Shown here: positions 1 through 47,430 of the stretch, piece by piece
Numbering within the stretch: the first letter of the stretch is position 1
How the letters are laid out: each line of letters starts with the position of its first letter
NCBI GenBank assembly: GCA_013290045.1
Contig: JABCYU010000002.1
Span: 1 to 47,430 of the forward strand
DNA: 47,430 nucleotides
Source: Methanobacteriota archaeon
GTDB lineage: Archaea; Thermoplasmatota; Thermoplasmata; Lutacidiplasmatales; UBA184
Reading direction: 5' to 3'
Program-made: the position numbers and the translations under genes
The notes under the pieces: generated by a model
The model's input: the letters and a program-made list of their open reading frames with translations, nothing else
Databases searched by the model: none
What the model was told of the DNA's origin: nothing

Positions 1-6
1 CACTCC

Positions 7-336
7 CTACCTCTGTACGACGTCGTTCCCCCTCGATCGGAGGAACGAGCCTAGGAGCCCGAGGTAGAACCGCTTGGTCTTCGGGCGTCGACCCATCGAC
101 GAGACGCAGCTGTAGAGATCGACCTCCGAGAACGTCCGAGGGGAAGCCGGGTTCGCGGCCCCCTCCATTCGCTCGCCGAACCGTGTCAGGAACCTGATCG
201 CTTCCTGGCCGTTCCGCCCGGCGTACTGTCCCCGTGTCCGTTGCTTCCACCCCACCCATTCGACCGCCTCTTCGTGCCACCGCCGAGCCACACCGGGCGC
301 GGCAAGCACCTCCTGGGTGGAGTCGAACGGGTCCAT
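7..336 (-). CDS. tyrosine-recombinase-like N-terminal (SAM-like/core-binding) domain protein; catalytic domain absent, so possibly a split or truncated integrase
   Basis: 109-aa ORF. The segment TFSEVDLYSCVSSMGRRPKTKRFYLGLLGSFLRSRGNDVV fits the N-terminal domain pattern of Xer/phage integrases. The ORF stops at TAG 7-9 before any R..HxxR..Y catalytic region. Confidence 0.4.
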   Translation of the reverse strand: MDPFDSTQEVLAAPGVARRWHEEAVEWVGWKQRTRGQYAGRNGQEAIRFLTRFGERMEGAANPASPRTFSEVDLYSCVSSMGRRPKTKRFYLGLLGSFLRSRGNDVVQR

Positions 337-591
337 CTACTTGGACCTCTCGGGCAAGGCGGGCGCGAGCTCGGGAATCAGGAAGGGGCTGCCGCGAGTG
401 GGTCCAGGCCAACCCATCTCCCTCCGGACGCGAGACATCGCCTCGCTGACCTGCCGGGGCCCCATGCCAGGGTGCTCCCGCCAGAGGTGGGGCCGTATCG
501 CCCCAGGAGTGGCGAAGGCCCGCTGGCAGAACGGGCACCGGCAGGGCAGGTTGCGGGTGAACCAGCTCCCGCGGCGGCTACGATTGCTCAT
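337..591 (-). CDS. C2H2 zinc-finger protein
   Basis: Contains CRCPFCQRAFATPGAIRPHLWREH (C-x2-C ... H-x4-H). It is a paralogue of the next gene and overlaps it by 4 nt. Confidence 0.8.
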   Translation of the reverse strand: MSNRSRRGSWFTRNLPCRCPFCQRAFATPGAIRPHLWREHPGMGPRQVSEAMSRVRREMGWPGPTRGSPFLIPELAPALPERSK

Positions 592-818
592 TGGATCTCC
601 AGAGTGGGCGAAAGCCGAGAGACACCCGCTCCGGTGGGCCAGCCCCTTTCTCGCCGCAATGAGTCGACGACCGCACGGATTTCACGTGGTCCCATGCCGG
701 AATGTTTCCGGCGGAGATGCGAAGTCAGCGTTCCGAACGACCCGAGTACTACGCCGCACTGTCCTATGGGGCAGGGGGCATTCAGTCGAACCGAGGGGAA
801 CCGTCGCCTGCGCGCCAC
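588..818 (-). CDS. C2H2-type zinc-finger protein (paralogue of 337..591)
   Basis: Contains CPIGQCGVVLGSFGTLTSHLRRKH. It shares the ...HL.R.H.GMGPR...RRE.GWP tail with 337..591. The GTG start overlaps the upstream TAG by 1 nt. Confidence 0.8.
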   Translation of the reverse strand: MARRRRFPSVRLNAPCPIGQCGVVLGSFGTLTSHLRRKHSGMGPREIRAVVDSLRRERGWPTGAGVSRLSPTLEIQ

Positions 819-970
819 TACCGGATCCTCCTGGATTTCCGCCTAGCCTTCTGCAACGACTGCGCACGGCGTTTGAGCTCGGCGCGACGCTGGTCGTCCT
901 CGATCCAGGCCACGGCGCGCTCCGTTCGAAGGGAGACGTCCTTGTCAAGTGGAACCCACACGAAGGTCAT
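818..970 (-). CDS. small basic hypothetical protein (50 aa)
   Basis: MTFVWVPLDKDVSLRTERAVAWIEDDQRRAELKRRAQ... The ATG overlaps the upstream stop as ATGA. This is the internal start of track ORF 818..1381. Confidence 0.5.
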   Translation of the reverse strand: MTFVWVPLDKDVSLRTERAVAWIEDDQRRAELKRRAQSLQKARRKSRRIR

Positions 971-1314
971 CGGAAGGCCTCCGTCAGGACGTAGACCGTC
1001 GTGCCGCGCCCGTGCGCCTCGCGATGCGTGCTTCGCCGACGGCCGACTGCGCGGATCATGTGCTCTCGGTGGAGGAAGTGGGCTGTGACGGCGCCGATGA
1101 GGTTCCGTGGGACGGACGGTCCGACGTCGCCCAGGGAGGCGATCACGTCTTCTGTGGCGAATCCCGCGTCGCCGACTCGCCGCCCTACGTTCAGGAAGGC
1201 GGTCTCCAGGAACCGCTTCCAGTCCGAGTGGCGCTCGAGCATCTCGGCTCGCGCCTGGACGAATTCTGGGCTCTCGGCGGTGAAGCTCTCGAGCGGAGGC
1301 ACCAACCCGTTCAT
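967..1314 (-). CDS. hypothetical protein (115 aa)
   Basis: Internal ATG (MNGLVPPLESFTAESPEFVQARAEMLERH...) of track ORF 967..1821. It has an ATGA overlap with the upstream gene and a protein-like composition. Confidence 0.65.
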   Translation of the reverse strand: MNGLVPPLESFTAESPEFVQARAEMLERHSDWKRFLETAFLNVGRRVGDAGFATEDVIASLGDVGPSVPRNLIGAVTAHFLHREHMIRAVGRRRSTHREAHGRGTTVYVLTEAFR

Positions 1315-1562
1315 GTCGGGACCTCGCGGATGACACGGGCCATCCAGCTGCTCCCGACGAGGAGCGCCTTCTCTCGACCACGAAGGCCGTGGACCCGGGA
1401 CAAGTGGTTGTCGAGACGGGTGCGTGCCCGGTTCCGCTCGTGATGCCCGTGGATTGGGTAGACCTTGGTCCAGTCGCCGAGCGGGCACGAGACAGTGATC
1501 AGCTCGCGGGTGTCGCCGGCGAGTTCCCTCATGACGTCGTCTCCTTTTTGCGAGAGGGGCAT
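1311..1562 (-). CDS. hypothetical protein (83 aa)
   Basis: MPLSQKGDDVMRELAGDTRELITVSCPLGDWTKVY... Hand-counted codon-position GC over 1501-1560 is about 70/40/80 %, a typical coding pattern. Confidence 0.65.
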   Translation of the reverse strand: MPLSQKGDDVMRELAGDTRELITVSCPLGDWTKVYPIHGHHERNRARTRLDNHLSRVHGLRGREKALLVGSSWMARVIREVPT

Positions 1563-1963
1563 TGTCGACACGTGTAGCGGATCGACCACCAGCCTGGACC
1601 CAGTCGACGAACGCGTTTCGGACGGAGTTCCCGTCGTTCCGCATCCAACCCTCGAAACGCGTTCTCGATCGCCTGCTGCCGGTCGCGCCCAGAGGCCTCG
1701 GTGTCGTGCCCGTTGGGGAGGAACCGGTGGGAGACCGAGATTCGCGCCGGTGCTCCAGAGATGACCGCCCTGGTCGAAGTGCCGAGCCTCGACCCCGAAG
1801 GCGTGGAGCTCGAGGGAACATTTCCAGCCGCAGGATGGACAGTAGGCCCTACAGAGATGAGGGTAGAGTCTGATCCCGGGAGGGTCGACCCAGATGAGGG
1901 GTCGCAGGACGACGGTGCCCTCTGGCACTGGCTGAACAAGTCCGGAAAGAGAGAGAGCGGCAC

Positions 1964-2304
1964 TCACGGAACCCCGTAAACGTCGGCGAGACAACTGGAG
2001 CAGAGATCTGGAGAGTGAGGCCCGGGCTCGAGGGGACCCTTGCAGCGCGAGCACTGAGTGGGTAGAACGCCACCCAGGGCGGGAGCGAAGGCGATCACGC
2101 GGGCAAAGCCTCCAAACTCGGCGAGGCAACCCGCGGCCCCATCGACGCGAAGAACTCGGCGTCGGCCTTCGAAACAAACAGCGCGACGACCTCGCCGTTC
2201 CATCGAGGGGACCAACTCCGCACACTCCAACACGATCCACGGAGGCCGAGGACGAACGACTGCTGAACCGAGAACGGACCCTCGGTCCCGTCCCCGTCTA
2301 CCAT
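1964..2304 (-). pseudogene. Zn-ribbon protein gene read in two frames (frameshift near 2130-2150, real or sequencing error)
   Basis: Frame of 2095..2304 (MVDGDG...NGEVVALFVSKADAEFFASMG) has hand-counted GC3 ~79 %. Frame of 1964..2377 from ~2140 down (AAGCLAEFGGFARVIAF...CSRCKGPLEPGPHSPDLCSSCLADVYG) has ~69 %. The switch lies at the ATGGGGCCGCGGG run. Confidence 0.4.
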
Positions 2305-2450
2305 CAGAGCACCCCAAGGACGATGAGGCCGATCGCGAAACCAAGCAGGACCCCGGCCAGGACAGTGAACACCACAATCCGGATATCGGCTGGTCGGGCG
2401 ACCGACTCCTCAGGAATGCACGCCGGGATCTCCGCGCTCCAGTCGTTCAT
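2304..2450 (-). CDS. small single-pass membrane protein (48 aa)
   Basis: MNDWSAEIP...IRIVVFTVLAGVLLGFAIGLIVLGVL. Both ends overlap neighbouring genes (ATGA). Confidence 0.6.
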   Translation of the reverse strand: MNDWSAEIPACIPEESVARPADIRIVVFTVLAGVLLGFAIGLIVLGVL

Positions 2451-2728
2451 GCGGTGACCTCCTCGACGACCTCTGACCACCCGCATTGGCTCGCATCACG
2501 GCATGCCAGAAGCTGCCCCTCGAACCGGAGGCGGACCGGTCCCTCGCACGTCGGACAGGTCTCGTGCTTCGGCAGCATCCGGAGCGGGAACAGTTTGGCC
2601 GGGTGCGCCTTCTGGGTCGGTTGTCCGTGGAGCTGAATGTGACCGCGGCAGTAGGGCTGACCGCTGATCTCGCATCGGCCGACGGCCAGATTGCCGCAAT
2701 CCTCGACCCGGCAGGTGTCGGCCTTCAT
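2447..2728 (-). CDS. Cys-rich Zn-ribbon protein (93 aa)
   Basis: MKADTCRVEDCGNLAVGRCEISGQPYCRGH...CPTCEGPV...C. This is an internal ATG with an ATGA overlap to the upstream gene. Confidence 0.7.
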   Translation of the reverse strand: MKADTCRVEDCGNLAVGRCEISGQPYCRGHIQLHGQPTQKAHPAKLFPLRMLPKHETCPTCEGPVRLRFEGQLLACRDASQCGWSEVVEEVTA

Positions 2729-3018
2729 CGGTCCTCCGTCCACGAGAACGCACCCTGGTGGTCCACCCGGTTGCAGTTCTCGAGCGTGCAGGGGTAGTCC
2801 TGGCCGTCGAGCGTGATGTGCCGCCCGCATGGGCCGGCAGGCGTGGCGTCGGCCGCCTTCCCGATCTGTGCTTCGAAATCTCCGGGCGAAAGGGAGGAAA
2901 ACTCCCAGGACCGAGCACCGGACCGGGTCAGTCCCTCGACGAACTCAGAGAACCGGATCCGAGCGTCGTCGGAGAACCTCACGGTGATCTCCTGGACGAC
3001 GCCCGGGGCCTCGTTCAA
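2725..3018 (-). CDS. hypothetical protein (97 aa)
   Basis: MNEAPGVVQEITVRFSDDARIRFSEFVEGL... It appears to be the first gene of the coupled minus-strand chain. Confidence 0.7.
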   Translation of the reverse strand: MNEAPGVVQEITVRFSDDARIRFSEFVEGLTRSGARSWEFSSLSPGDFEAQIGKAADATPAGPCGRHITLDGQDYPCTLENCNRVDHQGAFSWTEDR

Positions 3019-3076
3019 GTGAGGTTCCCCGTGGCCCCCGGACGGTCACTTCGGCTTGGCTGGGGTTGGGAAGCCC

Positions 3077-3271
3077 TCATGCGGGGAGCTCCCCGGGGAG
3101 GGGTAGACCCGCCTTACGTCGAATCAGGTGGTCCCACGATTCATCCCCTCCGAGGAGCTTCTGCCTCTGAAGTTCCCGCTTAGTCTCTATGGAGACAGGG
3201 ATCGTCGAATCCTTGCGAACTCGGGGACCTTCCATGACGTGCTGCGGAATCCCATAACCTTCCACCGTCAT
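3077..3271 (-). CDS. small antitoxin-like/DNA-binding protein (resembles archaeal COG1753/UPF0330 VapB-like antitoxins)
   Basis: STIPVSIETKRELQRQKLLGGDESWDHLIRR matches the KxIxVSxExYexLxxxKxxgESFSDvIxRL-type pattern. The start could instead be the ATG at 3235. Confidence 0.55.
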   Translation of the reverse strand: MTVEGYGIPQHVMEGPRVRKDSTIPVSIETKRELQRQKLLGGDESWDHLIRRKAGLPLPGELPA

Positions 3272-3303
3272 ATACCCTTTGATAGGACGCGCACTTCCGG
3301 AGT

Positions 3304-3510
3304 GTGACCGGCGCCAAGCGCACTTCCACCCCCTACGAGAGGGTCAGCATGACCATCCCGATGGGCCTCTACGAAGAGATGGTAGCCATTCTCGAATCTG
3401 AACGTCGGTGGGCTGACCGAGTGGATTTCATCCGGGAAGCGATCAAGGAAAAGGTTGAGCGCTGGAACCGAGAGCACCCCCTCGGCACGAGGAAACCCCC
3501 TCAACGTTGA
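3304..3510 (+). CDS. ribbon-helix-helix (CopG/MetJ-like) transcription regulator
   Basis: ERVSMTIPMGLYEEMVAILESERRWADRVDFIREAIKEKV shows a beta-strand then two-helix pattern. GTG start. Divergent from 3077..3271. Confidence 0.75.
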   Translation: MTGAKRTSTPYERVSMTIPMGLYEEMVAILESERRWADRVDFIREAIKEKVERWNREHPLGTRKPPQR

Positions 3511-3713
3511 ACTAGCGGAGGGGGCATCAACCCCATCACTTCCCGAAATTCCTTGTTCTTTCGATCGCCGGTTTCCTTGAGCAGCTGTCTCGCGAAAATT
3601 CTGATCTCGTCTGAGGCCGGTCGACCTACTCGGTCCAATTCCTCGAGATAGTTGTACACCGCGAGCGCGCTCTCTCTAGCTCCGTCCCAGAACTCCTTGT
3701 CGAAGCGGTTCAT
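3501..3713 (-). CDS. hypothetical protein (70 aa)
   Basis: MNRFDKEFWDGARESALAVYNYLEELDRVGRP... The ATG is preceded by GGAGGG. Confidence 0.6.
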   Translation of the reverse strand: MNRFDKEFWDGARESALAVYNYLEELDRVGRPASDEIRIFARQLLKETGDRKNKEFREVMGLMPPPLVQR

Positions 3714-3803
3714 CGAACCCTCCGAACCTCCGAGACTGACCTCAGGTATCAATCGGGAGGAGACCCAATGAAACGCTAGGAGCCGAAACCGACCATCTAC
3801 TCG

Positions 3804-4469
3804 CTAGTTTTCGGTGACTGCAGTTACCTCAAGGGTATAGATTCCGGGAGATGTAGGCGCCTCAATGAGCAGGTTGAAGGGAATCGTCCCGCCGCCTTGT
3901 ATCGTCACGTTCTGGTCGCACGGGGCGTGGTAACCCACGCAGAACGTCTTCAGCACGAATCCCGGGCTCACTCCAAAGTAGTCGATGACGTGCGATGTCA
4001 TTGTCGGATTCGCGATGGTCACGTCCCAGTTGAAATTGCCTCCCGACCCGTAGGAAAAATAGCCGGTTGAAGGTGCAACGCAAATCCCAGTGTTGCCGCA
4101 GAAAGGTTCCTGGCTGGGACCGAAGTACCCCTTAGCTGAGCCCGCGTAGTCCATCGTAAGTTGCCCGGGGTAGACCTGGTCGACGGAGGGCGGGTTCTGC
4201 GACGCCGGTGGGCTGCCGCCTGCACTCGGATTTGGACTCGCGGCCGCGTGAACAAAGAAGGGATAGAGCACGGCGCCGAGGAGTACCGCCACCACCCCAG
4301 CCAAGGCGACCAAAGCCACCAGTCCCGACCAGCGAGTGTTCGATCGGGTTCCACCGGAATAGGACGATGGACGTGCGGCGTGGCGCACCTGGAAACCGCA
4401 CGAGGGGCAGAAGCGAGTGGGCGATGGAGCTGGGCCACCGCACCTTGGGCAAAGTCCGTCGTAGGTCAC
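3804..4469 (-). CDS. membrane protein with an N-terminal double zinc ribbon and an extracellular C-terminal domain
   Basis: CPRCGG...CPSCG, then TM WSGLVALVALAGVVAVLLGAVLY, then a Gly/Ser-rich beta-type domain with sequons. The GTG start lies ~27 nt downstream of an AATATA box on this strand, so the transcript may be near-leaderless. Confidence 0.8.
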   Translation of the reverse strand: MTYDGLCPRCGGPAPSPTRFCPSCGFQVRHAARPSSYSGGTRSNTRWSGLVALVALAGVVAVLLGAVLYPFFVHAAASPNPSAGGSPPASQNPPSVDQVYPGQLTMDYAGSAKGYFGPSQEPFCGNTGICVAPSTGYFSYGSGGNFNWDVTIANPTMTSHVIDYFGVSPGFVLKTFCVGYHAPCDQNVTIQGGGTIPFNLLIEAPTSPGIYTLEVTAVTEN

Positions 4470-4492
4470 TTCCAGTTATGCCCCCGCTCCAT

Positions 4493-4508
4493 CGCGTATA
4501 TTCACATA
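4493..4508 (+). promoter_or_regulatory. TATA-box-containing promoter motif CGCGTATATTCACATA (copy 1)
   Basis: This 16-mer is identical to 13770..13785. It lies in the only AT-richer gap between divergent genes 3804..4469(-) and 4683..5252(+). Confidence 0.6.
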
Positions 4509-4520
4509 GGTGTTTGAACT

Positions 4521-4548
4521 TACCGAAAACGGGAAAGGCGGGCGGACG
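4521..4548. promoter_or_regulatory. perfect 10-bp inverted repeat GGGAAAGGCG-n8-CGCCTTTCCC at the expected transcription start of the plus-strand operon
   Basis: Read directly from the sequence. The arms are 4521-4530 and 4539-4548. The repeat begins ~19 nt after the TATATT box. Confidence 0.5.
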
Positions 4549-4682
4549 CGCCTTTCCCACCGCTCGCCTTTGCCCCGGGAACGGAAAGCGGTGGGAAGCG
4601 CGGCAAGGTTCTACAGATCGCCCTCAGGCGAGTCAAGAATCGTTCCCCCCTCGTACTCTACTATTAAGCCCGGTACTGATAA

Positions 4683-5252
4683 GTGACGCGCTCGCGGCTT
4701 CTCCGCCTCGGCCGGGTCAACGTCACCCGATGGTGCGATGCTCCGGAACCGGAGCACGAGGCCTACGTCACCCGGCTCTGGAACGGGGTGGTCCAGACAA
4801 ACCCTGACGGTACGCAGGAGGAGCGCGGCGGGATCAAGTACGTCGCCGATGCCAAGGGGCTGAGCGAGCAGGTCGTCCACATCTGGATGGATTTCGTCAG
4901 CTCGGGGCGCCGACCCCCGAGCATCCCCCGCCGATCGCAGGACCTGCTCCTCGAGCTCGCGAAGAAGGGAGGCATCGACCTCAGCCCCCGGCCCACCTAC
5001 GACATTCCGGCCAAACCCGGGTCCCCCTACGAACCGGCATTCCGCGTCTACACTCGGCTCCGAGCGGTTCTGGCCGTGGCCTCCCTCGCGCTGTGCGGGT
5101 TCCTCGCGGTCTCCTTCCTCGTCCCCCTCCCGTTCCCCACCGTCCCGATCGACCTCCCGGCCCTCGTGTCCTTCGTTGGGATCATCGTCCTCGCCGAGGT
5201 GTTCATCCTTTCCGACCAGAACGCGACGGTCCGGTTGGGGGCGGCCCACTGA
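4683..5252 (+). CDS. membrane protein, cytoplasmic N-domain plus 2 TM segments
   Basis: GTG start. The C-terminal half LRAVLAVASLALCGFLAVSFLVPLP...LVSFVGIIVLAEVFIL is hydrophobic. First gene of the plus-strand block. Confidence 0.75.
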   Translation: MTRSRLLRLGRVNVTRWCDAPEPEHEAYVTRLWNGVVQTNPDGTQEERGGIKYVADAKGLSEQVVHIWMDFVSSGRRPPSIPRRSQDLLLELAKKGGIDLSPRPTYDIPAKPGSPYEPAFRVYTRLRAVLAVASLALCGFLAVSFLVPLPFPTVPIDLPALVSFVGIIVLAEVFILSDQNATVRLGAAH

Positions 5253-7054
5253 TGCCCGGCCACACCGAGAATCTGTTCCCCTCTCGAAAAAAGAGCCGAA
5301 AGGCCTTGACCCCATTCGCCTCCGACGAAGAGTTCGTCAACTACGTCAACACGGGAGCGGTGTTCCCGGTCGGTTTCCATAAGCCGGGGGCGCCGGTAGG
5401 CCGGGACGGCGTGTTCCCGGATGCCACTCGTCTGCGGGTCGTCAAATCGAGGCCCGATCGATTCATCGCAGACGGCCGCGCAACGATCCCCGCGCCTGAG
5501 GACTTCGTCCGGGCGTTGCACGCCCGTATGCTCTGGGTGCAGTACGACGTCAGTCATCCCGACTCAGTGAGCATCTGCTGGGACCCAAGGTTTCGACGAG
5601 CCCGACTCCCCAGCGGTTTCGCCGCTGGCGCCACCGCGTCGATTGTCGCCCTCCTTTTCCTCCTCACGCTCCTACTGCCGCTGGCCGGAGCCAACGGGGT
5701 GACCCCGATCCCCCCGAACGCTGCTTCGACCCCCGCCCGCCAAGCAATTGCAGCGACCTCGCCTGGGGAAAGCGCCTACGTCGAGAGCTTCCTGCTTTCT
5801 CAGAAGCTGGTTCCCCAGTCTGTCCTCGCGTGCGCCGGAGCCTGCAGGGACCTCACCACGGGCTTTGCGAATGTTTCCGTCCCGACCAACTACCTCGGGT
5901 CCGGCTCGATCATCGAAGGTGCGGGAAACTATTGGATCAACGTCACGTCTGGTTGCGGCGGGAGCTGCCCCGCGTACTCGCTGACGTGCAACTCGGTCTC
6001 GTTCAACCCGACGGCCGGGCAGAGCCCGTGCTACGCCTCCGCGGTCAATTTCAACGGTGCCCAGGTCACGACCGTTCCGCAGTACAACGTCACCCGATTG
6101 GTGACCTACGCGATCCCCGAGGCGGCCTCGTGGATAGGGTCGTACAGTGGGGCTTCGCTCACGTCGTCCGTCACCTCGTTCAAGCCCGACGTCTTCACCT
6201 TCGGAGCTCCCGGCAAGCTGCTGGGGTACGACGTCCTAGCGATCTCCTGGGCCGTCCCGATGCCCTCCGGGACATTCGTCGCCTCGAAGACCACAGTCGA
6301 GTTCCTGAACACCAGCACCTTCCTCACCGGCGGGTCCCAATTCCTCCTGGGCTCGCAGTGGATCCTCATCCAGTGGGCACGGCTTCCCGTCCCAAGCTGT
6401 GTCACCTGCGACGTGCCCTACAGCCACGCGGAGGTCCAGAACTACCTATTCAACCTCTACTACGCGATTCCCCCACCGACGGCGGGGAATGGGATCCTTC
6501 CGCCGCCCTCGGTCAACTCAACCATCCCCCCCGGAATCATCCCGGGGCAGATCCCCGGGTTCGCCCCGATCGTGCTCGTCCTTTCGACTCCGCAGCAGAC
6601 CTCCCCGAACAACTGGAGCGAGGTCTTGGCGTGGCTGAACTACAACTGGTACGTCTCGGTGAGCGGGTTCGAGGTGGTATCGAGCTGGTTCGTCAAGGCC
6701 TCCAACGTCACCCTGTCCATCAATGGGGTCCCCCTTCCCAAGACCTCGTACACCGTCTCGAAAACCACGCTCTACGTCTACCCCGGTACGGTCTCAGTAG
6801 TGAACGGGACCTACGTCGCTCTAGGAGTCACCTTCCACTACTCCCCCAGCTTCGACCCGCTCGCGCCGGTAGGGGTCGTCGACGGGCTCCCAGTCACGCC
6901 GGGAGGAGTGATCGTGGCACTCGCCGTCGTCGCCACGATCCTGCTCGGCTACCGTGAGATCACTGACCCGGAGTTTCGGAAGTCCGGGAAAGCCAGCGCC
7001 GCCCTGGGGTCGCTGATGATGGGCCTGTTCGCCCTGGTGGTGCTCTACCTGTGA
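5252..7054 (+). CDS. large membrane-anchored, sequon-rich surface protein (600 aa)
   Basis: The ATG overlaps the upstream stop (TGATG). N-terminal TM IVALLFLLTLLLPLAGA and C-terminal TMs (VIVALAVVATILLGY, LGSLMMGLFALVVLYL). At least 8 N-x-S/T sites (NVS, NVT, NTS, NST, NWS, NGT). Confidence 0.85.
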   Translation: MPGHTENLFPSRKKSRKALTPFASDEEFVNYVNTGAVFPVGFHKPGAPVGRDGVFPDATRLRVVKSRPDRFIADGRATIPAPEDFVRALHARMLWVQYDVSHPDSVSICWDPRFRRARLPSGFAAGATASIVALLFLLTLLLPLAGANGVTPIPPNAASTPARQAIAATSPGESAYVESFLLSQKLVPQSVLACAGACRDLTTGFANVSVPTNYLGSGSIIEGAGNYWINVTSGCGGSCPAYSLTCNSVSFNPTAGQSPCYASAVNFNGAQVTTVPQYNVTRLVTYAIPEAASWIGSYSGASLTSSVTSFKPDVFTFGAPGKLLGYDVLAISWAVPMPSGTFVASKTTVEFLNTSTFLTGGSQFLLGSQWILIQWARLPVPSCVTCDVPYSHAEVQNYLFNLYYAIPPPTAGNGILPPPSVNSTIPPGIIPGQIPGFAPIVLVLSTPQQTSPNNWSEVLAWLNYNWYVSVSGFEVVSSWFVKASNVTLSINGVPLPKTSYTVSKTTLYVYPGTVSVVNGTYVALGVTFHYSPSFDPLAPVGVVDGLPVTPGGVIVALAVVATILLGYREITDPEFRKSGKASAALGSLMMGLFALVVLYL

Positions 7055-8424
7055 TCACGAAGCACGAGAAGCGTCGCCTGGTGCTCGACCTCCTCCTTCT
7101 CGGGGTTCTGGCCCTGCTCTTCGTCTCGTCCCTGGTATGGGCAGCGCAGCCGCACCCCCCATCCCTCACACCCTCGGCCATCGTTTCCCCCGCGGCCTTT
7201 GCCCAGCTCACTTCCACCGCGAACGAGAACCTGAAGCGGGTCACGGTATTCCACCAGAACAACTCGGGGGTCTTCGGCGGCAGCTCGACGATAGCGACCT
7301 TCCCGAACAACTTCACCTCGAACCTCTACAGCTCGATCGGGTCCTTCGTCGAGTCGTTCACGGTGACCACCTCCAACGGATACTTCCCGCAGGTCAACTT
7401 CACCCAGGGCAGTACGGTCGTGACCAACGCGACCGTGTCGCTCCCCTTTACGCTCCAGCCTCCAGCCTTCGCTCCCGCGCTCAAGATGCGCGTCGTGGAG
7501 ACGTACAGCTCGCAGGCCGCGCTCCCGGGCAACGGGGCGTACACGATCACGTCGCTCGCATCGCAGGCGATCATCTTCTCGCTCAACACCCAGTTCAACT
7601 GGACGCAGAGCGCGAGCGCGTTCGCAGGGACCTACACCCTGTCGGCCCCGACCGGGTATCAGCTGAACTCGTCGCAGGTCTTCCTCCCCTTCCCCGCCAC
7701 TGCGAACGTCAACTACAGCACCGTGAACGTCACGGTGAACGGCACCTCAATCCACACCTTCCAGGTCCAGACGGGAGGGGTCTACGTCAATTGGGCCGCG
7801 CTGGGAGCGGGCTACAACGCGACGATCCGTGTGGGCTTCCAGAGCCTGCCGACCATTACCGGCGTCGCGCCGGTCCTCACCGCGAGCGGGTACGCCCTCC
7901 TGAACCAGACCTACTTTCAACTCAACGTGAGCTGGTCGAACACTCTCGGCAACACCTACGCAGGGGTCTTCCTGATCGTCGCCAACTTCTCCGGCCAACT
8001 GAACCCGGCCACGATCACGGTCATCAACGGGAACAGGCTGCTCCCCTCGGGGGCGTCCTACCTCACGGGAAACACGCTCACCATCCTACCGCAGGTGGTC
8101 ACCGTCCCGGTCGCGGGAACCGTCTCGTTCTACGTGGACTTCCAGTTCTACGGGGCGCCCCCGAGGTACACGATCAACTCGGCCACTCCGTGCCTTACGC
8201 TCGGTGCCTCGGTCCTCACCTGCGGCGCCCTCACCGGTGCCGGCGCCCTGCTGATGCCGGTCGTCCTGCTCGTCGGCTGGCTATCCGACACGCGGCTCTC
8301 GAGGAACGCGGATGTCCGCATGTTCACCCGGGAGGCCTTCCGGAACAATCCCCGATTCACCTACTCCGTAGTCTTCCTGATGCTCGTCTTCGCCGCCGCG
8401 TATCTCCTGCTTCAGGTGATCTGA
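7051..8424 (+). CDS. membrane-anchored, sequon-rich surface protein (457 aa)
   Basis: GTGA overlap with the upstream gene. Signal/TM LVLDLLLLGVLALLFVSSLVWA, at least 12 sequons, and C-terminal TMs (GAGALLMPVVLLVGW, YSVVFLMLVFAAAYLLL). Confidence 0.85.
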   Translation: MITKHEKRRLVLDLLLLGVLALLFVSSLVWAAQPHPPSLTPSAIVSPAAFAQLTSTANENLKRVTVFHQNNSGVFGGSSTIATFPNNFTSNLYSSIGSFVESFTVTTSNGYFPQVNFTQGSTVVTNATVSLPFTLQPPAFAPALKMRVVETYSSQAALPGNGAYTITSLASQAIIFSLNTQFNWTQSASAFAGTYTLSAPTGYQLNSSQVFLPFPATANVNYSTVNVTVNGTSIHTFQVQTGGVYVNWAALGAGYNATIRVGFQSLPTITGVAPVLTASGYALLNQTYFQLNVSWSNTLGNTYAGVFLIVANFSGQLNPATITVINGNRLLPSGASYLTGNTLTILPQVVTVPVAGTVSFYVDFQFYGAPPRYTINSATPCLTLGASVLTCGALTGAGALLMPVVLLVGWLSDTRLSRNADVRMFTREAFRNNPRFTYSVVFLMLVFAAAYLLLQVI

Positions 8425-9186
8425 GTGGCGCGCTCGGTCACCGTCTCCGGTTACCTCCTCCGCCGGATTCCCCAGGTCGACGCCGGGCCTGCGAGGGGTC
8501 GGACCCTTGGAGTCGTGGGAGTCATCGTCCTCTTCCAGTTGGTCGTGCTGCTGCTCACCGTCAACCAGAGTCCGTTCCTCCCTGGCAATTGGGGGCCTCT
8601 CCTGCAGGCGGAGCAGGTCTACCTGACCATGGCCCTTTTCGCCGGGGCTGTCTTCTACTTCAACCCCAAGGTCCCGCTGATCAGCGAAGGGAGCATCGGC
8701 TGGTTCCTGACCCTCTACGTCGGCTTCGCGATGACCACCACGCTGGTCCTCTCCCTGATCTTCGTGCACAGCGGGGCCACCGTGCCCATCCCGGTCTCGG
8801 GAACGCAGAAGATCCAGACAGCGCTGTTCATCGGACTGTTCGTCGGCCCGGTCGAGGAACTGTTGTTCCGGGTGGTCCTCCCGCCCCTGTTCGTCGGAAA
8901 GCTGAAGGGGCAGGCCGCGGACGTCGCGGCGGCCGCCGGCTCCAGCATACTGTTCGGTCTCTTCCATCTGCCGGCCTACTCGGTGGCCACGGCCACAGTC
9001 TCCCCCCTCCAGCTGGGGTCGAACGTAGTCCTCGCCGTGCTGCTCGGGTTGCTGCTCTACATCATCTACCGGTCGGTCGGGTTCGGAGCGAACGTCGGAG
9101 TCCACGTCGCGTACGACCTGACCGTTCTCGGGGTCATCGGCGGACTGTCGGTCGCCGCGGCCCACCTGGGCTTGGTGCCGTTATGA
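8425..9186 (+). CDS. CPBP-family intramembrane glutamic protease (CAAX protease/Abi-like)
   Basis: Polytopic, with motifs GPVEELLFRVVL (EExxxR), SSILFGLFHL (FxxxH) and GVHVAYDL (HxxxD/N). Confidence 0.85.
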   Translation: MARSVTVSGYLLRRIPQVDAGPARGRTLGVVGVIVLFQLVVLLLTVNQSPFLPGNWGPLLQAEQVYLTMALFAGAVFYFNPKVPLISEGSIGWFLTLYVGFAMTTTLVLSLIFVHSGATVPIPVSGTQKIQTALFIGLFVGPVEELLFRVVLPPLFVGKLKGQAADVAAAAGSSILFGLFHLPAYSVATATVSPLQLGSNVVLAVLLGLLLYIIYRSVGFGANVGVHVAYDLTVLGVIGGLSVAAAHLGLVPL

Positions 9187-9809
9187 CCCGGTCGGTGCGC
9201 ATCCGCCTTCCCGTCAGCGAGCGCGTTGACGAGCTCCTCGAAAAGTACCGGCACGTGTCGCAGCAGGACCCGCGGGCGTACCTACCCACCGGGAGGAATC
9301 GGGTCAAGCTGATCGAGACCGCCCTCAGGTACAGCGCCCGGTATCACCGTGAGGAGGATCCGACGTTCGCCCCCAACGGCAGATATCTCGACATCCATCT
9401 GAAGTCCCCCGAGCTCCTCGGAATGACCCCGAGGGCCCTCGGCGCCCACCTACAACGGGAGATCCTCGAGTTCGACGGCAGGTTTCGCCCGCCGTCGCCC
9501 TCCACCGACCTCGACACGCTGGAGCTGCTCCTGGCCGATGAGACGCTCTGGGCGATCCGGGTTCGGGCCTTCCATGAAGGGCGCTCCGTCCAGGACCTGC
9601 TCACCGATGTCGCCCACCGGAGCCTGCTCGAGATGCGGCTGATGTATGAACGCGCCGGAGCTCGTCGCGAGCTGGTCCCGGTCAAGATCTCCTCCTCTAC
9701 GTTCCGCGAGGTGAACCGCATGGTTCACGCCGTCGGCGGTCACCCATACTTCGCTCTCCAACACCACATGACGTTGAAGGTCGGGGCGACCCAGGCGGTG
9801 CCGGCGTGA
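9183..9809 (+). CDS. hypothetical cytoplasmic protein, possibly two RHH-like repeats
   Basis: MTRSVRIRLPVSERVDELLEKY... and later LELLLADETLWAIRVRAFHEGRSVQDLLTDVAHRSLLEM. ATGA overlap. This is the real 3' part of spurious track ORF 7137..9809. Confidence 0.7.
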   Translation: MTRSVRIRLPVSERVDELLEKYRHVSQQDPRAYLPTGRNRVKLIETALRYSARYHREEDPTFAPNGRYLDIHLKSPELLGMTPRALGAHLQREILEFDGRFRPPSPSTDLDTLELLLADETLWAIRVRAFHEGRSVQDLLTDVAHRSLLEMRLMYERAGARRELVPVKISSSTFREVNRMVHAVGGHPYFALQHHMTLKVGATQAVPA

Positions 9810-10768
9810 GGCCGGCCCTTCTCTCCCTCATCGCGGTCGTCGGGCTCCTAGTCTACCCCGTGTCGATGGCCGCACTCACTGCGGCCACTCCGCCCGCGAC
9901 CACCTGGGAGGTGGACTTCCCGGCGACCAAGATACCGTCGGGTGCGCCGGCCGAGATCACCGTCCTGGGGCCGGCGCATGCCCGAATTCTGGTGACCGTC
10001 ACCGCACCGCCGTGGAACGGGACGTCCCCAGTGTTCACCGGAGACTTCACCCTACCTAACGCGACGCCGGGGAGGCAGGCGTCCATCAACGTGACCATCG
10101 CCACCGGGCCCCTCCCGACCGCCGAATACCAGGTGCAGGTCCAGTATCAGGGGCTCTTGGCTGCGAGCGGTTGGTTCTGGATAGTCCCGCCGGTCAACGA
10201 AACGGTCCTCAACGCCACTGTCTCCCAGGTCTACGCCCAACTCATCGTCGACCAGCAGATCCTTTTGAACGACCGCCAACAGATCGTTCAGGCGCAGCTG
10301 GTCCAACAGATGCAGTGGTGGGCCTGCATCCTCTCGAGCGCCGTTTCGCTCGTTGGGATGTCCATCGCCGTGACCTTGACCCGCCAACCGAAGGGGGAGG
10401 CTGCACGCTCGTTCGAAGGCGCCTGGCACTCGGCATGGTGGCGGCACCCCGGGACCATCCAGGGGTCGATACGTGGGAACCAACCCATTCCCGAGATGGC
10501 CGTTCCCGCGGAGGAGATCTGGTACTCGACCATGTGCTGGACATGTCGAAACCTTCGGTACACGGAGCCCCAGATCATCGTCCACATCAATGCGAACCAC
10601 TTCGACGTCGTTGGCGACGCCGGGCCGAAGGCGGGCAAGCACTACTGGAAGGACCCCGTCGCGGTGAGGGCGGCCCAGCTGGCGCCCACGACAGACGAGC
10701 ATGGCCGAGCCTTGGGCCGGAAGGTGCGCAAGGGTCTCGTGATTCCCTTCCGGCAGGGGGAGAACTGA
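9806..10768 (+). CDS. type-I membrane protein: signal peptide, sequon-rich ectodomain, TM, cytoplasmic C2H2-like zinc-finger tail
   Basis: Signal LLSLIAVVGLLVYPVSMA, TM WWACILSSAVSLVGMSIAVTL, and tail CWTCRNLRYTEPQIIVHINANH. Confidence 0.8.
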   Translation: MRPALLSLIAVVGLLVYPVSMAALTAATPPATTWEVDFPATKIPSGAPAEITVLGPAHARILVTVTAPPWNGTSPVFTGDFTLPNATPGRQASINVTIATGPLPTAEYQVQVQYQGLLAASGWFWIVPPVNETVLNATVSQVYAQLIVDQQILLNDRQQIVQAQLVQQMQWWACILSSAVSLVGMSIAVTLTRQPKGEAARSFEGAWHSAWWRHPGTIQGSIRGNQPIPEMAVPAEEIWYSTMCWTCRNLRYTEPQIIVHINANHFDVVGDAGPKAGKHYWKDPVAVRAAQLAPTTDEHGRALGRKVRKGLVIPFRQGEN

Positions 10769-11722
10769 ATGAACGCAGTAGGGACGCCCTTCCGCCCCAC
10801 TTACGAGCACTTCAACTGGCCGTTGCTCTACATTCTCGTCGTCGTCGCGACCGGGGTCATCGCGGGAGTCTACACCGCCTACGACTACCCGAACTGGTCG
10901 ACCGCGATCAATGCGACCACGGTGATTGTCCTATCGGCGCTGGTCGTCCTGTGCTTCCTGCCCGCCATCCTGGGTCTCACGGCGTACATCCGCATCCACA
11001 CCCCGATGCTGCAGACGGCGACCAAGGTCTACCGGCTCTCCAGGTTTGCCCCGTTCGACCTCCCGGTCATCAGTTACCAGGTGACGCCGGAGGCCGTTGC
11101 TGCGGTCGCCGGACGACTTCCTCCGGCGGCGGCCGAAAGCGCGCTCAAGTCCGGGCACCGAGACTTCTCGGCCAAATGCCTGAAGCTAGGCGGTCTGATC
11201 ATCCCCGGATTCTTTCTTCCGCCCGAAGACTACTTCCTGATCTACTTCCCCGGCGACCTTTGGCAGACCGGGGACAACATCACCGGAGACGGATACTTCA
11301 CCCCCAAATCGACCCGGACGATCAACCACCACCACATACCGGAACTGTGGCTCGAGGAGCTCCGGAAGCAAGGGTTCAAGCCCGGCAAATCCACATTGCT
11401 CGTCACCACCGAGCCGCCCTCGTCATGGAGTGATTACCTCCGATACAACGTGGAGAAGGTGCGCCGGTACATCGGGGACACTTCCCATGACCCCGTCACC
11501 GGAGGTGCGACGGCCGATGCGTTCATGATGGCTTGGCTCGGCTCCGAGGGGGAGAAGCACCGGATCCAAGCCGAGCTGCAGGAGGCCCATAACGAGGTCC
11601 TGGACCTCCGGCGAGCGGGGGCGGCTACGGCGCGGCGCAAGGCCGAGCTCGCGGGGGGGAGGGCCGACATGCCACCTAACCTCGGGGCCATGTCCGAGCG
11701 GCCCGGGAGCTTCGACACGTGA
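10769..11722 (+). CDS. membrane protein (2 N-terminal TM) with a large cytoplasmic domain
   Basis: WPLLYILVVVATGVIAGVY and VIVLSALVVLCFLPAILGLTAYI. The ATG directly follows the upstream TGA. Confidence 0.8.
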   Translation: MNAVGTPFRPTYEHFNWPLLYILVVVATGVIAGVYTAYDYPNWSTAINATTVIVLSALVVLCFLPAILGLTAYIRIHTPMLQTATKVYRLSRFAPFDLPVISYQVTPEAVAAVAGRLPPAAAESALKSGHRDFSAKCLKLGGLIIPGFFLPPEDYFLIYFPGDLWQTGDNITGDGYFTPKSTRTINHHHIPELWLEELRKQGFKPGKSTLLVTTEPPSSWSDYLRYNVEKVRRYIGDTSHDPVTGGATADAFMMAWLGSEGEKHRIQAELQEAHNEVLDLRRAGAATARRKAELAGGRADMPPNLGAMSERPGSFDT

Positions 11723-12405
11723 GTGCGGGGACGGTCCCGCGTCAGACCGGGCCCGTGAAGGACCTGGGGCCGATCTCCGATGCCTACCACCCAGCGGCGC
11801 CTTCCCAACAGGAGACGACCGAGAGCCTCATTCGAGAGATCCTTTCGATCCAGCGCGCCCGTAGAATGGCCGCGCCGGACCAACGGTTCCATCTGCTGCG
11901 CGACGAGATGGTGGAGTGGCTGGCCGGGTTGGAGGGTCTGGACCCGGGCAAGCAACTCCTGAGCGGATACGCCGACATCGACGCCCAGGTGGACGAATTC
12001 CTGAACGATCTGAGGCTGGCTCGCGGGTTGGTGGCTGCTGCGCTGCTCGCCGACGACCCGGCGGCCGACTATCCGCTGGTGAAGCTGATGAAAGGCGATG
12101 CATCAGCCCAGGTCTACCAGGTGAAGAAAAGCCCGGGGGTCACGGCCGTCATCGAGGTCGCCGAGAGAGACTACGACTCGACGATGAACCGCTGGGTGAC
12201 CCTCGACGAGCGGAAGAAGTACCTTGAGGCCGTGAAGCGGATGCTCGGCCCGTACGCCGATATTCGAGGCATCGCGGCCAAGTGGGGTCTCTGGAACATG
12301 GACTCCGAGGTCCATGCCACGACGGCGGCCTACAGCATGAAGTCGATCGAGGCTGCGATCGACTCGGAGATGCGATCGCAGGCACGGGACTCGGCTTCGA
12401 GGTAA
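11719..12405 (+). CDS. hypothetical soluble protein (228 aa)
   Basis: GTGA overlap with the upstream gene. Helical, acidic composition with no recognisable motif. Confidence 0.75.
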   Translation: MSAGTVPRQTGPVKDLGPISDAYHPAAPSQQETTESLIREILSIQRARRMAAPDQRFHLLRDEMVEWLAGLEGLDPGKQLLSGYADIDAQVDEFLNDLRLARGLVAAALLADDPAADYPLVKLMKGDASAQVYQVKKSPGVTAVIEVAERDYDSTMNRWVTLDERKKYLEAVKRMLGPYADIRGIAAKWGLWNMDSEVHATTAAYSMKSIEAAIDSEMRSQARDSASR

Positions 12406-12410
12406 CGAAC

Positions 12411-13721
12411 GTGGCCGCCTCTCCCTCCGCCCTCACCGGGACCAGCTACCTCGATATGGAGGAGGATATCGTGCGGATCGCACGGGAGATCCTCCAAATC
12501 CGGGACCTGCCCCCGATCACCTGTCTAAATTTCGTCCAGTCCGCGTCCCTCGACTGGGAGTTCATCAAGAACTGGAGCGTGGTGCTCTACCCCTACGTCG
12601 TCGATGGGATCCCGGGCGATTCCCCTGGCCAGCGGAAGTGGCGGGCCGTGCGCGAGGTCTGGAGGAGGTTCCAGATGCTCGAGTTCACCGCGTTCTGCCA
12701 GAAACACCACACGAACCCGGGGATGTTCCTGAATCTGCGGGCGGTACTCGTCGATCGGAAGACGCAGGCGTGGTGGATGGTCGAGGAGTCGACTCACGTC
12801 GCCCAGCTGCTCGAGTCGGGGAAGTTCTGCTTCATCAACGGTCCGCCCGGCAGCGGAAAATCGGACACGTACTTCACCCTGGTCCGTATTGCCTGCAGCT
12901 TGTTCGATGAGCACCAGCGGTTCGGCGCGGGTTCCCGTCTGACGACCGTGTGCCGCGAGATCAAGGTCGAGACCGACCGCGAGACCCGCGTGAACCGTGA
13001 CTTCGATGAGGAGGAGGGCGACGGTGCCTCCGATGCCGAGGGCGACGGGGACGAAACGGTCTCTCCGCTCAGCATGCTGGGCGCCAAGGAATTCCTTGCC
13101 GTATCGAACATCCCCACCGGCCCCGGACCCTTCGAGAGCCACATCGCCTACGAGCCCAGTCTGTCCGGGACGCTGACCGCTATCGCGAAGTGTCGACTTC
13201 GGGGAGGCTTCGCTTGGTGGGGGTTGGACGAGGTCGCGGCGAACGTCGACAAGCTCACCCGCGCCAAGAAGGAGGTGAAGTGGATCGAGGGGTCGTGGCG
13301 AACGGTCCGAAAGTCTGGTGCAGCGATGCTCTTCCTGAGCCAGGGGGAAACCGACCTTGCCGAGGTCTTCAAGCGGTGGTGCCAGACCCAAATTCACAAG
13401 CGGGGTAAGCGACGGGGTCTCTTCCACGTCGACGGGGTCCACAACGTGATCCTGCGGAAGGTCCCGAGCTGCCGCAAGTCCATTCCGTTCAACACCGAGA
13501 GCCGTGGAGGGTTCGACATCGACGTCAACACGGTCGAGCTCAATCGGGTCCTGGGTGAGGTAGAGAAGAAGCTGGGGTACGACGACCCGGCCGCCACGAA
13601 CCGTGCCATCAACGAAACGATCGTCACCTTCTGCGCCTCGGAAAGGAAGCGATTCGAGCGGCAACGAGCCTTCGAAGCGAAGCGAGGTCCGGGCGCCCGG
13701 GGCGTCGACCCCGACGACTGA
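12411..13721 (+). CDS. P-loop NTPase (AAA-like/packaging- or secretion-type ATPase candidate)
   Basis: Walker A FINGPPGSGKSDTY, Walker B-like GGFAWWGLDEV, and an acidic insert DFDEEEGDGASDAEGDGDE. Start is GTG 12411 or ATG 12456. The upstream part of track ORF 12282.. overlaps the previous gene. Confidence 0.85.
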   Translation: MAASPSALTGTSYLDMEEDIVRIAREILQIRDLPPITCLNFVQSASLDWEFIKNWSVVLYPYVVDGIPGDSPGQRKWRAVREVWRRFQMLEFTAFCQKHHTNPGMFLNLRAVLVDRKTQAWWMVEESTHVAQLLESGKFCFINGPPGSGKSDTYFTLVRIACSLFDEHQRFGAGSRLTTVCREIKVETDRETRVNRDFDEEEGDGASDAEGDGDETVSPLSMLGAKEFLAVSNIPTGPGPFESHIAYEPSLSGTLTAIAKCRLRGGFAWWGLDEVAANVDKLTRAKKEVKWIEGSWRTVRKSGAAMLFLSQGETDLAEVFKRWCQTQIHKRGKRRGLFHVDGVHNVILRKVPSCRKSIPFNTESRGGFDIDVNTVELNRVLGEVEKKLGYDDPAATNRAINETIVTFCASERKRFERQRAFEAKRGPGARGVDPDD

Positions 13722-13769
13722 GTTATGGTGTGAGTTTGCCGAAAATCGGCATTTTGACCCATAAAACCA

Positions 13770-13785
13770 CGCGTATATTCACATA
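13770..13785 (+). promoter_or_regulatory. TATA-box-containing promoter motif CGCGTATATTCACATA (copy 2)
   Basis: Identical to 4493..4508. It lies in the 102-nt gap before 13824..14852. The TATATT box ends 44 nt before the ATG. Confidence 0.6.
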
Positions 13786-13823
13786 CCAAAACCTGCGGTC
13801 TTCACCTGAGGGCGACCTCAGCG

Positions 13824-14852
13824 ATGAAGCACACGGTGGAGTACCCAAGGGAGAAGAGACTGAAGGGCCCCGTCCGGAGCCCGGCCGAAAGGTCGGCGAT
13901 CCTCGGGGCGTGGATCGGACTGGTCGTTCTGGCGTTCAGCTTCCTGTCCATGATGTTCGTCGCGGCCACGGCGGCGGCCGCCCCGACGGCGCTCGGAGGG
14001 CAGGTCATGGCGACGGCTGCGCTGAATGATTTCACGCAGATCTACGCATGGCTGTTCTTCGTCGGGATCCTGTTCGTAGTGGGTGGCGTACTCGCTTACG
14101 GGCTGGTCCACGGGGTCAAACCGACTCACGCGCTCATGGTCGGCGTCGTCGGTGGTCTCCTAGTCTTCGGCGCCTACCTGGGCGCCCAGGCCGCTCCGAC
14201 CGTCTGCACGGTCGGCTGCGCCGTGACGCCGGCTCCAACCTCCGCTTCGATCGCGGTGACGGTGACATCGGCGAACTTCGTCACGGGCCAGACCCTGACC
14301 CTCTCCCCGCTCTCGGTCAGCATCGACCTGGTCTACAACACCACATCCAGTGCATTCTGCGTGACCAACGTCCTGCAGAAGTGCCCCGCGGCTGCCCACA
14401 ACTACGCGGTCCTGCCGCTCGTGCTCTCGCGGACGGACAACATCAACGCCACCTACGGGTTCACCACCACGATCAACGGGATCCCGACCCTGACGAACTC
14501 CTCGACGGGGCTCGTCTTCAGCCCGGTCGGCTACACCTCCGCGACCTCGACCTCCCCGGGTATCTGGAAGCTCCAATGGAGCGCGGGTTCGATCGCCAAC
14601 ACGAACCCCACCCAGAACGCGCCCTCGGTCACGTCGGGAGTCGGCGGGAACCTGGTGGGCGTCCCGGCCTTCGGTAGCAAGGCGGTCGCGCTGTCGGTCG
14701 CCTTCGCAGGCGGGAACTCGACCACGGGAACGTTCGGCTGGATGGCCACGGGTTACGCGACCTACCCGATGCAGATCGCGTTCGGTGGCGGCGGCGGCGC
14801 CACACCGGCCATCGTGACGGTGAATTTCGTCTTCCTCGGGACGCACTCGTAG
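13824..14852 (+). CDS. membrane protein (3 TM) with a sequon-rich Thr/Ser/Gly extracellular domain
   Basis: TMs AILGAWIGLVVLAFSFLSMMFVAA, IYAWLFFVGILFVVGGVLAYGLV and LMVGVVGGLLVFGAYLG. Sequons NTT, NAT, NSS, NST. Confidence 0.85.
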   Translation: MKHTVEYPREKRLKGPVRSPAERSAILGAWIGLVVLAFSFLSMMFVAATAAAAPTALGGQVMATAALNDFTQIYAWLFFVGILFVVGGVLAYGLVHGVKPTHALMVGVVGGLLVFGAYLGAQAAPTVCTVGCAVTPAPTSASIAVTVTSANFVTGQTLTLSPLSVSIDLVYNTTSSAFCVTNVLQKCPAAAHNYAVLPLVLSRTDNINATYGFTTTINGIPTLTNSSTGLVFSPVGYTSATSTSPGIWKLQWSAGSIANTNPTQNAPSVTSGVGGNLVGVPAFGSKAVALSVAFAGGNSTTGTFGWMATGYATYPMQIAFGGGGGATPAIVTVNFVFLGTHS

Positions 14853-14960
14853 GGAGGGAACCGTCGAACGAACCGCAGCAACGGAGGGGGATGAGGACCG
14901 AGCCCCCGGCTCGGCTCGGTCCGACCCGTCCAGCGCTGCAGGGCCGAACCAGGGGGGAGG

Positions 14961-15215
14961 ATGAGTAGCGCGGAAGAATCGATCAACCTCGCAACATCAC
15001 GCCGGATCGGCACAGCCCGACGGGCGGCCGAAGCTGCGCGGAAGAAGGTCGAGACGGCCCTTGCGGATGTTCGACACCTCGCGACTCAGCTGAGAGACCC
15101 CCATTGGAAGCAGGCGATGCCGGGTGGCGCTCACTTCGTGGGCCCCAGATTGGACACGATTGCGGGCGAGCTGGTGCGGGCGCTCCAGGAGATCCACGAG
15201 GTCCAGGAGCTGTAG
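14961..15215 (+). CDS. small helical hypothetical protein (84 aa)
   Basis: The ATG is preceded by GGGGGGAGG. Content is coiled-coil-like (RRAAEAARKKVETALADVRHLATQL). Confidence 0.6.
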   Translation: MSSAEESINLATSRRIGTARRAAEAARKKVETALADVRHLATQLRDPHWKQAMPGGAHFVGPRLDTIAGELVRALQEIHEVQEL

Positions 15216-15223
15216 GAGGGAAG

Positions 15224-15652
15224 GTGAGCACGGTAGCGAGCATCGATCACATGGAGGAGAGCCCGTCGGGGGTCATCCACCTGCGCGGGACCCTGTCCAA
15301 CGGCAAGCCGTGGCTCTTCTATGGGAACGCGGACAACGCGCACACCCAGGCGCTCGTTCAGCGCTATCACCGCGAGCACGCTCGCCCCAACCTCGAGAAG
15401 TTCAGCCAGCACATCCACATCCACCACGGAGGCCTCGGAAAGTGGTGCATGGCCTGTCCCACGGAGGCCCGACACGAAGCGCTTGAGTGGGAGGTTGGCG
15501 AGAAGGGCTACCGGCACGTCATCGACCAGCTCGAGCTCATCGCGAACCTGAACCACCGGAAGAACCCGCACCTGACACGGGTCGCCCGCGAGGACGTCCG
15601 ATTCCTACAGGGGCGCATGCGCCTCGAGCGGAACCACAGGGAGGTCCCATAA
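15224..15652 (+). CDS. hypothetical His/Cys-containing protein (142 aa)
   Basis: GTG after GGAGGGAA. Contains HIHIHHGGLGKWCMACPTEARH. This is an internal start of track ORF 15104..15652. Confidence 0.7.
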   Translation: MSTVASIDHMEESPSGVIHLRGTLSNGKPWLFYGNADNAHTQALVQRYHREHARPNLEKFSQHIHIHHGGLGKWCMACPTEARHEALEWEVGEKGYRHVIDQLELIANLNHRKNPHLTRVAREDVRFLQGRMRLERNHREVP

Positions 15653-15939
15653 TGCGGAGCCTTCGGGAGAGCACACGAGGGGTGGGACTGGCCTGGGGGA
15701 TCATCGGACTGATCGCCCTGATCACGCTCGCGGTTTCGTTCATCTTCTACCCGGCGTTCTTCCTCGCAGTAATCATCGCGATGGCGGGGTTCCTCGTCCT
15801 CGTCCTCTACAAGGCTCACCCCTACGGTCTCGCCGTCGGCGTTGTCCTGATCATCATGGCCGTCGTCCTGGGGCTCGCGGGAACGGCCGCGCAGCTCTCG
15901 CTGTCGGTGGTTCACAACACGCCGCTGGTGGGGCACTGA
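15652..15939 (+). CDS. small polytopic membrane protein (95 aa)
   Basis: TAATG overlap. LAWGIIGLIALITLAVSFIFYPAFFLAVIIAMAGFLVLVLY... Confidence 0.75.
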   Translation: MRSLRESTRGVGLAWGIIGLIALITLAVSFIFYPAFFLAVIIAMAGFLVLVLYKAHPYGLAVGVVLIIMAVVLGLAGTAAQLSLSVVHNTPLVGH

Positions 15940-15954
15940 GGTCCGAGACGGACC

Positions 15955-16416
15955 ATGCGGACGGTGCTCATCGTGGTCGTCCTCCTGGTTCTGGGCTCGG
16001 TCGGGGTCCTGTCGGTCGCGCCTTTCCCCGGGCGGTGCGACATCCGGGTCAGCGTCGGGGCCGTCGACATCGGAGTGATCGTCGGGACCATCTTCTCAAT
16101 ATCCTCGGTGAACCCGAGCGTCGTCGGGAAGAGCACCATCATCGACTGGCAGGCCGTGGGCCTCGGGTTCGCTCCCCCCGCGCTGGCGGCCCAGTTCACG
16201 ATGACCGTCTCGCTCTCCGACGGCCAGAGCGTGTCCAAGACCGAGAACCAATTCTTCCCCTCGGTCCCGCTCCTCAACGGTCAGCAGTTCACCGCCTCCG
16301 ACACGTTCTACCTCGGCTACGTCCCGGTCGGGAACTACGCGATCAGCGTTGTCCTCACCCAATCGGGGGTCGGCAGCGTGGCGACCGGCTCCGGCTCCAT
16401 CTCCGTGGGGTGCTGA
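15955..16416 (+). CDS. secreted/anchored beta-rich protein (153 aa)
   Basis: N-terminal signal/anchor MRTVLIVVVLLVLGSVGVLSVA. Confidence 0.75.
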   Translation: MRTVLIVVVLLVLGSVGVLSVAPFPGRCDIRVSVGAVDIGVIVGTIFSISSVNPSVVGKSTIIDWQAVGLGFAPPALAAQFTMTVSLSDGQSVSKTENQFFPSVPLLNGQQFTASDTFYLGYVPVGNYAISVVLTQSGVGSVATGSGSISVGC

Positions 16417-16440
16417 TGTGCCCGCTGGAGGAGGTTCGAG

Positions 16441-16695
16441 GTGAACCCCTACCTATGGGTGGCCGGGTCGATCCTGTTCGGCATCGGGATCCTCGGGCTG
16501 CTCCTGACCCACTTCGGGATCATCTACGGGTTCATGGTGGTCTCGCCGTTGTTCTTCGCCGCGGCGGCCACGATGTACGTCGTGGCTATCGGGCTTCGAC
16601 ATCCGATCGGGATCGTGGCCACGTTCCTGACGACCGGGGTGCTGTTCGAGCTGATCGTGTACTTCAATTGGCTGGGGCTGGGTAGCGTTCTTTGA
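16441..16695 (+). CDS. small polytopic membrane protein (84 aa)
   Basis: GTG after GGAGGAGG. Hydrophobic throughout. Confidence 0.75.
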   Translation: MNPYLWVAGSILFGIGILGLLLTHFGIIYGFMVVSPLFFAAAATMYVVAIGLRHPIGIVATFLTTGVLFELIVYFNWLGLGSVL

Positions 16696-18338
16696 AGCTT
16701 CACCTCACCCTAGCACTCGCCATCGCACTGATCGTCGACCTGGTGGTCTTCTTCGGCGTCGGGTTCGGCACGGGAAGTCTGTGCACGGTCGCACAAGCCG
16801 GGTGCACACCGGGAGGGACTCTGTCACAGACCACGAACGGCCCCGGCGGGATCATGTTCCAGGTGGCGTTCGGGCAGGCACCGAACAACGGATTCTACAC
16901 TTCCGACTACAACTCGAACGGGACCAGCACTCCAATCTCCTGGAACCTACAGACGTTCGTCGGAAACAACTCGTGCACCCAAGGGCCCGGATGGGAGGTC
17001 GGGAGCACCTTCGACTACGGGTGGTACCAGATATTCTTGACCTACCAGGGGTCCCTTCTTCCGATCGTTGCGCAGGGAGCGGCAGGACTCTCGGCTGGAC
17101 CGTCAAACGGCAATGCCTACTCCTACTACACCGTCTCTGAGAACAGCAGCGCGACGCAGTCGGCGTACTGTTACGGAGGTGGCGCCCAGAGCTCGGGCGG
17201 TTCGTTCTACCTGACGACCATCGCCCTCCAGGGGACCTACCAGGATTACTCGGTCCTGCACGTCCGGTTCTTCACTGAGACCCGCTACTGCAACTCGGCG
17301 TTCCAGTTTTCGAGGATCCCCCAATGCACGCTGGGGGGCAACAGCCTCGGACAGACCGGGTCCCCATGGCAGGGTAACGCCGAGGGTCAGATCTTCGTCC
17401 GATCCGGCTACACCGCGATGTTCCCACAGCAGGGCGTTGCCTACAACGGCGGCACTCTGTCGGTTCCCTACTCCACCGGCTACGACGCGGGCACCGGCTA
17501 CTCGATGACCTTCAACTACGGTCCCTGCCGCCCGAACGCGATGGGTGTCATCCAGACCCTTACCCTCGTTCAGAGCACGCTCGGAGTGGCCACCTTCAAC
17601 GTCCCTCAGGGGCTCGCTCAGCTAACGAACACGACTTGCGCCCCGCCATTCACCTACAACGAGTTCTACGTCATCCTTTACTCGGGGCAATTCCCACTCG
17701 CTTGGATCAGTCGACAGCTCGTCGACGTAAGCCCTTCGACCGCCCCGGGGGTCCCCCAGATTTCGCTGACCGACGCCACCGGACACAGCCCCGCGCAGGT
17801 CGGCGACACGATCGTAATGACGTTCAACGCCAGCTACACGGCGGCAGGCGGAAAGATTAGCACGTTCAACGTGGCGGGCTTCTACAACGTACCGGGAGTC
17901 CCCACGCCCCCGGTCCAGGCCCAATACTGGATCGCAGGCAACGCGCAGGGGTCGAACGTCGCCGCTACTTGCTCGGGGAACGCATCGTTCGGCGTCTGCA
18001 CCGGCACCTACCGTTTCCAGCTCACCTACCTCGATGACGTCACCGTAACGGTACAGGACATCACAACGCTGAACCAGGGCAATCAGAACGTGGTCACTCT
18101 CCAGGTGACCCCGTCCGGTTGCGCCTCGGCGACCTGCAACGGGCTTCCCGCGGGCCTGTGGCAGTGGGTCGGACCCCTCACCCTGGTGGTGGCGATCGCC
18201 CTCTCCGTTTCCTTACTGGTCTTCTGGGTACCACTTCCAATCCAATTCCGCATCATCGCTCTGGGAGTGACCCTGATCGCTCTTGCGGTGTTGTACGGCC
18301 CGATTAGTGGCCTATTCGTCCCAGGGGGCCCCCTCTGA
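16692..18338 (+). CDS. large secreted, C-terminally membrane-anchored surface protein (548 aa)
   Basis: The TTG start overlaps the upstream TGA (TTGA). Signal LTLALAIALIVDLVVFFGVGFG, Cys/Gly/Thr-rich ectodomain with sequons, and C-terminal TMs LTLVVAIALSVSLLVFWV and IIALGVTLIALAVLYG. Confidence 0.85.
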   Translation: MKLHLTLALAIALIVDLVVFFGVGFGTGSLCTVAQAGCTPGGTLSQTTNGPGGIMFQVAFGQAPNNGFYTSDYNSNGTSTPISWNLQTFVGNNSCTQGPGWEVGSTFDYGWYQIFLTYQGSLLPIVAQGAAGLSAGPSNGNAYSYYTVSENSSATQSAYCYGGGAQSSGGSFYLTTIALQGTYQDYSVLHVRFFTETRYCNSAFQFSRIPQCTLGGNSLGQTGSPWQGNAEGQIFVRSGYTAMFPQQGVAYNGGTLSVPYSTGYDAGTGYSMTFNYGPCRPNAMGVIQTLTLVQSTLGVATFNVPQGLAQLTNTTCAPPFTYNEFYVILYSGQFPLAWISRQLVDVSPSTAPGVPQISLTDATGHSPAQVGDTIVMTFNASYTAAGGKISTFNVAGFYNVPGVPTPPVQAQYWIAGNAQGSNVAATCSGNASFGVCTGTYRFQLTYLDDVTVTVQDITTLNQGNQNVVTLQVTPSGCASATCNGLPAGLWQWVGPLTLVVAIALSVSLLVFWVPLPIQFRIIALGVTLIALAVLYGPISGLFVPGGPL

Positions 18339-19297
18339 TGGTCGGAATCGGGACCCCGAACGTCGTCCTCTCGTTGATCGGGTTGAGCATCCTGGGCGCG
18401 GGACTCTTGGGCGCAGCGGGAGTCGGACCGATTGCCCTCGCTGGGCTCGGCCCGGCTCAGCTTTCAGTGGGGATCGTGGCCCAGTTCTCCTGGAAGACGG
18501 CGAACCTCACTGCGATCGTCACGCCGAACAATGTGCTACCGGCCGGGGGCTCGAACTCGGTTCCCGGTTGTCCGTCGTTCTCGAGCACGATCTACTGGGG
18601 TGACGGCGCCGTCGTGCCCGCCAACGCCGCCGCTTCGTACACGCACACCTACATCCAGAACGGTATCTACACGGTCTCCGAGACGGTCCTCGAGACTCTC
18701 TGCACCATCCCGAAGAGCACGAGCCAGGTCTCCGTTTCCGCCCAACTCACCGCCCCATCGGCGACAAGCGGGACGGCCAGCAGCGGTCTCGGAAAGACCC
18801 CATCGAGCGTCGCCCCGTCGTTCTCGGTGCAGACCTCGAACCTCAACGTCACCCTGCGAGACACCTCAGTCGCGACGAACGAGTCGATCAAGGCCGTGAC
18901 TTTTGCCTTCGGTGACGGGGCGATGTCGACCCCTGGTGCGGGAGGTCTGGTCACAAGCCACGTCTACACGGCCGCAGGGACCTACCGAGTCCTCGAGACC
19001 GTCACCGGGAGCGCGCAGGTCTACTGCTCAAACTGTGGGGCGGGAACCTACCCGATCTTCACCACAGCGACGAACGTCACGGTCGTTGTCGGCGTCTCCT
19101 CGGCCGCCACCGTCGTAGGCCCGTCGCCGCCCCCGGCGGCCAGCGGGGCGTTATCCGGACCCGTCCTTGCGGCCATCTTCGGAGGTGGGGCCCTTGCGGG
19201 TCTTCCTCTGGTCCTCCGGTCTCGATTCGGCACGGCTCTCGGACTTTCCGGGGCCGCGGGAGTCATCGGATTCGCGTTCGGCGTGGGGTGGATCTGA
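18338..19297 (+). CDS. membrane-anchored protein with two PKD-like domains
   Basis: TIYWGDGAVVPANAAASYTHTYIQNGIYTVSETV and VTFAFGDGAMSTPGAGGLVTSHVYTAAGTYRVLETV (WxxGDG...HxYxxxGxYxV). It has both N- and C-terminal TM segments. Confidence 0.85.
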   Translation: MVGIGTPNVVLSLIGLSILGAGLLGAAGVGPIALAGLGPAQLSVGIVAQFSWKTANLTAIVTPNNVLPAGGSNSVPGCPSFSSTIYWGDGAVVPANAAASYTHTYIQNGIYTVSETVLETLCTIPKSTSQVSVSAQLTAPSATSGTASSGLGKTPSSVAPSFSVQTSNLNVTLRDTSVATNESIKAVTFAFGDGAMSTPGAGGLVTSHVYTAAGTYRVLETVTGSAQVYCSNCGAGTYPIFTTATNVTVVVGVSSAATVVGPSPPPAASGALSGPVLAAIFGGGALAGLPLVLRSRFGTALGLSGAAGVIGFAFGVGWI

Positions 19298-20343
19298 TGA
19301 ATCCCATCACGACCTCCTTCCTCGTTGTCGGCTTCCTCGGTCTCTTCCTTGGGATTGGAGGGAGCGTCGGCATTGTGCCTCTGGCGGTGTTCAACTGCAG
19401 CACCTGCTACGTCCCAGGAACGAACTCTGGGACCGTCCCAGGTATCCCCACGTGCAGCGGCACGAACACGATCTGCCCCAACGTGGTCTTCCTCGAGAAG
19501 GGGTACAAGCTCGTTGGCTGGATCAACGGTACCTATGCGCTGGGCGTTACCATCGACAACAACCCATCGGCGTACGACACCTCCTACGTGCAGTTCAGCC
19601 CGTCGACCGGGAAGGGTTGTGGCACCAATGGGGGGACCTGCCTGTTCTCGTTCAACGTCAGTTCCATTCGTCAAACTGGGGGCGCTTTCTACGAAGCGTT
19701 CAGCTACACATTCCCCGGTGGCTGGACCTACCCCGGGACTTTCCCCGGCTCGTACAACCTCAACACCCAGATCATCTACACCCAAACCTCCCTTGGCGTG
19801 ACTTCGAAGGTCTCCCTCTACACAGTGCCGCAGCCGATCTCAATACCCGGAAACCAGACCTTCAGCAACTGCGGTAACTCCTGCTTCTCCCTGTCCGCAG
19901 GGTTCTCCTTCTCCCTGTCTGGCTTGTTCGGTGCGTTCAACGACACGTCAGCCGTGACGGGCGGGTCAGTGGCCAACGCCACCTGGTCGTTCGGAGACGG
20001 ATCCACCGCGACCGGGACCCGCGTGACCCACGTCTTCACCGCGGTGGGGCAGTATCGAGTGTCCGAGACCGTGGTGGCGCAGAACACGGGTGGCGTTCAG
20101 CAGCTCTTCGCCACCACGACACTACCGGTGAACATCACCCTCTCCCAGGTGGGACCCCTGATCAAGGGCCAGACGAACCCTACGACGTCCGGGTCATTGG
20201 GATTTTTCCACCCGTCACTGGTGGACGGAATCCTCATTGGCGCCTCCGTGGCCCTCATTCTAGCCGCGTGGCTGCCCAAACACCCGGTCGTAATCCTTGG
20301 GGCTGTCGCCGCTGGCGGGACTCTGGGGGGGCTGCTCCTTTGA
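19297..20343 (+). CDS. membrane-anchored surface protein with a PKD-like domain
   Basis: ATWSFGDGSTATGTRVTHVFTAVGQYRVSETV. N-terminal anchor SFLVVGFLGLFLGIGG and a C-terminal TM. ATG 19297 (TGATG overlap) is preferred over track GTG 19288. Confidence 0.85.
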   Translation: MNPITTSFLVVGFLGLFLGIGGSVGIVPLAVFNCSTCYVPGTNSGTVPGIPTCSGTNTICPNVVFLEKGYKLVGWINGTYALGVTIDNNPSAYDTSYVQFSPSTGKGCGTNGGTCLFSFNVSSIRQTGGAFYEAFSYTFPGGWTYPGTFPGSYNLNTQIIYTQTSLGVTSKVSLYTVPQPISIPGNQTFSNCGNSCFSLSAGFSFSLSGLFGAFNDTSAVTGGSVANATWSFGDGSTATGTRVTHVFTAVGQYRVSETVVAQNTGGVQQLFATTTLPVNITLSQVGPLIKGQTNPTTSGSLGFFHPSLVDGILIGASVALILAAWLPKHPVVILGAVAAGGTLGGLLL

Positions 20344-20684
20344 TGGGCAGGCTCGACCCGCGACCGAAGCCCGCCTACGTCGACGTCCCGATGGATTACG
20401 ACACGTGGGAACGCCTCCGGGAGGGCACCGGATGGGACCACGAGAAGGCGATCGAGAAGCTACACGCTCGAGCCGTGGAGCAGCTGCGCGCATCGCGACC
20501 CAACTGGAAGGAGGACGAGATCCACCACGTCGCCCAGGAGACGATGTTCAGGGACTCGTGCCGGGCGGCCTACTATCAGGCGCTGACGGAGATGCAGAAG
20601 CGCCGGCGGCTGCCGAAGACCCTCCGCATTACGTTCACTCGGCCCGGAACCCGGGACGACCGTGAAAGGGAGGTAGGATCGTGA
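20343..20684 (+). CDS. hypothetical soluble protein (113 aa)
   Basis: The ATG overlaps the upstream TGA. MGRLDPRPKPAYVDVPMDYDTWERLREGTGWDHEKAIEKL... Confidence 0.7.
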   Translation: MGRLDPRPKPAYVDVPMDYDTWERLREGTGWDHEKAIEKLHARAVEQLRASRPNWKEDEIHHVAQETMFRDSCRAAYYQALTEMQKRRRLPKTLRITFTRPGTRDDREREVGS

Positions 20685-21355
20685 GGACGTATCTGCTGGT
20701 GTTGGCGATTGCGATCAGCGGAGTGCTCGGGGTCCAGATGTTCCTGGCGGAGGGCGCGCCAGCCAACCCCACGATGTCGCTTCAGAGCGGCCTGACCCCC
20801 GGCGTCGCCCAGCAGGCCCAAGTGGTCGTGAGCTCCCAGATGTTCAGCGTCCAGCCGCCCAACTCGATCGACCAACTCGGGGCGAAGGTGGTCTACAGCG
20901 CCTTCCAGAACGGGATCCAGGTGGCGTTCCAGCAATCCCAGGCGCTCGGGATCACCGGGGGGTCGGGAAGCCTATACCTGCTCACTGCGACCTTACCGAT
21001 CAGCCTCTCCGCGCTCTGCAGCGGATCCCAGTGCGGCGGGTACATCGAGAACCTGACGGTGACGGCCCAAGTGGTCGTTCCGACCTACGACGGGGTCTAC
21101 ACCAGCGCACCCATCACCGTGACCTTCCTGAGCGCGGGAAGCCTTCCCTCGGGCCTCCAGCCGACGTACGGCCCCACCACCCAGCCACCGGCCTCGATGA
21201 ACCAGTTCAACATCAATCTCTGGGGCGCCCTGACCCTCGCCGTAGCGCTTGACCTCGCGCTGGCCGCGGCGATCACCAAGCACCCGGCGTTCGTCCTGCC
21301 GTGGGGACTGGCCGTGGCAGTCCTCGCTTTCGAAACTGTCCTGTGGGGGCTCTAA
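20681..21355 (+). CDS. secreted protein with a C-terminal membrane anchor (224 aa)
   Basis: GTGA overlap. Signal MRTYLLVLAIAISGVLGVQMFLA. C-terminal TMs LWGALTLAVALDLALAAAI and WGLAVAVLAFETVLWGL. Confidence 0.8.
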   Translation: MRTYLLVLAIAISGVLGVQMFLAEGAPANPTMSLQSGLTPGVAQQAQVVVSSQMFSVQPPNSIDQLGAKVVYSAFQNGIQVAFQQSQALGITGGSGSLYLLTATLPISLSALCSGSQCGGYIENLTVTAQVVVPTYDGVYTSAPITVTFLSAGSLPSGLQPTYGPTTQPPASMNQFNINLWGALTLAVALDLALAAAITKHPAFVLPWGLAVAVLAFETVLWGL

Positions 21356-24300
21356 GCCGACACTTCCTTCTCCGGGGGTCGGGCGCCCTTAGTGCGGTGG
21401 CTCTGGCGAGCGTGAGCCTTCTTCTCGTATCGGGTTGCCATCTCCCCACCACTCCCACTGCGGTGACGATCGACGTCCCACGGTTGGCGCCTCCTGCTCA
21501 CCCTGCCAATGCTCTGGAGGCCTCGACGAAACCCCCCGCCGAGGTCTCCTTCCCCAACACGCACGTGACCCCGCTGGCTGGTGGGACACCCCAGTGGGCC
21601 ACGATCTGCGCCACCGGCGGGGCCTCCTCCGGGTTCATTTGCCCGAACCAGCCGAGCAAGGTCTGGGGATCCGGCCTCGTGTGGGACGCGGCCGACAACT
21701 ACGTGATGCACTTCGGCGGGGCGACCACCGCTACGGGGGCGAACAAGCAGGAGACCTACCGGTGGGCGAACGGGGCCTGGACCAACCTCGCTCCCGGAAC
21801 CCAACCGCAGAACCGCGCCAACTTCACGATGGTCTACGACACCGCCGACTCCTACGTGTTCCTGTTCGGCGGGTACATCACGGGAGCCGGCACGGGAGAC
21901 TGGGGCGACTCGTGGAAGTACGTCGGCGGAACCTGGACGAAGCTCTCGCAAACCACCGCGGGCCTGAACGCCCGATCGGGAATGTGCGGCGTCTACGTCC
22001 CGTTGGTCAGCGGCCACGGGGGGTACGTCCTGATGTTCGGTGGGAAGTACAACGGGTCGGCCGCCGGGAACTATCCGACGGACACGTGGAAGTTCGTCGG
22101 CGGCAGCTGGACGAACATCACGGCGAGCGTCGGATCCGCACCCGCCGGTAGGGTCGGAGGATCCTGCGCGTACGACTCGGTCGACAACTACGTAGTCCTG
22201 TTCGGCGGGGTCGGATCGGGAGGAACCGAGACCAACGACGTCTGGAAGTTCGACCCGGCTGGAGGCACGACCGGGACGTGGACGCAGCTCTCGGCGAACG
22301 GAGCCGGAGGCAAACCGAGCGCTCGAGCCTACTCCGAGCTCGTCTACAACTCGTTCTCTCAGAAGGTCGTTCTCAGCCAGGGTGCTCGGGGCACGATCGC
22401 CACTATGGGAGCGATCCCGTTCGATTTCTGGTCCTACGTCGGGGGAACCTGGACCAACCAGACCGCCGTCTGGAACGTCATCGGGGCGAATCCCCCGGCG
22501 ATGTACGGGAACACGGTCGCCGACGTCAACGCGTACGGCTACTCGATGTACTACGGCGGGATGAAGGCCGCCGGCGGCACGATCAACGGGACGTTCGCTC
22601 TCGGCAACATCCTGACATCCCAAGGGACGGCGTCCAACCCCGGGGAGATGGCAACCTCCACGGTCGTGAACTTCTGGAACAACGTTACCGGCGGGTCGGG
22701 GACCTACACCTACGTCTACCACGGCCTGCCGACTGGATGCGCTACGACGAACTCGAGCCACTTCACGTGCACCGCGACCACGGCCGGAGTGTTCATGGTC
22801 AACTGCACGACCACCGACACCGGCGGCCAGTCGACGAACAGCAACCAGATCAAGGTGGTCGTCGACTCGAGCGCGAGCGTCGCGGGATCCCTGAACGCCG
22901 GGACCTTCCTCTACAATCCTCCCCCGTTCTTCTTCGGGGCCGACATTTGGTCGAACATGACCTCGGGGATCGGCCCGGGAGCGGTCGCCAACCTGCTGAA
23001 CGCCACCCCGATCAAGCTGCTGCACTTCTACGGCGACTTCGACAAGACCAACATGAGCATCGGCTACCAGGGACAGGGGTACGGGTCGAACGGGGTCGCC
23101 CACATTCCCGTGTGGGTCACCTACAACATGAGCAACTACCGTGCCCTCTGCCAGTTCATCGGTTGCACGGCGTGGATCTCCAACCCCTCCCAGACGAACG
23201 ACAGCGGAGCCGAAGTGGCCGAGATCAACCAATGGGAAAGCCGGTGGGGGTTCACCCCTGCCTTCCTCACGATGGGGGTAGAGATCTCGGCCTGGAACCA
23301 CTTCAACATCCCCTACACGAGCTGGTCGGGCGGCGACGCGAGCACCCCGACGGGGGTTCAGTACTCTCTTGAACTCCAGCACATGATCCCGCTCATCCGC
23401 GCCGTCGACCCGAACCTCAAGTTCCTCGCTCAGTTCATCGGCGGGACCGTCACCAACGGGTCGATGGCCCAATGGATCCAGAACATCTCGAAGAACCTGT
23501 GCGGCGGTGCCAACGGCGTCCAGGGCGTGGGGCTGGACATCTACCCGCAGCAGGGCAACGGATTCGGCAACGTCAATCTCTACCAGTTCTTCAACAACCT
23601 CTCAATCGTCTCGAGCCGGATGGCCGCCATCCAGGGCCAGGTGGCCCTGGGCAACGCGGCCTGCACCTCGATCCAGTCGATCGTCGGTGAGAACAACGCG
23701 GGGAACGGGGGGAGCTCGTGGGCGCCCTACATGCAGGCGTATCCGGACGTGCCGTGGGTCGCCTCGGCGGTCATCCAGAGCTTCCTGAAGCAGGTCTACA
23801 TCTACAACACGTGGTCGGCGACGGAGACGGCCAACCTCGGCGGTGGGAACGGGGGGACGTTCTCCATGATCAACATGACGACGGGGGCGACCAAGCCCCT
23901 CTACGGACTCTACTCGGGGATCCTCTCCCACATGTCGTTCGGGTCGATCTACAAGGCCCCGGTGACCACGGCGATGAGCGGCATCTACTCCGTCGAAGGT
24001 TTCACCCCCGGCAACTCGATCTTGGTCGACAACACGAACACCACCGTCTCGCTGGTGTTCAGCCCGACGAACTTCCCGACGTCCGAAGGGGTCACGACCT
24101 ACTCCGACTCACAGGCGAACGGGATCCAGACGGCAGCTTACGGGCCCGGTGCGGTCCCCGCCACGTTCACCATCCCTCCAATGGGGGTCCTGCTACTCAA
24201 CCAGGGGACCGGAACCGTTGTCGGTGGAGTGGGCCCCGGTTCGAGCCCGATCGCATCTCCCACGAACCTCACCGTCACCGGGGTCACCTTCAACACGGTC

Positions 24301-24681
24301 TCCCTGGCGTGGTCCGGCGTTCCGACGACCGCCACGAACGTCACGGTCTACTGGGGACCGTCCTGCGTAACTTGGGCGAGCTCTGCCGTCCTTGGGCCGG
24401 TGACCAAGTTCACCGTCACCGGGCTGGCCCCAATCAACCGGTACTGCTTCGCGGTCTCCGCCTCCGCCCCGAACGCAGGCAACTCTCCGCTGAGCTCCAC
24501 CGTCACGGCGACCACCCTACCCAATCCGATCCCACTTCCGGGCCTGCCCTTCGATAGTTGGAAGGCGGTCGGTGGCGGCCTCGCCCTCGTCGGGTTCACG
24601 ACCATGGTCATCCCGAATCCACGGCGTTGGTTGGGCGTTCTCCTGTTCATGTTCGGGGTCATTTCGGTGGTGTTCCTCTGA
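21343..24681 (+). CDS. giant surface lipoprotein candidate: lipobox, Kelch-type beta-propeller repeats, PKD/Ig-like domain, large central domain, FN3 domain, C-terminal TM
   Basis: LLLVSGC lipobox. Repeats YVMHFGG / YVFLFGGY / YVLMFGGK / YVVLFGGV are each followed by W(K/R)(Y/F)xxGxWT. FN3: PTNLTVTGVTFNTVSLAWSG...VYWG...FTVTGLAPINRYCFAVSA. C-terminal TM WLGVLLFMFGVISVVFL. The start is uncertain (GTG 21301, 21343 or 21397). Confidence 0.9.
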   Translation: MGALSRHFLLRGSGALSAVALASVSLLLVSGCHLPTTPTAVTIDVPRLAPPAHPANALEASTKPPAEVSFPNTHVTPLAGGTPQWATICATGGASSGFICPNQPSKVWGSGLVWDAADNYVMHFGGATTATGANKQETYRWANGAWTNLAPGTQPQNRANFTMVYDTADSYVFLFGGYITGAGTGDWGDSWKYVGGTWTKLSQTTAGLNARSGMCGVYVPLVSGHGGYVLMFGGKYNGSAAGNYPTDTWKFVGGSWTNITASVGSAPAGRVGGSCAYDSVDNYVVLFGGVGSGGTETNDVWKFDPAGGTTGTWTQLSANGAGGKPSARAYSELVYNSFSQKVVLSQGARGTIATMGAIPFDFWSYVGGTWTNQTAVWNVIGANPPAMYGNTVADVNAYGYSMYYGGMKAAGGTINGTFALGNILTSQGTASNPGEMATSTVVNFWNNVTGGSGTYTYVYHGLPTGCATTNSSHFTCTATTAGVFMVNCTTTDTGGQSTNSNQIKVVVDSSASVAGSLNAGTFLYNPPPFFFGADIWSNMTSGIGPGAVANLLNATPIKLLHFYGDFDKTNMSIGYQGQGYGSNGVAHIPVWVTYNMSNYRALCQFIGCTAWISNPSQTNDSGAEVAEINQWESRWGFTPAFLTMGVEISAWNHFNIPYTSWSGGDASTPTGVQYSLELQHMIPLIRAVDPNLKFLAQFIGGTVTNGSMAQWIQNISKNLCGGANGVQGVGLDIYPQQGNGFGNVNLYQFFNNLSIVSSRMAAIQGQVALGNAACTSIQSIVGENNAGNGGSSWAPYMQAYPDVPWVASAVIQSFLKQVYIYNTWSATETANLGGGNGGTFSMINMTTGATKPLYGLYSGILSHMSFGSIYKAPVTTAMSGIYSVEGFTPGNSILVDNTNTTVSLVFSPTNFPTSEGVTTYSDSQANGIQTAAYGPGAVPATFTIPPMGVLLLNQGTGTVVGGVGPGSSPIASPTNLTVTGVTFNTVSLAWSGVPTTATNVTVYWGPSCVTWASSAVLGPVTKFTVTGLAPINRYCFAVSASAPNAGNSPLSSTVTATTLPNPIPLPGLPFDSWKAVGGGLALVGFTTMVIPNPRRWLGVLLFMFGVISVVFL

Positions 24682-24710
24682 AGCTTCGCCCGAATCTCCG
24701 AGCCGCCTCG

Positions 24711-24854
24711 GTGCCAGGGATCTATGCCACGGTTCTACTCATTTTCCTCGGCGCAACGTCCCTAGAATACGGACTCATCGCTCAATCCTGGCTCGCCGAC
24801 GGCGCAGGGGGGGTCCTTCTGGTGGCCGCAATCGCGGTGGGGTTGTTCCTCTGA
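24711..24854 (+). CDS. small 2-TM membrane protein
   Basis: GTG 24711 gives VPGIYATVLLIFLGATS...GGVLLVAAIAVGLFL. An alternative CTG 24678 overlaps the upstream TGA (CTGA) and would add a basic N-region KLRPNLR. Confidence 0.5.
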   Translation: MPGIYATVLLIFLGATSLEYGLIAQSWLADGAGGVLLVAAIAVGLFL

Positions 24855-25171
24855 AGCGCCGGCACCTGCTCGAGGTCCTGCTACTCGTCCTCGGCCTCTT
24901 GGCCATTGGCCTGGCTTCACATCCTCAGGCGTCGCCCCCGACGAGTTCCAGTCTCCGAGTGGCCTACTGCAACCCCCAGCCCTGTACGAACACGAGCTCG
25001 AGCACCCCCTACTACCAGACCCAGGCGGCGTGGGCCCAGCTCGGCAGCGAGATGATCCTCGGGGGCCTGATTCTGGTGGCCCTGTTCGCCACCGTCTACC
25101 GGCACCTTGCCCTCGGCATCTTCGGGGGCGTGGTGATGGTCGTCGGGATCCTGATCTACATTTTCCTGTGA
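24851..25171 (+). CDS. small secreted/membrane protein (106 aa) with an apparent non-canonical CTG start
   Basis: (L)KRRHLLEVLLLVLGLLAIGLASHP is a complete signal-like N-terminus. No in-frame ATG/GTG/TTG preserves it. The CTG overlaps the upstream TGA. C-terminal TMs are present. Confidence 0.55.
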   Translation: MKRRHLLEVLLLVLGLLAIGLASHPQASPPTSSSLRVAYCNPQPCTNTSSSTPYYQTQAAWAQLGSEMILGGLILVALFATVYRHLALGIFGGVVMVVGILIYIFL

Positions 25172-25177
25172 GGGCAG

Positions 25178-25456
25178 ATGAACGATAAGGGAAGGAGCTG
25201 GAGGCGGAACCGGAGAGCTGCACTCAGCGTCGTTGCGGGTCTCGAGAGCCTCATCCTCCTTACCGCGGTCTTCGCAATCATGTTCGTCGCCCAGCCGAAG
25301 AGCAACGCGATCACCATCTTCATTTTCGTGCTCGTGTCGATGGCGCTCGGACTGATCACCATCGTCCCGCACGTCCTGGGCCTCATCGCGGGCGGAGCGA
25401 TCGGGATCGCCTCTGTGATGTTTCTGCTCGCCAACACCTGGTGGTTCCACCTGTAG
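25178..25456 (+). CDS. small 3-TM membrane protein (92 aa)
   Basis: Basic N-terminus KGRSWRRNRR, then three hydrophobic spans. Confidence 0.75.
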   Translation: MNDKGRSWRRNRRAALSVVAGLESLILLTAVFAIMFVAQPKSNAITIFIFVLVSMALGLITIVPHVLGLIAGGAIGIASVMFLLANTWWFHL

Positions 25457-25468
25457 GAGGCCCCGGAC

Positions 25469-25846
25469 GTGGTCGGGGCCCAGGACTTCCTCGCAGCTCC
25501 CGCCCTAAACGAGTTCGCTCATTTCGCCATCGGGGTAGTCGTCGTCTTCATCGCGATCGTGCTGATCCGGGGTGGCTGGTTCCCCATCGGCGCCGTGCTG
25601 CTCGCTGGGTTCGTCGCTTTCGTCTCGATCAAGGAGTTCTACATCGACGAAACGACCTCTTGTTTCGTCTCCCTCTGCGGGTACGGCCAGAGCGCAAACG
25701 GGGCTAGCGTTGACGCGGCGTTCTATCTCTTCGGAGGGGTCGCCGGGGCTTCGACCGGCGTTTTCTTCCCGAGCCCCTACGCGATCGGCTTCGCGTCGGT
25801 CTCCGTGGGAGTCGTAGGGCTCATGCTGCTGGCGGGCCTCATCTGA
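25469..25846 (+). CDS. polytopic membrane protein (125 aa)
   Basis: GTG 9 nt after AGGAGG. Four hydrophobic spans. Last gene of the plus-strand block. Confidence 0.75.
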   Translation: MVGAQDFLAAPALNEFAHFAIGVVVVFIAIVLIRGGWFPIGAVLLAGFVAFVSIKEFYIDETTSCFVSLCGYGQSANGASVDAAFYLFGGVAGASTGVFFPSPYAIGFASVSVGVVGLMLLAGLI

Positions 25847-26075
25847 GACTCGCCCCGGTCAGGGATCCCGCGGTCACGACACCATACTCTGTGGCGCACG
25901 TGCACGTGCTCCCCTCGACCAACCCCTGCTTTGGGTCGTACTGGGCCCAGGTGCAGTGGTAAATGATCGGCTGCCGGTCTGGGTACCACTCGGTGTGCCA
26001 CTGCCACGGGTGACGGCATTTCGGGCAGAATGGGGTACGAGGGGGCCAAGTCGACGGGTCGGTCGTCTCAGGCAT
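25839..26075 (-). CDS. small Cys/His/Trp-rich Zn-binding protein (78 aa)
   Basis: CPKCRHPWQWH...HCTW...CTCATEYG. Convergent 8-nt overlap with 25469..25846. Confidence 0.65.
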   Translation of the reverse strand: MPETTDPSTWPPRTPFCPKCRHPWQWHTEWYPDRQPIIYHCTWAQYDPKQGLVEGSTCTCATEYGVVTAGSLTGASLR

Positions 26076-26092
26076 AGCCCGTCCGCCTCCGC

Positions 26093-26869
26093 TCAGTGAC
26101 CAGTAATCTCACCGAGGAGGCCTTCCCTGTTCTCCCAGGTTCCGACATGGTCGACCCGTCGTCGGAGGATTGGCATGATGGAATGCCATACGTCCTCGTC
26201 CACGGAATCGTCAAGAAGGGCGGCCGACCGGAACTTGGTCCGGGCGTCCCGAATCTCGAGGAAGTTGACAATCACTTTGTTCGCTAGAACCCCGGCGTAG
26301 CCTGGAGTCTCCGAGTGGAGCGCGTACATCAGCTCGGGGGGCTGCTTCGGCACCTCGAGCGTGAAATCAACGACGTACCTCCGTCCTGAGATCCCAGCAT
26401 AGTCCACCCCCCGGCGACGTTCGATGCCTGCCTCCTGCAGCCATTCGTCGACGTCGTCGCCGAAAGCGAGAGCCGTTCGCGATTTGGCCGTCATGATGAT
26501 GTGCTGGGTGGAGCGAATGGCCTCTGTCATCCGAAGTAGCCCATCGGAGAGCTCGGCGAGGGGTACCGTGGACAGCAGCTCGCTCTCGGTGGAACGGACG
26601 CCCAAGCGCCTGAGGGTAGTGTCGAAGAACCACCGCTGCCGCGAGGCAGGCTTGAGATCGATTCCGTGCAGATAGAGGAATCCGATAGACTCTCCGAGGT
26701 CGGATATCGTCGCCTCGTCACCAGAGACATGGACCTTCAGTTCGATGGGGTCGTTGTCCGGGTTCAGAAATGGGGTAACCAAGATGCAATCGTCATCCTC
26801 CGAACGGACGGAGTACTGCGACTCGAGGCTGGTGACGAATCTAGAGAGGATCTTAGCGCATTCCGTCAT
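26093..26869 (-). CDS. two-domain protein resembling DUF1828/DUF1829 family proteins (assignment tentative)
   Basis: 258 aa. The N-domain ILVTPFLNPDNDPIELKVHVSGDEATISDLGES fits my recollection of DUF1828. It needs an HMM check. TGATG coupling to the upstream gene. Confidence 0.8.
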   Translation of the reverse strand: MTECAKILSRFVTSLESQYSVRSEDDDCILVTPFLNPDNDPIELKVHVSGDEATISDLGESIGFLYLHGIDLKPASRQRWFFDTTLRRLGVRSTESELLSTVPLAELSDGLLRMTEAIRSTQHIIMTAKSRTALAFGDDVDEWLQEAGIERRRGVDYAGISGRRYVVDFTLEVPKQPPELMYALHSETPGYAGVLANKVIVNFLEIRDARTKFRSAALLDDSVDEDVWHSIMPILRRRVDHVGTWENREGLLGEITGH

Positions 26870-27441
26870 CAGTAGTCTCCAATCTCTTTCTGGATTCGAA
26901 TGGTGCCCCGCTCGACGCCGACCTCGACGAGGAAATCGGTCAGTGCCTGATTCGCATCCGTGAGGCTCACATCGGTGGTCCCGTACGCCCGGCTATCGCC
27001 GTACTCGGGATCCGCGAAGTGCTTGTGACCCCCCTTCGATCGCGTTTTCTGGACCGGGTCTAGGTGGCCGGGTCGCTTGTCCCACCTACGGATCACCACG
27101 GTGCCCTTGTAGAGGAGGGAGAATCCGAATCCCGTTCCGGTCGGGTTTCTCCAGCCTCTCACTCTGAGGGGAGTTCCGTCCGGGCATTCAAGCTCGACTA
27201 GGAGGTCACGAAACCCCCCCGTGCGGATGCCCCAGGTGATCGAGGTCAACACTCGCTTCGGCTGCGCCGCAGCGAGGTAATCCGCCTCCTCCTTGTCGAT
27301 CGGTGCTCCGGAGGTCAATGAGCCGGGATTCTGGGATGGGGTACATAAACCCGCCGGGGGCGCTAGGATGGTGTCCACCACCACCGACCGCCACACGCGC
27401 AATGGTACGGGTGGTTCGAGCATGGGTGCCAAATCGGTCAT
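26869..27441 (-). CDS. hypothetical protein (190 aa), unknown function
   Basis: Well-formed ORF, ATGA-coupled to the recombinase gene. Contains the His-rich segment IRRWDKRPGHLDPV...GGHKHFADPEYG. Confidence 0.8.
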   Translation of the reverse strand: MTDLAPMLEPPVPLRVWRSVVVDTILAPPAGLCTPSQNPGSLTSGAPIDKEEADYLAAAQPKRVLTSITWGIRTGGFRDLLVELECPDGTPLRVRGWRNPTGTGFGFSLLYKGTVVIRRWDKRPGHLDPVQKTRSKGGHKHFADPEYGDSRAYGTTDVSLTDANQALTDFLVEVGVERGTIRIQKEIGDY

Positions 27442-28091
27442 CTTGCCACACCCGCCGGAACCGGGTCCGCCCCCCTCGAAGCCTTGGGGGTCCCTTTTGA
27501 CACGCCTTCGCAGACCCGACGCACGGACGAGAGGGCTTCTTCGGGGAGACCGAGGCGGTCGAGGATACCCCTCCAGCTGGTCCCCCGCTTCCTAAGTGTC
27601 CGAGCCGTGTCAGGATCGAAGGCGTAGACACGGGGGCGTCCGAGGGCCTTCCCCTGAGCACGAGCTCGGGCCAGTCCGGCCTTGGTCCGGTCGGAGATCC
27701 TCAGGTGCTCCTGTTCGGCTACCCATGAGAGAACCGAAAGGAGCAACTCGGCAATCCTCGGGTCCGTCGCTCGGAGAAACGGCTCCTTGTAGGACACCAG
27801 TGGGGTCCCATACTCGTTGAGCCGCTTCAGCAGCTGGAGGGTCGGGCCGATGCCCTGGCGGGAGAACCGGTCCAGGGCCCAGACCAAGACGAGGTCGAAC
27901 TTCCGTTCGTGCGCGTGAGAGAGCAGCTGCTTCAGCTTCTCCCGATCGGGTTCCCAACCATGTTCGGTCTCCCGAAACTCCCCGGTGACCTCCCAGCCCT
28001 GTCTATCGGCGTATTCCCTAAGATCCCGAATCTGATTCTCGGTGTCCTGCTTCGAAGTGGATACCCGAGCGTAGATGGCGACTCGCGTCAC
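27438..28091 (-). CDS. small serine recombinase (resolvase/invertase family) with a C-terminal HTH
   Basis: VAIYARVSTSKQD (catalytic Ser), LVLVWALDRFSR, ISDRTKAGLARARAQGKALGRP, and a C-terminal HTH. GTG 28091 overlaps the HNH gene stop (GTGA). Confidence 0.9.
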   Translation of the reverse strand: MTRVAIYARVSTSKQDTENQIRDLREYADRQGWEVTGEFRETEHGWEPDREKLKQLLSHAHERKFDLVLVWALDRFSRQGIGPTLQLLKRLNEYGTPLVSYKEPFLRATDPRIAELLLSVLSWVAEQEHLRISDRTKAGLARARAQGKALGRPRVYAFDPDTARTLRKRGTSWRGILDRLGLPEEALSSVRRVCEGVSKGTPKASRGADPVPAGVAR

Positions 28092-28612
28092 GCTTCGACC
28101 TCCAGGCGCGACTGGTTCGGTGCGATGACGTACTTGGGCTTCGTCAGGAAGGCCGCTGTCTTCTTCCGGTGGCACTCGGAGCACAGGAGCTGGACGTTCT
28201 CAGGGTCGAGCGGATCGCCTCCCCTCGCGATTTCCACAATATGATCGTACTCCCAGCGCCATGTCTTCCACCGTGGGTCCGTGCTTTCGGGACTCCCCGC
28301 CCCGCACCCCCGACAGGTCCCGTCGTCCCGCTTCCAGACGACCCGCTTGGTGATGTGCCATGCGCGATAGTAGAGGTCATAGAAAGCGTCCGAGCAACCG
28401 GAGTGGTAAGCGGCACGTCGCCCCAGCTTATTCGGCGTAATCGGCTTGTGACACCCGAGGCAGTTCCGGGTTCTGCCAGATGCGGCGAGAGCGAGAAGAC
28501 GTCTGCCTTGGGCCGTCCACCCGTGCGGCGTCCCCTGGCCGAGGTGACCGAGGCGACGCTGCGTTCGTTCCCTCTGACGCTGGGCGACCTCTATAGGGTC
28601 CGTACGCCTCAC
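28088..28612 (-). CDS. HNH endonuclease
   Basis: CRGCG ... EYDHIVEIARGGDPLDPENVQLLCSECHRKKT, plus an N-terminal CLGC...C Zn motif. Confidence 0.85.
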   Translation of the reverse strand: MRRTDPIEVAQRQRERTQRRLGHLGQGTPHGWTAQGRRLLALAASGRTRNCLGCHKPITPNKLGRRAAYHSGCSDAFYDLYYRAWHITKRVVWKRDDGTCRGCGAGSPESTDPRWKTWRWEYDHIVEIARGGDPLDPENVQLLCSECHRKKTAAFLTKPKYVIAPNQSRLEVEA

Positions 28613-28803
28613 AGGGAGGGTCCTATCGCGAGAAGCACGGCCAGAGCCGCCCGTCGCTCAGAAGTCCCGACTTTTCGGCCCCGTTTTCTCCGCGATCGGT
28701 GCCGACCCTTGCCAAGAGCCGGAATCCCCGTCACTTTTCGAGACGGTTCCTTTTGAAGATGTCGACCGGTTGTGCCGACCTTTGCGGAAGTCGGAACGGT
28801 CAT
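28609..28803 (-). CDS. small very basic protein (64 aa), starts MTVPT
   Basis: ATGA-coupled at both ends. KGRHRSRRKRGRKVG. Confidence 0.55.
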   Translation of the reverse strand: MTVPTSAKVGTTGRHLQKEPSRKVTGIPALGKGRHRSRRKRGRKVGTSERRAALAVLLAIGPSL

Positions 28804-29123
28804 GTCCAGCACCCAGTCTTGCTGTCAAAGGTTCCGGATTCCACGGGCTGCTCGGTCACCTTAACGATGCGGTAGTCGGGTTCCCACGGACGGTGACCGG
28901 GTGGATGGATGAGTCTCGAGAACATGCCCCCCTTCTCGCGACGAAGGTGCTCCTCGAGTTCTCGTGCGTGCTCCCGGTGCCGCGCCTCGACGTAATTGAC
29001 CGCCTCATCACGACTATCGAACCCGCCCCTGAGAAAAAAATCGCGACGCCATCCGCTCTTTGGCCAGCGGAATTGAACTTCAAAGCGGACCTCGATCTCG
29101 TCGAGGGAGGTTGGAACGGTCAC
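28800..29123 (-). CDS. hypothetical protein (107 aa), starts (V)TVPT
   Basis: GTG 29123 overlaps the upstream TGA (GTGA). TVPTSLDEIEVRFEVQFRWPKSGWRRDFFLRGGFDSRDEAVNYVEARH... Confidence 0.65.
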   Translation of the reverse strand: MTVPTSLDEIEVRFEVQFRWPKSGWRRDFFLRGGFDSRDEAVNYVEARHREHARELEEHLRREKGGMFSRLIHPPGHRPWEPDYRIVKVTEQPVESGTFDSKTGCWT

Positions 29124-29380
29124 GGGAACCTCCATACGAAGCCGTGGGTGTGAGGGGAACGACCCGCGCAGCCAGGGAGTCGGTTCGCGCAGTTCTCAAC
29201 CGGAGTAGGCGACCTCTCCCACTCCACGAAAACAGGACACCTGCTCCTGAGCCCTAGGACCATCCGCCAACCGACCGCACAGGGAAAGGCATAGCAACCG
29301 AACGCTCTCTCTGGACCTCCGTGCAACCACCGCCCGTGCCTGCACCTTCGGCACTCGTCCGAGGGGGTCGGAACGGTCAT
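29120..29380 (-). CDS. Cys-rich small protein (86 aa), starts MTVPT
   Basis: MTVPTPSDECRRCRHGRWLHGG...CYAFPC. Composition is less convincing in the C-terminal half. Confidence 0.5.
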   Translation of the reverse strand: MTVPTPSDECRRCRHGRWLHGGPERAFGCYAFPCAVGWRMVLGLRSRCPVFVEWERSPTPVENCANRLPGCAGRSPHTHGFVWRFP

Positions 29381-30198
29381 CTACGGCCTCCCCGCTCGCC
29401 CAGTTCATGCCTGCACAGCCGATCGACGTCTCCAAGTTGCCAGTCGTCGGATGGAGGATACTTCGAGATCGTGGAACGGTGAAGGTCGAACTCGAGGACG
29501 GGACCCTTCTGGAACTCACCATGGCGATCCAGACCATTCGAAGAGGGCCGGTCGATCCCGCGTCCGGTAATCCGGTCTACTTTGTTGGGACCGCGACGAA
29601 CGTACGGACCTTGCGAACTCCTCGCTGAGGTGCGGTGATGGCGCCAAGGCCTTCCATTCCCGGGTGGCCGCTGGTTCTCTGGGTGAACTGCCCTGTGTGC
29701 GGCGCCAAGAACGACACCATGTTCCGGTTGATCGCCGGACCTGAGGTCCTGAGATCCCGAGATGCCGTCGCCCGCCACACGTGCTCGAGCTGCGGGAGGC
29801 TCTTCGAGTTCCGGTCGAAGGACACGTTCAACTGAGCGCCTACCGCTCACGTCCCCACCCTCCGAACCTCGGACCGCTGACGACTCTGCAGAGCCTCGGT
29901 GTACTCTACAGGGACCTTTCTGGCGTGGGTCGGGGCTTATGCGTACGCGGTCCAGCTCGCCGAAACGCTTGCCTCCGCTCAAGACATGGAGGAATCGGAA
30001 CGAGCGCGCCGAGAGTACATGGCCCGGGCCGGTAACCCGCCGGGAAGGGTGACCACCACCCGACGTTGAACGGGGGTGCCCGTCAGACACCGACCCCCCG
30101 ATGACTGAACAGAACCCGTTGTAGGGGTCGGAGTGCCCGGTGCCCTCGGTCTCAGCAAGTTGAGCCCGCCTGCGGAGCTCCGCGACGAGGTCGGTCAC
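29377..30198 (-). CDS. ORF with coding signal only in its 5' ~100 codons; the remainder mirrors plus-strand genes (3' end unresolved)
   Basis: The GTG overlaps the stop of 30195..30608 (GTGA), and its TGA overlaps the ATG at 29380. Hand-counted GC3 is ~72 % for the first 100 codons and ~52-55 % opposite 29635..29835. The frame is the exact codon mirror of the plus ORFs, so it stays open by default. Confidence 0.4.
   Translation of the reverse strand: MTDLVAELRRRAQLAETEGTGHSDPYNGFCSVIGGSVSDGHPRSTSGGGHPSRRVTGPGHVLSARSFRFLHVLSGGKRFGELDRVRISPDPRQKGPCRVHRGSAESSAVRGSEGGDVSGRRSVERVLRPELEEPPAARARVAGDGISGSQDLRSGDQPEHGVVLGAAHRAVHPENQRPPGNGRPWRHHRTSARSSQGPYVRRGPNKVDRITGRGIDRPSSNGLDRHGEFQKGPVLEFDLHRSTISKYPPSDDWQLGDVDRLCRHELGERGGRR
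29407..29628 (+). CDS. hypothetical small protein (73 aa)
   Basis: Beta-rich, protein-like sequence (IDVSKLPVVGWRILRDRGTVKVELEDGTLLELTMAIQ). GC3 ~66 % does not separate it from the mirror frame. Confidence 0.45.
   Translation: MPAQPIDVSKLPVVGWRILRDRGTVKVELEDGTLLELTMAIQTIRRGPVDPASGNPVYFVGTATNVRTLRTPR
29635..29835 (+). CDS. Zn-ribbon protein (66 aa)
   Basis: CPVCG ... CSSCG. Hand-counted GC3 is ~85 % versus ~52 % for the antisense mirror frame. Confidence 0.7.
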   Translation: MMAPRPSIPGWPLVLWVNCPVCGAKNDTMFRLIAGPEVLRSRDAVARHTCSSCGRLFEFRSKDTFN

Positions 30199-30608
30199 TG
30201 GGGTAACCTCTGAAGGGTTGCTACGACTCTGCCCCCCCTGGCAACGAGGTAGCGGTCCACTGAGAAGCCGTTCACCAGTCCCCATTCCGATACATAGGCC
30301 AAACGAAGCGCCCAGACTTCCAACACAACCACGCCGAGCACCTGCAGCCAGTCGAAGTACGGGTAGGCAATCCAAGCCCACGAAAAGACCCCGGCCCCCG
30401 CCAGTGCGAACGCTATGAACATTCGTCGAAACCATACCAGGATTCTGAATCCCAAGCGTCGCGCGCTCTCTTCCGAGTCCCGAAGGATGCGTGAAACCCC
30501 GAACACCTTCGTTCCCTGAACGAGCATTCCCTCCCAGTTAGCGTTCAGGGTGTCTACCACCGTGAAAACCTTCCCCGCGGGGGTCCGGTCCCCACTGAAC
30601 AGGTTCAT
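30195..30608 (-). CDS. membrane protein (137 aa)
   Basis: TM segments FIAFALAGAGVFSWAWIAY and LQVLGVVVLEVWALRLAYV. ATGA coupling upstream. Confidence 0.8.
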   Translation of the reverse strand: MNLFSGDRTPAGKVFTVVDTLNANWEGMLVQGTKVFGVSRILRDSEESARRLGFRILVWFRRMFIAFALAGAGVFSWAWIAYPYFDWLQVLGVVVLEVWALRLAYVSEWGLVNGFSVDRYLVARGGRVVATLQRLPQ

Positions 30609-30850
30609 GGTGCAACCTCCTCACCCGACGCGAATTTGTCGAGCGGCCCGGAGAACTCGTGATCAGCCCACCATGGGCCTCTGAGTCTCCGCCTGCTCTT
30701 GGCGAACCGAAGTCGAGTCGCCACCTCTTGATCGGCACGCTCGAGCGCGTCCTGGGTCGATTCCCCCTCCCGGACTTCGATCTCCACGTCGACCTCTATG
30801 TTGGCGAACTCTCCCTCGTAGGTCTCTCTCCGTGCGATTCGTACCTTCAT
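30605..30850 (-). CDS. hypothetical acidic protein (81 aa)
   Basis: MKVRIARRETYEGEFANIEVDVEIEVREGESTQDALERA... ATGA-coupled at both ends. Confidence 0.75.
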   Translation of the reverse strand: MKVRIARRETYEGEFANIEVDVEIEVREGESTQDALERADQEVATRLRFAKSRRRLRGPWWADHEFSGPLDKFASGEEVAP

Positions 30851-31248
30851 GCAATCCCCGATCCATTCTCCACGAGATGCCGCCTTGCCCAGTCACGAAG
30901 CTCTCGCCACTCATCGACTGTTTCCGGCCACACGTCGTCGGGCTTCTCCGCCGGAACTGGCTCATGCCACGAATGGACTGGGAGTCCCGCCTCGTATACC
31001 CGACGGGGCATCGTGTGGTCGAAAAATCGAGTCTTCCAAGCTGTAGGGGGGTGGATCAGCGAGAGCGACCGCCTCCCGCACAGAGTGCACGTCTCGTACC
31101 GCTTCCCCGAGGTAGTCGATGGCCTTCCAGCGGTCGGGCCGACTAGGATGGCATTACAGCACGGGGAACGAAGGTCCACGAGCTTTGTCCCGCGAGCGGC
31201 GTGCCAGTGGTGTTGCTTCCCGCACGTCAGGCACTTAGCCCAGCTCAT
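30847..31248 (-). CDS. Zn-ribbon protein (133 aa)
   Basis: MSWAKCLTCGKQHHWH...SPCCN...CTLCG. Internal ATG of track ORF 30847..31470, with an ATGA overlap upstream. Confidence 0.75.
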   Translation of the reverse strand: MSWAKCLTCGKQHHWHAARGTKLVDLRSPCCNAILVGPTAGRPSTTSGKRYETCTLCGRRSLSLIHPPTAWKTRFFDHTMPRRVYEAGLPVHSWHEPVPAEKPDDVWPETVDEWRELRDWARRHLVENGSGIA

Positions 31249-31364
31249 GGTCGGACTCCCGGGCACTCGTTCGTGTAAGCCGGGTCCGGAATTGTCCCCG
31301 GGACGAACCAAAGGTGGCGTTCGTGGGGCGCGTCGTTCGGACATGGTTCGACGTCTCCCGGCAT
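31245..31364 (-). CDS. micro-ORF (39 aa)
   Basis: MPGDVEPCPNDAPHERHLWFVPGTIPDPAYTNECPGVRP. Coupled at both ends (TGATG and ATGA). Confidence 0.4.
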   Translation of the reverse strand: MPGDVEPCPNDAPHERHLWFVPGTIPDPAYTNECPGVRP

Positions 31365-31996
31365 CAGCACTCCCCAGAACATGATGCGGACCCGCAGAAC
31401 TGGCATGGTCTCCTGTAGAGCACTCCGGAAGTGGGGGCTGAGAGACGAGCGTAAGCCTGCAGGAATGCACGCCTCGCGGCCCCGGGAGCCAGCGGAACGG
31501 GGCGGAGTCCGCAATCCGGCCAATTGAACACGTCCCAGTCCTTGCGCAGGAGACCGAGAGCTTCCGCCTCTGACCTCAGCATCAGCCTGTCCGCTTCCTT
31601 CACAGTGGCAGGCTCGGGACCTCTCAGCCCGAACGATTCGAGAATGGCAGCCGTAGTTCTGCTCTCGAGCGCTCGGTAACCGGCCATCTCTGGGAGGTAC
31701 TTGATCGGTCGAGGAATGTCTACCAAATACGCCTCGCTCGCGTCGTGAAGCAAACCCCAGAGCCCGGCACCCGAGGACTCGGCGAGCTGAGCGACCAAAA
31801 CGGAGTGCTCGGCTACCGAATAGAATCGATTGCAGTGTCCGGCGAAGCGGCAGGTCAGGGAAAGAGCGTGCGCGATGTCGGCGATGTCGAATACGGACCC
31901 CTCCGGGTCCTTCGGGTAGAAGTGTTGACCGGACTGGGTCGTGATCCAAAATGCGTGCGGATCCTCGGCGACCCCTTCGGTGGCGTGGGTCATCAT
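31364..31996 (-). CDS. HD-domain phosphohydrolase (YfbR/5'-deoxynucleotidase-like)
   Basis: IADIAHALSLTCRFAGH...YSVAEHSVLVA...LLHDASEAYLVDIPRPIK. ATG 31996 is chosen because it overlaps the stop of the upstream micro-ORF. Confidence 0.85.
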   Translation of the reverse strand: MMTHATEGVAEDPHAFWITTQSGQHFYPKDPEGSVFDIADIAHALSLTCRFAGHCNRFYSVAEHSVLVAQLAESSGAGLWGLLHDASEAYLVDIPRPIKYLPEMAGYRALESRTTAAILESFGLRGPEPATVKEADRLMLRSEAEALGLLRKDWDVFNWPDCGLRPVPLAPGAARRAFLQAYARLSAPTSGVLYRRPCQFCGSASCSGEC

Positions 31997-32115
31997 GCCG
32001 GGACCCTCTTGCACCAGCCGCGAAGGTGCCCGTACCCGTCACCGTACTGCCGGAGCAACTCGCCGCAGGCGAGGCAGCAGCTCGAGCCCGACGTATAGCT
32101 GTCGCTAGACGTCAC
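31993..32115 (-). CDS. micro-ORF (40 aa), Cys-rich; not in the ORF track
   Basis: Own translation: VTSSDSYTSGSSCCLACGELLRQYGDGYGHLRGWCKRVPA. The GTG overlaps the MTase stop (GTGA) and its TGA overlaps the HD ATG (ATGA). Confidence 0.35.
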   Translation of the reverse strand: MTSSDSYTSGSSCCLACGELLRQYGDGYGHLRGWCKRVPA

Positions 32116-33377
32116 GGAGCCGTCACCTCCGCGAACGCCCTCAGGTCAGTCCCCTGGGGCCTGGCTACCTTCTCTTCGGCGAAGGTTGCCGAGGTTTCGG
32201 AGAGCTCAATTCCAATGGATCGGCGTCGGAGGCGCCGTGCGACCCGGAGGGTGGTACCGCTCCCCACGAACGGATCCAGAACGAGATCGCCGGGACGGGT
32301 GGAGGCGGTGATGCAGAGCTCGGGTAACGTGTCTGGGAACACGGCCACGTGCCTGCCTTCACCATTGCCGGTCGAAAGGAACCAAGTGTCCGGCAGCATC
32401 GACCCGCCGCGCTCCGCGAGCCTCTGGATAATGCGCCGCTTCAGGTCGGACGGATCCTGCGCCCCTGCAGCCTCGTAGAGCGAGTACTCCTTGCCATCAG
32501 GGGCCAGCGCCTTCTTCGAATCGCTGCGGTAGGCGACCGAGATTTCGCGTATTGTACTCGGCACGTAGGGCTGCCTCAGCGCCTCCTCGTTGTAGAACGG
32601 GTCGGCGGTCTTCGTGAACATCGTGACGTACTCGTGGGACCTGAAGGGGCGGTCCTCGACGTTCTCGTGCTTGCCGTTCAGCTTCCACCACTGGACGTCA
32701 GAGCGCAGCCACCAGCCCGCGTGATGCATCGCAAGGCCGAATAGCCACGGGACCGGCACCAGTTCCTTCCGTTTCCACCCGGGAGCACGCTTGTCGAACC
32801 GGCCCGACTGCTCGGAACCGATCTGGGGCTTCCCTTCGAACTGGCTCTTGTCCCATCGTCGTTCGGGATGGTTGCCAGAGGGGTAGGTCGCGTAGGTGGC
32901 CCCCAGGTTTACCCACAGGGTGCCGTCGGGCCGGAGGATCCTGCGCACCTCGTCGAACACGAGAACGAGGTGTTCGACGAACATCTCCGGCGTAGGTTCC
33001 TGACCGAGCTCACCCCTCCAGGCACCGCAAACGCAAGCCTCTCCGCCCACGGCGTCGTAGTTGGCCGGCGAAGCGCCGTTGAACCGCACGGGGTCGTAGT
33101 TGGGCAGCGCAAGCCTCTCCGGTTTCCTGTAGGCGCTGTTCTTCCCTTCGTCCTCAACGCTGCGCGCACGGCGAGGTACCGTTTCGGACCACTCGTGGGG
33201 ATGGGCAGCGTCTCCGGCCCACAGCTGCGGTGCGGTTCCGTACGACCGCTGCCCCCAGTACGGTGGGCTCGTGACAACCGCCTGTACGGATTCCTCCGGC
33301 ATGGACCGCAGAACGTCGATCGCATGGCCGCGCAGCACGACTGGGGCGAGTTCCGAGGGGGATCCTCGTGACTCCAC
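32112..33377 (-). CDS. beta-class N4-cytosine/N6-adenine DNA methyltransferase
   Basis: Motif IV VVTSPPYW lies N-terminal to motif I LVLDPFVGSGTT (the beta permutation). SPPY favours N4-C but is not decisive. No adjacent restriction enzyme was recognised. Confidence 0.9.
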   Translation of the reverse strand: MESRGSPSELAPVVLRGHAIDVLRSMPEESVQAVVTSPPYWGQRSYGTAPQLWAGDAAHPHEWSETVPRRARSVEDEGKNSAYRKPERLALPNYDPVRFNGASPANYDAVGGEACVCGAWRGELGQEPTPEMFVEHLVLVFDEVRRILRPDGTLWVNLGATYATYPSGNHPERRWDKSQFEGKPQIGSEQSGRFDKRAPGWKRKELVPVPWLFGLAMHHAGWWLRSDVQWWKLNGKHENVEDRPFRSHEYVTMFTKTADPFYNEEALRQPYVPSTIREISVAYRSDSKKALAPDGKEYSLYEAAGAQDPSDLKRRIIQRLAERGGSMLPDTWFLSTGNGEGRHVAVFPDTLPELCITASTRPGDLVLDPFVGSGTTLRVARRLRRRSIGIELSETSATFAEEKVARPQGTDLRAFAEVTAP

Positions 33378-33379
33378 GG

Positions 33380-40995: not shown

Positions 40996-42005
40996 CCTGC
41001 CACCCGTTCGTAGTTCGCGACCAGGGTGTCGGCGGCGCGCTCGTAGGAGTGGCGACAGGCCACTGCCCTGACCGCTCCCGGTTGGGGAGTGGGCCAGTCC
41101 GTCGCCTCGAGGATCTTTGCGCGCAGTTGGCTGCGGGTAGCGTCCGAGGAGTACCAGCACACCGAGGACGCAGGGTAGGAATCCGTGTAGGGCCGCAGCT
41201 CCGGAAGAAGAACAGCCCCGCCGCGGAGGAAGTGCTCGAGCGGAGGGATGTGGAACCCTTCGTAGTCCGAGGTCGAGACGTAGACCCGAGATTGACGGTA
41301 CAGGGTGTCCAAATCCCCAGCCGACAGGTCGGTGAAGACCGTGACCGAGGCACCCCGCCGCCGGGCAGCCCCCACCCAGTCGCCGACGACCGACTCATGC
41401 CTCGCGGAGCGAAGCCGGACCACGATCGCCGCGGGTCTGCGTTCGGGAAGGGCCGCCAGCAGCCGCTCGAGCCCCTTGTTGGGGCAGCTGTCCCCGACCC
41501 AGATCACGTCGTAGAGCGGGGGGAGCCGCGTGATGGGCATCGGCGGGATCGGGATCAGGGTGACGAAGCACTTCTCCGCGATCTTCGGACCGAATCGCTT
41601 TGCGAGGAGGTCGCGAGTGAACTGCGATGCGCAGTCAATCCTCTTCGCCCGCCTCGCGGCGGCCCGAACGTAGTGGTCCCCGACCTGGGAGTAGACCCCT
41701 CCAAGAATCGAGGGTGCCAGGTCGTGGATGCACACCACGTCGGCCCCCTCCCAGGCGATCCACGGGATCAGAACGTGGGTGACCCGTCCATTCGGCCCGT
41801 CGTGCAACCACCGCCGGTGGAATTCCCAGAGGGAACGTACGATGCCGCCCCTTGACTTTCCCTTGGACGTTGCCACCGAACTCAGCTCGGCTCTGACCCG
41901 GCCCCTGAGGGCCTCGGCATACGCCTGCCCCCGAAGGGGGATGCTGACCGACGCGCCGTTGGCAGGGAACATGAGATTGACTCCGCGGTCGAGCCTGCCG
42001 CTCAC
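40992..42005 (-). CDS. GT-B glycosyltransferase (family 4-like)
   Basis: C-terminal STSDYEGFHIPPLEHFLRGGAVLLP (E-x7-E region). GTG 42005 overlaps the upstream TGA. Confidence 0.85.
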   Translation of the reverse strand: MSGRLDRGVNLMFPANGASVSIPLRGQAYAEALRGRVRAELSSVATSKGKSRGGIVRSLWEFHRRWLHDGPNGRVTHVLIPWIAWEGADVVCIHDLAPSILGGVYSQVGDHYVRAAARRAKRIDCASQFTRDLLAKRFGPKIAEKCFVTLIPIPPMPITRLPPLYDVIWVGDSCPNKGLERLLAALPERRPAAIVVRLRSARHESVVGDWVGAARRRGASVTVFTDLSAGDLDTLYRQSRVYVSTSDYEGFHIPPLEHFLRGGAVLLPELRPYTDSYPASSVCWYSSDATRSQLRAKILEATDWPTPQPGAVRAVACRHSYERAADTLVANYERVAG

Positions 42006-42325
42006 GGGCTGACTCCAAGAGGCACACTCGGGCCGGGCCGGCCAGGCCGGCCGGTCTGGCCGGACTCGAACTCGTTCCATCTCGCCAGGTTGAGAGTCTG
42101 ACGGACCCGCTCCGCATGGGCGTCCGCGGCGATGCGATGCACGAAGAGAAGCCGAGCACCCGCCTTGCCCAGCTCGTCCTCAACAGCCTTGGCGACCTTC
42201 CAGTCTGGCTTCGTGGTCTCCCGGACCACCCGAACGATCGCGTTCAGGCGGCCCGATAGAGTGATCGCCAACCGCTCGAGCTCGGGGCGGCTCAGTTGCG
42301 ACACGTCGACTGGGCGGGCGGTCAT
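42002..42325 (-). CDS. hypothetical helical protein (107 aa)
   Basis: MTARPVDVSQLSRPELERLAITLSGRLNAIVRVVRETTKPDWKVAKAVEDELGK... ATGA coupling. Confidence 0.7.
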   Translation of the reverse strand: MTARPVDVSQLSRPELERLAITLSGRLNAIVRVVRETTKPDWKVAKAVEDELGKAGARLLFVHRIAADAHAERVRQTLNLARWNEFESGQTGRPGRPGPSVPLGVSP

Positions 42326-43062
42326 CCGGCGATACTCCCCGTGTCGTCGAGCGTTCGGACGGCGAAGTTGCCCCTCAGGTAGTGGTACTGATCAACCGTG
42401 GTGGGGAGTGGGATGGCCACGTCCAGCTGCCACGCCTTCTCTTCCGGGTCCAGTACCGCGGGTCGGAGGACCCCCTTGTCGCAGAAGTCAACGGTGGTCA
42501 CCCGCCGACGTGCCGGGCGGTAGTCCGGGAAGGTATGGGCGATGACCCGGTCGATGTCTGTGAACGGGGCAGCCCAGCGGGTCGGCTTGGGACCGAACAG
42601 CGCGGAGACCGCCAGGATGGCCTTGTGGTCCACCTTCCGGCCGGCGACCCTGCCCAACGCACGCACACGCGCCGATTCCCGCGACTGGTCCAGCAAGCGG
42701 CGGATCGTGGCGGATCCTACGGGCGGCCGGCCACCCGCTAGGCCCTTGGGTTTCCCGACCCCCATCGAGATGACGAGTCCCTTCTTGGTGGTCTCCCGGA
42801 CGTGCCTCTGGTACTCCTCCCAGTCCCGATCCGTCCAGTAGACCGTGCGTGCCCGGACCCGATTTGGGGTTCGAGTTCCACTAGTGGAACTACCGAGTTC
42901 CACCGGTGGAACTACCAAGTTGTACCGGTGGAACTTGGGAGTGGGGGAGGGGTCCCCACGGCTGAAATCCGACCCGGAAACTGCAGTCTCTGAGGTGAGC
43001 CTCCGGGAGTGGGAGAGACTTCCCTCCGGAACGTCGTGTGTGTGTGAGTACTTGCTGTCCAT
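42322..43062 (-). CDS. putative DNA-binding protein (HTH-like GKPKGLAGGRPPVGSATIRRLLDQ); the 5' part of the gene carries the palindromic repeats
   Basis: 246-aa ORF. GC3 is high from codon ~75 onward. The N-terminal ~70 aa are low-complexity and include the repeat-encoded FHRYNLVVPPVELGSSTSGT. Confidence 0.75.
   Translation of the reverse strand: MDSKYSHTHDVPEGSLSHSRRLTSETAVSGSDFSRGDPSPTPKFHRYNLVVPPVELGSSTSGTRTPNRVRARTVYWTDRDWEEYQRHVRETTKKGLVISMGVGKPKGLAGGRPPVGSATIRRLLDQSRESARVRALGRVAGRKVDHKAILAVSALFGPKPTRWAAPFTDIDRVIAHTFPDYRPARRRVTTVDFCDKGVLRPAVLDPEEKAWQLDVAIPLPTTVDQYHYLRGNFAVRTLDDTGSIAG
42873..42938. repeat. three tandem 22-bp units, each an 18-bp palindrome AGTTCCAC-YR-GTGGAACT (third copy imperfect)
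   Basis: GAGTTCCACTAGTGGAACTACC / GAGTTCCACCGGTGGAACTACC / AAGTTGTACCGGTGGAACTTGG, read directly from the sequence. Confidence 0.9.
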
Positions 43063-43066
43063 GCGA

Positions 43067-43249
43067 TCAGAGCACCCTGTTCTGCACGACGTAGCACGGG
43101 TGAGCGGAGCCAGGGGCGTAGGCGGCGAGAAGCGGCCCGAAGTTGCGCAGGTCGTGATCCACGCGGGGAACCGGACACGGAGGCGCCGGCTGGCTGGACA
43201 CCTTTGGACCTGAAACCGACGGGCAGTCCCAGAGGGGCGGCTCCTCCAT
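43067..43249 (-). CDS. small hypothetical protein (60 aa)
   Basis: MEEPPLWDCPSVSGPKVSSQPAPPCPVPRVDHDLRNFGPLLAAYAPGSAHPCYVVQNRVL. The ATG overlaps the upstream TGA by 1 nt. Confidence 0.5.
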   Translation of the reverse strand: MEEPPLWDCPSVSGPKVSSQPAPPCPVPRVDHDLRNFGPLLAAYAPGSAHPCYVVQNRVL

Positions 43250-43494
43250 CAGAGCCTCCTCTGCGGCGCTCGGAAGATGGGGTCCAACGCCTCGGAATAC
43301 CCGTGGACCGGGCAGAACGAGAGCCGGAGGACCTCGTTGTGAATTGGGTCCGACCTGCACCGGCGGCAAACGAACCCGGTTCTCGCGAGCGGTCGACGTG
43401 TCGCGATCGATGCAACTCTGAACCCGGAGGAATCGACGGGGAAGAACAACGAGGACGGTACCGGGAGTTGCTGGGCGGAGCGGATGGCGATCAA
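43249..43494 (-). CDS. small Cys-containing protein (81 aa)
   Basis: The TTG start overlaps the phosphoesterase stop (TTGA). CRRCRSDPIHNEVLRLSFCPVHG. Hand-counted GC3 ~80 %. Confidence 0.55.
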   Translation of the reverse strand: MIAIRSAQQLPVPSSLFFPVDSSGFRVASIATRRPLARTGFVCRRCRSDPIHNEVLRLSFCPVHGYSEALDPIFRAPQRRL

Positions 43495-44942
43495 TCCACG
43501 TCCGCTCCGTCGCCGTGGTCGTTGGCGAAGTAGCTCGAGACCGAGAACGGGACCGCCTGCCAGGGCGCGTCGGGGGCCTGGAGCGCCATTGGGTAGGTCG
43601 CCCCTGTGGCATTCGTCGAAAACGCGAGAGGCGCCCTCGGGCGCATCGAGAAATTGAAGAATCCGAGAGGGAGGGGCGCGTAGCAGTCCCGCGGGGTGAT
43701 GCAGCCCAGCTTCTCGCGGACCTCCATCAGGTGGAGAAGCGACTCGAAGTACCCCTGGGAGGAGTCGACGGTCCCTGCCGGAGTGTAGGGGCTGATCACC
43801 AGGAGAGGCACGCGGAACGACAGGGACGTCCCGTTGAGGAGTGGTGGCGCGACCTGGTCATACCAGCCCCCGTAATCGTCCCAAGTGACGAACAGCGCGG
43901 TGGAGTTCCAATTCGGCGAGGACTCGACAGCGTCCACGACCGACGCCAGCCACGATTCGGCTGTCGTGACGTTCGCCGGCGGGTGATCCGACTCGAGGTG
44001 GAAGGGGATTACCCAGGACAGCTGGGGCAGGTTCCCCGCGGCAGCGTCCTGGAAGAACGTCGGGTTCCAGACGAAGTGCTTCCGCAGAAGATGGCCGTAG
44101 GACTCGTATTTGCCGGCCTGGGGATTCCAGTAGTCGATCGCGCTCCCGAGGTGACCGGGTCCGGCGGAGATGTTCTGGGCGTCGGTCAGGTTCGGTTGCA
44201 GCGCGTAGTCGTAGTACTTCCAGCTGACGCTGGGGTGGTGGAGGAGGAGGTCCTCGACCGAGGTGGTGTTGTTTGCCTCGCGGTAGTACGTCGCCCGATC
44301 GCTGGCGTTACCCGCGAAACCGCCGGTCCTGTCCCCGAACCCGAACTGCTCCGAGATCGGGGGGGCCTGACCCGCCACCAGGAACCAGTGGTTGGGCAGG
44401 GAGTAGCTGAGGGTCGACGAAAAGAAGTTGTCGCCGAGGCCGTACTCCTCCGCGAGATCCCAGTAGGTCGGAACCGTCGACCCGCTGTAGTAGCCGAACG
44501 GATCGAGGCCCGATCGTTCGTCGAGGTAGAAGTTGTTGTCGGACGAGTTGTTCCACGCCGATAGAGAAGAGACCTGATCGTGGAGCATCGGTTGGGTGAT
44601 GGTCCAGTTCGCACGGGTGAACGGCCACGGCTTGACGCAGGCCGATGCGGAGCTCGGGTTGAGTGGCGCGCACAACCCAGCGGGGTAGCCAACGACCGTC
44701 GACGGGCAGTACTTTCCCTTCGCTTGGCAGTAGGTCCCGAATTCGTTGTCGAACGCGTGGTTTTCGAGGACCACGACCACGATGTGCTTGATGTGGGAAT
44801 CGAAGAGCTGCAGCTGGGTCTGGCTCTTGGCGGGGGCGGTCGGTGAGTGGCCGGTCGCCCAAGGGAGAGGGCTGAGCAGGAGCCCGGCAGTCAGCGCGAG
44901 CATCGCCAGTTTCAAAGCCCGGCCTCCCGCATGTCGGGCCAC
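43491..44942 (-). CDS. secreted phosphoesterase-family protein (phospholipase C/acid phosphatase AcpA-like)
   Basis: Signal LKLAMLALTAGLLLSPLPWA. IKHIVVVVLENHAFDNEFG, LPNHWFLVAGQ, LFVTWDDYGGWYDQVAPP. Several sequons. Confidence 0.9.
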   Translation of the reverse strand: MARHAGGRALKLAMLALTAGLLLSPLPWATGHSPTAPAKSQTQLQLFDSHIKHIVVVVLENHAFDNEFGTYCQAKGKYCPSTVVGYPAGLCAPLNPSSASACVKPWPFTRANWTITQPMLHDQVSSLSAWNNSSDNNFYLDERSGLDPFGYYSGSTVPTYWDLAEEYGLGDNFFSSTLSYSLPNHWFLVAGQAPPISEQFGFGDRTGGFAGNASDRATYYREANNTTSVEDLLLHHPSVSWKYYDYALQPNLTDAQNISAGPGHLGSAIDYWNPQAGKYESYGHLLRKHFVWNPTFFQDAAAGNLPQLSWVIPFHLESDHPPANVTTAESWLASVVDAVESSPNWNSTALFVTWDDYGGWYDQVAPPLLNGTSLSFRVPLLVISPYTPAGTVDSSQGYFESLLHLMEVREKLGCITPRDCYAPLPLGFFNFSMRPRAPLAFSTNATGATYPMALQAPDAPWQAVPFSVSSYFANDHGDGADVD

Positions 44943-44971
44943 ACAGTCAGTCGGGACCGGCGGGACGAGTC

Positions 44972-44996
44972 GGAGCCCCGCGGATTCGAACCGCGC
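44972..44996 (-). other. tRNA-like 3' fragment (T arm plus 3' acceptor strand) without a matching 5' half
   Basis: The minus strand reads CGCGG-TTCGAAT-CCGCG-GGGCTCC-G. No GGAGCCC 5' strand or canonical D/anticodon arms were found within 110 nt upstream. Confidence 0.45.
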
Positions 44997-45517
44997 TCGG
45001 GCCTAGCCGGTGCTTCGGACTCGCCCCCGTCGGGTGAAGGGGACCGAGGATCCCGACGCGCCCGTTTCGCGCTCCACGCCTTCCTCGGCCCTTGCCCTGC
45101 TTGTCCCCGGTTGTTTCGCCGGTCGGGGGCTGGTCCCCCCCGGGCTAGTCGCGGCCCCTTCGCGCCTCGACCTGCAGACGTGGAGCGTGACAGCCAGCAC
45201 TCGCAACCCGTCTCTAGACAGAAATCGCAGAGCGGGTGCTGGCAGGTTACTGAGAAACGGGGGGAAAGGGTTGGACCGCGTGCGCGGTAGTCACGCAGGA
45301 GGCGGTCTGCGGAGCGGGTGGAATCCGCTGGTCCGGGGGCGATTCCGGGGAACAGACGGGCAATTTCTCGAGGTGAAAGGCCCTGTCCAGACTAGGCTAC
45401 ACGCCCCGAGAACCCGGCCCTTTTCCGGCACTTTACACCTTCGGTCCCGTAGAAGCCGACCGCGACGCCGACGCGCTTATCGCGACTCTTCGAGCCCGCC
45501 GTAATCCAACACTTTCC

Positions 45518-45541
45518 CCGGGGGACTTTGCAGTCCCCCGG
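45518..45541. promoter_or_regulatory. perfect 10-bp hairpin/palindrome CCGGGGGACT-TTGC-AGTCCCCCGG ~70 nt upstream of the prim-pol gene
   Basis: Read directly from the sequence. Function unknown (operator, origin element or RNA structure). Confidence 0.4.
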
Positions 45542-45612
45542 ACTTCGTTCTCTCGCTGCGAGTGTCCCTCTCATCGCCCGCGTCCCGCCGTCCGACGACG
45601 GGAGGGCGTCCT

Positions 45613-47430
45613 GTGAACGCTCGCCTCGAGGCCGCCCTCGAGTATGCTGCGGCCGGCTACCCGGTCTTTCCCGTGGGCGCCGGGAAGGACGGGAAGGCAC
45701 CGCTCACCCCCCGCGGGTTCCACGATGCTACCCGGGATGTCGCCATCATCCGCGCGTGGTGGACTCGCTGGCCGGACGCGAAGATCGGGATACCGACCGG
45801 GGCCGTGACCGATACCTTCGTCCTCGACATCGACCCCCGCCATGGGGGCGACGTCTCCCTACGGCTGCTCCTCGAGGAGAACAAGCCGCTCCCGGAAGGC
45901 CCCGAGTCCCTCACCGGGGGCGGCGGGAACCACCTGATCTACAGCCATCCTGGAGGCGACGTGGCCTGCGTTACCGGGTTCCGGCCCGGGATCGACATCC
46001 GGGCCGACCGGGGGTACATCATCGTCCCCCCGTCGCCCCATGACTCCGGCGGGACCTATCAGTGGAGGGTCCCGCTGCTCGGCGCCACGAAGCCGTTGGT
46101 CCCCGCGTGGCTGTTTAAGATCGCCACAGAGCACTCCGCTGAGCCGTACAAGGGCGGCACGTCTCCGGTGAACATCCCGCCTCCCGCGGAGGACACCACG
46201 ATCCTCGAGCGCATCTTCACCGGCCCGAACGGGGACCTCCACCGGCGCGTCTACGAGAACTACCTCGCGAAGGCCCACGAGAAGGACCACCCAGCGTACG
46301 TCGCCTTCGCCACCGCCCTCCACCTCGCCGGCGCCCATGAAGAGCAGGTCCCGCGAATCCTTCGCTTCACGGAGGAGAGCTGGGAAAAGTTCGGGCGCGC
46401 GATCTGGCGGCATCTCGTGAGCAAGGGTGGATACTACCGCCGCCGGGCCACCCTGGTCCGCGTCTCCGCGCTCTACAAGGAGGCCGCCGAGGCCATGGGA
46501 GCCAAGAGGGTGCAACCGACACCGGTTCAACCTTCCCGGGTCGACGAGCTCTCGCCCGAGGACCGGACCGGCAATCCCGTGCTGGACGAGGCCATCGCCG
46601 CGATGCTAGTCGACGAGGCCGTCCCATTGGTTATCGGGGGCGCGACGGAATGGGACACAGACGGGAACCCGGTGGACGCGACGCGCGCCGAGATAGCCGC
46701 CGGGGGCGGGTGGGTTCCGGACAGAGTCAGGGTCCGAGGTGCGTATGAGCTCCGTGGAATGCGTCGGCTTGTCCGCCAGGAGGGCGGCTGGCGGGTCGAC
46801 CGAGCTCCTCTGGGTTCGGAGAGCGACGGGGCACTCCCAACCGGAGAGCGCGCGCGGGCGCTTTGCTCCGAGGTGGACGCCCTCGTCGCCCCTCGACCGG
46901 ACCCCGTCGGTGTGGAGGCTCTCGAGGAGGGCGAGCCCGCAGAGGAGATCCAGATGGACGCCGTTCTCGCTTATCAGCACCTCTTCGCCATGGAGTGGAA
47001 GCACTCCACCCGGAAGATCCGGGTGAACCCGCGGACGTCCAAACCCACCGTCACGTACCGGGCGCGCCGGGTGCGCGGCTGGAATGACGCGGCGTCGAAC
47101 CGCGAGCGGATGCTACGTTCCGTTCGGGAGAGGTCGGCATTCTTCGTCGCCCATGGCGGGGAGGAGGTCCGGGCCTACTCGACCGGAGAGATTCCGTTCC
47201 CGCCGAAGGGCGTCGGCACCCGGGGGCTCCGCATCAAGCTCGTCCGCGCGGTGACCTACAAGGCGTCGGCCTCGATGGTATTCGTCGTCCCGGGGAACGG
47301 GGCCGCCGAAACGATCAGGGTCGTGGCATTCAGGTTTGGAGGCGAGGAGCATCCCCCGGCCCTCGACGACTTCCGGTCCGCGCTCAACACGACCATCAAG
47401 AAGGTCTACGGCGCCAAACATGACTTCCAC
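45613..47430 (+). CDS. bifunctional DNA primase-polymerase (prim-pol) replication protein, 3'-partial (runs off the window); not in the ORF track
   Basis: I checked the frame codon by codon and it is open from GTG 45613 (preceded by GGGAGGG) to 47430. AAGYPVFPVGAGKDGKAPLTPRGFHDAT, WWTRWPDAKIGIPTG, FVLDIDPRHGG, GGGNHLIYSHP, DIRADRGYIIVPPS. This is followed by a PriCT-like helical region. Confidence 0.9.
   Translation, partial: MNARLEAALEYAAAGYPVFPVGAGKDGKAPLTPRGFHDATRDVAIIRAWWTRWPDAKIGIPTGAVTDTFVLDIDPRHGGDVSLRLLLEENKPLPEGPESLTGGGGNHLIYSHPGGDVACVTGFRPGIDIRADRGYIIVPPSPHDSGGTYQWRVPLLGATKPLVPAWLFKIATEHSAEPYKGGTSPVNIPPPAEDTTILERIFTGPNGDLHRRVYENYLAKAHEKDHPAYVAFATALHLAGAHEEQVPRILRFTEESWEKFGRAIWRHLVSKGGYYRRRATLVRVSALYKEAAEAMGAKRVQPTPVQPSRVDELSPEDRTGNPVLDEAIAAMLVDEAVPLVIGGATEWDTDGNPVDATRAEIAAGGGWVPDRVRVRGAYELRGMRRLVRQEGGWRVDRAPLGSESDGALPTGERARALCSEVDALVAPRPDPVGVEALEEGEPAEEIQMDAVLAYQHLFAMEWKHSTRKIRVNPRTSKPTVTYRARRVRGWNDAASNRERMLRSVRERSAFFVAHGGEEVRAYSTGEIPFPPKGVGTRGLRIKLVRAVTYKASASMVFVVPGNGAAETIRVVAFRFGGEEHPPALDDFRSALNTTIKKVYGAKHDFH

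Follow-up and report, generated by a model that had tools for sequence, protein, structure and literature searches.

Within the window analysed, a stretch of 47,430 nucleotides, a 21-kb block (4683..25846) resides in an integrated element of about 46 kb of an uncultured archaeon, adjoining a tRNA gene. The block holds 23 firm and two doubtful genes, slightly fewer than the 27 or so counted in the initial annotation, and all of the convincing ones lie on the plus strand, as had been described. They form two tightly packed units whose junctions are mostly overlaps of 1 or 4 nt or gaps of 0-24 nt. The 102-nt gap between the units (13722-13823) is real, but it is not the only sizeable one as had been claimed, since a 108-nt gap (14853-14960) follows g10, the first gene of unit 2. 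The called frames are marked by high GC3, and nearly every product has syntenic homologues in independent contigs at 20-68% identity, so we regard the coding as real and not due to chance. Unit 1 and its flanking signals are as follows.

4493..4508, plus strand: promoter-like box CGCGTATATTCACATA, upstream of unit 1
4683..5252, plus strand: g1 (189 aa), a cytoplasmic N-terminal domain followed by two transmembrane (TM) segments; 34% identical to its L003 homologue
5252..7054, plus strand: g2 (600 aa), glycoprotein-like, with a cytoplasmic N-terminal domain, a TM segment, a large ectodomain rich in Cys and sequons, and a C-terminal TM pair; 38% identical to L003 over its full length
7051..8424, plus strand: g3 (457 aa), a signal/anchor, an ectodomain that is rich in Thr/Ser/Asn and has 13 sequons, and a TM pair at the C-terminus; homologues at 55% (L003) and 39% identity
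8425..9186, plus strand: g4, a CPBP (Rce1-like) intramembrane protease (PF02517)
9183..9809, plus strand: g5 (208 aa), cytoplasmic, with homologues in L003, L010, L006 and L013
9806..10768, plus strand: g6 (320 aa), a signal, an ectodomain, a TM segment and a cytoplasmic tail
10769..11722, plus strand: g7 (317 aa), two N-terminal TM segments and then a cytoplasmic domain of about 240 aa
11719..12405, plus strand: g8 (228 aa), acidic and cytoplasmic
12411..13721, plus strand: g9 (436 aa), an ATPase, the last gene of unit 1
13733..13755, plus strand: hairpin TGCCGAAAATCGGCA followed by TTTT, after g9

Unit 2 and the box before it are as follows.

13770..13785, plus strand: second copy of CGCGTATATTCACATA, 38 nt upstream of the g10 start codon
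13824..14852, plus strand: g10 (342 aa), N-terminal TM helices and an all-beta ectodomain of about 210 aa
14961..15215, plus strand: g11 (84 aa), cytoplasmic and helical, with no counterpart in the other lineages compared
15224..15652, plus strand: g12 (142 aa), cytoplasmic, with a DUF5771 match
15652..15939, plus strand: g13 (95 aa), a polytopic membrane protein in which the motifs AHPYGLA and QLSLSVVH are conserved
15955..16416, plus strand: g14 (153 aa), a signal peptide and an all-beta secreted domain with an invariant terminal Cys
16441..16695, plus strand: g15 (84 aa), a membrane protein with a conserved LTHFG motif
16692..18338, plus strand: g16 (548 aa), a signal, an ectodomain containing 12 Cys, and a TM pair at the C-terminus
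18338..20343, plus strand: g17 (319 aa) and g18 (348-351 aa), signals, PKD-domain ectodomains and C-terminal TM pairs
20343..20684, plus strand: g19 (113 aa), charged and cytoplasmic, kept in all large lineages
20681..21355, plus strand: g20 (224 aa), a signal, an ectodomain and a C-terminal TM pair; 68% identical to L003
21343..24681, plus strand: g21 (about 1112 aa), a variable giant surface protein
24711-24854 and 24899-25171, plus strand: g22 and g23, small hydrophobic ORFs, doubtful and with ambiguous starts
25178-25456 and 25469-25846, plus strand: g24 and g25, small hydrophobic ORFs

The block is rich in membrane and secreted proteins. In a Kyte-Doolittle scan 19 of the 25 products have one or more TM or signal-like segments, close to the 20 or more estimated by eye, and the pattern described earlier, an N-terminal anchor, an ectodomain and a C-terminal TM pair, is seen in g2, g3, g16, g17, g18, g20 and g21. 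Sequons (N-x-S/T) are indeed dense, with 77 observed against about 49 expected from shuffling. The initial annotation was also right to recognise the protease and the P-loop NTPase, but it missed the PKD domains of g17 and g18 and, in g21, the Kelch propeller and fn3 domain, which lie in the order signal, Kelch, a region of about 450 aa without domain assignment, fn3 and C-terminal TM segment.

The protease g4 scores 49.6 bits against PF02517 (cut-off 22.4), and its EExxxR, FxxxH and HxxxD motifs are intact and kept in three lineages; it is active-looking. Its neighbor g5 has no Pfam match, although three strand-helix motifs resembling ribbon-helix-helix (RHH) by eye suggest a regulator or DNA binder. 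The tail of g6 carries a conserved C2H2-type CxxC...HxxxxH motif, and g6 homologues occur in all lineages whose contig shows the position. Directly upstream of the ATPase there is always a g8, a position kept in L006, L013, L014 and L019.

The ATPase g9 is DNA-pump-like, a very divergent member of the HerA/FtsK superfamily with a RecA-like ASCE core (RecA-fold). Only 16 relatives were found among 1.84 billion representative proteins, and its Walker A, DE and RK..Q motifs are invariant or near-invariant across them; the longer relatives carry a C-terminal extension that is HTH-like by eye. Comparison with hhalign aligns it to a HerA-type ATPase from Walker B to the RK..Q motif at 84.5% probability, and its matches also include STIV B204, A32-like packaging ATPases, FtsK and Zot.

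The 16-nt box has exactly two copies in the window (0.03 expected), one before each unit. The first is followed by a leader of about 175 nt with a GC hairpin at 4531-4558 that L003 also retains, its stem made up of different letters. The hairpin and TTTT after g9 look like a terminator ending unit 1; a similar CCGAAAATCGG hairpin has the same location in L010 and L012, and L003 and L006 have TATA-like boxes (TTTAAAA, TTTAAATA) at the position of the second box.

The initial annotation had suggested a mobile element, and the surrounding features agree.

About -637 to -711 relative to the window (L002 11229-11303): tRNA-Arg(CCU), beyond the integrase and left of the window
1..336, minus strand: 5' third of a tyrosine integrase gene (PF00589), at the left end of the integrated element
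337..4469, mostly minus strand: small genes between integrase and block, among them two for C2H2 zinc-finger proteins, at 337-591 and 588-818, and one for a zinc-ribbon/TM protein, at 3804-4469
25839..44942, minus strand: convergent module of the same element
35086-35172 and 35184-35269, plus strand: two tRNA genes, for AUA and AGA
36781-38745, minus strand: HerA-like ATPase, matching phrog_2666 ('terminase large subunit')
45380..45407, minus strand: putative right attachment site, where the 5' part of tRNA-Arg(CCU) recurs as a direct repeat (26/28 nt)

The integrase gene extends left beyond the window and encodes 315 aa in the full contig; a TAG at 7-9 in the window copy is absent from the ENA contig. 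It is the right att-like repeat that gives the element a length of about 46 kb, and the independent contig L017 terminates within this repeat, at 45393. A Prim-Pol gene lies just beyond the proposed right end, so the limits of the element, and hence its replication module, are provisional. The region 337..4469 is probably regulatory or early. The convergent module encodes DUF1828, a serine resolvase, HNH, a dNMP phosphatase (phrog_318, 3e-58), DUF5131, ASCH, N6/N4 and C5 DNA methylases, an FkbM-type methyltransferase, a GT1/GT4 glycosyltransferase and a phosphoesterase. Its HerA-like ATPase shares 33% identity with a HerA gene from a tailed phage, where the second gene downstream is of ASCH type. 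Judged by gene content, the remainder of the element looks viral, given the two tRNAs, methylases, HNH, dNMP phosphatase and phage-like HerA.

Synteny over the entire module is seen in at least seven lineages from metagenome and MAG contigs, and the named relatives are 'Euryarchaeota archaeon' MAGs, in keeping with the archaeal affiliation proposed earlier. Pattern scans for two module families gave no match in 185,579 GTDB species genomes, three different queries found no relative in IMG/VR, and there was likewise, within the reach of these searches, none among GenBank phages and archaeal viruses, in PHROGs, or among the 72,556 plasmids of PLSDB. Neither Pfam nor PHROGs detects a capsid, portal, terminase, pilin or T4SS family in the block, matching what had been noted by eye. 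Searches by profile, by structure and in sequence databases turned up no capsid, tail or conjugation protein of a canonical kind and did not place the block in any described family. An envelope, virion or DNA-transfer apparatus of an archaeal mobile element, outside described systems, is thus still the supported description. It can now be sharpened to a family-wide conserved module with a HerA/FtsK-superfamily ATPase and virus-like companions, which fits either a virus or a transfer apparatus. Most likely, the block builds the particle, or else the transfer apparatus, of archaeal mobile elements that form an undescribed family.

The more specific reading that we favor, at somewhat short of an even chance, is that the block is the morphogenesis ('late') module of a temperate, capsid-less enveloped virus of an uncultured euryarchaeal host. 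The integrase and tRNA on the left, the att-like repeat on the right and the break in L017 give the mobile context, and the module is conserved as a unit while flanking genes differ from contig to contig. The small envelope proteins g10, g13, g14 and g15 are better conserved than the ATPase (identities to L019 of 50% for g14, 33% for g10 and 24% for g9), g14 being the best conserved protein over distant lineages. Such a pattern is typical of virion shells, not of conjugation systems, and is the reverse of that in T4SS. The terminal giant is swapped between lineages, with DUF2341/fn3 proteins in place of the Kelch protein, like a host-range determinant. The ATPase matches, the virus-type companion genes (including DUF5131) and the box before each unit are also consistent with a virus. 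However, no nucleoprotein, fusogen or capsid was identified in our searches, the viral databases yielded no relative, the Prim-Pol gene falls beyond the putative right end, and the virus-like genes are equally compatible with a plasmid.

If the block is such a viral module, the two units, sharing a promoter-like box, would be switched on together. Unit 1 would supply the two large glycoproteins g2 and g3, which the protease g4 may trim, along with or instead of other anchored proteins, and a membrane-docked DNA-handling set made up of the possible DNA binder g5, the zinc-finger TM protein g6, g7 with its TM segments and cytoplasmic domain, g8, and the ATPase, which would move element DNA at the membrane into the nascent particle. 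Unit 2 would provide the building blocks of the particle surface: g10, g13, g14 and g15, together with g16-g20, including the anchored PKD and Cys-rich ectodomain proteins. With two invariant sequons in its family and a place among the best conserved genes of unit 2, g10 is a candidate major surface subunit, while the fast-evolving g21 is a candidate adhesin or receptor-binding protein that would serve in host recognition. The product would be a pleomorphic or vesicle-like enveloped virion, capsid-less and leaving the cell without any known capsid fold.

The main rival, which we consider possible but rather less probable, is that the block serves an integrative plasmid for DNA transfer, through a mating pore or pilus of conjugation-like type or by means of plasmid vesicles. 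DNA export would then fall to g9 and its membrane partners g6-g8, a filament or adhesin at the surface would be made of g10 and g14, and g21 would bring about contact between cells. The only profile hint for g9 in the PDB, and its best non-P-loop match there, is the Walker B to RK..Q region of VirB4 (4ag5; E 0.12, not significant), and a weak model of g10 (pLDDT 62) best matches the Ig-like pilin and adhesin folds of CooA, CfaB and FimH and no viral protein; both points favor transfer over a virus. Integrase, resolvase and a nearby Prim-Pol occur as in plasmids, and the missing capsid protein fits as well. Against this, Pfam finds no relaxase, VirD4/TraG-type coupling protein, VirB6 or pilin in the whole window, the second ATPase is not a coupling protein but a HerA of phage type encoded near an ASCH gene, the conservation of g9 relative to the small surface proteins runs the wrong way, PLSDB gave no match, and tRNA and nucleotide-modification genes are more typical of viruses.

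It is improbable, in our estimation, that the block is cargo, a surface-remodelling or adhesin island benefiting the host through biofilm formation, attachment or superinfection exclusion, with glycoproteins, PKD/Kelch adhesins, a processing protease and an ATPase for secretion or surface-structure assembly. PKD, Kelch, fn3 and DUF2341, the domains that can be recognised, typically occur in surface proteins of cells, a dedicated processing or sorting system would suit a CPBP protease, and a glycosyltransferase and a methyltransferase are encoded elsewhere on the element. However, nothing but the module is common to every related element, and the small ones among them (a 25-kb contig) have little besides it, so it behaves as the core of the element and not as cargo; the DNA-related-looking cytoplasmic parts (possible RHH protein, zinc-finger tail, HerA-type ATPase) are always present, and the GTDB scans found none. 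An ordinary chromosomal envelope locus, with the integrase and tRNA nearby by coincidence or from an adjacent unrelated element, is very unlikely: GC content is even over block and flanks (0.62-0.67), and in L019 some 3 kb separate the module from host-type genes and the stretch examined shows no integrase, but the module is extremely rare and patchy (16 ATPase clusters, seven for g10, and 18 for g14 in 5.8 billion proteins) and does not appear in the GTDB representatives scanned, the block shares the interval between the att-like repeats with mobile and virus-like genes, and related modules have different neighbors in each contig.

The conserved region of pT26-2 has 12 syntenic orphan genes, TM helices in 9 of the 12 products, and one ATPase resembling VirB4, HerA and B204, and it has been proposed as a novel DNA/protein transfer mechanism (PMC6972569). 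The architecture of our block closely parallels that of the pT26-2 core module, a likeness that counts in favor of the transfer reading.

Between 4683 and 25846 the window carries a block of plus-strand genes, g1 to g25, of which 23 are firm (from frame-specific GC3 and ORF structure) and two are doubtful small ORFs. GC content is about 64% throughout the window. The features of the block referred to below are as follows.

4683-13721, plus strand: unit 1, genes g1 to g9
8425-9186, plus strand: g4, CPBP protease
9806-10768, plus strand: g6, protein with a zinc-finger motif in its tail
12411-13721, plus strand: g9, the ATPase of the block
13824-25846, plus strand: unit 2, genes g10 to g25
13824-14852, plus strand: g10, first gene of unit 2
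15955-16416, plus strand: g14, small secreted all-beta protein
21343-24681, plus strand: g21, giant protein with a Kelch propeller and fn3 (Pfam)
24711-24854, plus strand: doubtful small ORF
24899-25171, plus strand: doubtful small ORF

Gene calls, hydropathy, Pfam and PHROGs confirm, with small corrections, the initial annotation's picture of closely packed genes for membrane and secreted proteins in two units. That annotation took the interval between the units, 13722-13823, for the only sizeable gap; the gap is real, at 102 nt, but a second one, of 108 nt at 14853-14960, had been overlooked. All other junctions are overlaps of 1 or 4 nt or gaps of less than 25 nt.

By a hydropathy scan, 19 of the 25 block products have TM or signal-like segments and the other six (g5, g8, g9, g11, g12 and g19) are cytoplasmic. 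Seven large proteins (g2, g3, g16, g17, g18, g20 and g21) are arranged alike, with an anchor at the N terminus, then an ectodomain, and TM segments at the C-terminal end. The block contains 77 N-x-S/T sequons where about 49 would be expected, and two sequons are invariant in the g10 family. The CPBP protease recognised initially was borne out by Pfam, as g4 scores 49.6 bits against PF02517 (cut-off 22.4). CPBP/Rce1-like proteins combine a PF02517 match above the gathering score with the motifs EExxxR, FxxxH and HxxxN/D in TM helices, and g4 has all three catalytic motifs, as EELLFR, FGLFH and HVAYD; they are kept in the homologues at L003 and L010, two of the metagenome or MAG contig loci that hold relatives of the block (three lineages in all). 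Pfam also identified PKD domains in g17 and g18 and the Kelch propeller and fn3 of g21, and matched g12 to DUF5771, on which a literature search returned nothing. Apart from these proteins and P-loop-level matches of g9, no block product was recognised by Pfam, and PHROGs gave no credible match for the 20 block proteins tested. The tail of g6 (around 10535-10600, plus strand) carries a cytoplasmic CxxC...HxxxxH zinc-finger motif that is kept in four lineages, and g14 has an invariant Cys at its end. C2H2-type zinc-finger motifs are also present in two small proteins adjoining the integrase (337-591 and 588-818, minus strand). Archaeal viruses often encode small zinc-finger proteins of this kind.

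The ATPase has few relatives. A word-indexed protein search with g9 returned only g9 itself, while an exhaustive HMMER search found 16 relatives among 1.84 billion representatives. Walker A, an invariant Asn, Walker B (DE) and an RK..Q segment are common to the 16, these motifs being invariant or nearly so, and the longer relatives have a C-terminal extension that is HTH-like by eye. Members of the FtsK-HerA superfamily are recognised by a RecA-like ASCE core, Walker A, Walker B (hhhhDE), a downstream RK..Q and significant profile similarity. The AlphaFold (AF2) model of g9 (pLDDT 80, pTM 0.68) has a RecA-like core, and its Foldseek matches include RecA, Rad51, DnaB and STIV B204 and, in BFVD, FtsK, Zot and A32-like packaging ATPases. 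The match to STIV B204 (TM 0.53 on target, rmsd 4.9 Å) is generic as a fold match, because those to RecA, DnaB and Rad51 are equally good. No Pfam family reached threshold for g9. When the g9 profile was compared with PDB sequences, the only match that extended beyond the P-loop was to VirB4, from Walker B to RK..Q, at an E value (0.12) that is not significant. The same segment was aligned by hhalign with the HerA-like ATPase encoded elsewhere in the window (80 columns, 84.5% probability), and HRPV-1 VP8 aligned with the g9 profile at the P-loop alone (29 columns, probability 35%). We regard g9 as a probable member, and a very divergent one, of the HerA/FtsK division; the enzymes of this division form rings, at membranes or capsid vertices, through which DNA or polypeptides are translocated. 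Two component assignments hold for the block, that of the CPBP protease and, as probable, that of g9 to the HerA/FtsK superfamily.

We compared related loci through the genomic contexts of the g9 relatives and by all-against-all BLASTP. The module is present in at least seven syntenic lineages, enough for alignments of every protein.

Loci with relatives of the block
L003, a MAG named 'Euryarchaeota archaeon': g1 to g20, order kept, 28-68% identity
L010, L011 and L012: whole block, order kept, 20-49% identity
L019, another 'Euryarchaeota archaeon' MAG: BLASTP homologues of g6, g9, g10, g12, g14, g15, g16, the PKD proteins and g19; g5/g7/g8-sized genes at the corresponding positions
L006 and L013: core of g5 to g8, ATPase, a gap of about 100 nt and g10, then small genes
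L014 and L015: BLASTP homologues of g6, the ATPase, g10, g12 and g13; g5/g7/g8-sized genes at the corresponding positions

At L019 the ATPase is 24% identical to g9, compared with 50% for g14 and 33% for g10. The last big gene is swapped among lineages, with Kelch here and DUF2341/fn3 elsewhere. Among 5.8 billion proteins the g10 family comprises seven clusters and the g14 family 18. In pattern scans of 185,579 GTDB species genomes neither the ATPase family nor the g10 family had a relative (the first genome and metagenome scans, which found nothing, were swamped by P-loop patterns, and the 16-sequence ATPase alignment is too diverse for use as a scan pattern). Scans of IMG/VR found none of the ATPase, g10 or g14 families, and tblastn with the ATPase and nine concatenated block proteins against phage and plasmid collections gave no real match. 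The synteny, the rarity and the swapped last gene suggest that the module is the defining core of an element family, neither cargo nor a housekeeping locus. The contigs of L014 and L015 (Logan SRR21679858 and SRR21679874) have 71% GC and the other relatives 62-66%, suggesting that the family spans hosts differing in base composition.

The two units of the block share possible control signals. An exact 16-mer, CGCGTATATTCACATA, occurs in two copies in the window (0.03 expected), one upstream of each unit; a hairpin and then a T-run lie downstream of the ATPase gene; and L003 and L006 have TATA-like boxes at equivalent positions. Between a promoter-like box and g1, unit 1 has a leader of about 175 nt (4509-4682; counterpart in L003, 2075-2251). 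It contains a GC hairpin at 4531-4558, GGGAAAGGCG-GGCGGAC-GCGCCTTTCCC, and the L003 leader has a hairpin with a changed stem, GGTGAGGCG...CGCCTCACC, and an unchanged GGCGGA loop. On the 3' side of the hairpin are a complementary CCACCGC(C/T)CGCC segment and, immediately before the start codon, a conserved TCGTAC..CTATTAA box. Judging from these sequence features the leader may be a regulatory RNA or operator, and the 16-mer pair, the hairpin with its T-run, the TATA-like boxes and the leader together point to two putatively co-regulated transcription units.

The block lies within an integrated element. Part of metagenome contig k141_3681129 (ENA ERZ27253656) matches the window almost exactly, and a 48-kb JGI contig likewise carries the window sequence. 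At the left end the window begins within a tyrosine integrase gene (315 aa, PF00589), beyond which are tRNA-Arg(CCU) and then host-type genes. At the right end, 45380-45407 is a 26/28-nt direct repeat of the 5' part of the same tRNA, and a contig from a different sample (SRR7093792) stops inside this repeat, at 45393. The tRNA and integrase on the left, the repeat on the right and the end of the SRR7093792 contig delimit an element of about 46 kb that includes the whole block. An integrase beside a tRNA and a far-end direct repeat of part of that tRNA are the marks of a tRNA-targeting tyrosine-recombinase element. In the integrase gene, positions 8 and 12 (minus strand) are T in the window and G in the ENA contig; the change at position 8 gives a TAG stop after codon 109, while the ENA and JGI contigs have the gene intact at 315 aa. 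The TAG could mean that the integrase is inactivated in one population, or it could be an artefact of sequence. Some 200 nt beyond the right repeat is a Prim-Pol replication gene (45613-47430, plus strand; PF09250, 4e-37) that leaves the window at the right and within which two independent assemblies both stop. It belongs either to a tandem second element at the same tRNA site or to the present element, the true right end then being further out, beyond the window.

Apart from two tRNA genes, everything from 25839 to 44942 is on the minus strand, opposite to the block.

25839-44942, minus strand: module with DUF1828, serine resolvase, HNH nuclease, dNMP phosphatase (phrog_318, 3e-58), N6/N4 and C5 DNA methylases, DUF5131, HerA-like ATPase, ASCH, methyltransferase, glycosyltransferase and phosphoesterase
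35086-35172, plus strand: tRNA Ile(UAU)
35184-35269, plus strand: tRNA Arg(UCU)
36781-38745, minus strand: HerA-like ATPase, the second ATPase of the element
40186-42080, minus strand: GT1/GT4-type glycosyltransferase and FkbM-type methyltransferase
43491-44942, minus strand: phosphoesterase of the phospholipase C / acid phosphatase family (PF04185, 3e-60)

The HerA-like ATPase, of 654 aa in the ORF and 616 aa in the gene call, was matched by PHROGs to phrog_2666, 'terminase large subunit' (8e-19), which is the sole source of a 'terminase' label in the window. Along 69% of its length it also shares 33% identity with the 'hera helicase' of an uncultured tailed phage (MW202482). In that phage HerA is followed, two genes downstream, by an ASCH-type (YqfB-like) gene, and the element too has one a few genes away (36781-40229, minus strand), which suggests that the HerA-like ATPase and ASCH form a shared DNA-metabolism module and that the former is not a conjugation ATPase. 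The glycosyltransferase and the FkbM-type methyltransferase could modify the sequon-rich block proteins or the host envelope. The phosphoesterase, just inside the right repeat, has the highest GC3 among the minus-strand genes and looks more like host-derived cargo than a core element gene. Both tRNAs are genuine (Rfam, 51.7 bits for Ile and 55.5 bits for Arg) and both genes are antisense to the 3' part of a called ORF (35002-36027/36165, minus strand). An identical 14-nt hairpin, GGUCCGGGAGGACC, is found in the variable region of each; a long variable arm is unusual in Ile and Arg tRNAs. In a codon-usage test of their role, ATA accounted for 19 of the element's 510 Ile codons and for 0 of 98 in genes of the host flank, and AGA was not enriched, a result too weak to use.

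Several candidates for a capsid protein were considered. The model of g10 is weak (pLDDT 62), with N-terminal TM helices and an Ig-like beta sandwich, and it most resembles pilins and adhesins (CooA, CfaB and FimH), with no capsid protein among the matches; a jelly-roll capsid role for g10 is not supported by this low-confidence model. Family profiles of g13 and g15 aligned by hhalign with SSV1 VP3 at probabilities of 2% and 0.6%, and a relationship was rejected. We also dropped the idea that a 'TM-K/R-H-P-TM' hairpin links g13, g15, g18, g20 and the C-terminal anchors as small capsid-like paralogues; the g13-family HMM found no other block protein at a significant score, and a profile comparison of g13 with g15 gave nothing.

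The reading that we favour, tentatively, is that the block serves as morphogenesis module for a temperate archaeal virus that is enveloped and has no capsid. This is based on the mobile context, with its virus-like companion genes and tRNAs, on surface proteins that are better conserved than the ATPase, together with a swappable giant adhesin, and on a packaging-type ATPase docked amid membrane proteins. Against it, no capsid, nucleoprotein or fusogen was identified, there are weak pilin- and VirB4-flavoured matches, and no relative was found in any virus database searched. The main rival is an apparatus for DNA transfer of conjugation or vesicle type, as has been proposed for the core of the pT26-2 plasmids (PMC6972569), which is very similar in architecture. 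We consider this less likely here; no coupling protein, relaxase or T4SS family was detected, and the conservation pattern, with the ATPase below the surface proteins, is opposite to that of a T4SS. Cargo for remodelling the surface fits the distribution of the module poorly and is improbable, and an ordinary chromosomal locus, which fits it poorly as well, is very improbable indeed.

If the viral reading is taken further, it is quite conceivable that the window represents the founding member of an undescribed family of temperate viruses of uncultured Euryarchaeota. The virion would be enveloped, with no known capsid fold, and built from g10, g13, g14, g15 and the anchored glycoproteins, all of families without known relatives; it would be filled by the very divergent, membrane-docked HerA/FtsK-type ATPase. 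Such a family, if real, would bring a new virion architecture and morphogenetic module, and a demonstration of particles would make the element the founder of a new virus family. Candidate roles can be proposed for individual products: the ATPase with g6 to g8 could work as a membrane DNA pump, g10, g13, g14 and g15 could be the major subunits of a particle or filament, g4 could be a protease for processing, and g21 could be the protein that recognises the host. The locus also offers a clear integration site and a candidate co-regulated operon pair. This group of elements appears to have been missed by current virus-detection resources, as none was found in IMG/VR or PHROGs.

The initial annotation held that the block could not be assigned to a described system, and comparison with Pleolipoviridae, Fuselloviridae, Caudoviricetes, PRD1/STIV-type viruses and T4SS leads to the same conclusion. 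Pfam and PHROGs found no HK97-fold capsid, portal, large terminase or tail family of Caudoviricetes among the ORFs scanned across the window. Fuselloviridae and other spindle-shaped viruses have a small hydrophobic major capsid protein of VP1/VP3 type and an SSV-type integrase that is split on integration; here hhalign found neither g13 nor g15 to be VP3-like, and the integrase lies intact by the tRNA. In STIV/PRD1-type viruses, where the major capsid protein is of jelly-roll type and is encoded alongside a packaging ATPase of A32/FtsK type, the ATPase acts at the membrane with small TM proteins. The g9 model superposes on STIV B204 and A32-like ATPases and is compatible in fold, but no jelly-roll capsid protein was recognised in the block, of which g9 and g10 were modelled, and the ATPase-adjacent g10 models, weakly, as an Ig-like sandwich.

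T4SS and the archaeal Ced-Ted systems likewise have a HerA/FtsK-superfamily ATPase beside small hydrophobic and polytopic membrane proteins, and the weak VirB4-like signal in g9 from Walker B to RK..Q adds to the likeness. However, g9 is the shorter ATPase, at 436 aa, and it is conserved less well than the surface proteins; large glycoproteins dominate the block. The parts expected of a T4SS are an ATPase of the VirB4/TrbE family, a coupling protein (VirD4/TraG), components resembling VirB6 and VirB2 and, in bacterial systems, a relaxase; with Pfam, no product gave a VirB4/TrbE, VirD4/TraG, VirB6, pilin or relaxase family over threshold.

Pleolipoviridae such as HRPV-1 resemble the block in their cluster of membrane proteins, a spike glycoprotein with signal and C-terminal anchor, and a P-loop NTPase; no capsid protein is recognised on either side, and temperate integrating members exist. 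The family is defined by clustered homologues of the VP4 spike, the VP3 membrane protein and the VP8 NTPase in a genome of 7-17 kb, whereas the present element is about 46 kb and differs in gene order and number. Nine block proteins and the ATPase gave no tblastn match in the phage collection, which contains HRPV-1, and PHROGs gave none. The haloarchaeal plasmid pR1SE is reportedly about 50 kb, able to integrate, and equipped with many membrane proteins found in specialised plasmid-carrying vesicles, with no capsid. Its host is halophilic, with acidic proteins unlike those of the present element, and tblastn with the block proteins found no sequence match in the plasmid collection.

A close likeness in architecture is to the pT26-2 family, again a tRNA-integrating archaeal element with syntenic orphan genes, mostly with TM helices, and one HerA/VirB4/B204-like ATPase. 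Its seven core genes (t26-5p, 6p, 7p, 11p, 13p, 14p and 15p), from Thermococcales or Methanococcales hosts, encode proteins for which no homologue beyond the family is reported, and it has been proposed that they act in DNA/protein transfer or form particles (PMC6972569). On the basis of that published statement and of a tblastn search of the plasmid collection, which found nothing, no sequence relationship was detected between the block and the pT26-2 core. At about 25 genes the block is roughly double the conserved pT26-2 region of 12, and unlike the latter it includes a CPBP protease and giants with PKD, Kelch and fn3 domains. The element also differs in its conventional, non-splitting tyrosine integrase, its phage-like companion genes and its high-GC uncultured Euryarchaeota host, a host of another lineage and GC content. 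Whether the membrane-protein-rich 'core modules' of archaeal elements such as pT26-2 make virions, vesicles or mating pores is a long-standing puzzle, to which the block adds a second, apparently unrelated and larger example. By analogy the module would seem akin to the membrane-protein/ATPase cores of pT26-2 plasmids and pleolipoviruses, yet composed almost wholly of orphan protein families.

Follow-up and report, generated by a model that had tools for sequence, protein, structure and literature searches.

What do three tandem palindromes do inside the 5′ part of a gene? This question was raised by the window, the whole 47,430-nucleotide stretch of archaeal DNA analysed here, for which the sequence-only reading had described three 22-bp units at 42873-42938, two of them with perfect 18-bp palindromes and one with two mismatches. 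The description was confirmed by the sequence. Unit 1 (42873-42894, GAGTTCCACTAGTGGAACTACC) contained the dyad AGTTCCACTAGTGGAACT at 42874-42891 and unit 2 (42895-42916, GAGTTCCACCGGTGGAACTACC) the dyad AGTTCCACCGGTGGAACT at 42896-42913, both perfect and of the form AGTTCCAC-NN-GTGGAACT, while unit 3 (42917-42938, AAGTTGTACCGGTGGAACTTGG) contained the dyad AGTTGTACCGGTGGAACT at 42918-42935 with 2 mismatches. The 18-bp dyads were repeated every two helical turns, with ten base pairs from TTCC to GGAA centre to centre and one site weaker than the others. Tandem Repeats Finder reported the interval 42872-42935 with a period of 22, 2.9 copies, 88% matches and a score of 93, the top of its 26 rows in the window. 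At up to 3 mismatches, the pattern AGTTCCACNNGTGGAACT had 4 matches in the window against 0.26 expected, a number reached by 0 of 100 shuffles, and three of these four were the array units (0, 0 and 2 mismatches). TTCC-N6-GGAA was confined, in the 47 kb, to the two perfect units. The array is beyond chance by its repeat score, by the excess of the dyad pattern and by the uniqueness of TTCC-N6-GGAA. No second dyad cluster was detected in the window by relaxed motif searches, and there is a single array per element.

The window (GC about 64%) is a mobile element, virus or integrative plasmid. An integrase-like N-terminus runs off its left end and a Prim-Pol gene (PF09250) off its right end, and between them were found genes for a serine recombinase (27438..28184), an HNH protein, C5 and N4/N6 DNA methylases, DUF5131, a HerA-like ATPase and an ASCH protein, together with two tRNA genes. 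The Prim-Pol gene is adjoined by a 680-bp intergenic region, in which an Rfam scan gave nothing meaningful. The gene that carries the array (the focal gene, 42322..43062, minus strand, 246 aa) belongs to a new small family; public gene calls gave identical coordinates, and the same call was present in three independent public assemblies of about 99.99% identity. The array corresponds to codons 41-63. As had been stated from the sequence, the frame stays open through the repeats, where it encodes ...KFHRYNLVVPPVELGSSTSGTRT..., and the gene sits in a translationally coupled operon. Directly upstream, a 60-aa ORF (43067..43249, minus strand, GC3 0.77-0.87) stops 4 nt before the focal ATG (43062), and directly downstream an ATGA overlap at 42322-42325 couples a 107-aa helical protein ORF (42002..42325, minus strand). 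Further upstream lies a small zinc-ribbon-like ORF (CxxC ... FCPVHG, 43249..43494, minus strand). GC3 was 0.48-0.52 over the array and 0.80-0.92 in the remainder of the focal gene, and two in-frame alternative starts, TTG at 42918-42916 and GTG at 42903-42901, lie inside the array.

The focal protein is divided into two parts. Its N-terminal extension (residues 1-70, 42853..43062, minus strand), which carries the array, was poorly conserved, P/S/T-rich and modelled by AlphaFold with low confidence (block means of pLDDT 39-55, mostly below 55). The conserved core (residues 71-246, 42325..42852, minus strand) begins at residue 71-77 of the window protein and was modelled as a short strand and helix (RTVYWTDRDWEEYQ), a low-confidence GGRPP linker or arm, a long helix and a C-terminal domain of beta-alpha-alpha-beta-beta order with pLDDT 87-96 and a winged-helix look. 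R112, P113, R182, P183 and Y228 were invariant in the family alignment, and the GGRPP motif arises from this invariance. No match was obtained for the protein in Pfam, PHROG, NCBIfam or PDB sequences, and the core and the neighbouring proteins were likewise without a family. Foldseek searches of the PDB with two AlphaFold models gave no significant match, the best E values being 0.3-0.5; most of the weak neighbours were winged-helix proteins, namely linker histones H1/H5, Fur/Zur/PerR, MarR, TFE-alpha, ORC winged-helix domains and STIV F93. The HTH-like segment noticed earlier is only a resemblance of the structural model to a winged helix; no HTH family of Pfam, PHROG or NCBIfam matched the sequence. 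A winged-helix-like DNA binder is, from the model, a lead and not a result.

An exhaustive HMMER search of 1.84 billion protein representatives gave a family of 12 members, whereas a word-indexed protein search gave fewer, 1 homologue from the single sequence and 3 from a profile. The family is very small and unannotated, and all its members were found in mobile-element contexts. Two were attributed to Thermoplasmata: P0003 is encoded exactly by a 240-kb contig (L057) of a Thermoplasmata metagenome-assembled genome, and the source of P0010 is named as a Thermoplasmata archaeon. The DNA of all fetchable family members (12 loci) was then compared. The motif AGTTyC-N5/6-rAACT was present in 2-3 copies, 21-24 bp apart, in all 12 fetched loci; each locus carried a dyad motif of the same type. 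The arrays directly precede the conserved core, and their distance to the GGRP codons hardly varies: counted back from these codons, the unit starts of one subfamily lie at about 200, 177 and 154 nt, and six loci agree in this to within 3 nt. As a control, 16-mers of the predefined interval were matched to the sequence 21-24 nt away, and the best match was compared with those in background windows of the same locus. This phased self-match exceeded every background window in 10 of 12 loci, with L001 at 0.8% and L024 not significant.

The units of the relatives were variants of one theme. Three copies of TTCCACCGG(T/C)GGAA were found in L020, L021 and L057 (P0003), which share the core TTCCACCGGTGGAA with the window despite proteins of 44% identity and different spacers. 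L019 (P0004) has three copies of TTCCACCCCCGGAAC, L001 (P0002) has AGTTTCACCCCCTAAAC, ACTTCCACCCCCTTATC and ATTCCGCCCCCTAAAC, and L022 (P0008) has two copies of GTTTCATCACCCAAAC. The units are of the GTTTCACCCGTCGAAC type in L145 (P0006), and GTTTCCCCCGGGAAAC, AAGTTCCTACCTACTAACTT, TTACGACACGAAAC and AGTTACCGACAGTAACT were found in L146 (P0007), L147 (P0010), L023 (P0009) and L148 (P0011), respectively. L149 (P0012) has AGTTCTG..C.AACT. In L024 (P0005) there was one clear unit, ATTCCGACACCGGAAT, and a second, degenerate one was spotted by eye. The variants track protein subgroups, RP(A/P)RRR proteins going with CAC-CG-GTG and RPPRRLH proteins with CACCCC or GACACC, a co-variation that is confounded by the common ancestry of whole loci. 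With natural variants in 12 loci, the proteins and their candidate sites offer a ready specificity series. Pattern scans were also made in wider collections. A single-palindrome scan of viral contigs gave 15 lone occurrences, taken as chance, and no tandem array. A scan of genome contigs for two copies of TTCCAC-N4-GGAA gave mainly Bacteroidales and Streptomyces noise and one relevant match, L057. The scan of metagenome contigs gave no additional family member; a contig discussed below (L161) and a multicopy Bacteroidales-type repeat surfaced.

The comparison of loci also indicated what kind of sequence is being kept. With a period of 22-23 bp, successive units fall in different frames, and AGTTCCAC in the window is read as KFH, VVPP and SST. 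The array was conserved in position and period across proteins of 27-44% identity, with turnover of the spacers. In L147 a TGA breaks the frame at the array and the gene ATG follows 10 nt after it; in L024 a TAA breaks the frame and a GTG follows 5 nt after the array. An array outside the ORF holds for these two loci only. A start codon after the array, which would make it purely intergenic, was considered and rejected for the window, L001, L019 and L022, where no in-frame ATG, GTG or TTG precedes the core; the array must accordingly be translated in these four. The EFHP/KFH peptide likeness among some homologues is merely the translated half-site. Because the units lie in different frames, the array falls outside the ORF in two loci and the peptide is unconserved, the constraint appears to act on the DNA and not on the protein. 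The sequence-only reading had named a conserved peptide over varying DNA as the observation that would speak against it, and the opposite was found, with the DNA motif kept in 12 of 12 loci and the peptide poorly conserved. Its view of the array as a row of protein-binding sites for a dimeric protein, with the choice between operator, iteron, origin and partition site left open by that reading, was supported by dyads that recur in every fetched locus independently of frame, and these are best regarded as candidate sites. They make a clear case of putative binding sites overprinted on translated DNA.

Two further DNA elements lie upstream of the array. An alternating purine-pyrimidine tract (CACACACACACG, 43035-43046, minus strand) recurs in similar form in relatives, in varying frames or in non-coding DNA; its distance ahead of the GGRP codons is about 311-319 nt for the window, L001, L019 and L020, 284 nt for L024 and 251 nt for L023. 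Between this tract and the array lies the box CCTCAGAGAC (42986-42995, minus strand; family consensus CGTCAGAGAC). Both the tract and the box were conserved upstream whatever the frame or coding status, and the box in the window keeps an atypical TCA serine codon despite the strong GC3 bias.

The gene order around the cassette was compared as well. Directly after the focal gene, nearly all loci encode a helical protein of about 85-107 aa, in most of them a homologue (about 85-92 aa) of the 107-aa protein of the window, and FCPxHG-coding DNA lies upstream of the focal gene in six (the window, L001, L019, L022, L024 and L145). After the cassette, most loci encode an N6_N4 methylase, a C5 methylase, Mom, a resolvase or DUF5131. 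The cassette tends towards element edges: an integrase lies directly upstream in L019, a tRNA-Arg 470 bp upstream in L022 and the host aconitase gene 2.8 kb upstream in L024. Resolvase genes are found 1-2 kb downstream of it in L024 and L146. In the window, a tRNA-like putative att core lies at about 44966-45000, 2 kb from the array. An integrase or tRNA edge together with DNA-modification genes downstream fits a regulatory or early module.

Based on these data, the best reading of the array, for which we judge the chances to be about even, is a cooperative operator for dimers of the focal gene product, giving feedback on an early operon with DNA-modification genes. Three helically phased dyads (22 bp, about two turns) would be bound cooperatively by dimers, and the geometry suits HTH or winged-helix dimers that sit on the same side of the helix and contact one another cooperatively. 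The binder would most probably be the focal product, through its winged-helix-like C-terminal domain and/or the GGRPP arm. Occupancy might then exert negative feedback on transcription of the focal gene and of the coupled genes downstream, which comprise the partner of about 100 aa, glycosyl- and methyltransferases, the HerA-like ATPase, DUF5131, and C5 and N4/N6 DNA methylases. The element itself belongs to Thermoplasmata archaea, as an integrative mobile element or a virus, and overprinting of the sites on the translated N-terminal extension would be tolerated because that peptide is under little constraint. We infer all three steps, namely protein binding of the array, the focal product as the binder and repression. 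The product is the most economical binder, and negative autoregulation the most economical function.

Several observations point to this operator. There are at least two dyad sites of 14-20 bp (here two perfect ones and one with 2 mismatches), the phasing is by integral turns (a period of 22 bp here, and of 21-24 bp in each of the 11 relatives), and the sites are linked to their own gene in 12 of 12 loci. Palindromes recur at this position throughout the known relatives, so the encoded protein most likely docks on them; the array is exclusive to the family, the motif diverges with the subgroups and the product resembles a DNA binder, which together argue for the product as the binder. Other findings fit the operator less well. 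In most members the array is inside the ORF, about 2 kb into a seemingly long coupled operon, which is unusual for archaeal repressors. The structural assignment is weak, with Foldseek E values of 0.3-0.5 and no sequence match to an HTH family. The conserved downstream protein of about 90 aa or the upstream zinc-ribbon protein could bind the array instead, and the purine-pyrimidine tract and the CGTCAGAGAC box are unexplained by a simple operator. No promoter was found at or near the array in a sigma-70 scan, a promoter type that is not applicable to archaea, and no TATA/BRE-like element near it was obvious by eye.

Comparable operators are known. Phage lambda OR1-3 is a multipartite autoregulatory operator of a dimeric repressor. 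In Sulfolobus, Ss-LrpB binds to its own operator at three palindromic boxes of 15 bp that stand at regular intervals (PMC1802622). The array resembles both in having 2-3 phased dyads at its own gene, on which adjacent dimers would lie on the same side, and its one degenerate site is usual for cooperative arrays of this type. It differs from them in that most family members have the sites in translated DNA near the 5′ end of the gene, and the focal protein is unrelated by sequence to Lrp, Cro/cI or any described HTH family. C proteins with their C-boxes in restriction-modification systems, and com/mom of phage Mu, are also control regions upstream of DNA-modification genes. Here too a small, putatively DNA-binding regulator has palindromes at its own gene and modification genes downstream, and the small zinc-ribbon protein encoded just upstream of the focal gene recalls Com. 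Unlike the C-box systems, the focal protein has no HTH_3/Xre domain and the geometry is one of 18-bp dyads every 22 bp, so the resemblance is one of gene order and logic only. Restriction-modification controllers are Xre-type HTH proteins of about 80-100 aa, with C-boxes just upstream and R and M genes linked to them. The locus also differs from these in its surroundings, in which methylases are linked and the only endonuclease identified is an HNH ORF 14 kb away. Phased operator and iteron arrays are already well known; what is new is the family, its sites and their overprinting on a translated N-terminal extension. To our knowledge, the cis-regulatory and origin elements of archaeal mobile elements are almost unknown outside Sulfolobales and haloarchaea, and we know of no experimental system for Thermoplasmata elements. 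An operator at this position would be the control point of the operon bearing the DNA-modification genes of the element.

Among the other explanations, the strongest is that the array serves as a replication origin within a gene, as in ori-lambda; the units would be iterons bound by the focal product, recruiting Prim-Pol or a host helicase. We regard it as unlikely, though worth setting out. Lambdoid origins are defined by palindromic iterons of 18-19 bp inside the coding sequence of the initiator itself (PMC7466680). In the window, too, iteron-like inverted repeats lie inside an ORF (codons 41-63); they are imperfect inverted repeats of 18-19 bp with a period of about 22 bp in the gene of the presumed binder, and the peptide they encode is an unconserved linker or extension. 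The closest parallel was L161, whose Phage_rep_O gene (PF04492, 36 bits) carries five in-ORF GTTCCAC-NN-GTGGAAC units with the same half-site as the window, two TTATCCACA boxes (DnaA boxes) upstream of the units and an AT-rich tract of 33% GC directly after them. L161 shows that the in-gene iteron layout exists with this half-site; since the pattern itself was the query that recovered L161, the half-site may be shared by coincidence. The element in the window encodes Prim-Pol and no recognised origin-binding protein, one array per element suits an origin, and the extra conserved DNA boxes upstream would suit a composite one.

The layout departs from an origin of this type in several respects. 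An AT-rich unwinding tract beside the array was absent in 12 of 12 loci: the minimum GC of 40 nt within 200 nt on either side of the array was 0.40-0.58 across the family loci, and it fell at the array itself in five of them and at no consistent position elsewhere. The units number only 2-3 and lie near the 5′ end of the gene, compared with 4-6 in mid-gene in the ori-lambda type, and the array precedes the conserved core, whereas the iterons of lambda O follow the DNA-binding domain. Phage_rep_O, Rep_3 or another initiator domain had no match in Pfam, PHROG or NCBIfam, and DnaA boxes like those of L161 are lacking in the window, whose host is archaeal. Nor does the locus resemble a Rep_3/RepA iteron origin, in which a Rep protein of WH1-WH2 fold goes with direct-repeat iterons, an unwinding element and DnaA boxes, as there is no Rep match, a single winged-helix-like domain and no unwinding element. 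A more conventional candidate for the origin is the 680-bp intergenic region by the Prim-Pol gene. GC skew was tried as an origin marker and was uninformative, being confounded by gene strand. It is equally doubtful that the family forms a new origin-binding class of Thermoplasmata elements, with an origin composed of the dyads, the purine-pyrimidine tract and the CGTCAGAGAC box in the 5′ coding region of the initiator. Such an origin would parallel the ori-lambda/O arrangement in archaea without homology to it, and we know of no in-gene origin described earlier for an archaeal element.

It seems improbable that the array acts like a centromere or has an architectural role, in the manner of parS/ParB or of AspA of pNOB8, with the focal protein or its small neighbours binding it for partition or DNA compaction instead of transcriptional control. 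parS sites are 16-bp palindromes with the half-site GTTTCAC and may lie inside the parB/spo0J coding sequence. The half-site of the array, GTTCCAC, resembles this, and its position inside a gene is one that parS can also take; moreover, there is one palindrome cluster per element, and a gene for a small helical protein always accompanies the focal gene. Against partition, a ParA/Walker ATPase was adjacent in no family locus, and the focal protein has no ParB_N domain (Pfam). The dyad of the array has 2 extra central bp, and its sites are tandemly clustered, whereas parS sites are dispersed. A ParB_N protein was encoded 1 kb upstream of the cassette in L020 only, and the gene content corresponds to neither ParABS nor AspA, as neither ParB_N nor a PadR-like centromere binder was found within the cassette of any locus. 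Several carriers would also have no need of a centromere, being apparently integrated in large chromosomal contigs (about 240 kb).

It is still harder to see the array as an accessory site of recombination, of the arm type, the Xis/RDF type or res-like, for an integrase or serine recombinase, and we consider this quite improbable. Winged-helix excisionases do bind phased tandem sites, the cassette lies near an integrase (L019), a tRNA (L022) or resolvase genes (L024 and L146), and the window encodes a serine recombinase and, at its left end, an integrase fragment. The array is, however, 15 kb from the resolvase gene (27438..28184) and 2 kb from the putative att core, and no second copy was found in the window as a recombination partner. 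In res of Tn3/gamma-delta, the dimers of the serine recombinase require unequally spaced sites, each about 25-34 bp long. Dyads of 18 bp are too short for such sites, and those of the array stand at a uniform 22 bp.

That the array has no function at the DNA level and is a chance or slippage repeat, an RNA hairpin or a repeat selected for its peptide is hardly credible, even though the ORF is open through it and the units of the window and L020 could form three RNA hairpins, because its position and period have outlasted protein divergence and spacer turnover, the units are read in three frames and so make no peptide repeat, and hairpins are not conserved where the dyad ends are only 3-4 bp, as in most relatives. 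The RNA hairpin reading was rejected on the last of these grounds; as a single strand, the array of the window folded at -25.6 kcal/mol (z = -6.1 vs shuffles).

Elsewhere in the window, C2H2 zinc fingers and a ribbon-helix-helix-like ORF were also encoded, and genes for secreted PKD, Kelch and fn3 proteins were located within a long block of unannotated ORFs rich in N-glycosylation sequons.

Two conserved DNA boxes were located upstream of the palindrome array in the focal gene, both on the minus strand: an alternating purine-pyrimidine tract resembling TACGCACGCACGC (window 43035-43046) and a CGTCAGAGAC box (42986-42995). Both occupied matching relative positions in the relatives' loci with focal-gene homologues (L001, L019, L020, L023, L024 and L145-L149), and they were kept upstream of the arrays whatever the frame or coding status. 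These boxes could be parts of a promoter, parts of an origin or the site of another factor.

Similar palindromes were found in two other settings. The metagenomic phage-like contig L161, which has a high GC content (0.65), carried a textbook lambdoid origin within a Phage_rep_O gene (2560-2790), in which two TTATCCACA DnaA boxes were followed by five GTTCCAC-NN-GTGGAAC iterons and then by an AT-rich tract, with a RusA gene upstream of the origin. The half-site of these iterons was identical to that of the window array, whereas the Phage_rep_O and focal proteins were not homologous. The other setting was a multicopy intergenic element, observed in most of the contigs from the metagenome pattern scan (L150-L183) and in many Bacteroidales matches among the genome contigs (L025-L104). 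It consisted of 2-4 tandem TTTCCAC-NN-GTGGAAA palindromes with a period of 22 bp, flanked by conserved sequence (tgtcaggcgactatttggtacacgcc... on one side and ...ctcccctttaatgagtgcccctttg on the other), and was repeated across many contigs within single genomes. Its host contigs had 40-51% GC, and the similar genome matches were titled Bacteroidales, Bacteroidaceae, Prevotella or Porphyromonas. This element looks like a REP/MITE-type repeat.

Among the loci with the focal cassette, an apparent frameshift was observed at about 500-620 of L145, the locus of the homologue P0006, between the conserved YLSERNWTEFQ...EKRGLV segment and the invariant core motif GGRPP. Either this locus is a pseudogene or the assembly contains an error here, and due to this frameshift the public call of P0006 starts late, at a TTG. 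In the window, the downstream gene for the 107-aa protein contained at its 3' end a low-complexity GGCC/GGCCGGGCC run (42029-42063) translated as GRPGRPGP, which was absent from the homologous small proteins of the other loci.

A small serine recombinase, with a Resolvase N-terminal domain and weak IS607 or invertase affinities, was recurrent in the elements bearing the focal cassette: in the window (27438-28184, minus strand), and in the relatives' loci L024 (5727-6260) and L146 (3912-4586), where it lay just 1-2 kb downstream of the cassette, beyond a methylase. This recurrence, with a methylase lying in between in L024 and L146, suggests that regulator, methylase and recombinase form a mobile module.

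A tRNA-like fragment, GCGCGGTTCGAATCCGCGGGGCTCC (about 44966-45000, minus strand), was seen in the 680-bp intergenic region (44943-45620) that separates the leftward operon from the Prim-Pol gene. The fragment resembled a T-arm and 3' acceptor strand lacking the 5' half and was called by neither ARAGORN nor Rfam. It is a possible core for the element's attachment site. Two adjoining tRNA genes with 81% mutual identity, tRNA-Ile with anticodon TAT (35086-35173) and tRNA-Arg with anticodon TCT (35183-35272), were present on the plus strand. Their lengths of 86-90 nt, against a tRNA model of 71 positions, indicated an insertion of about 15 nt in each, possibly an intron. The codons read by this pair, AUA and AGA, would be expected to be rare in a 64%-GC genome. 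A 341-aa ORF in public annotations, overlapping the pair on the opposite strand without strong GC3 bias, may be spurious.

The long block of plus-strand ORFs at 5093-25846 had no Pfam or PHROG match besides CAAX protease, PKD, Kelch and fn3. Inspection of translations from the two ends of the window, such as 5093-7054 and the phosphoesterase at 43491-44942, showed many N-x-S/T sequons, and a hydrophobic stretch closed the C-terminus of the 5093-7054 product. These proteins are probably glycoproteins of the envelope or surface of an archaeal virus or element of an undescribed type.
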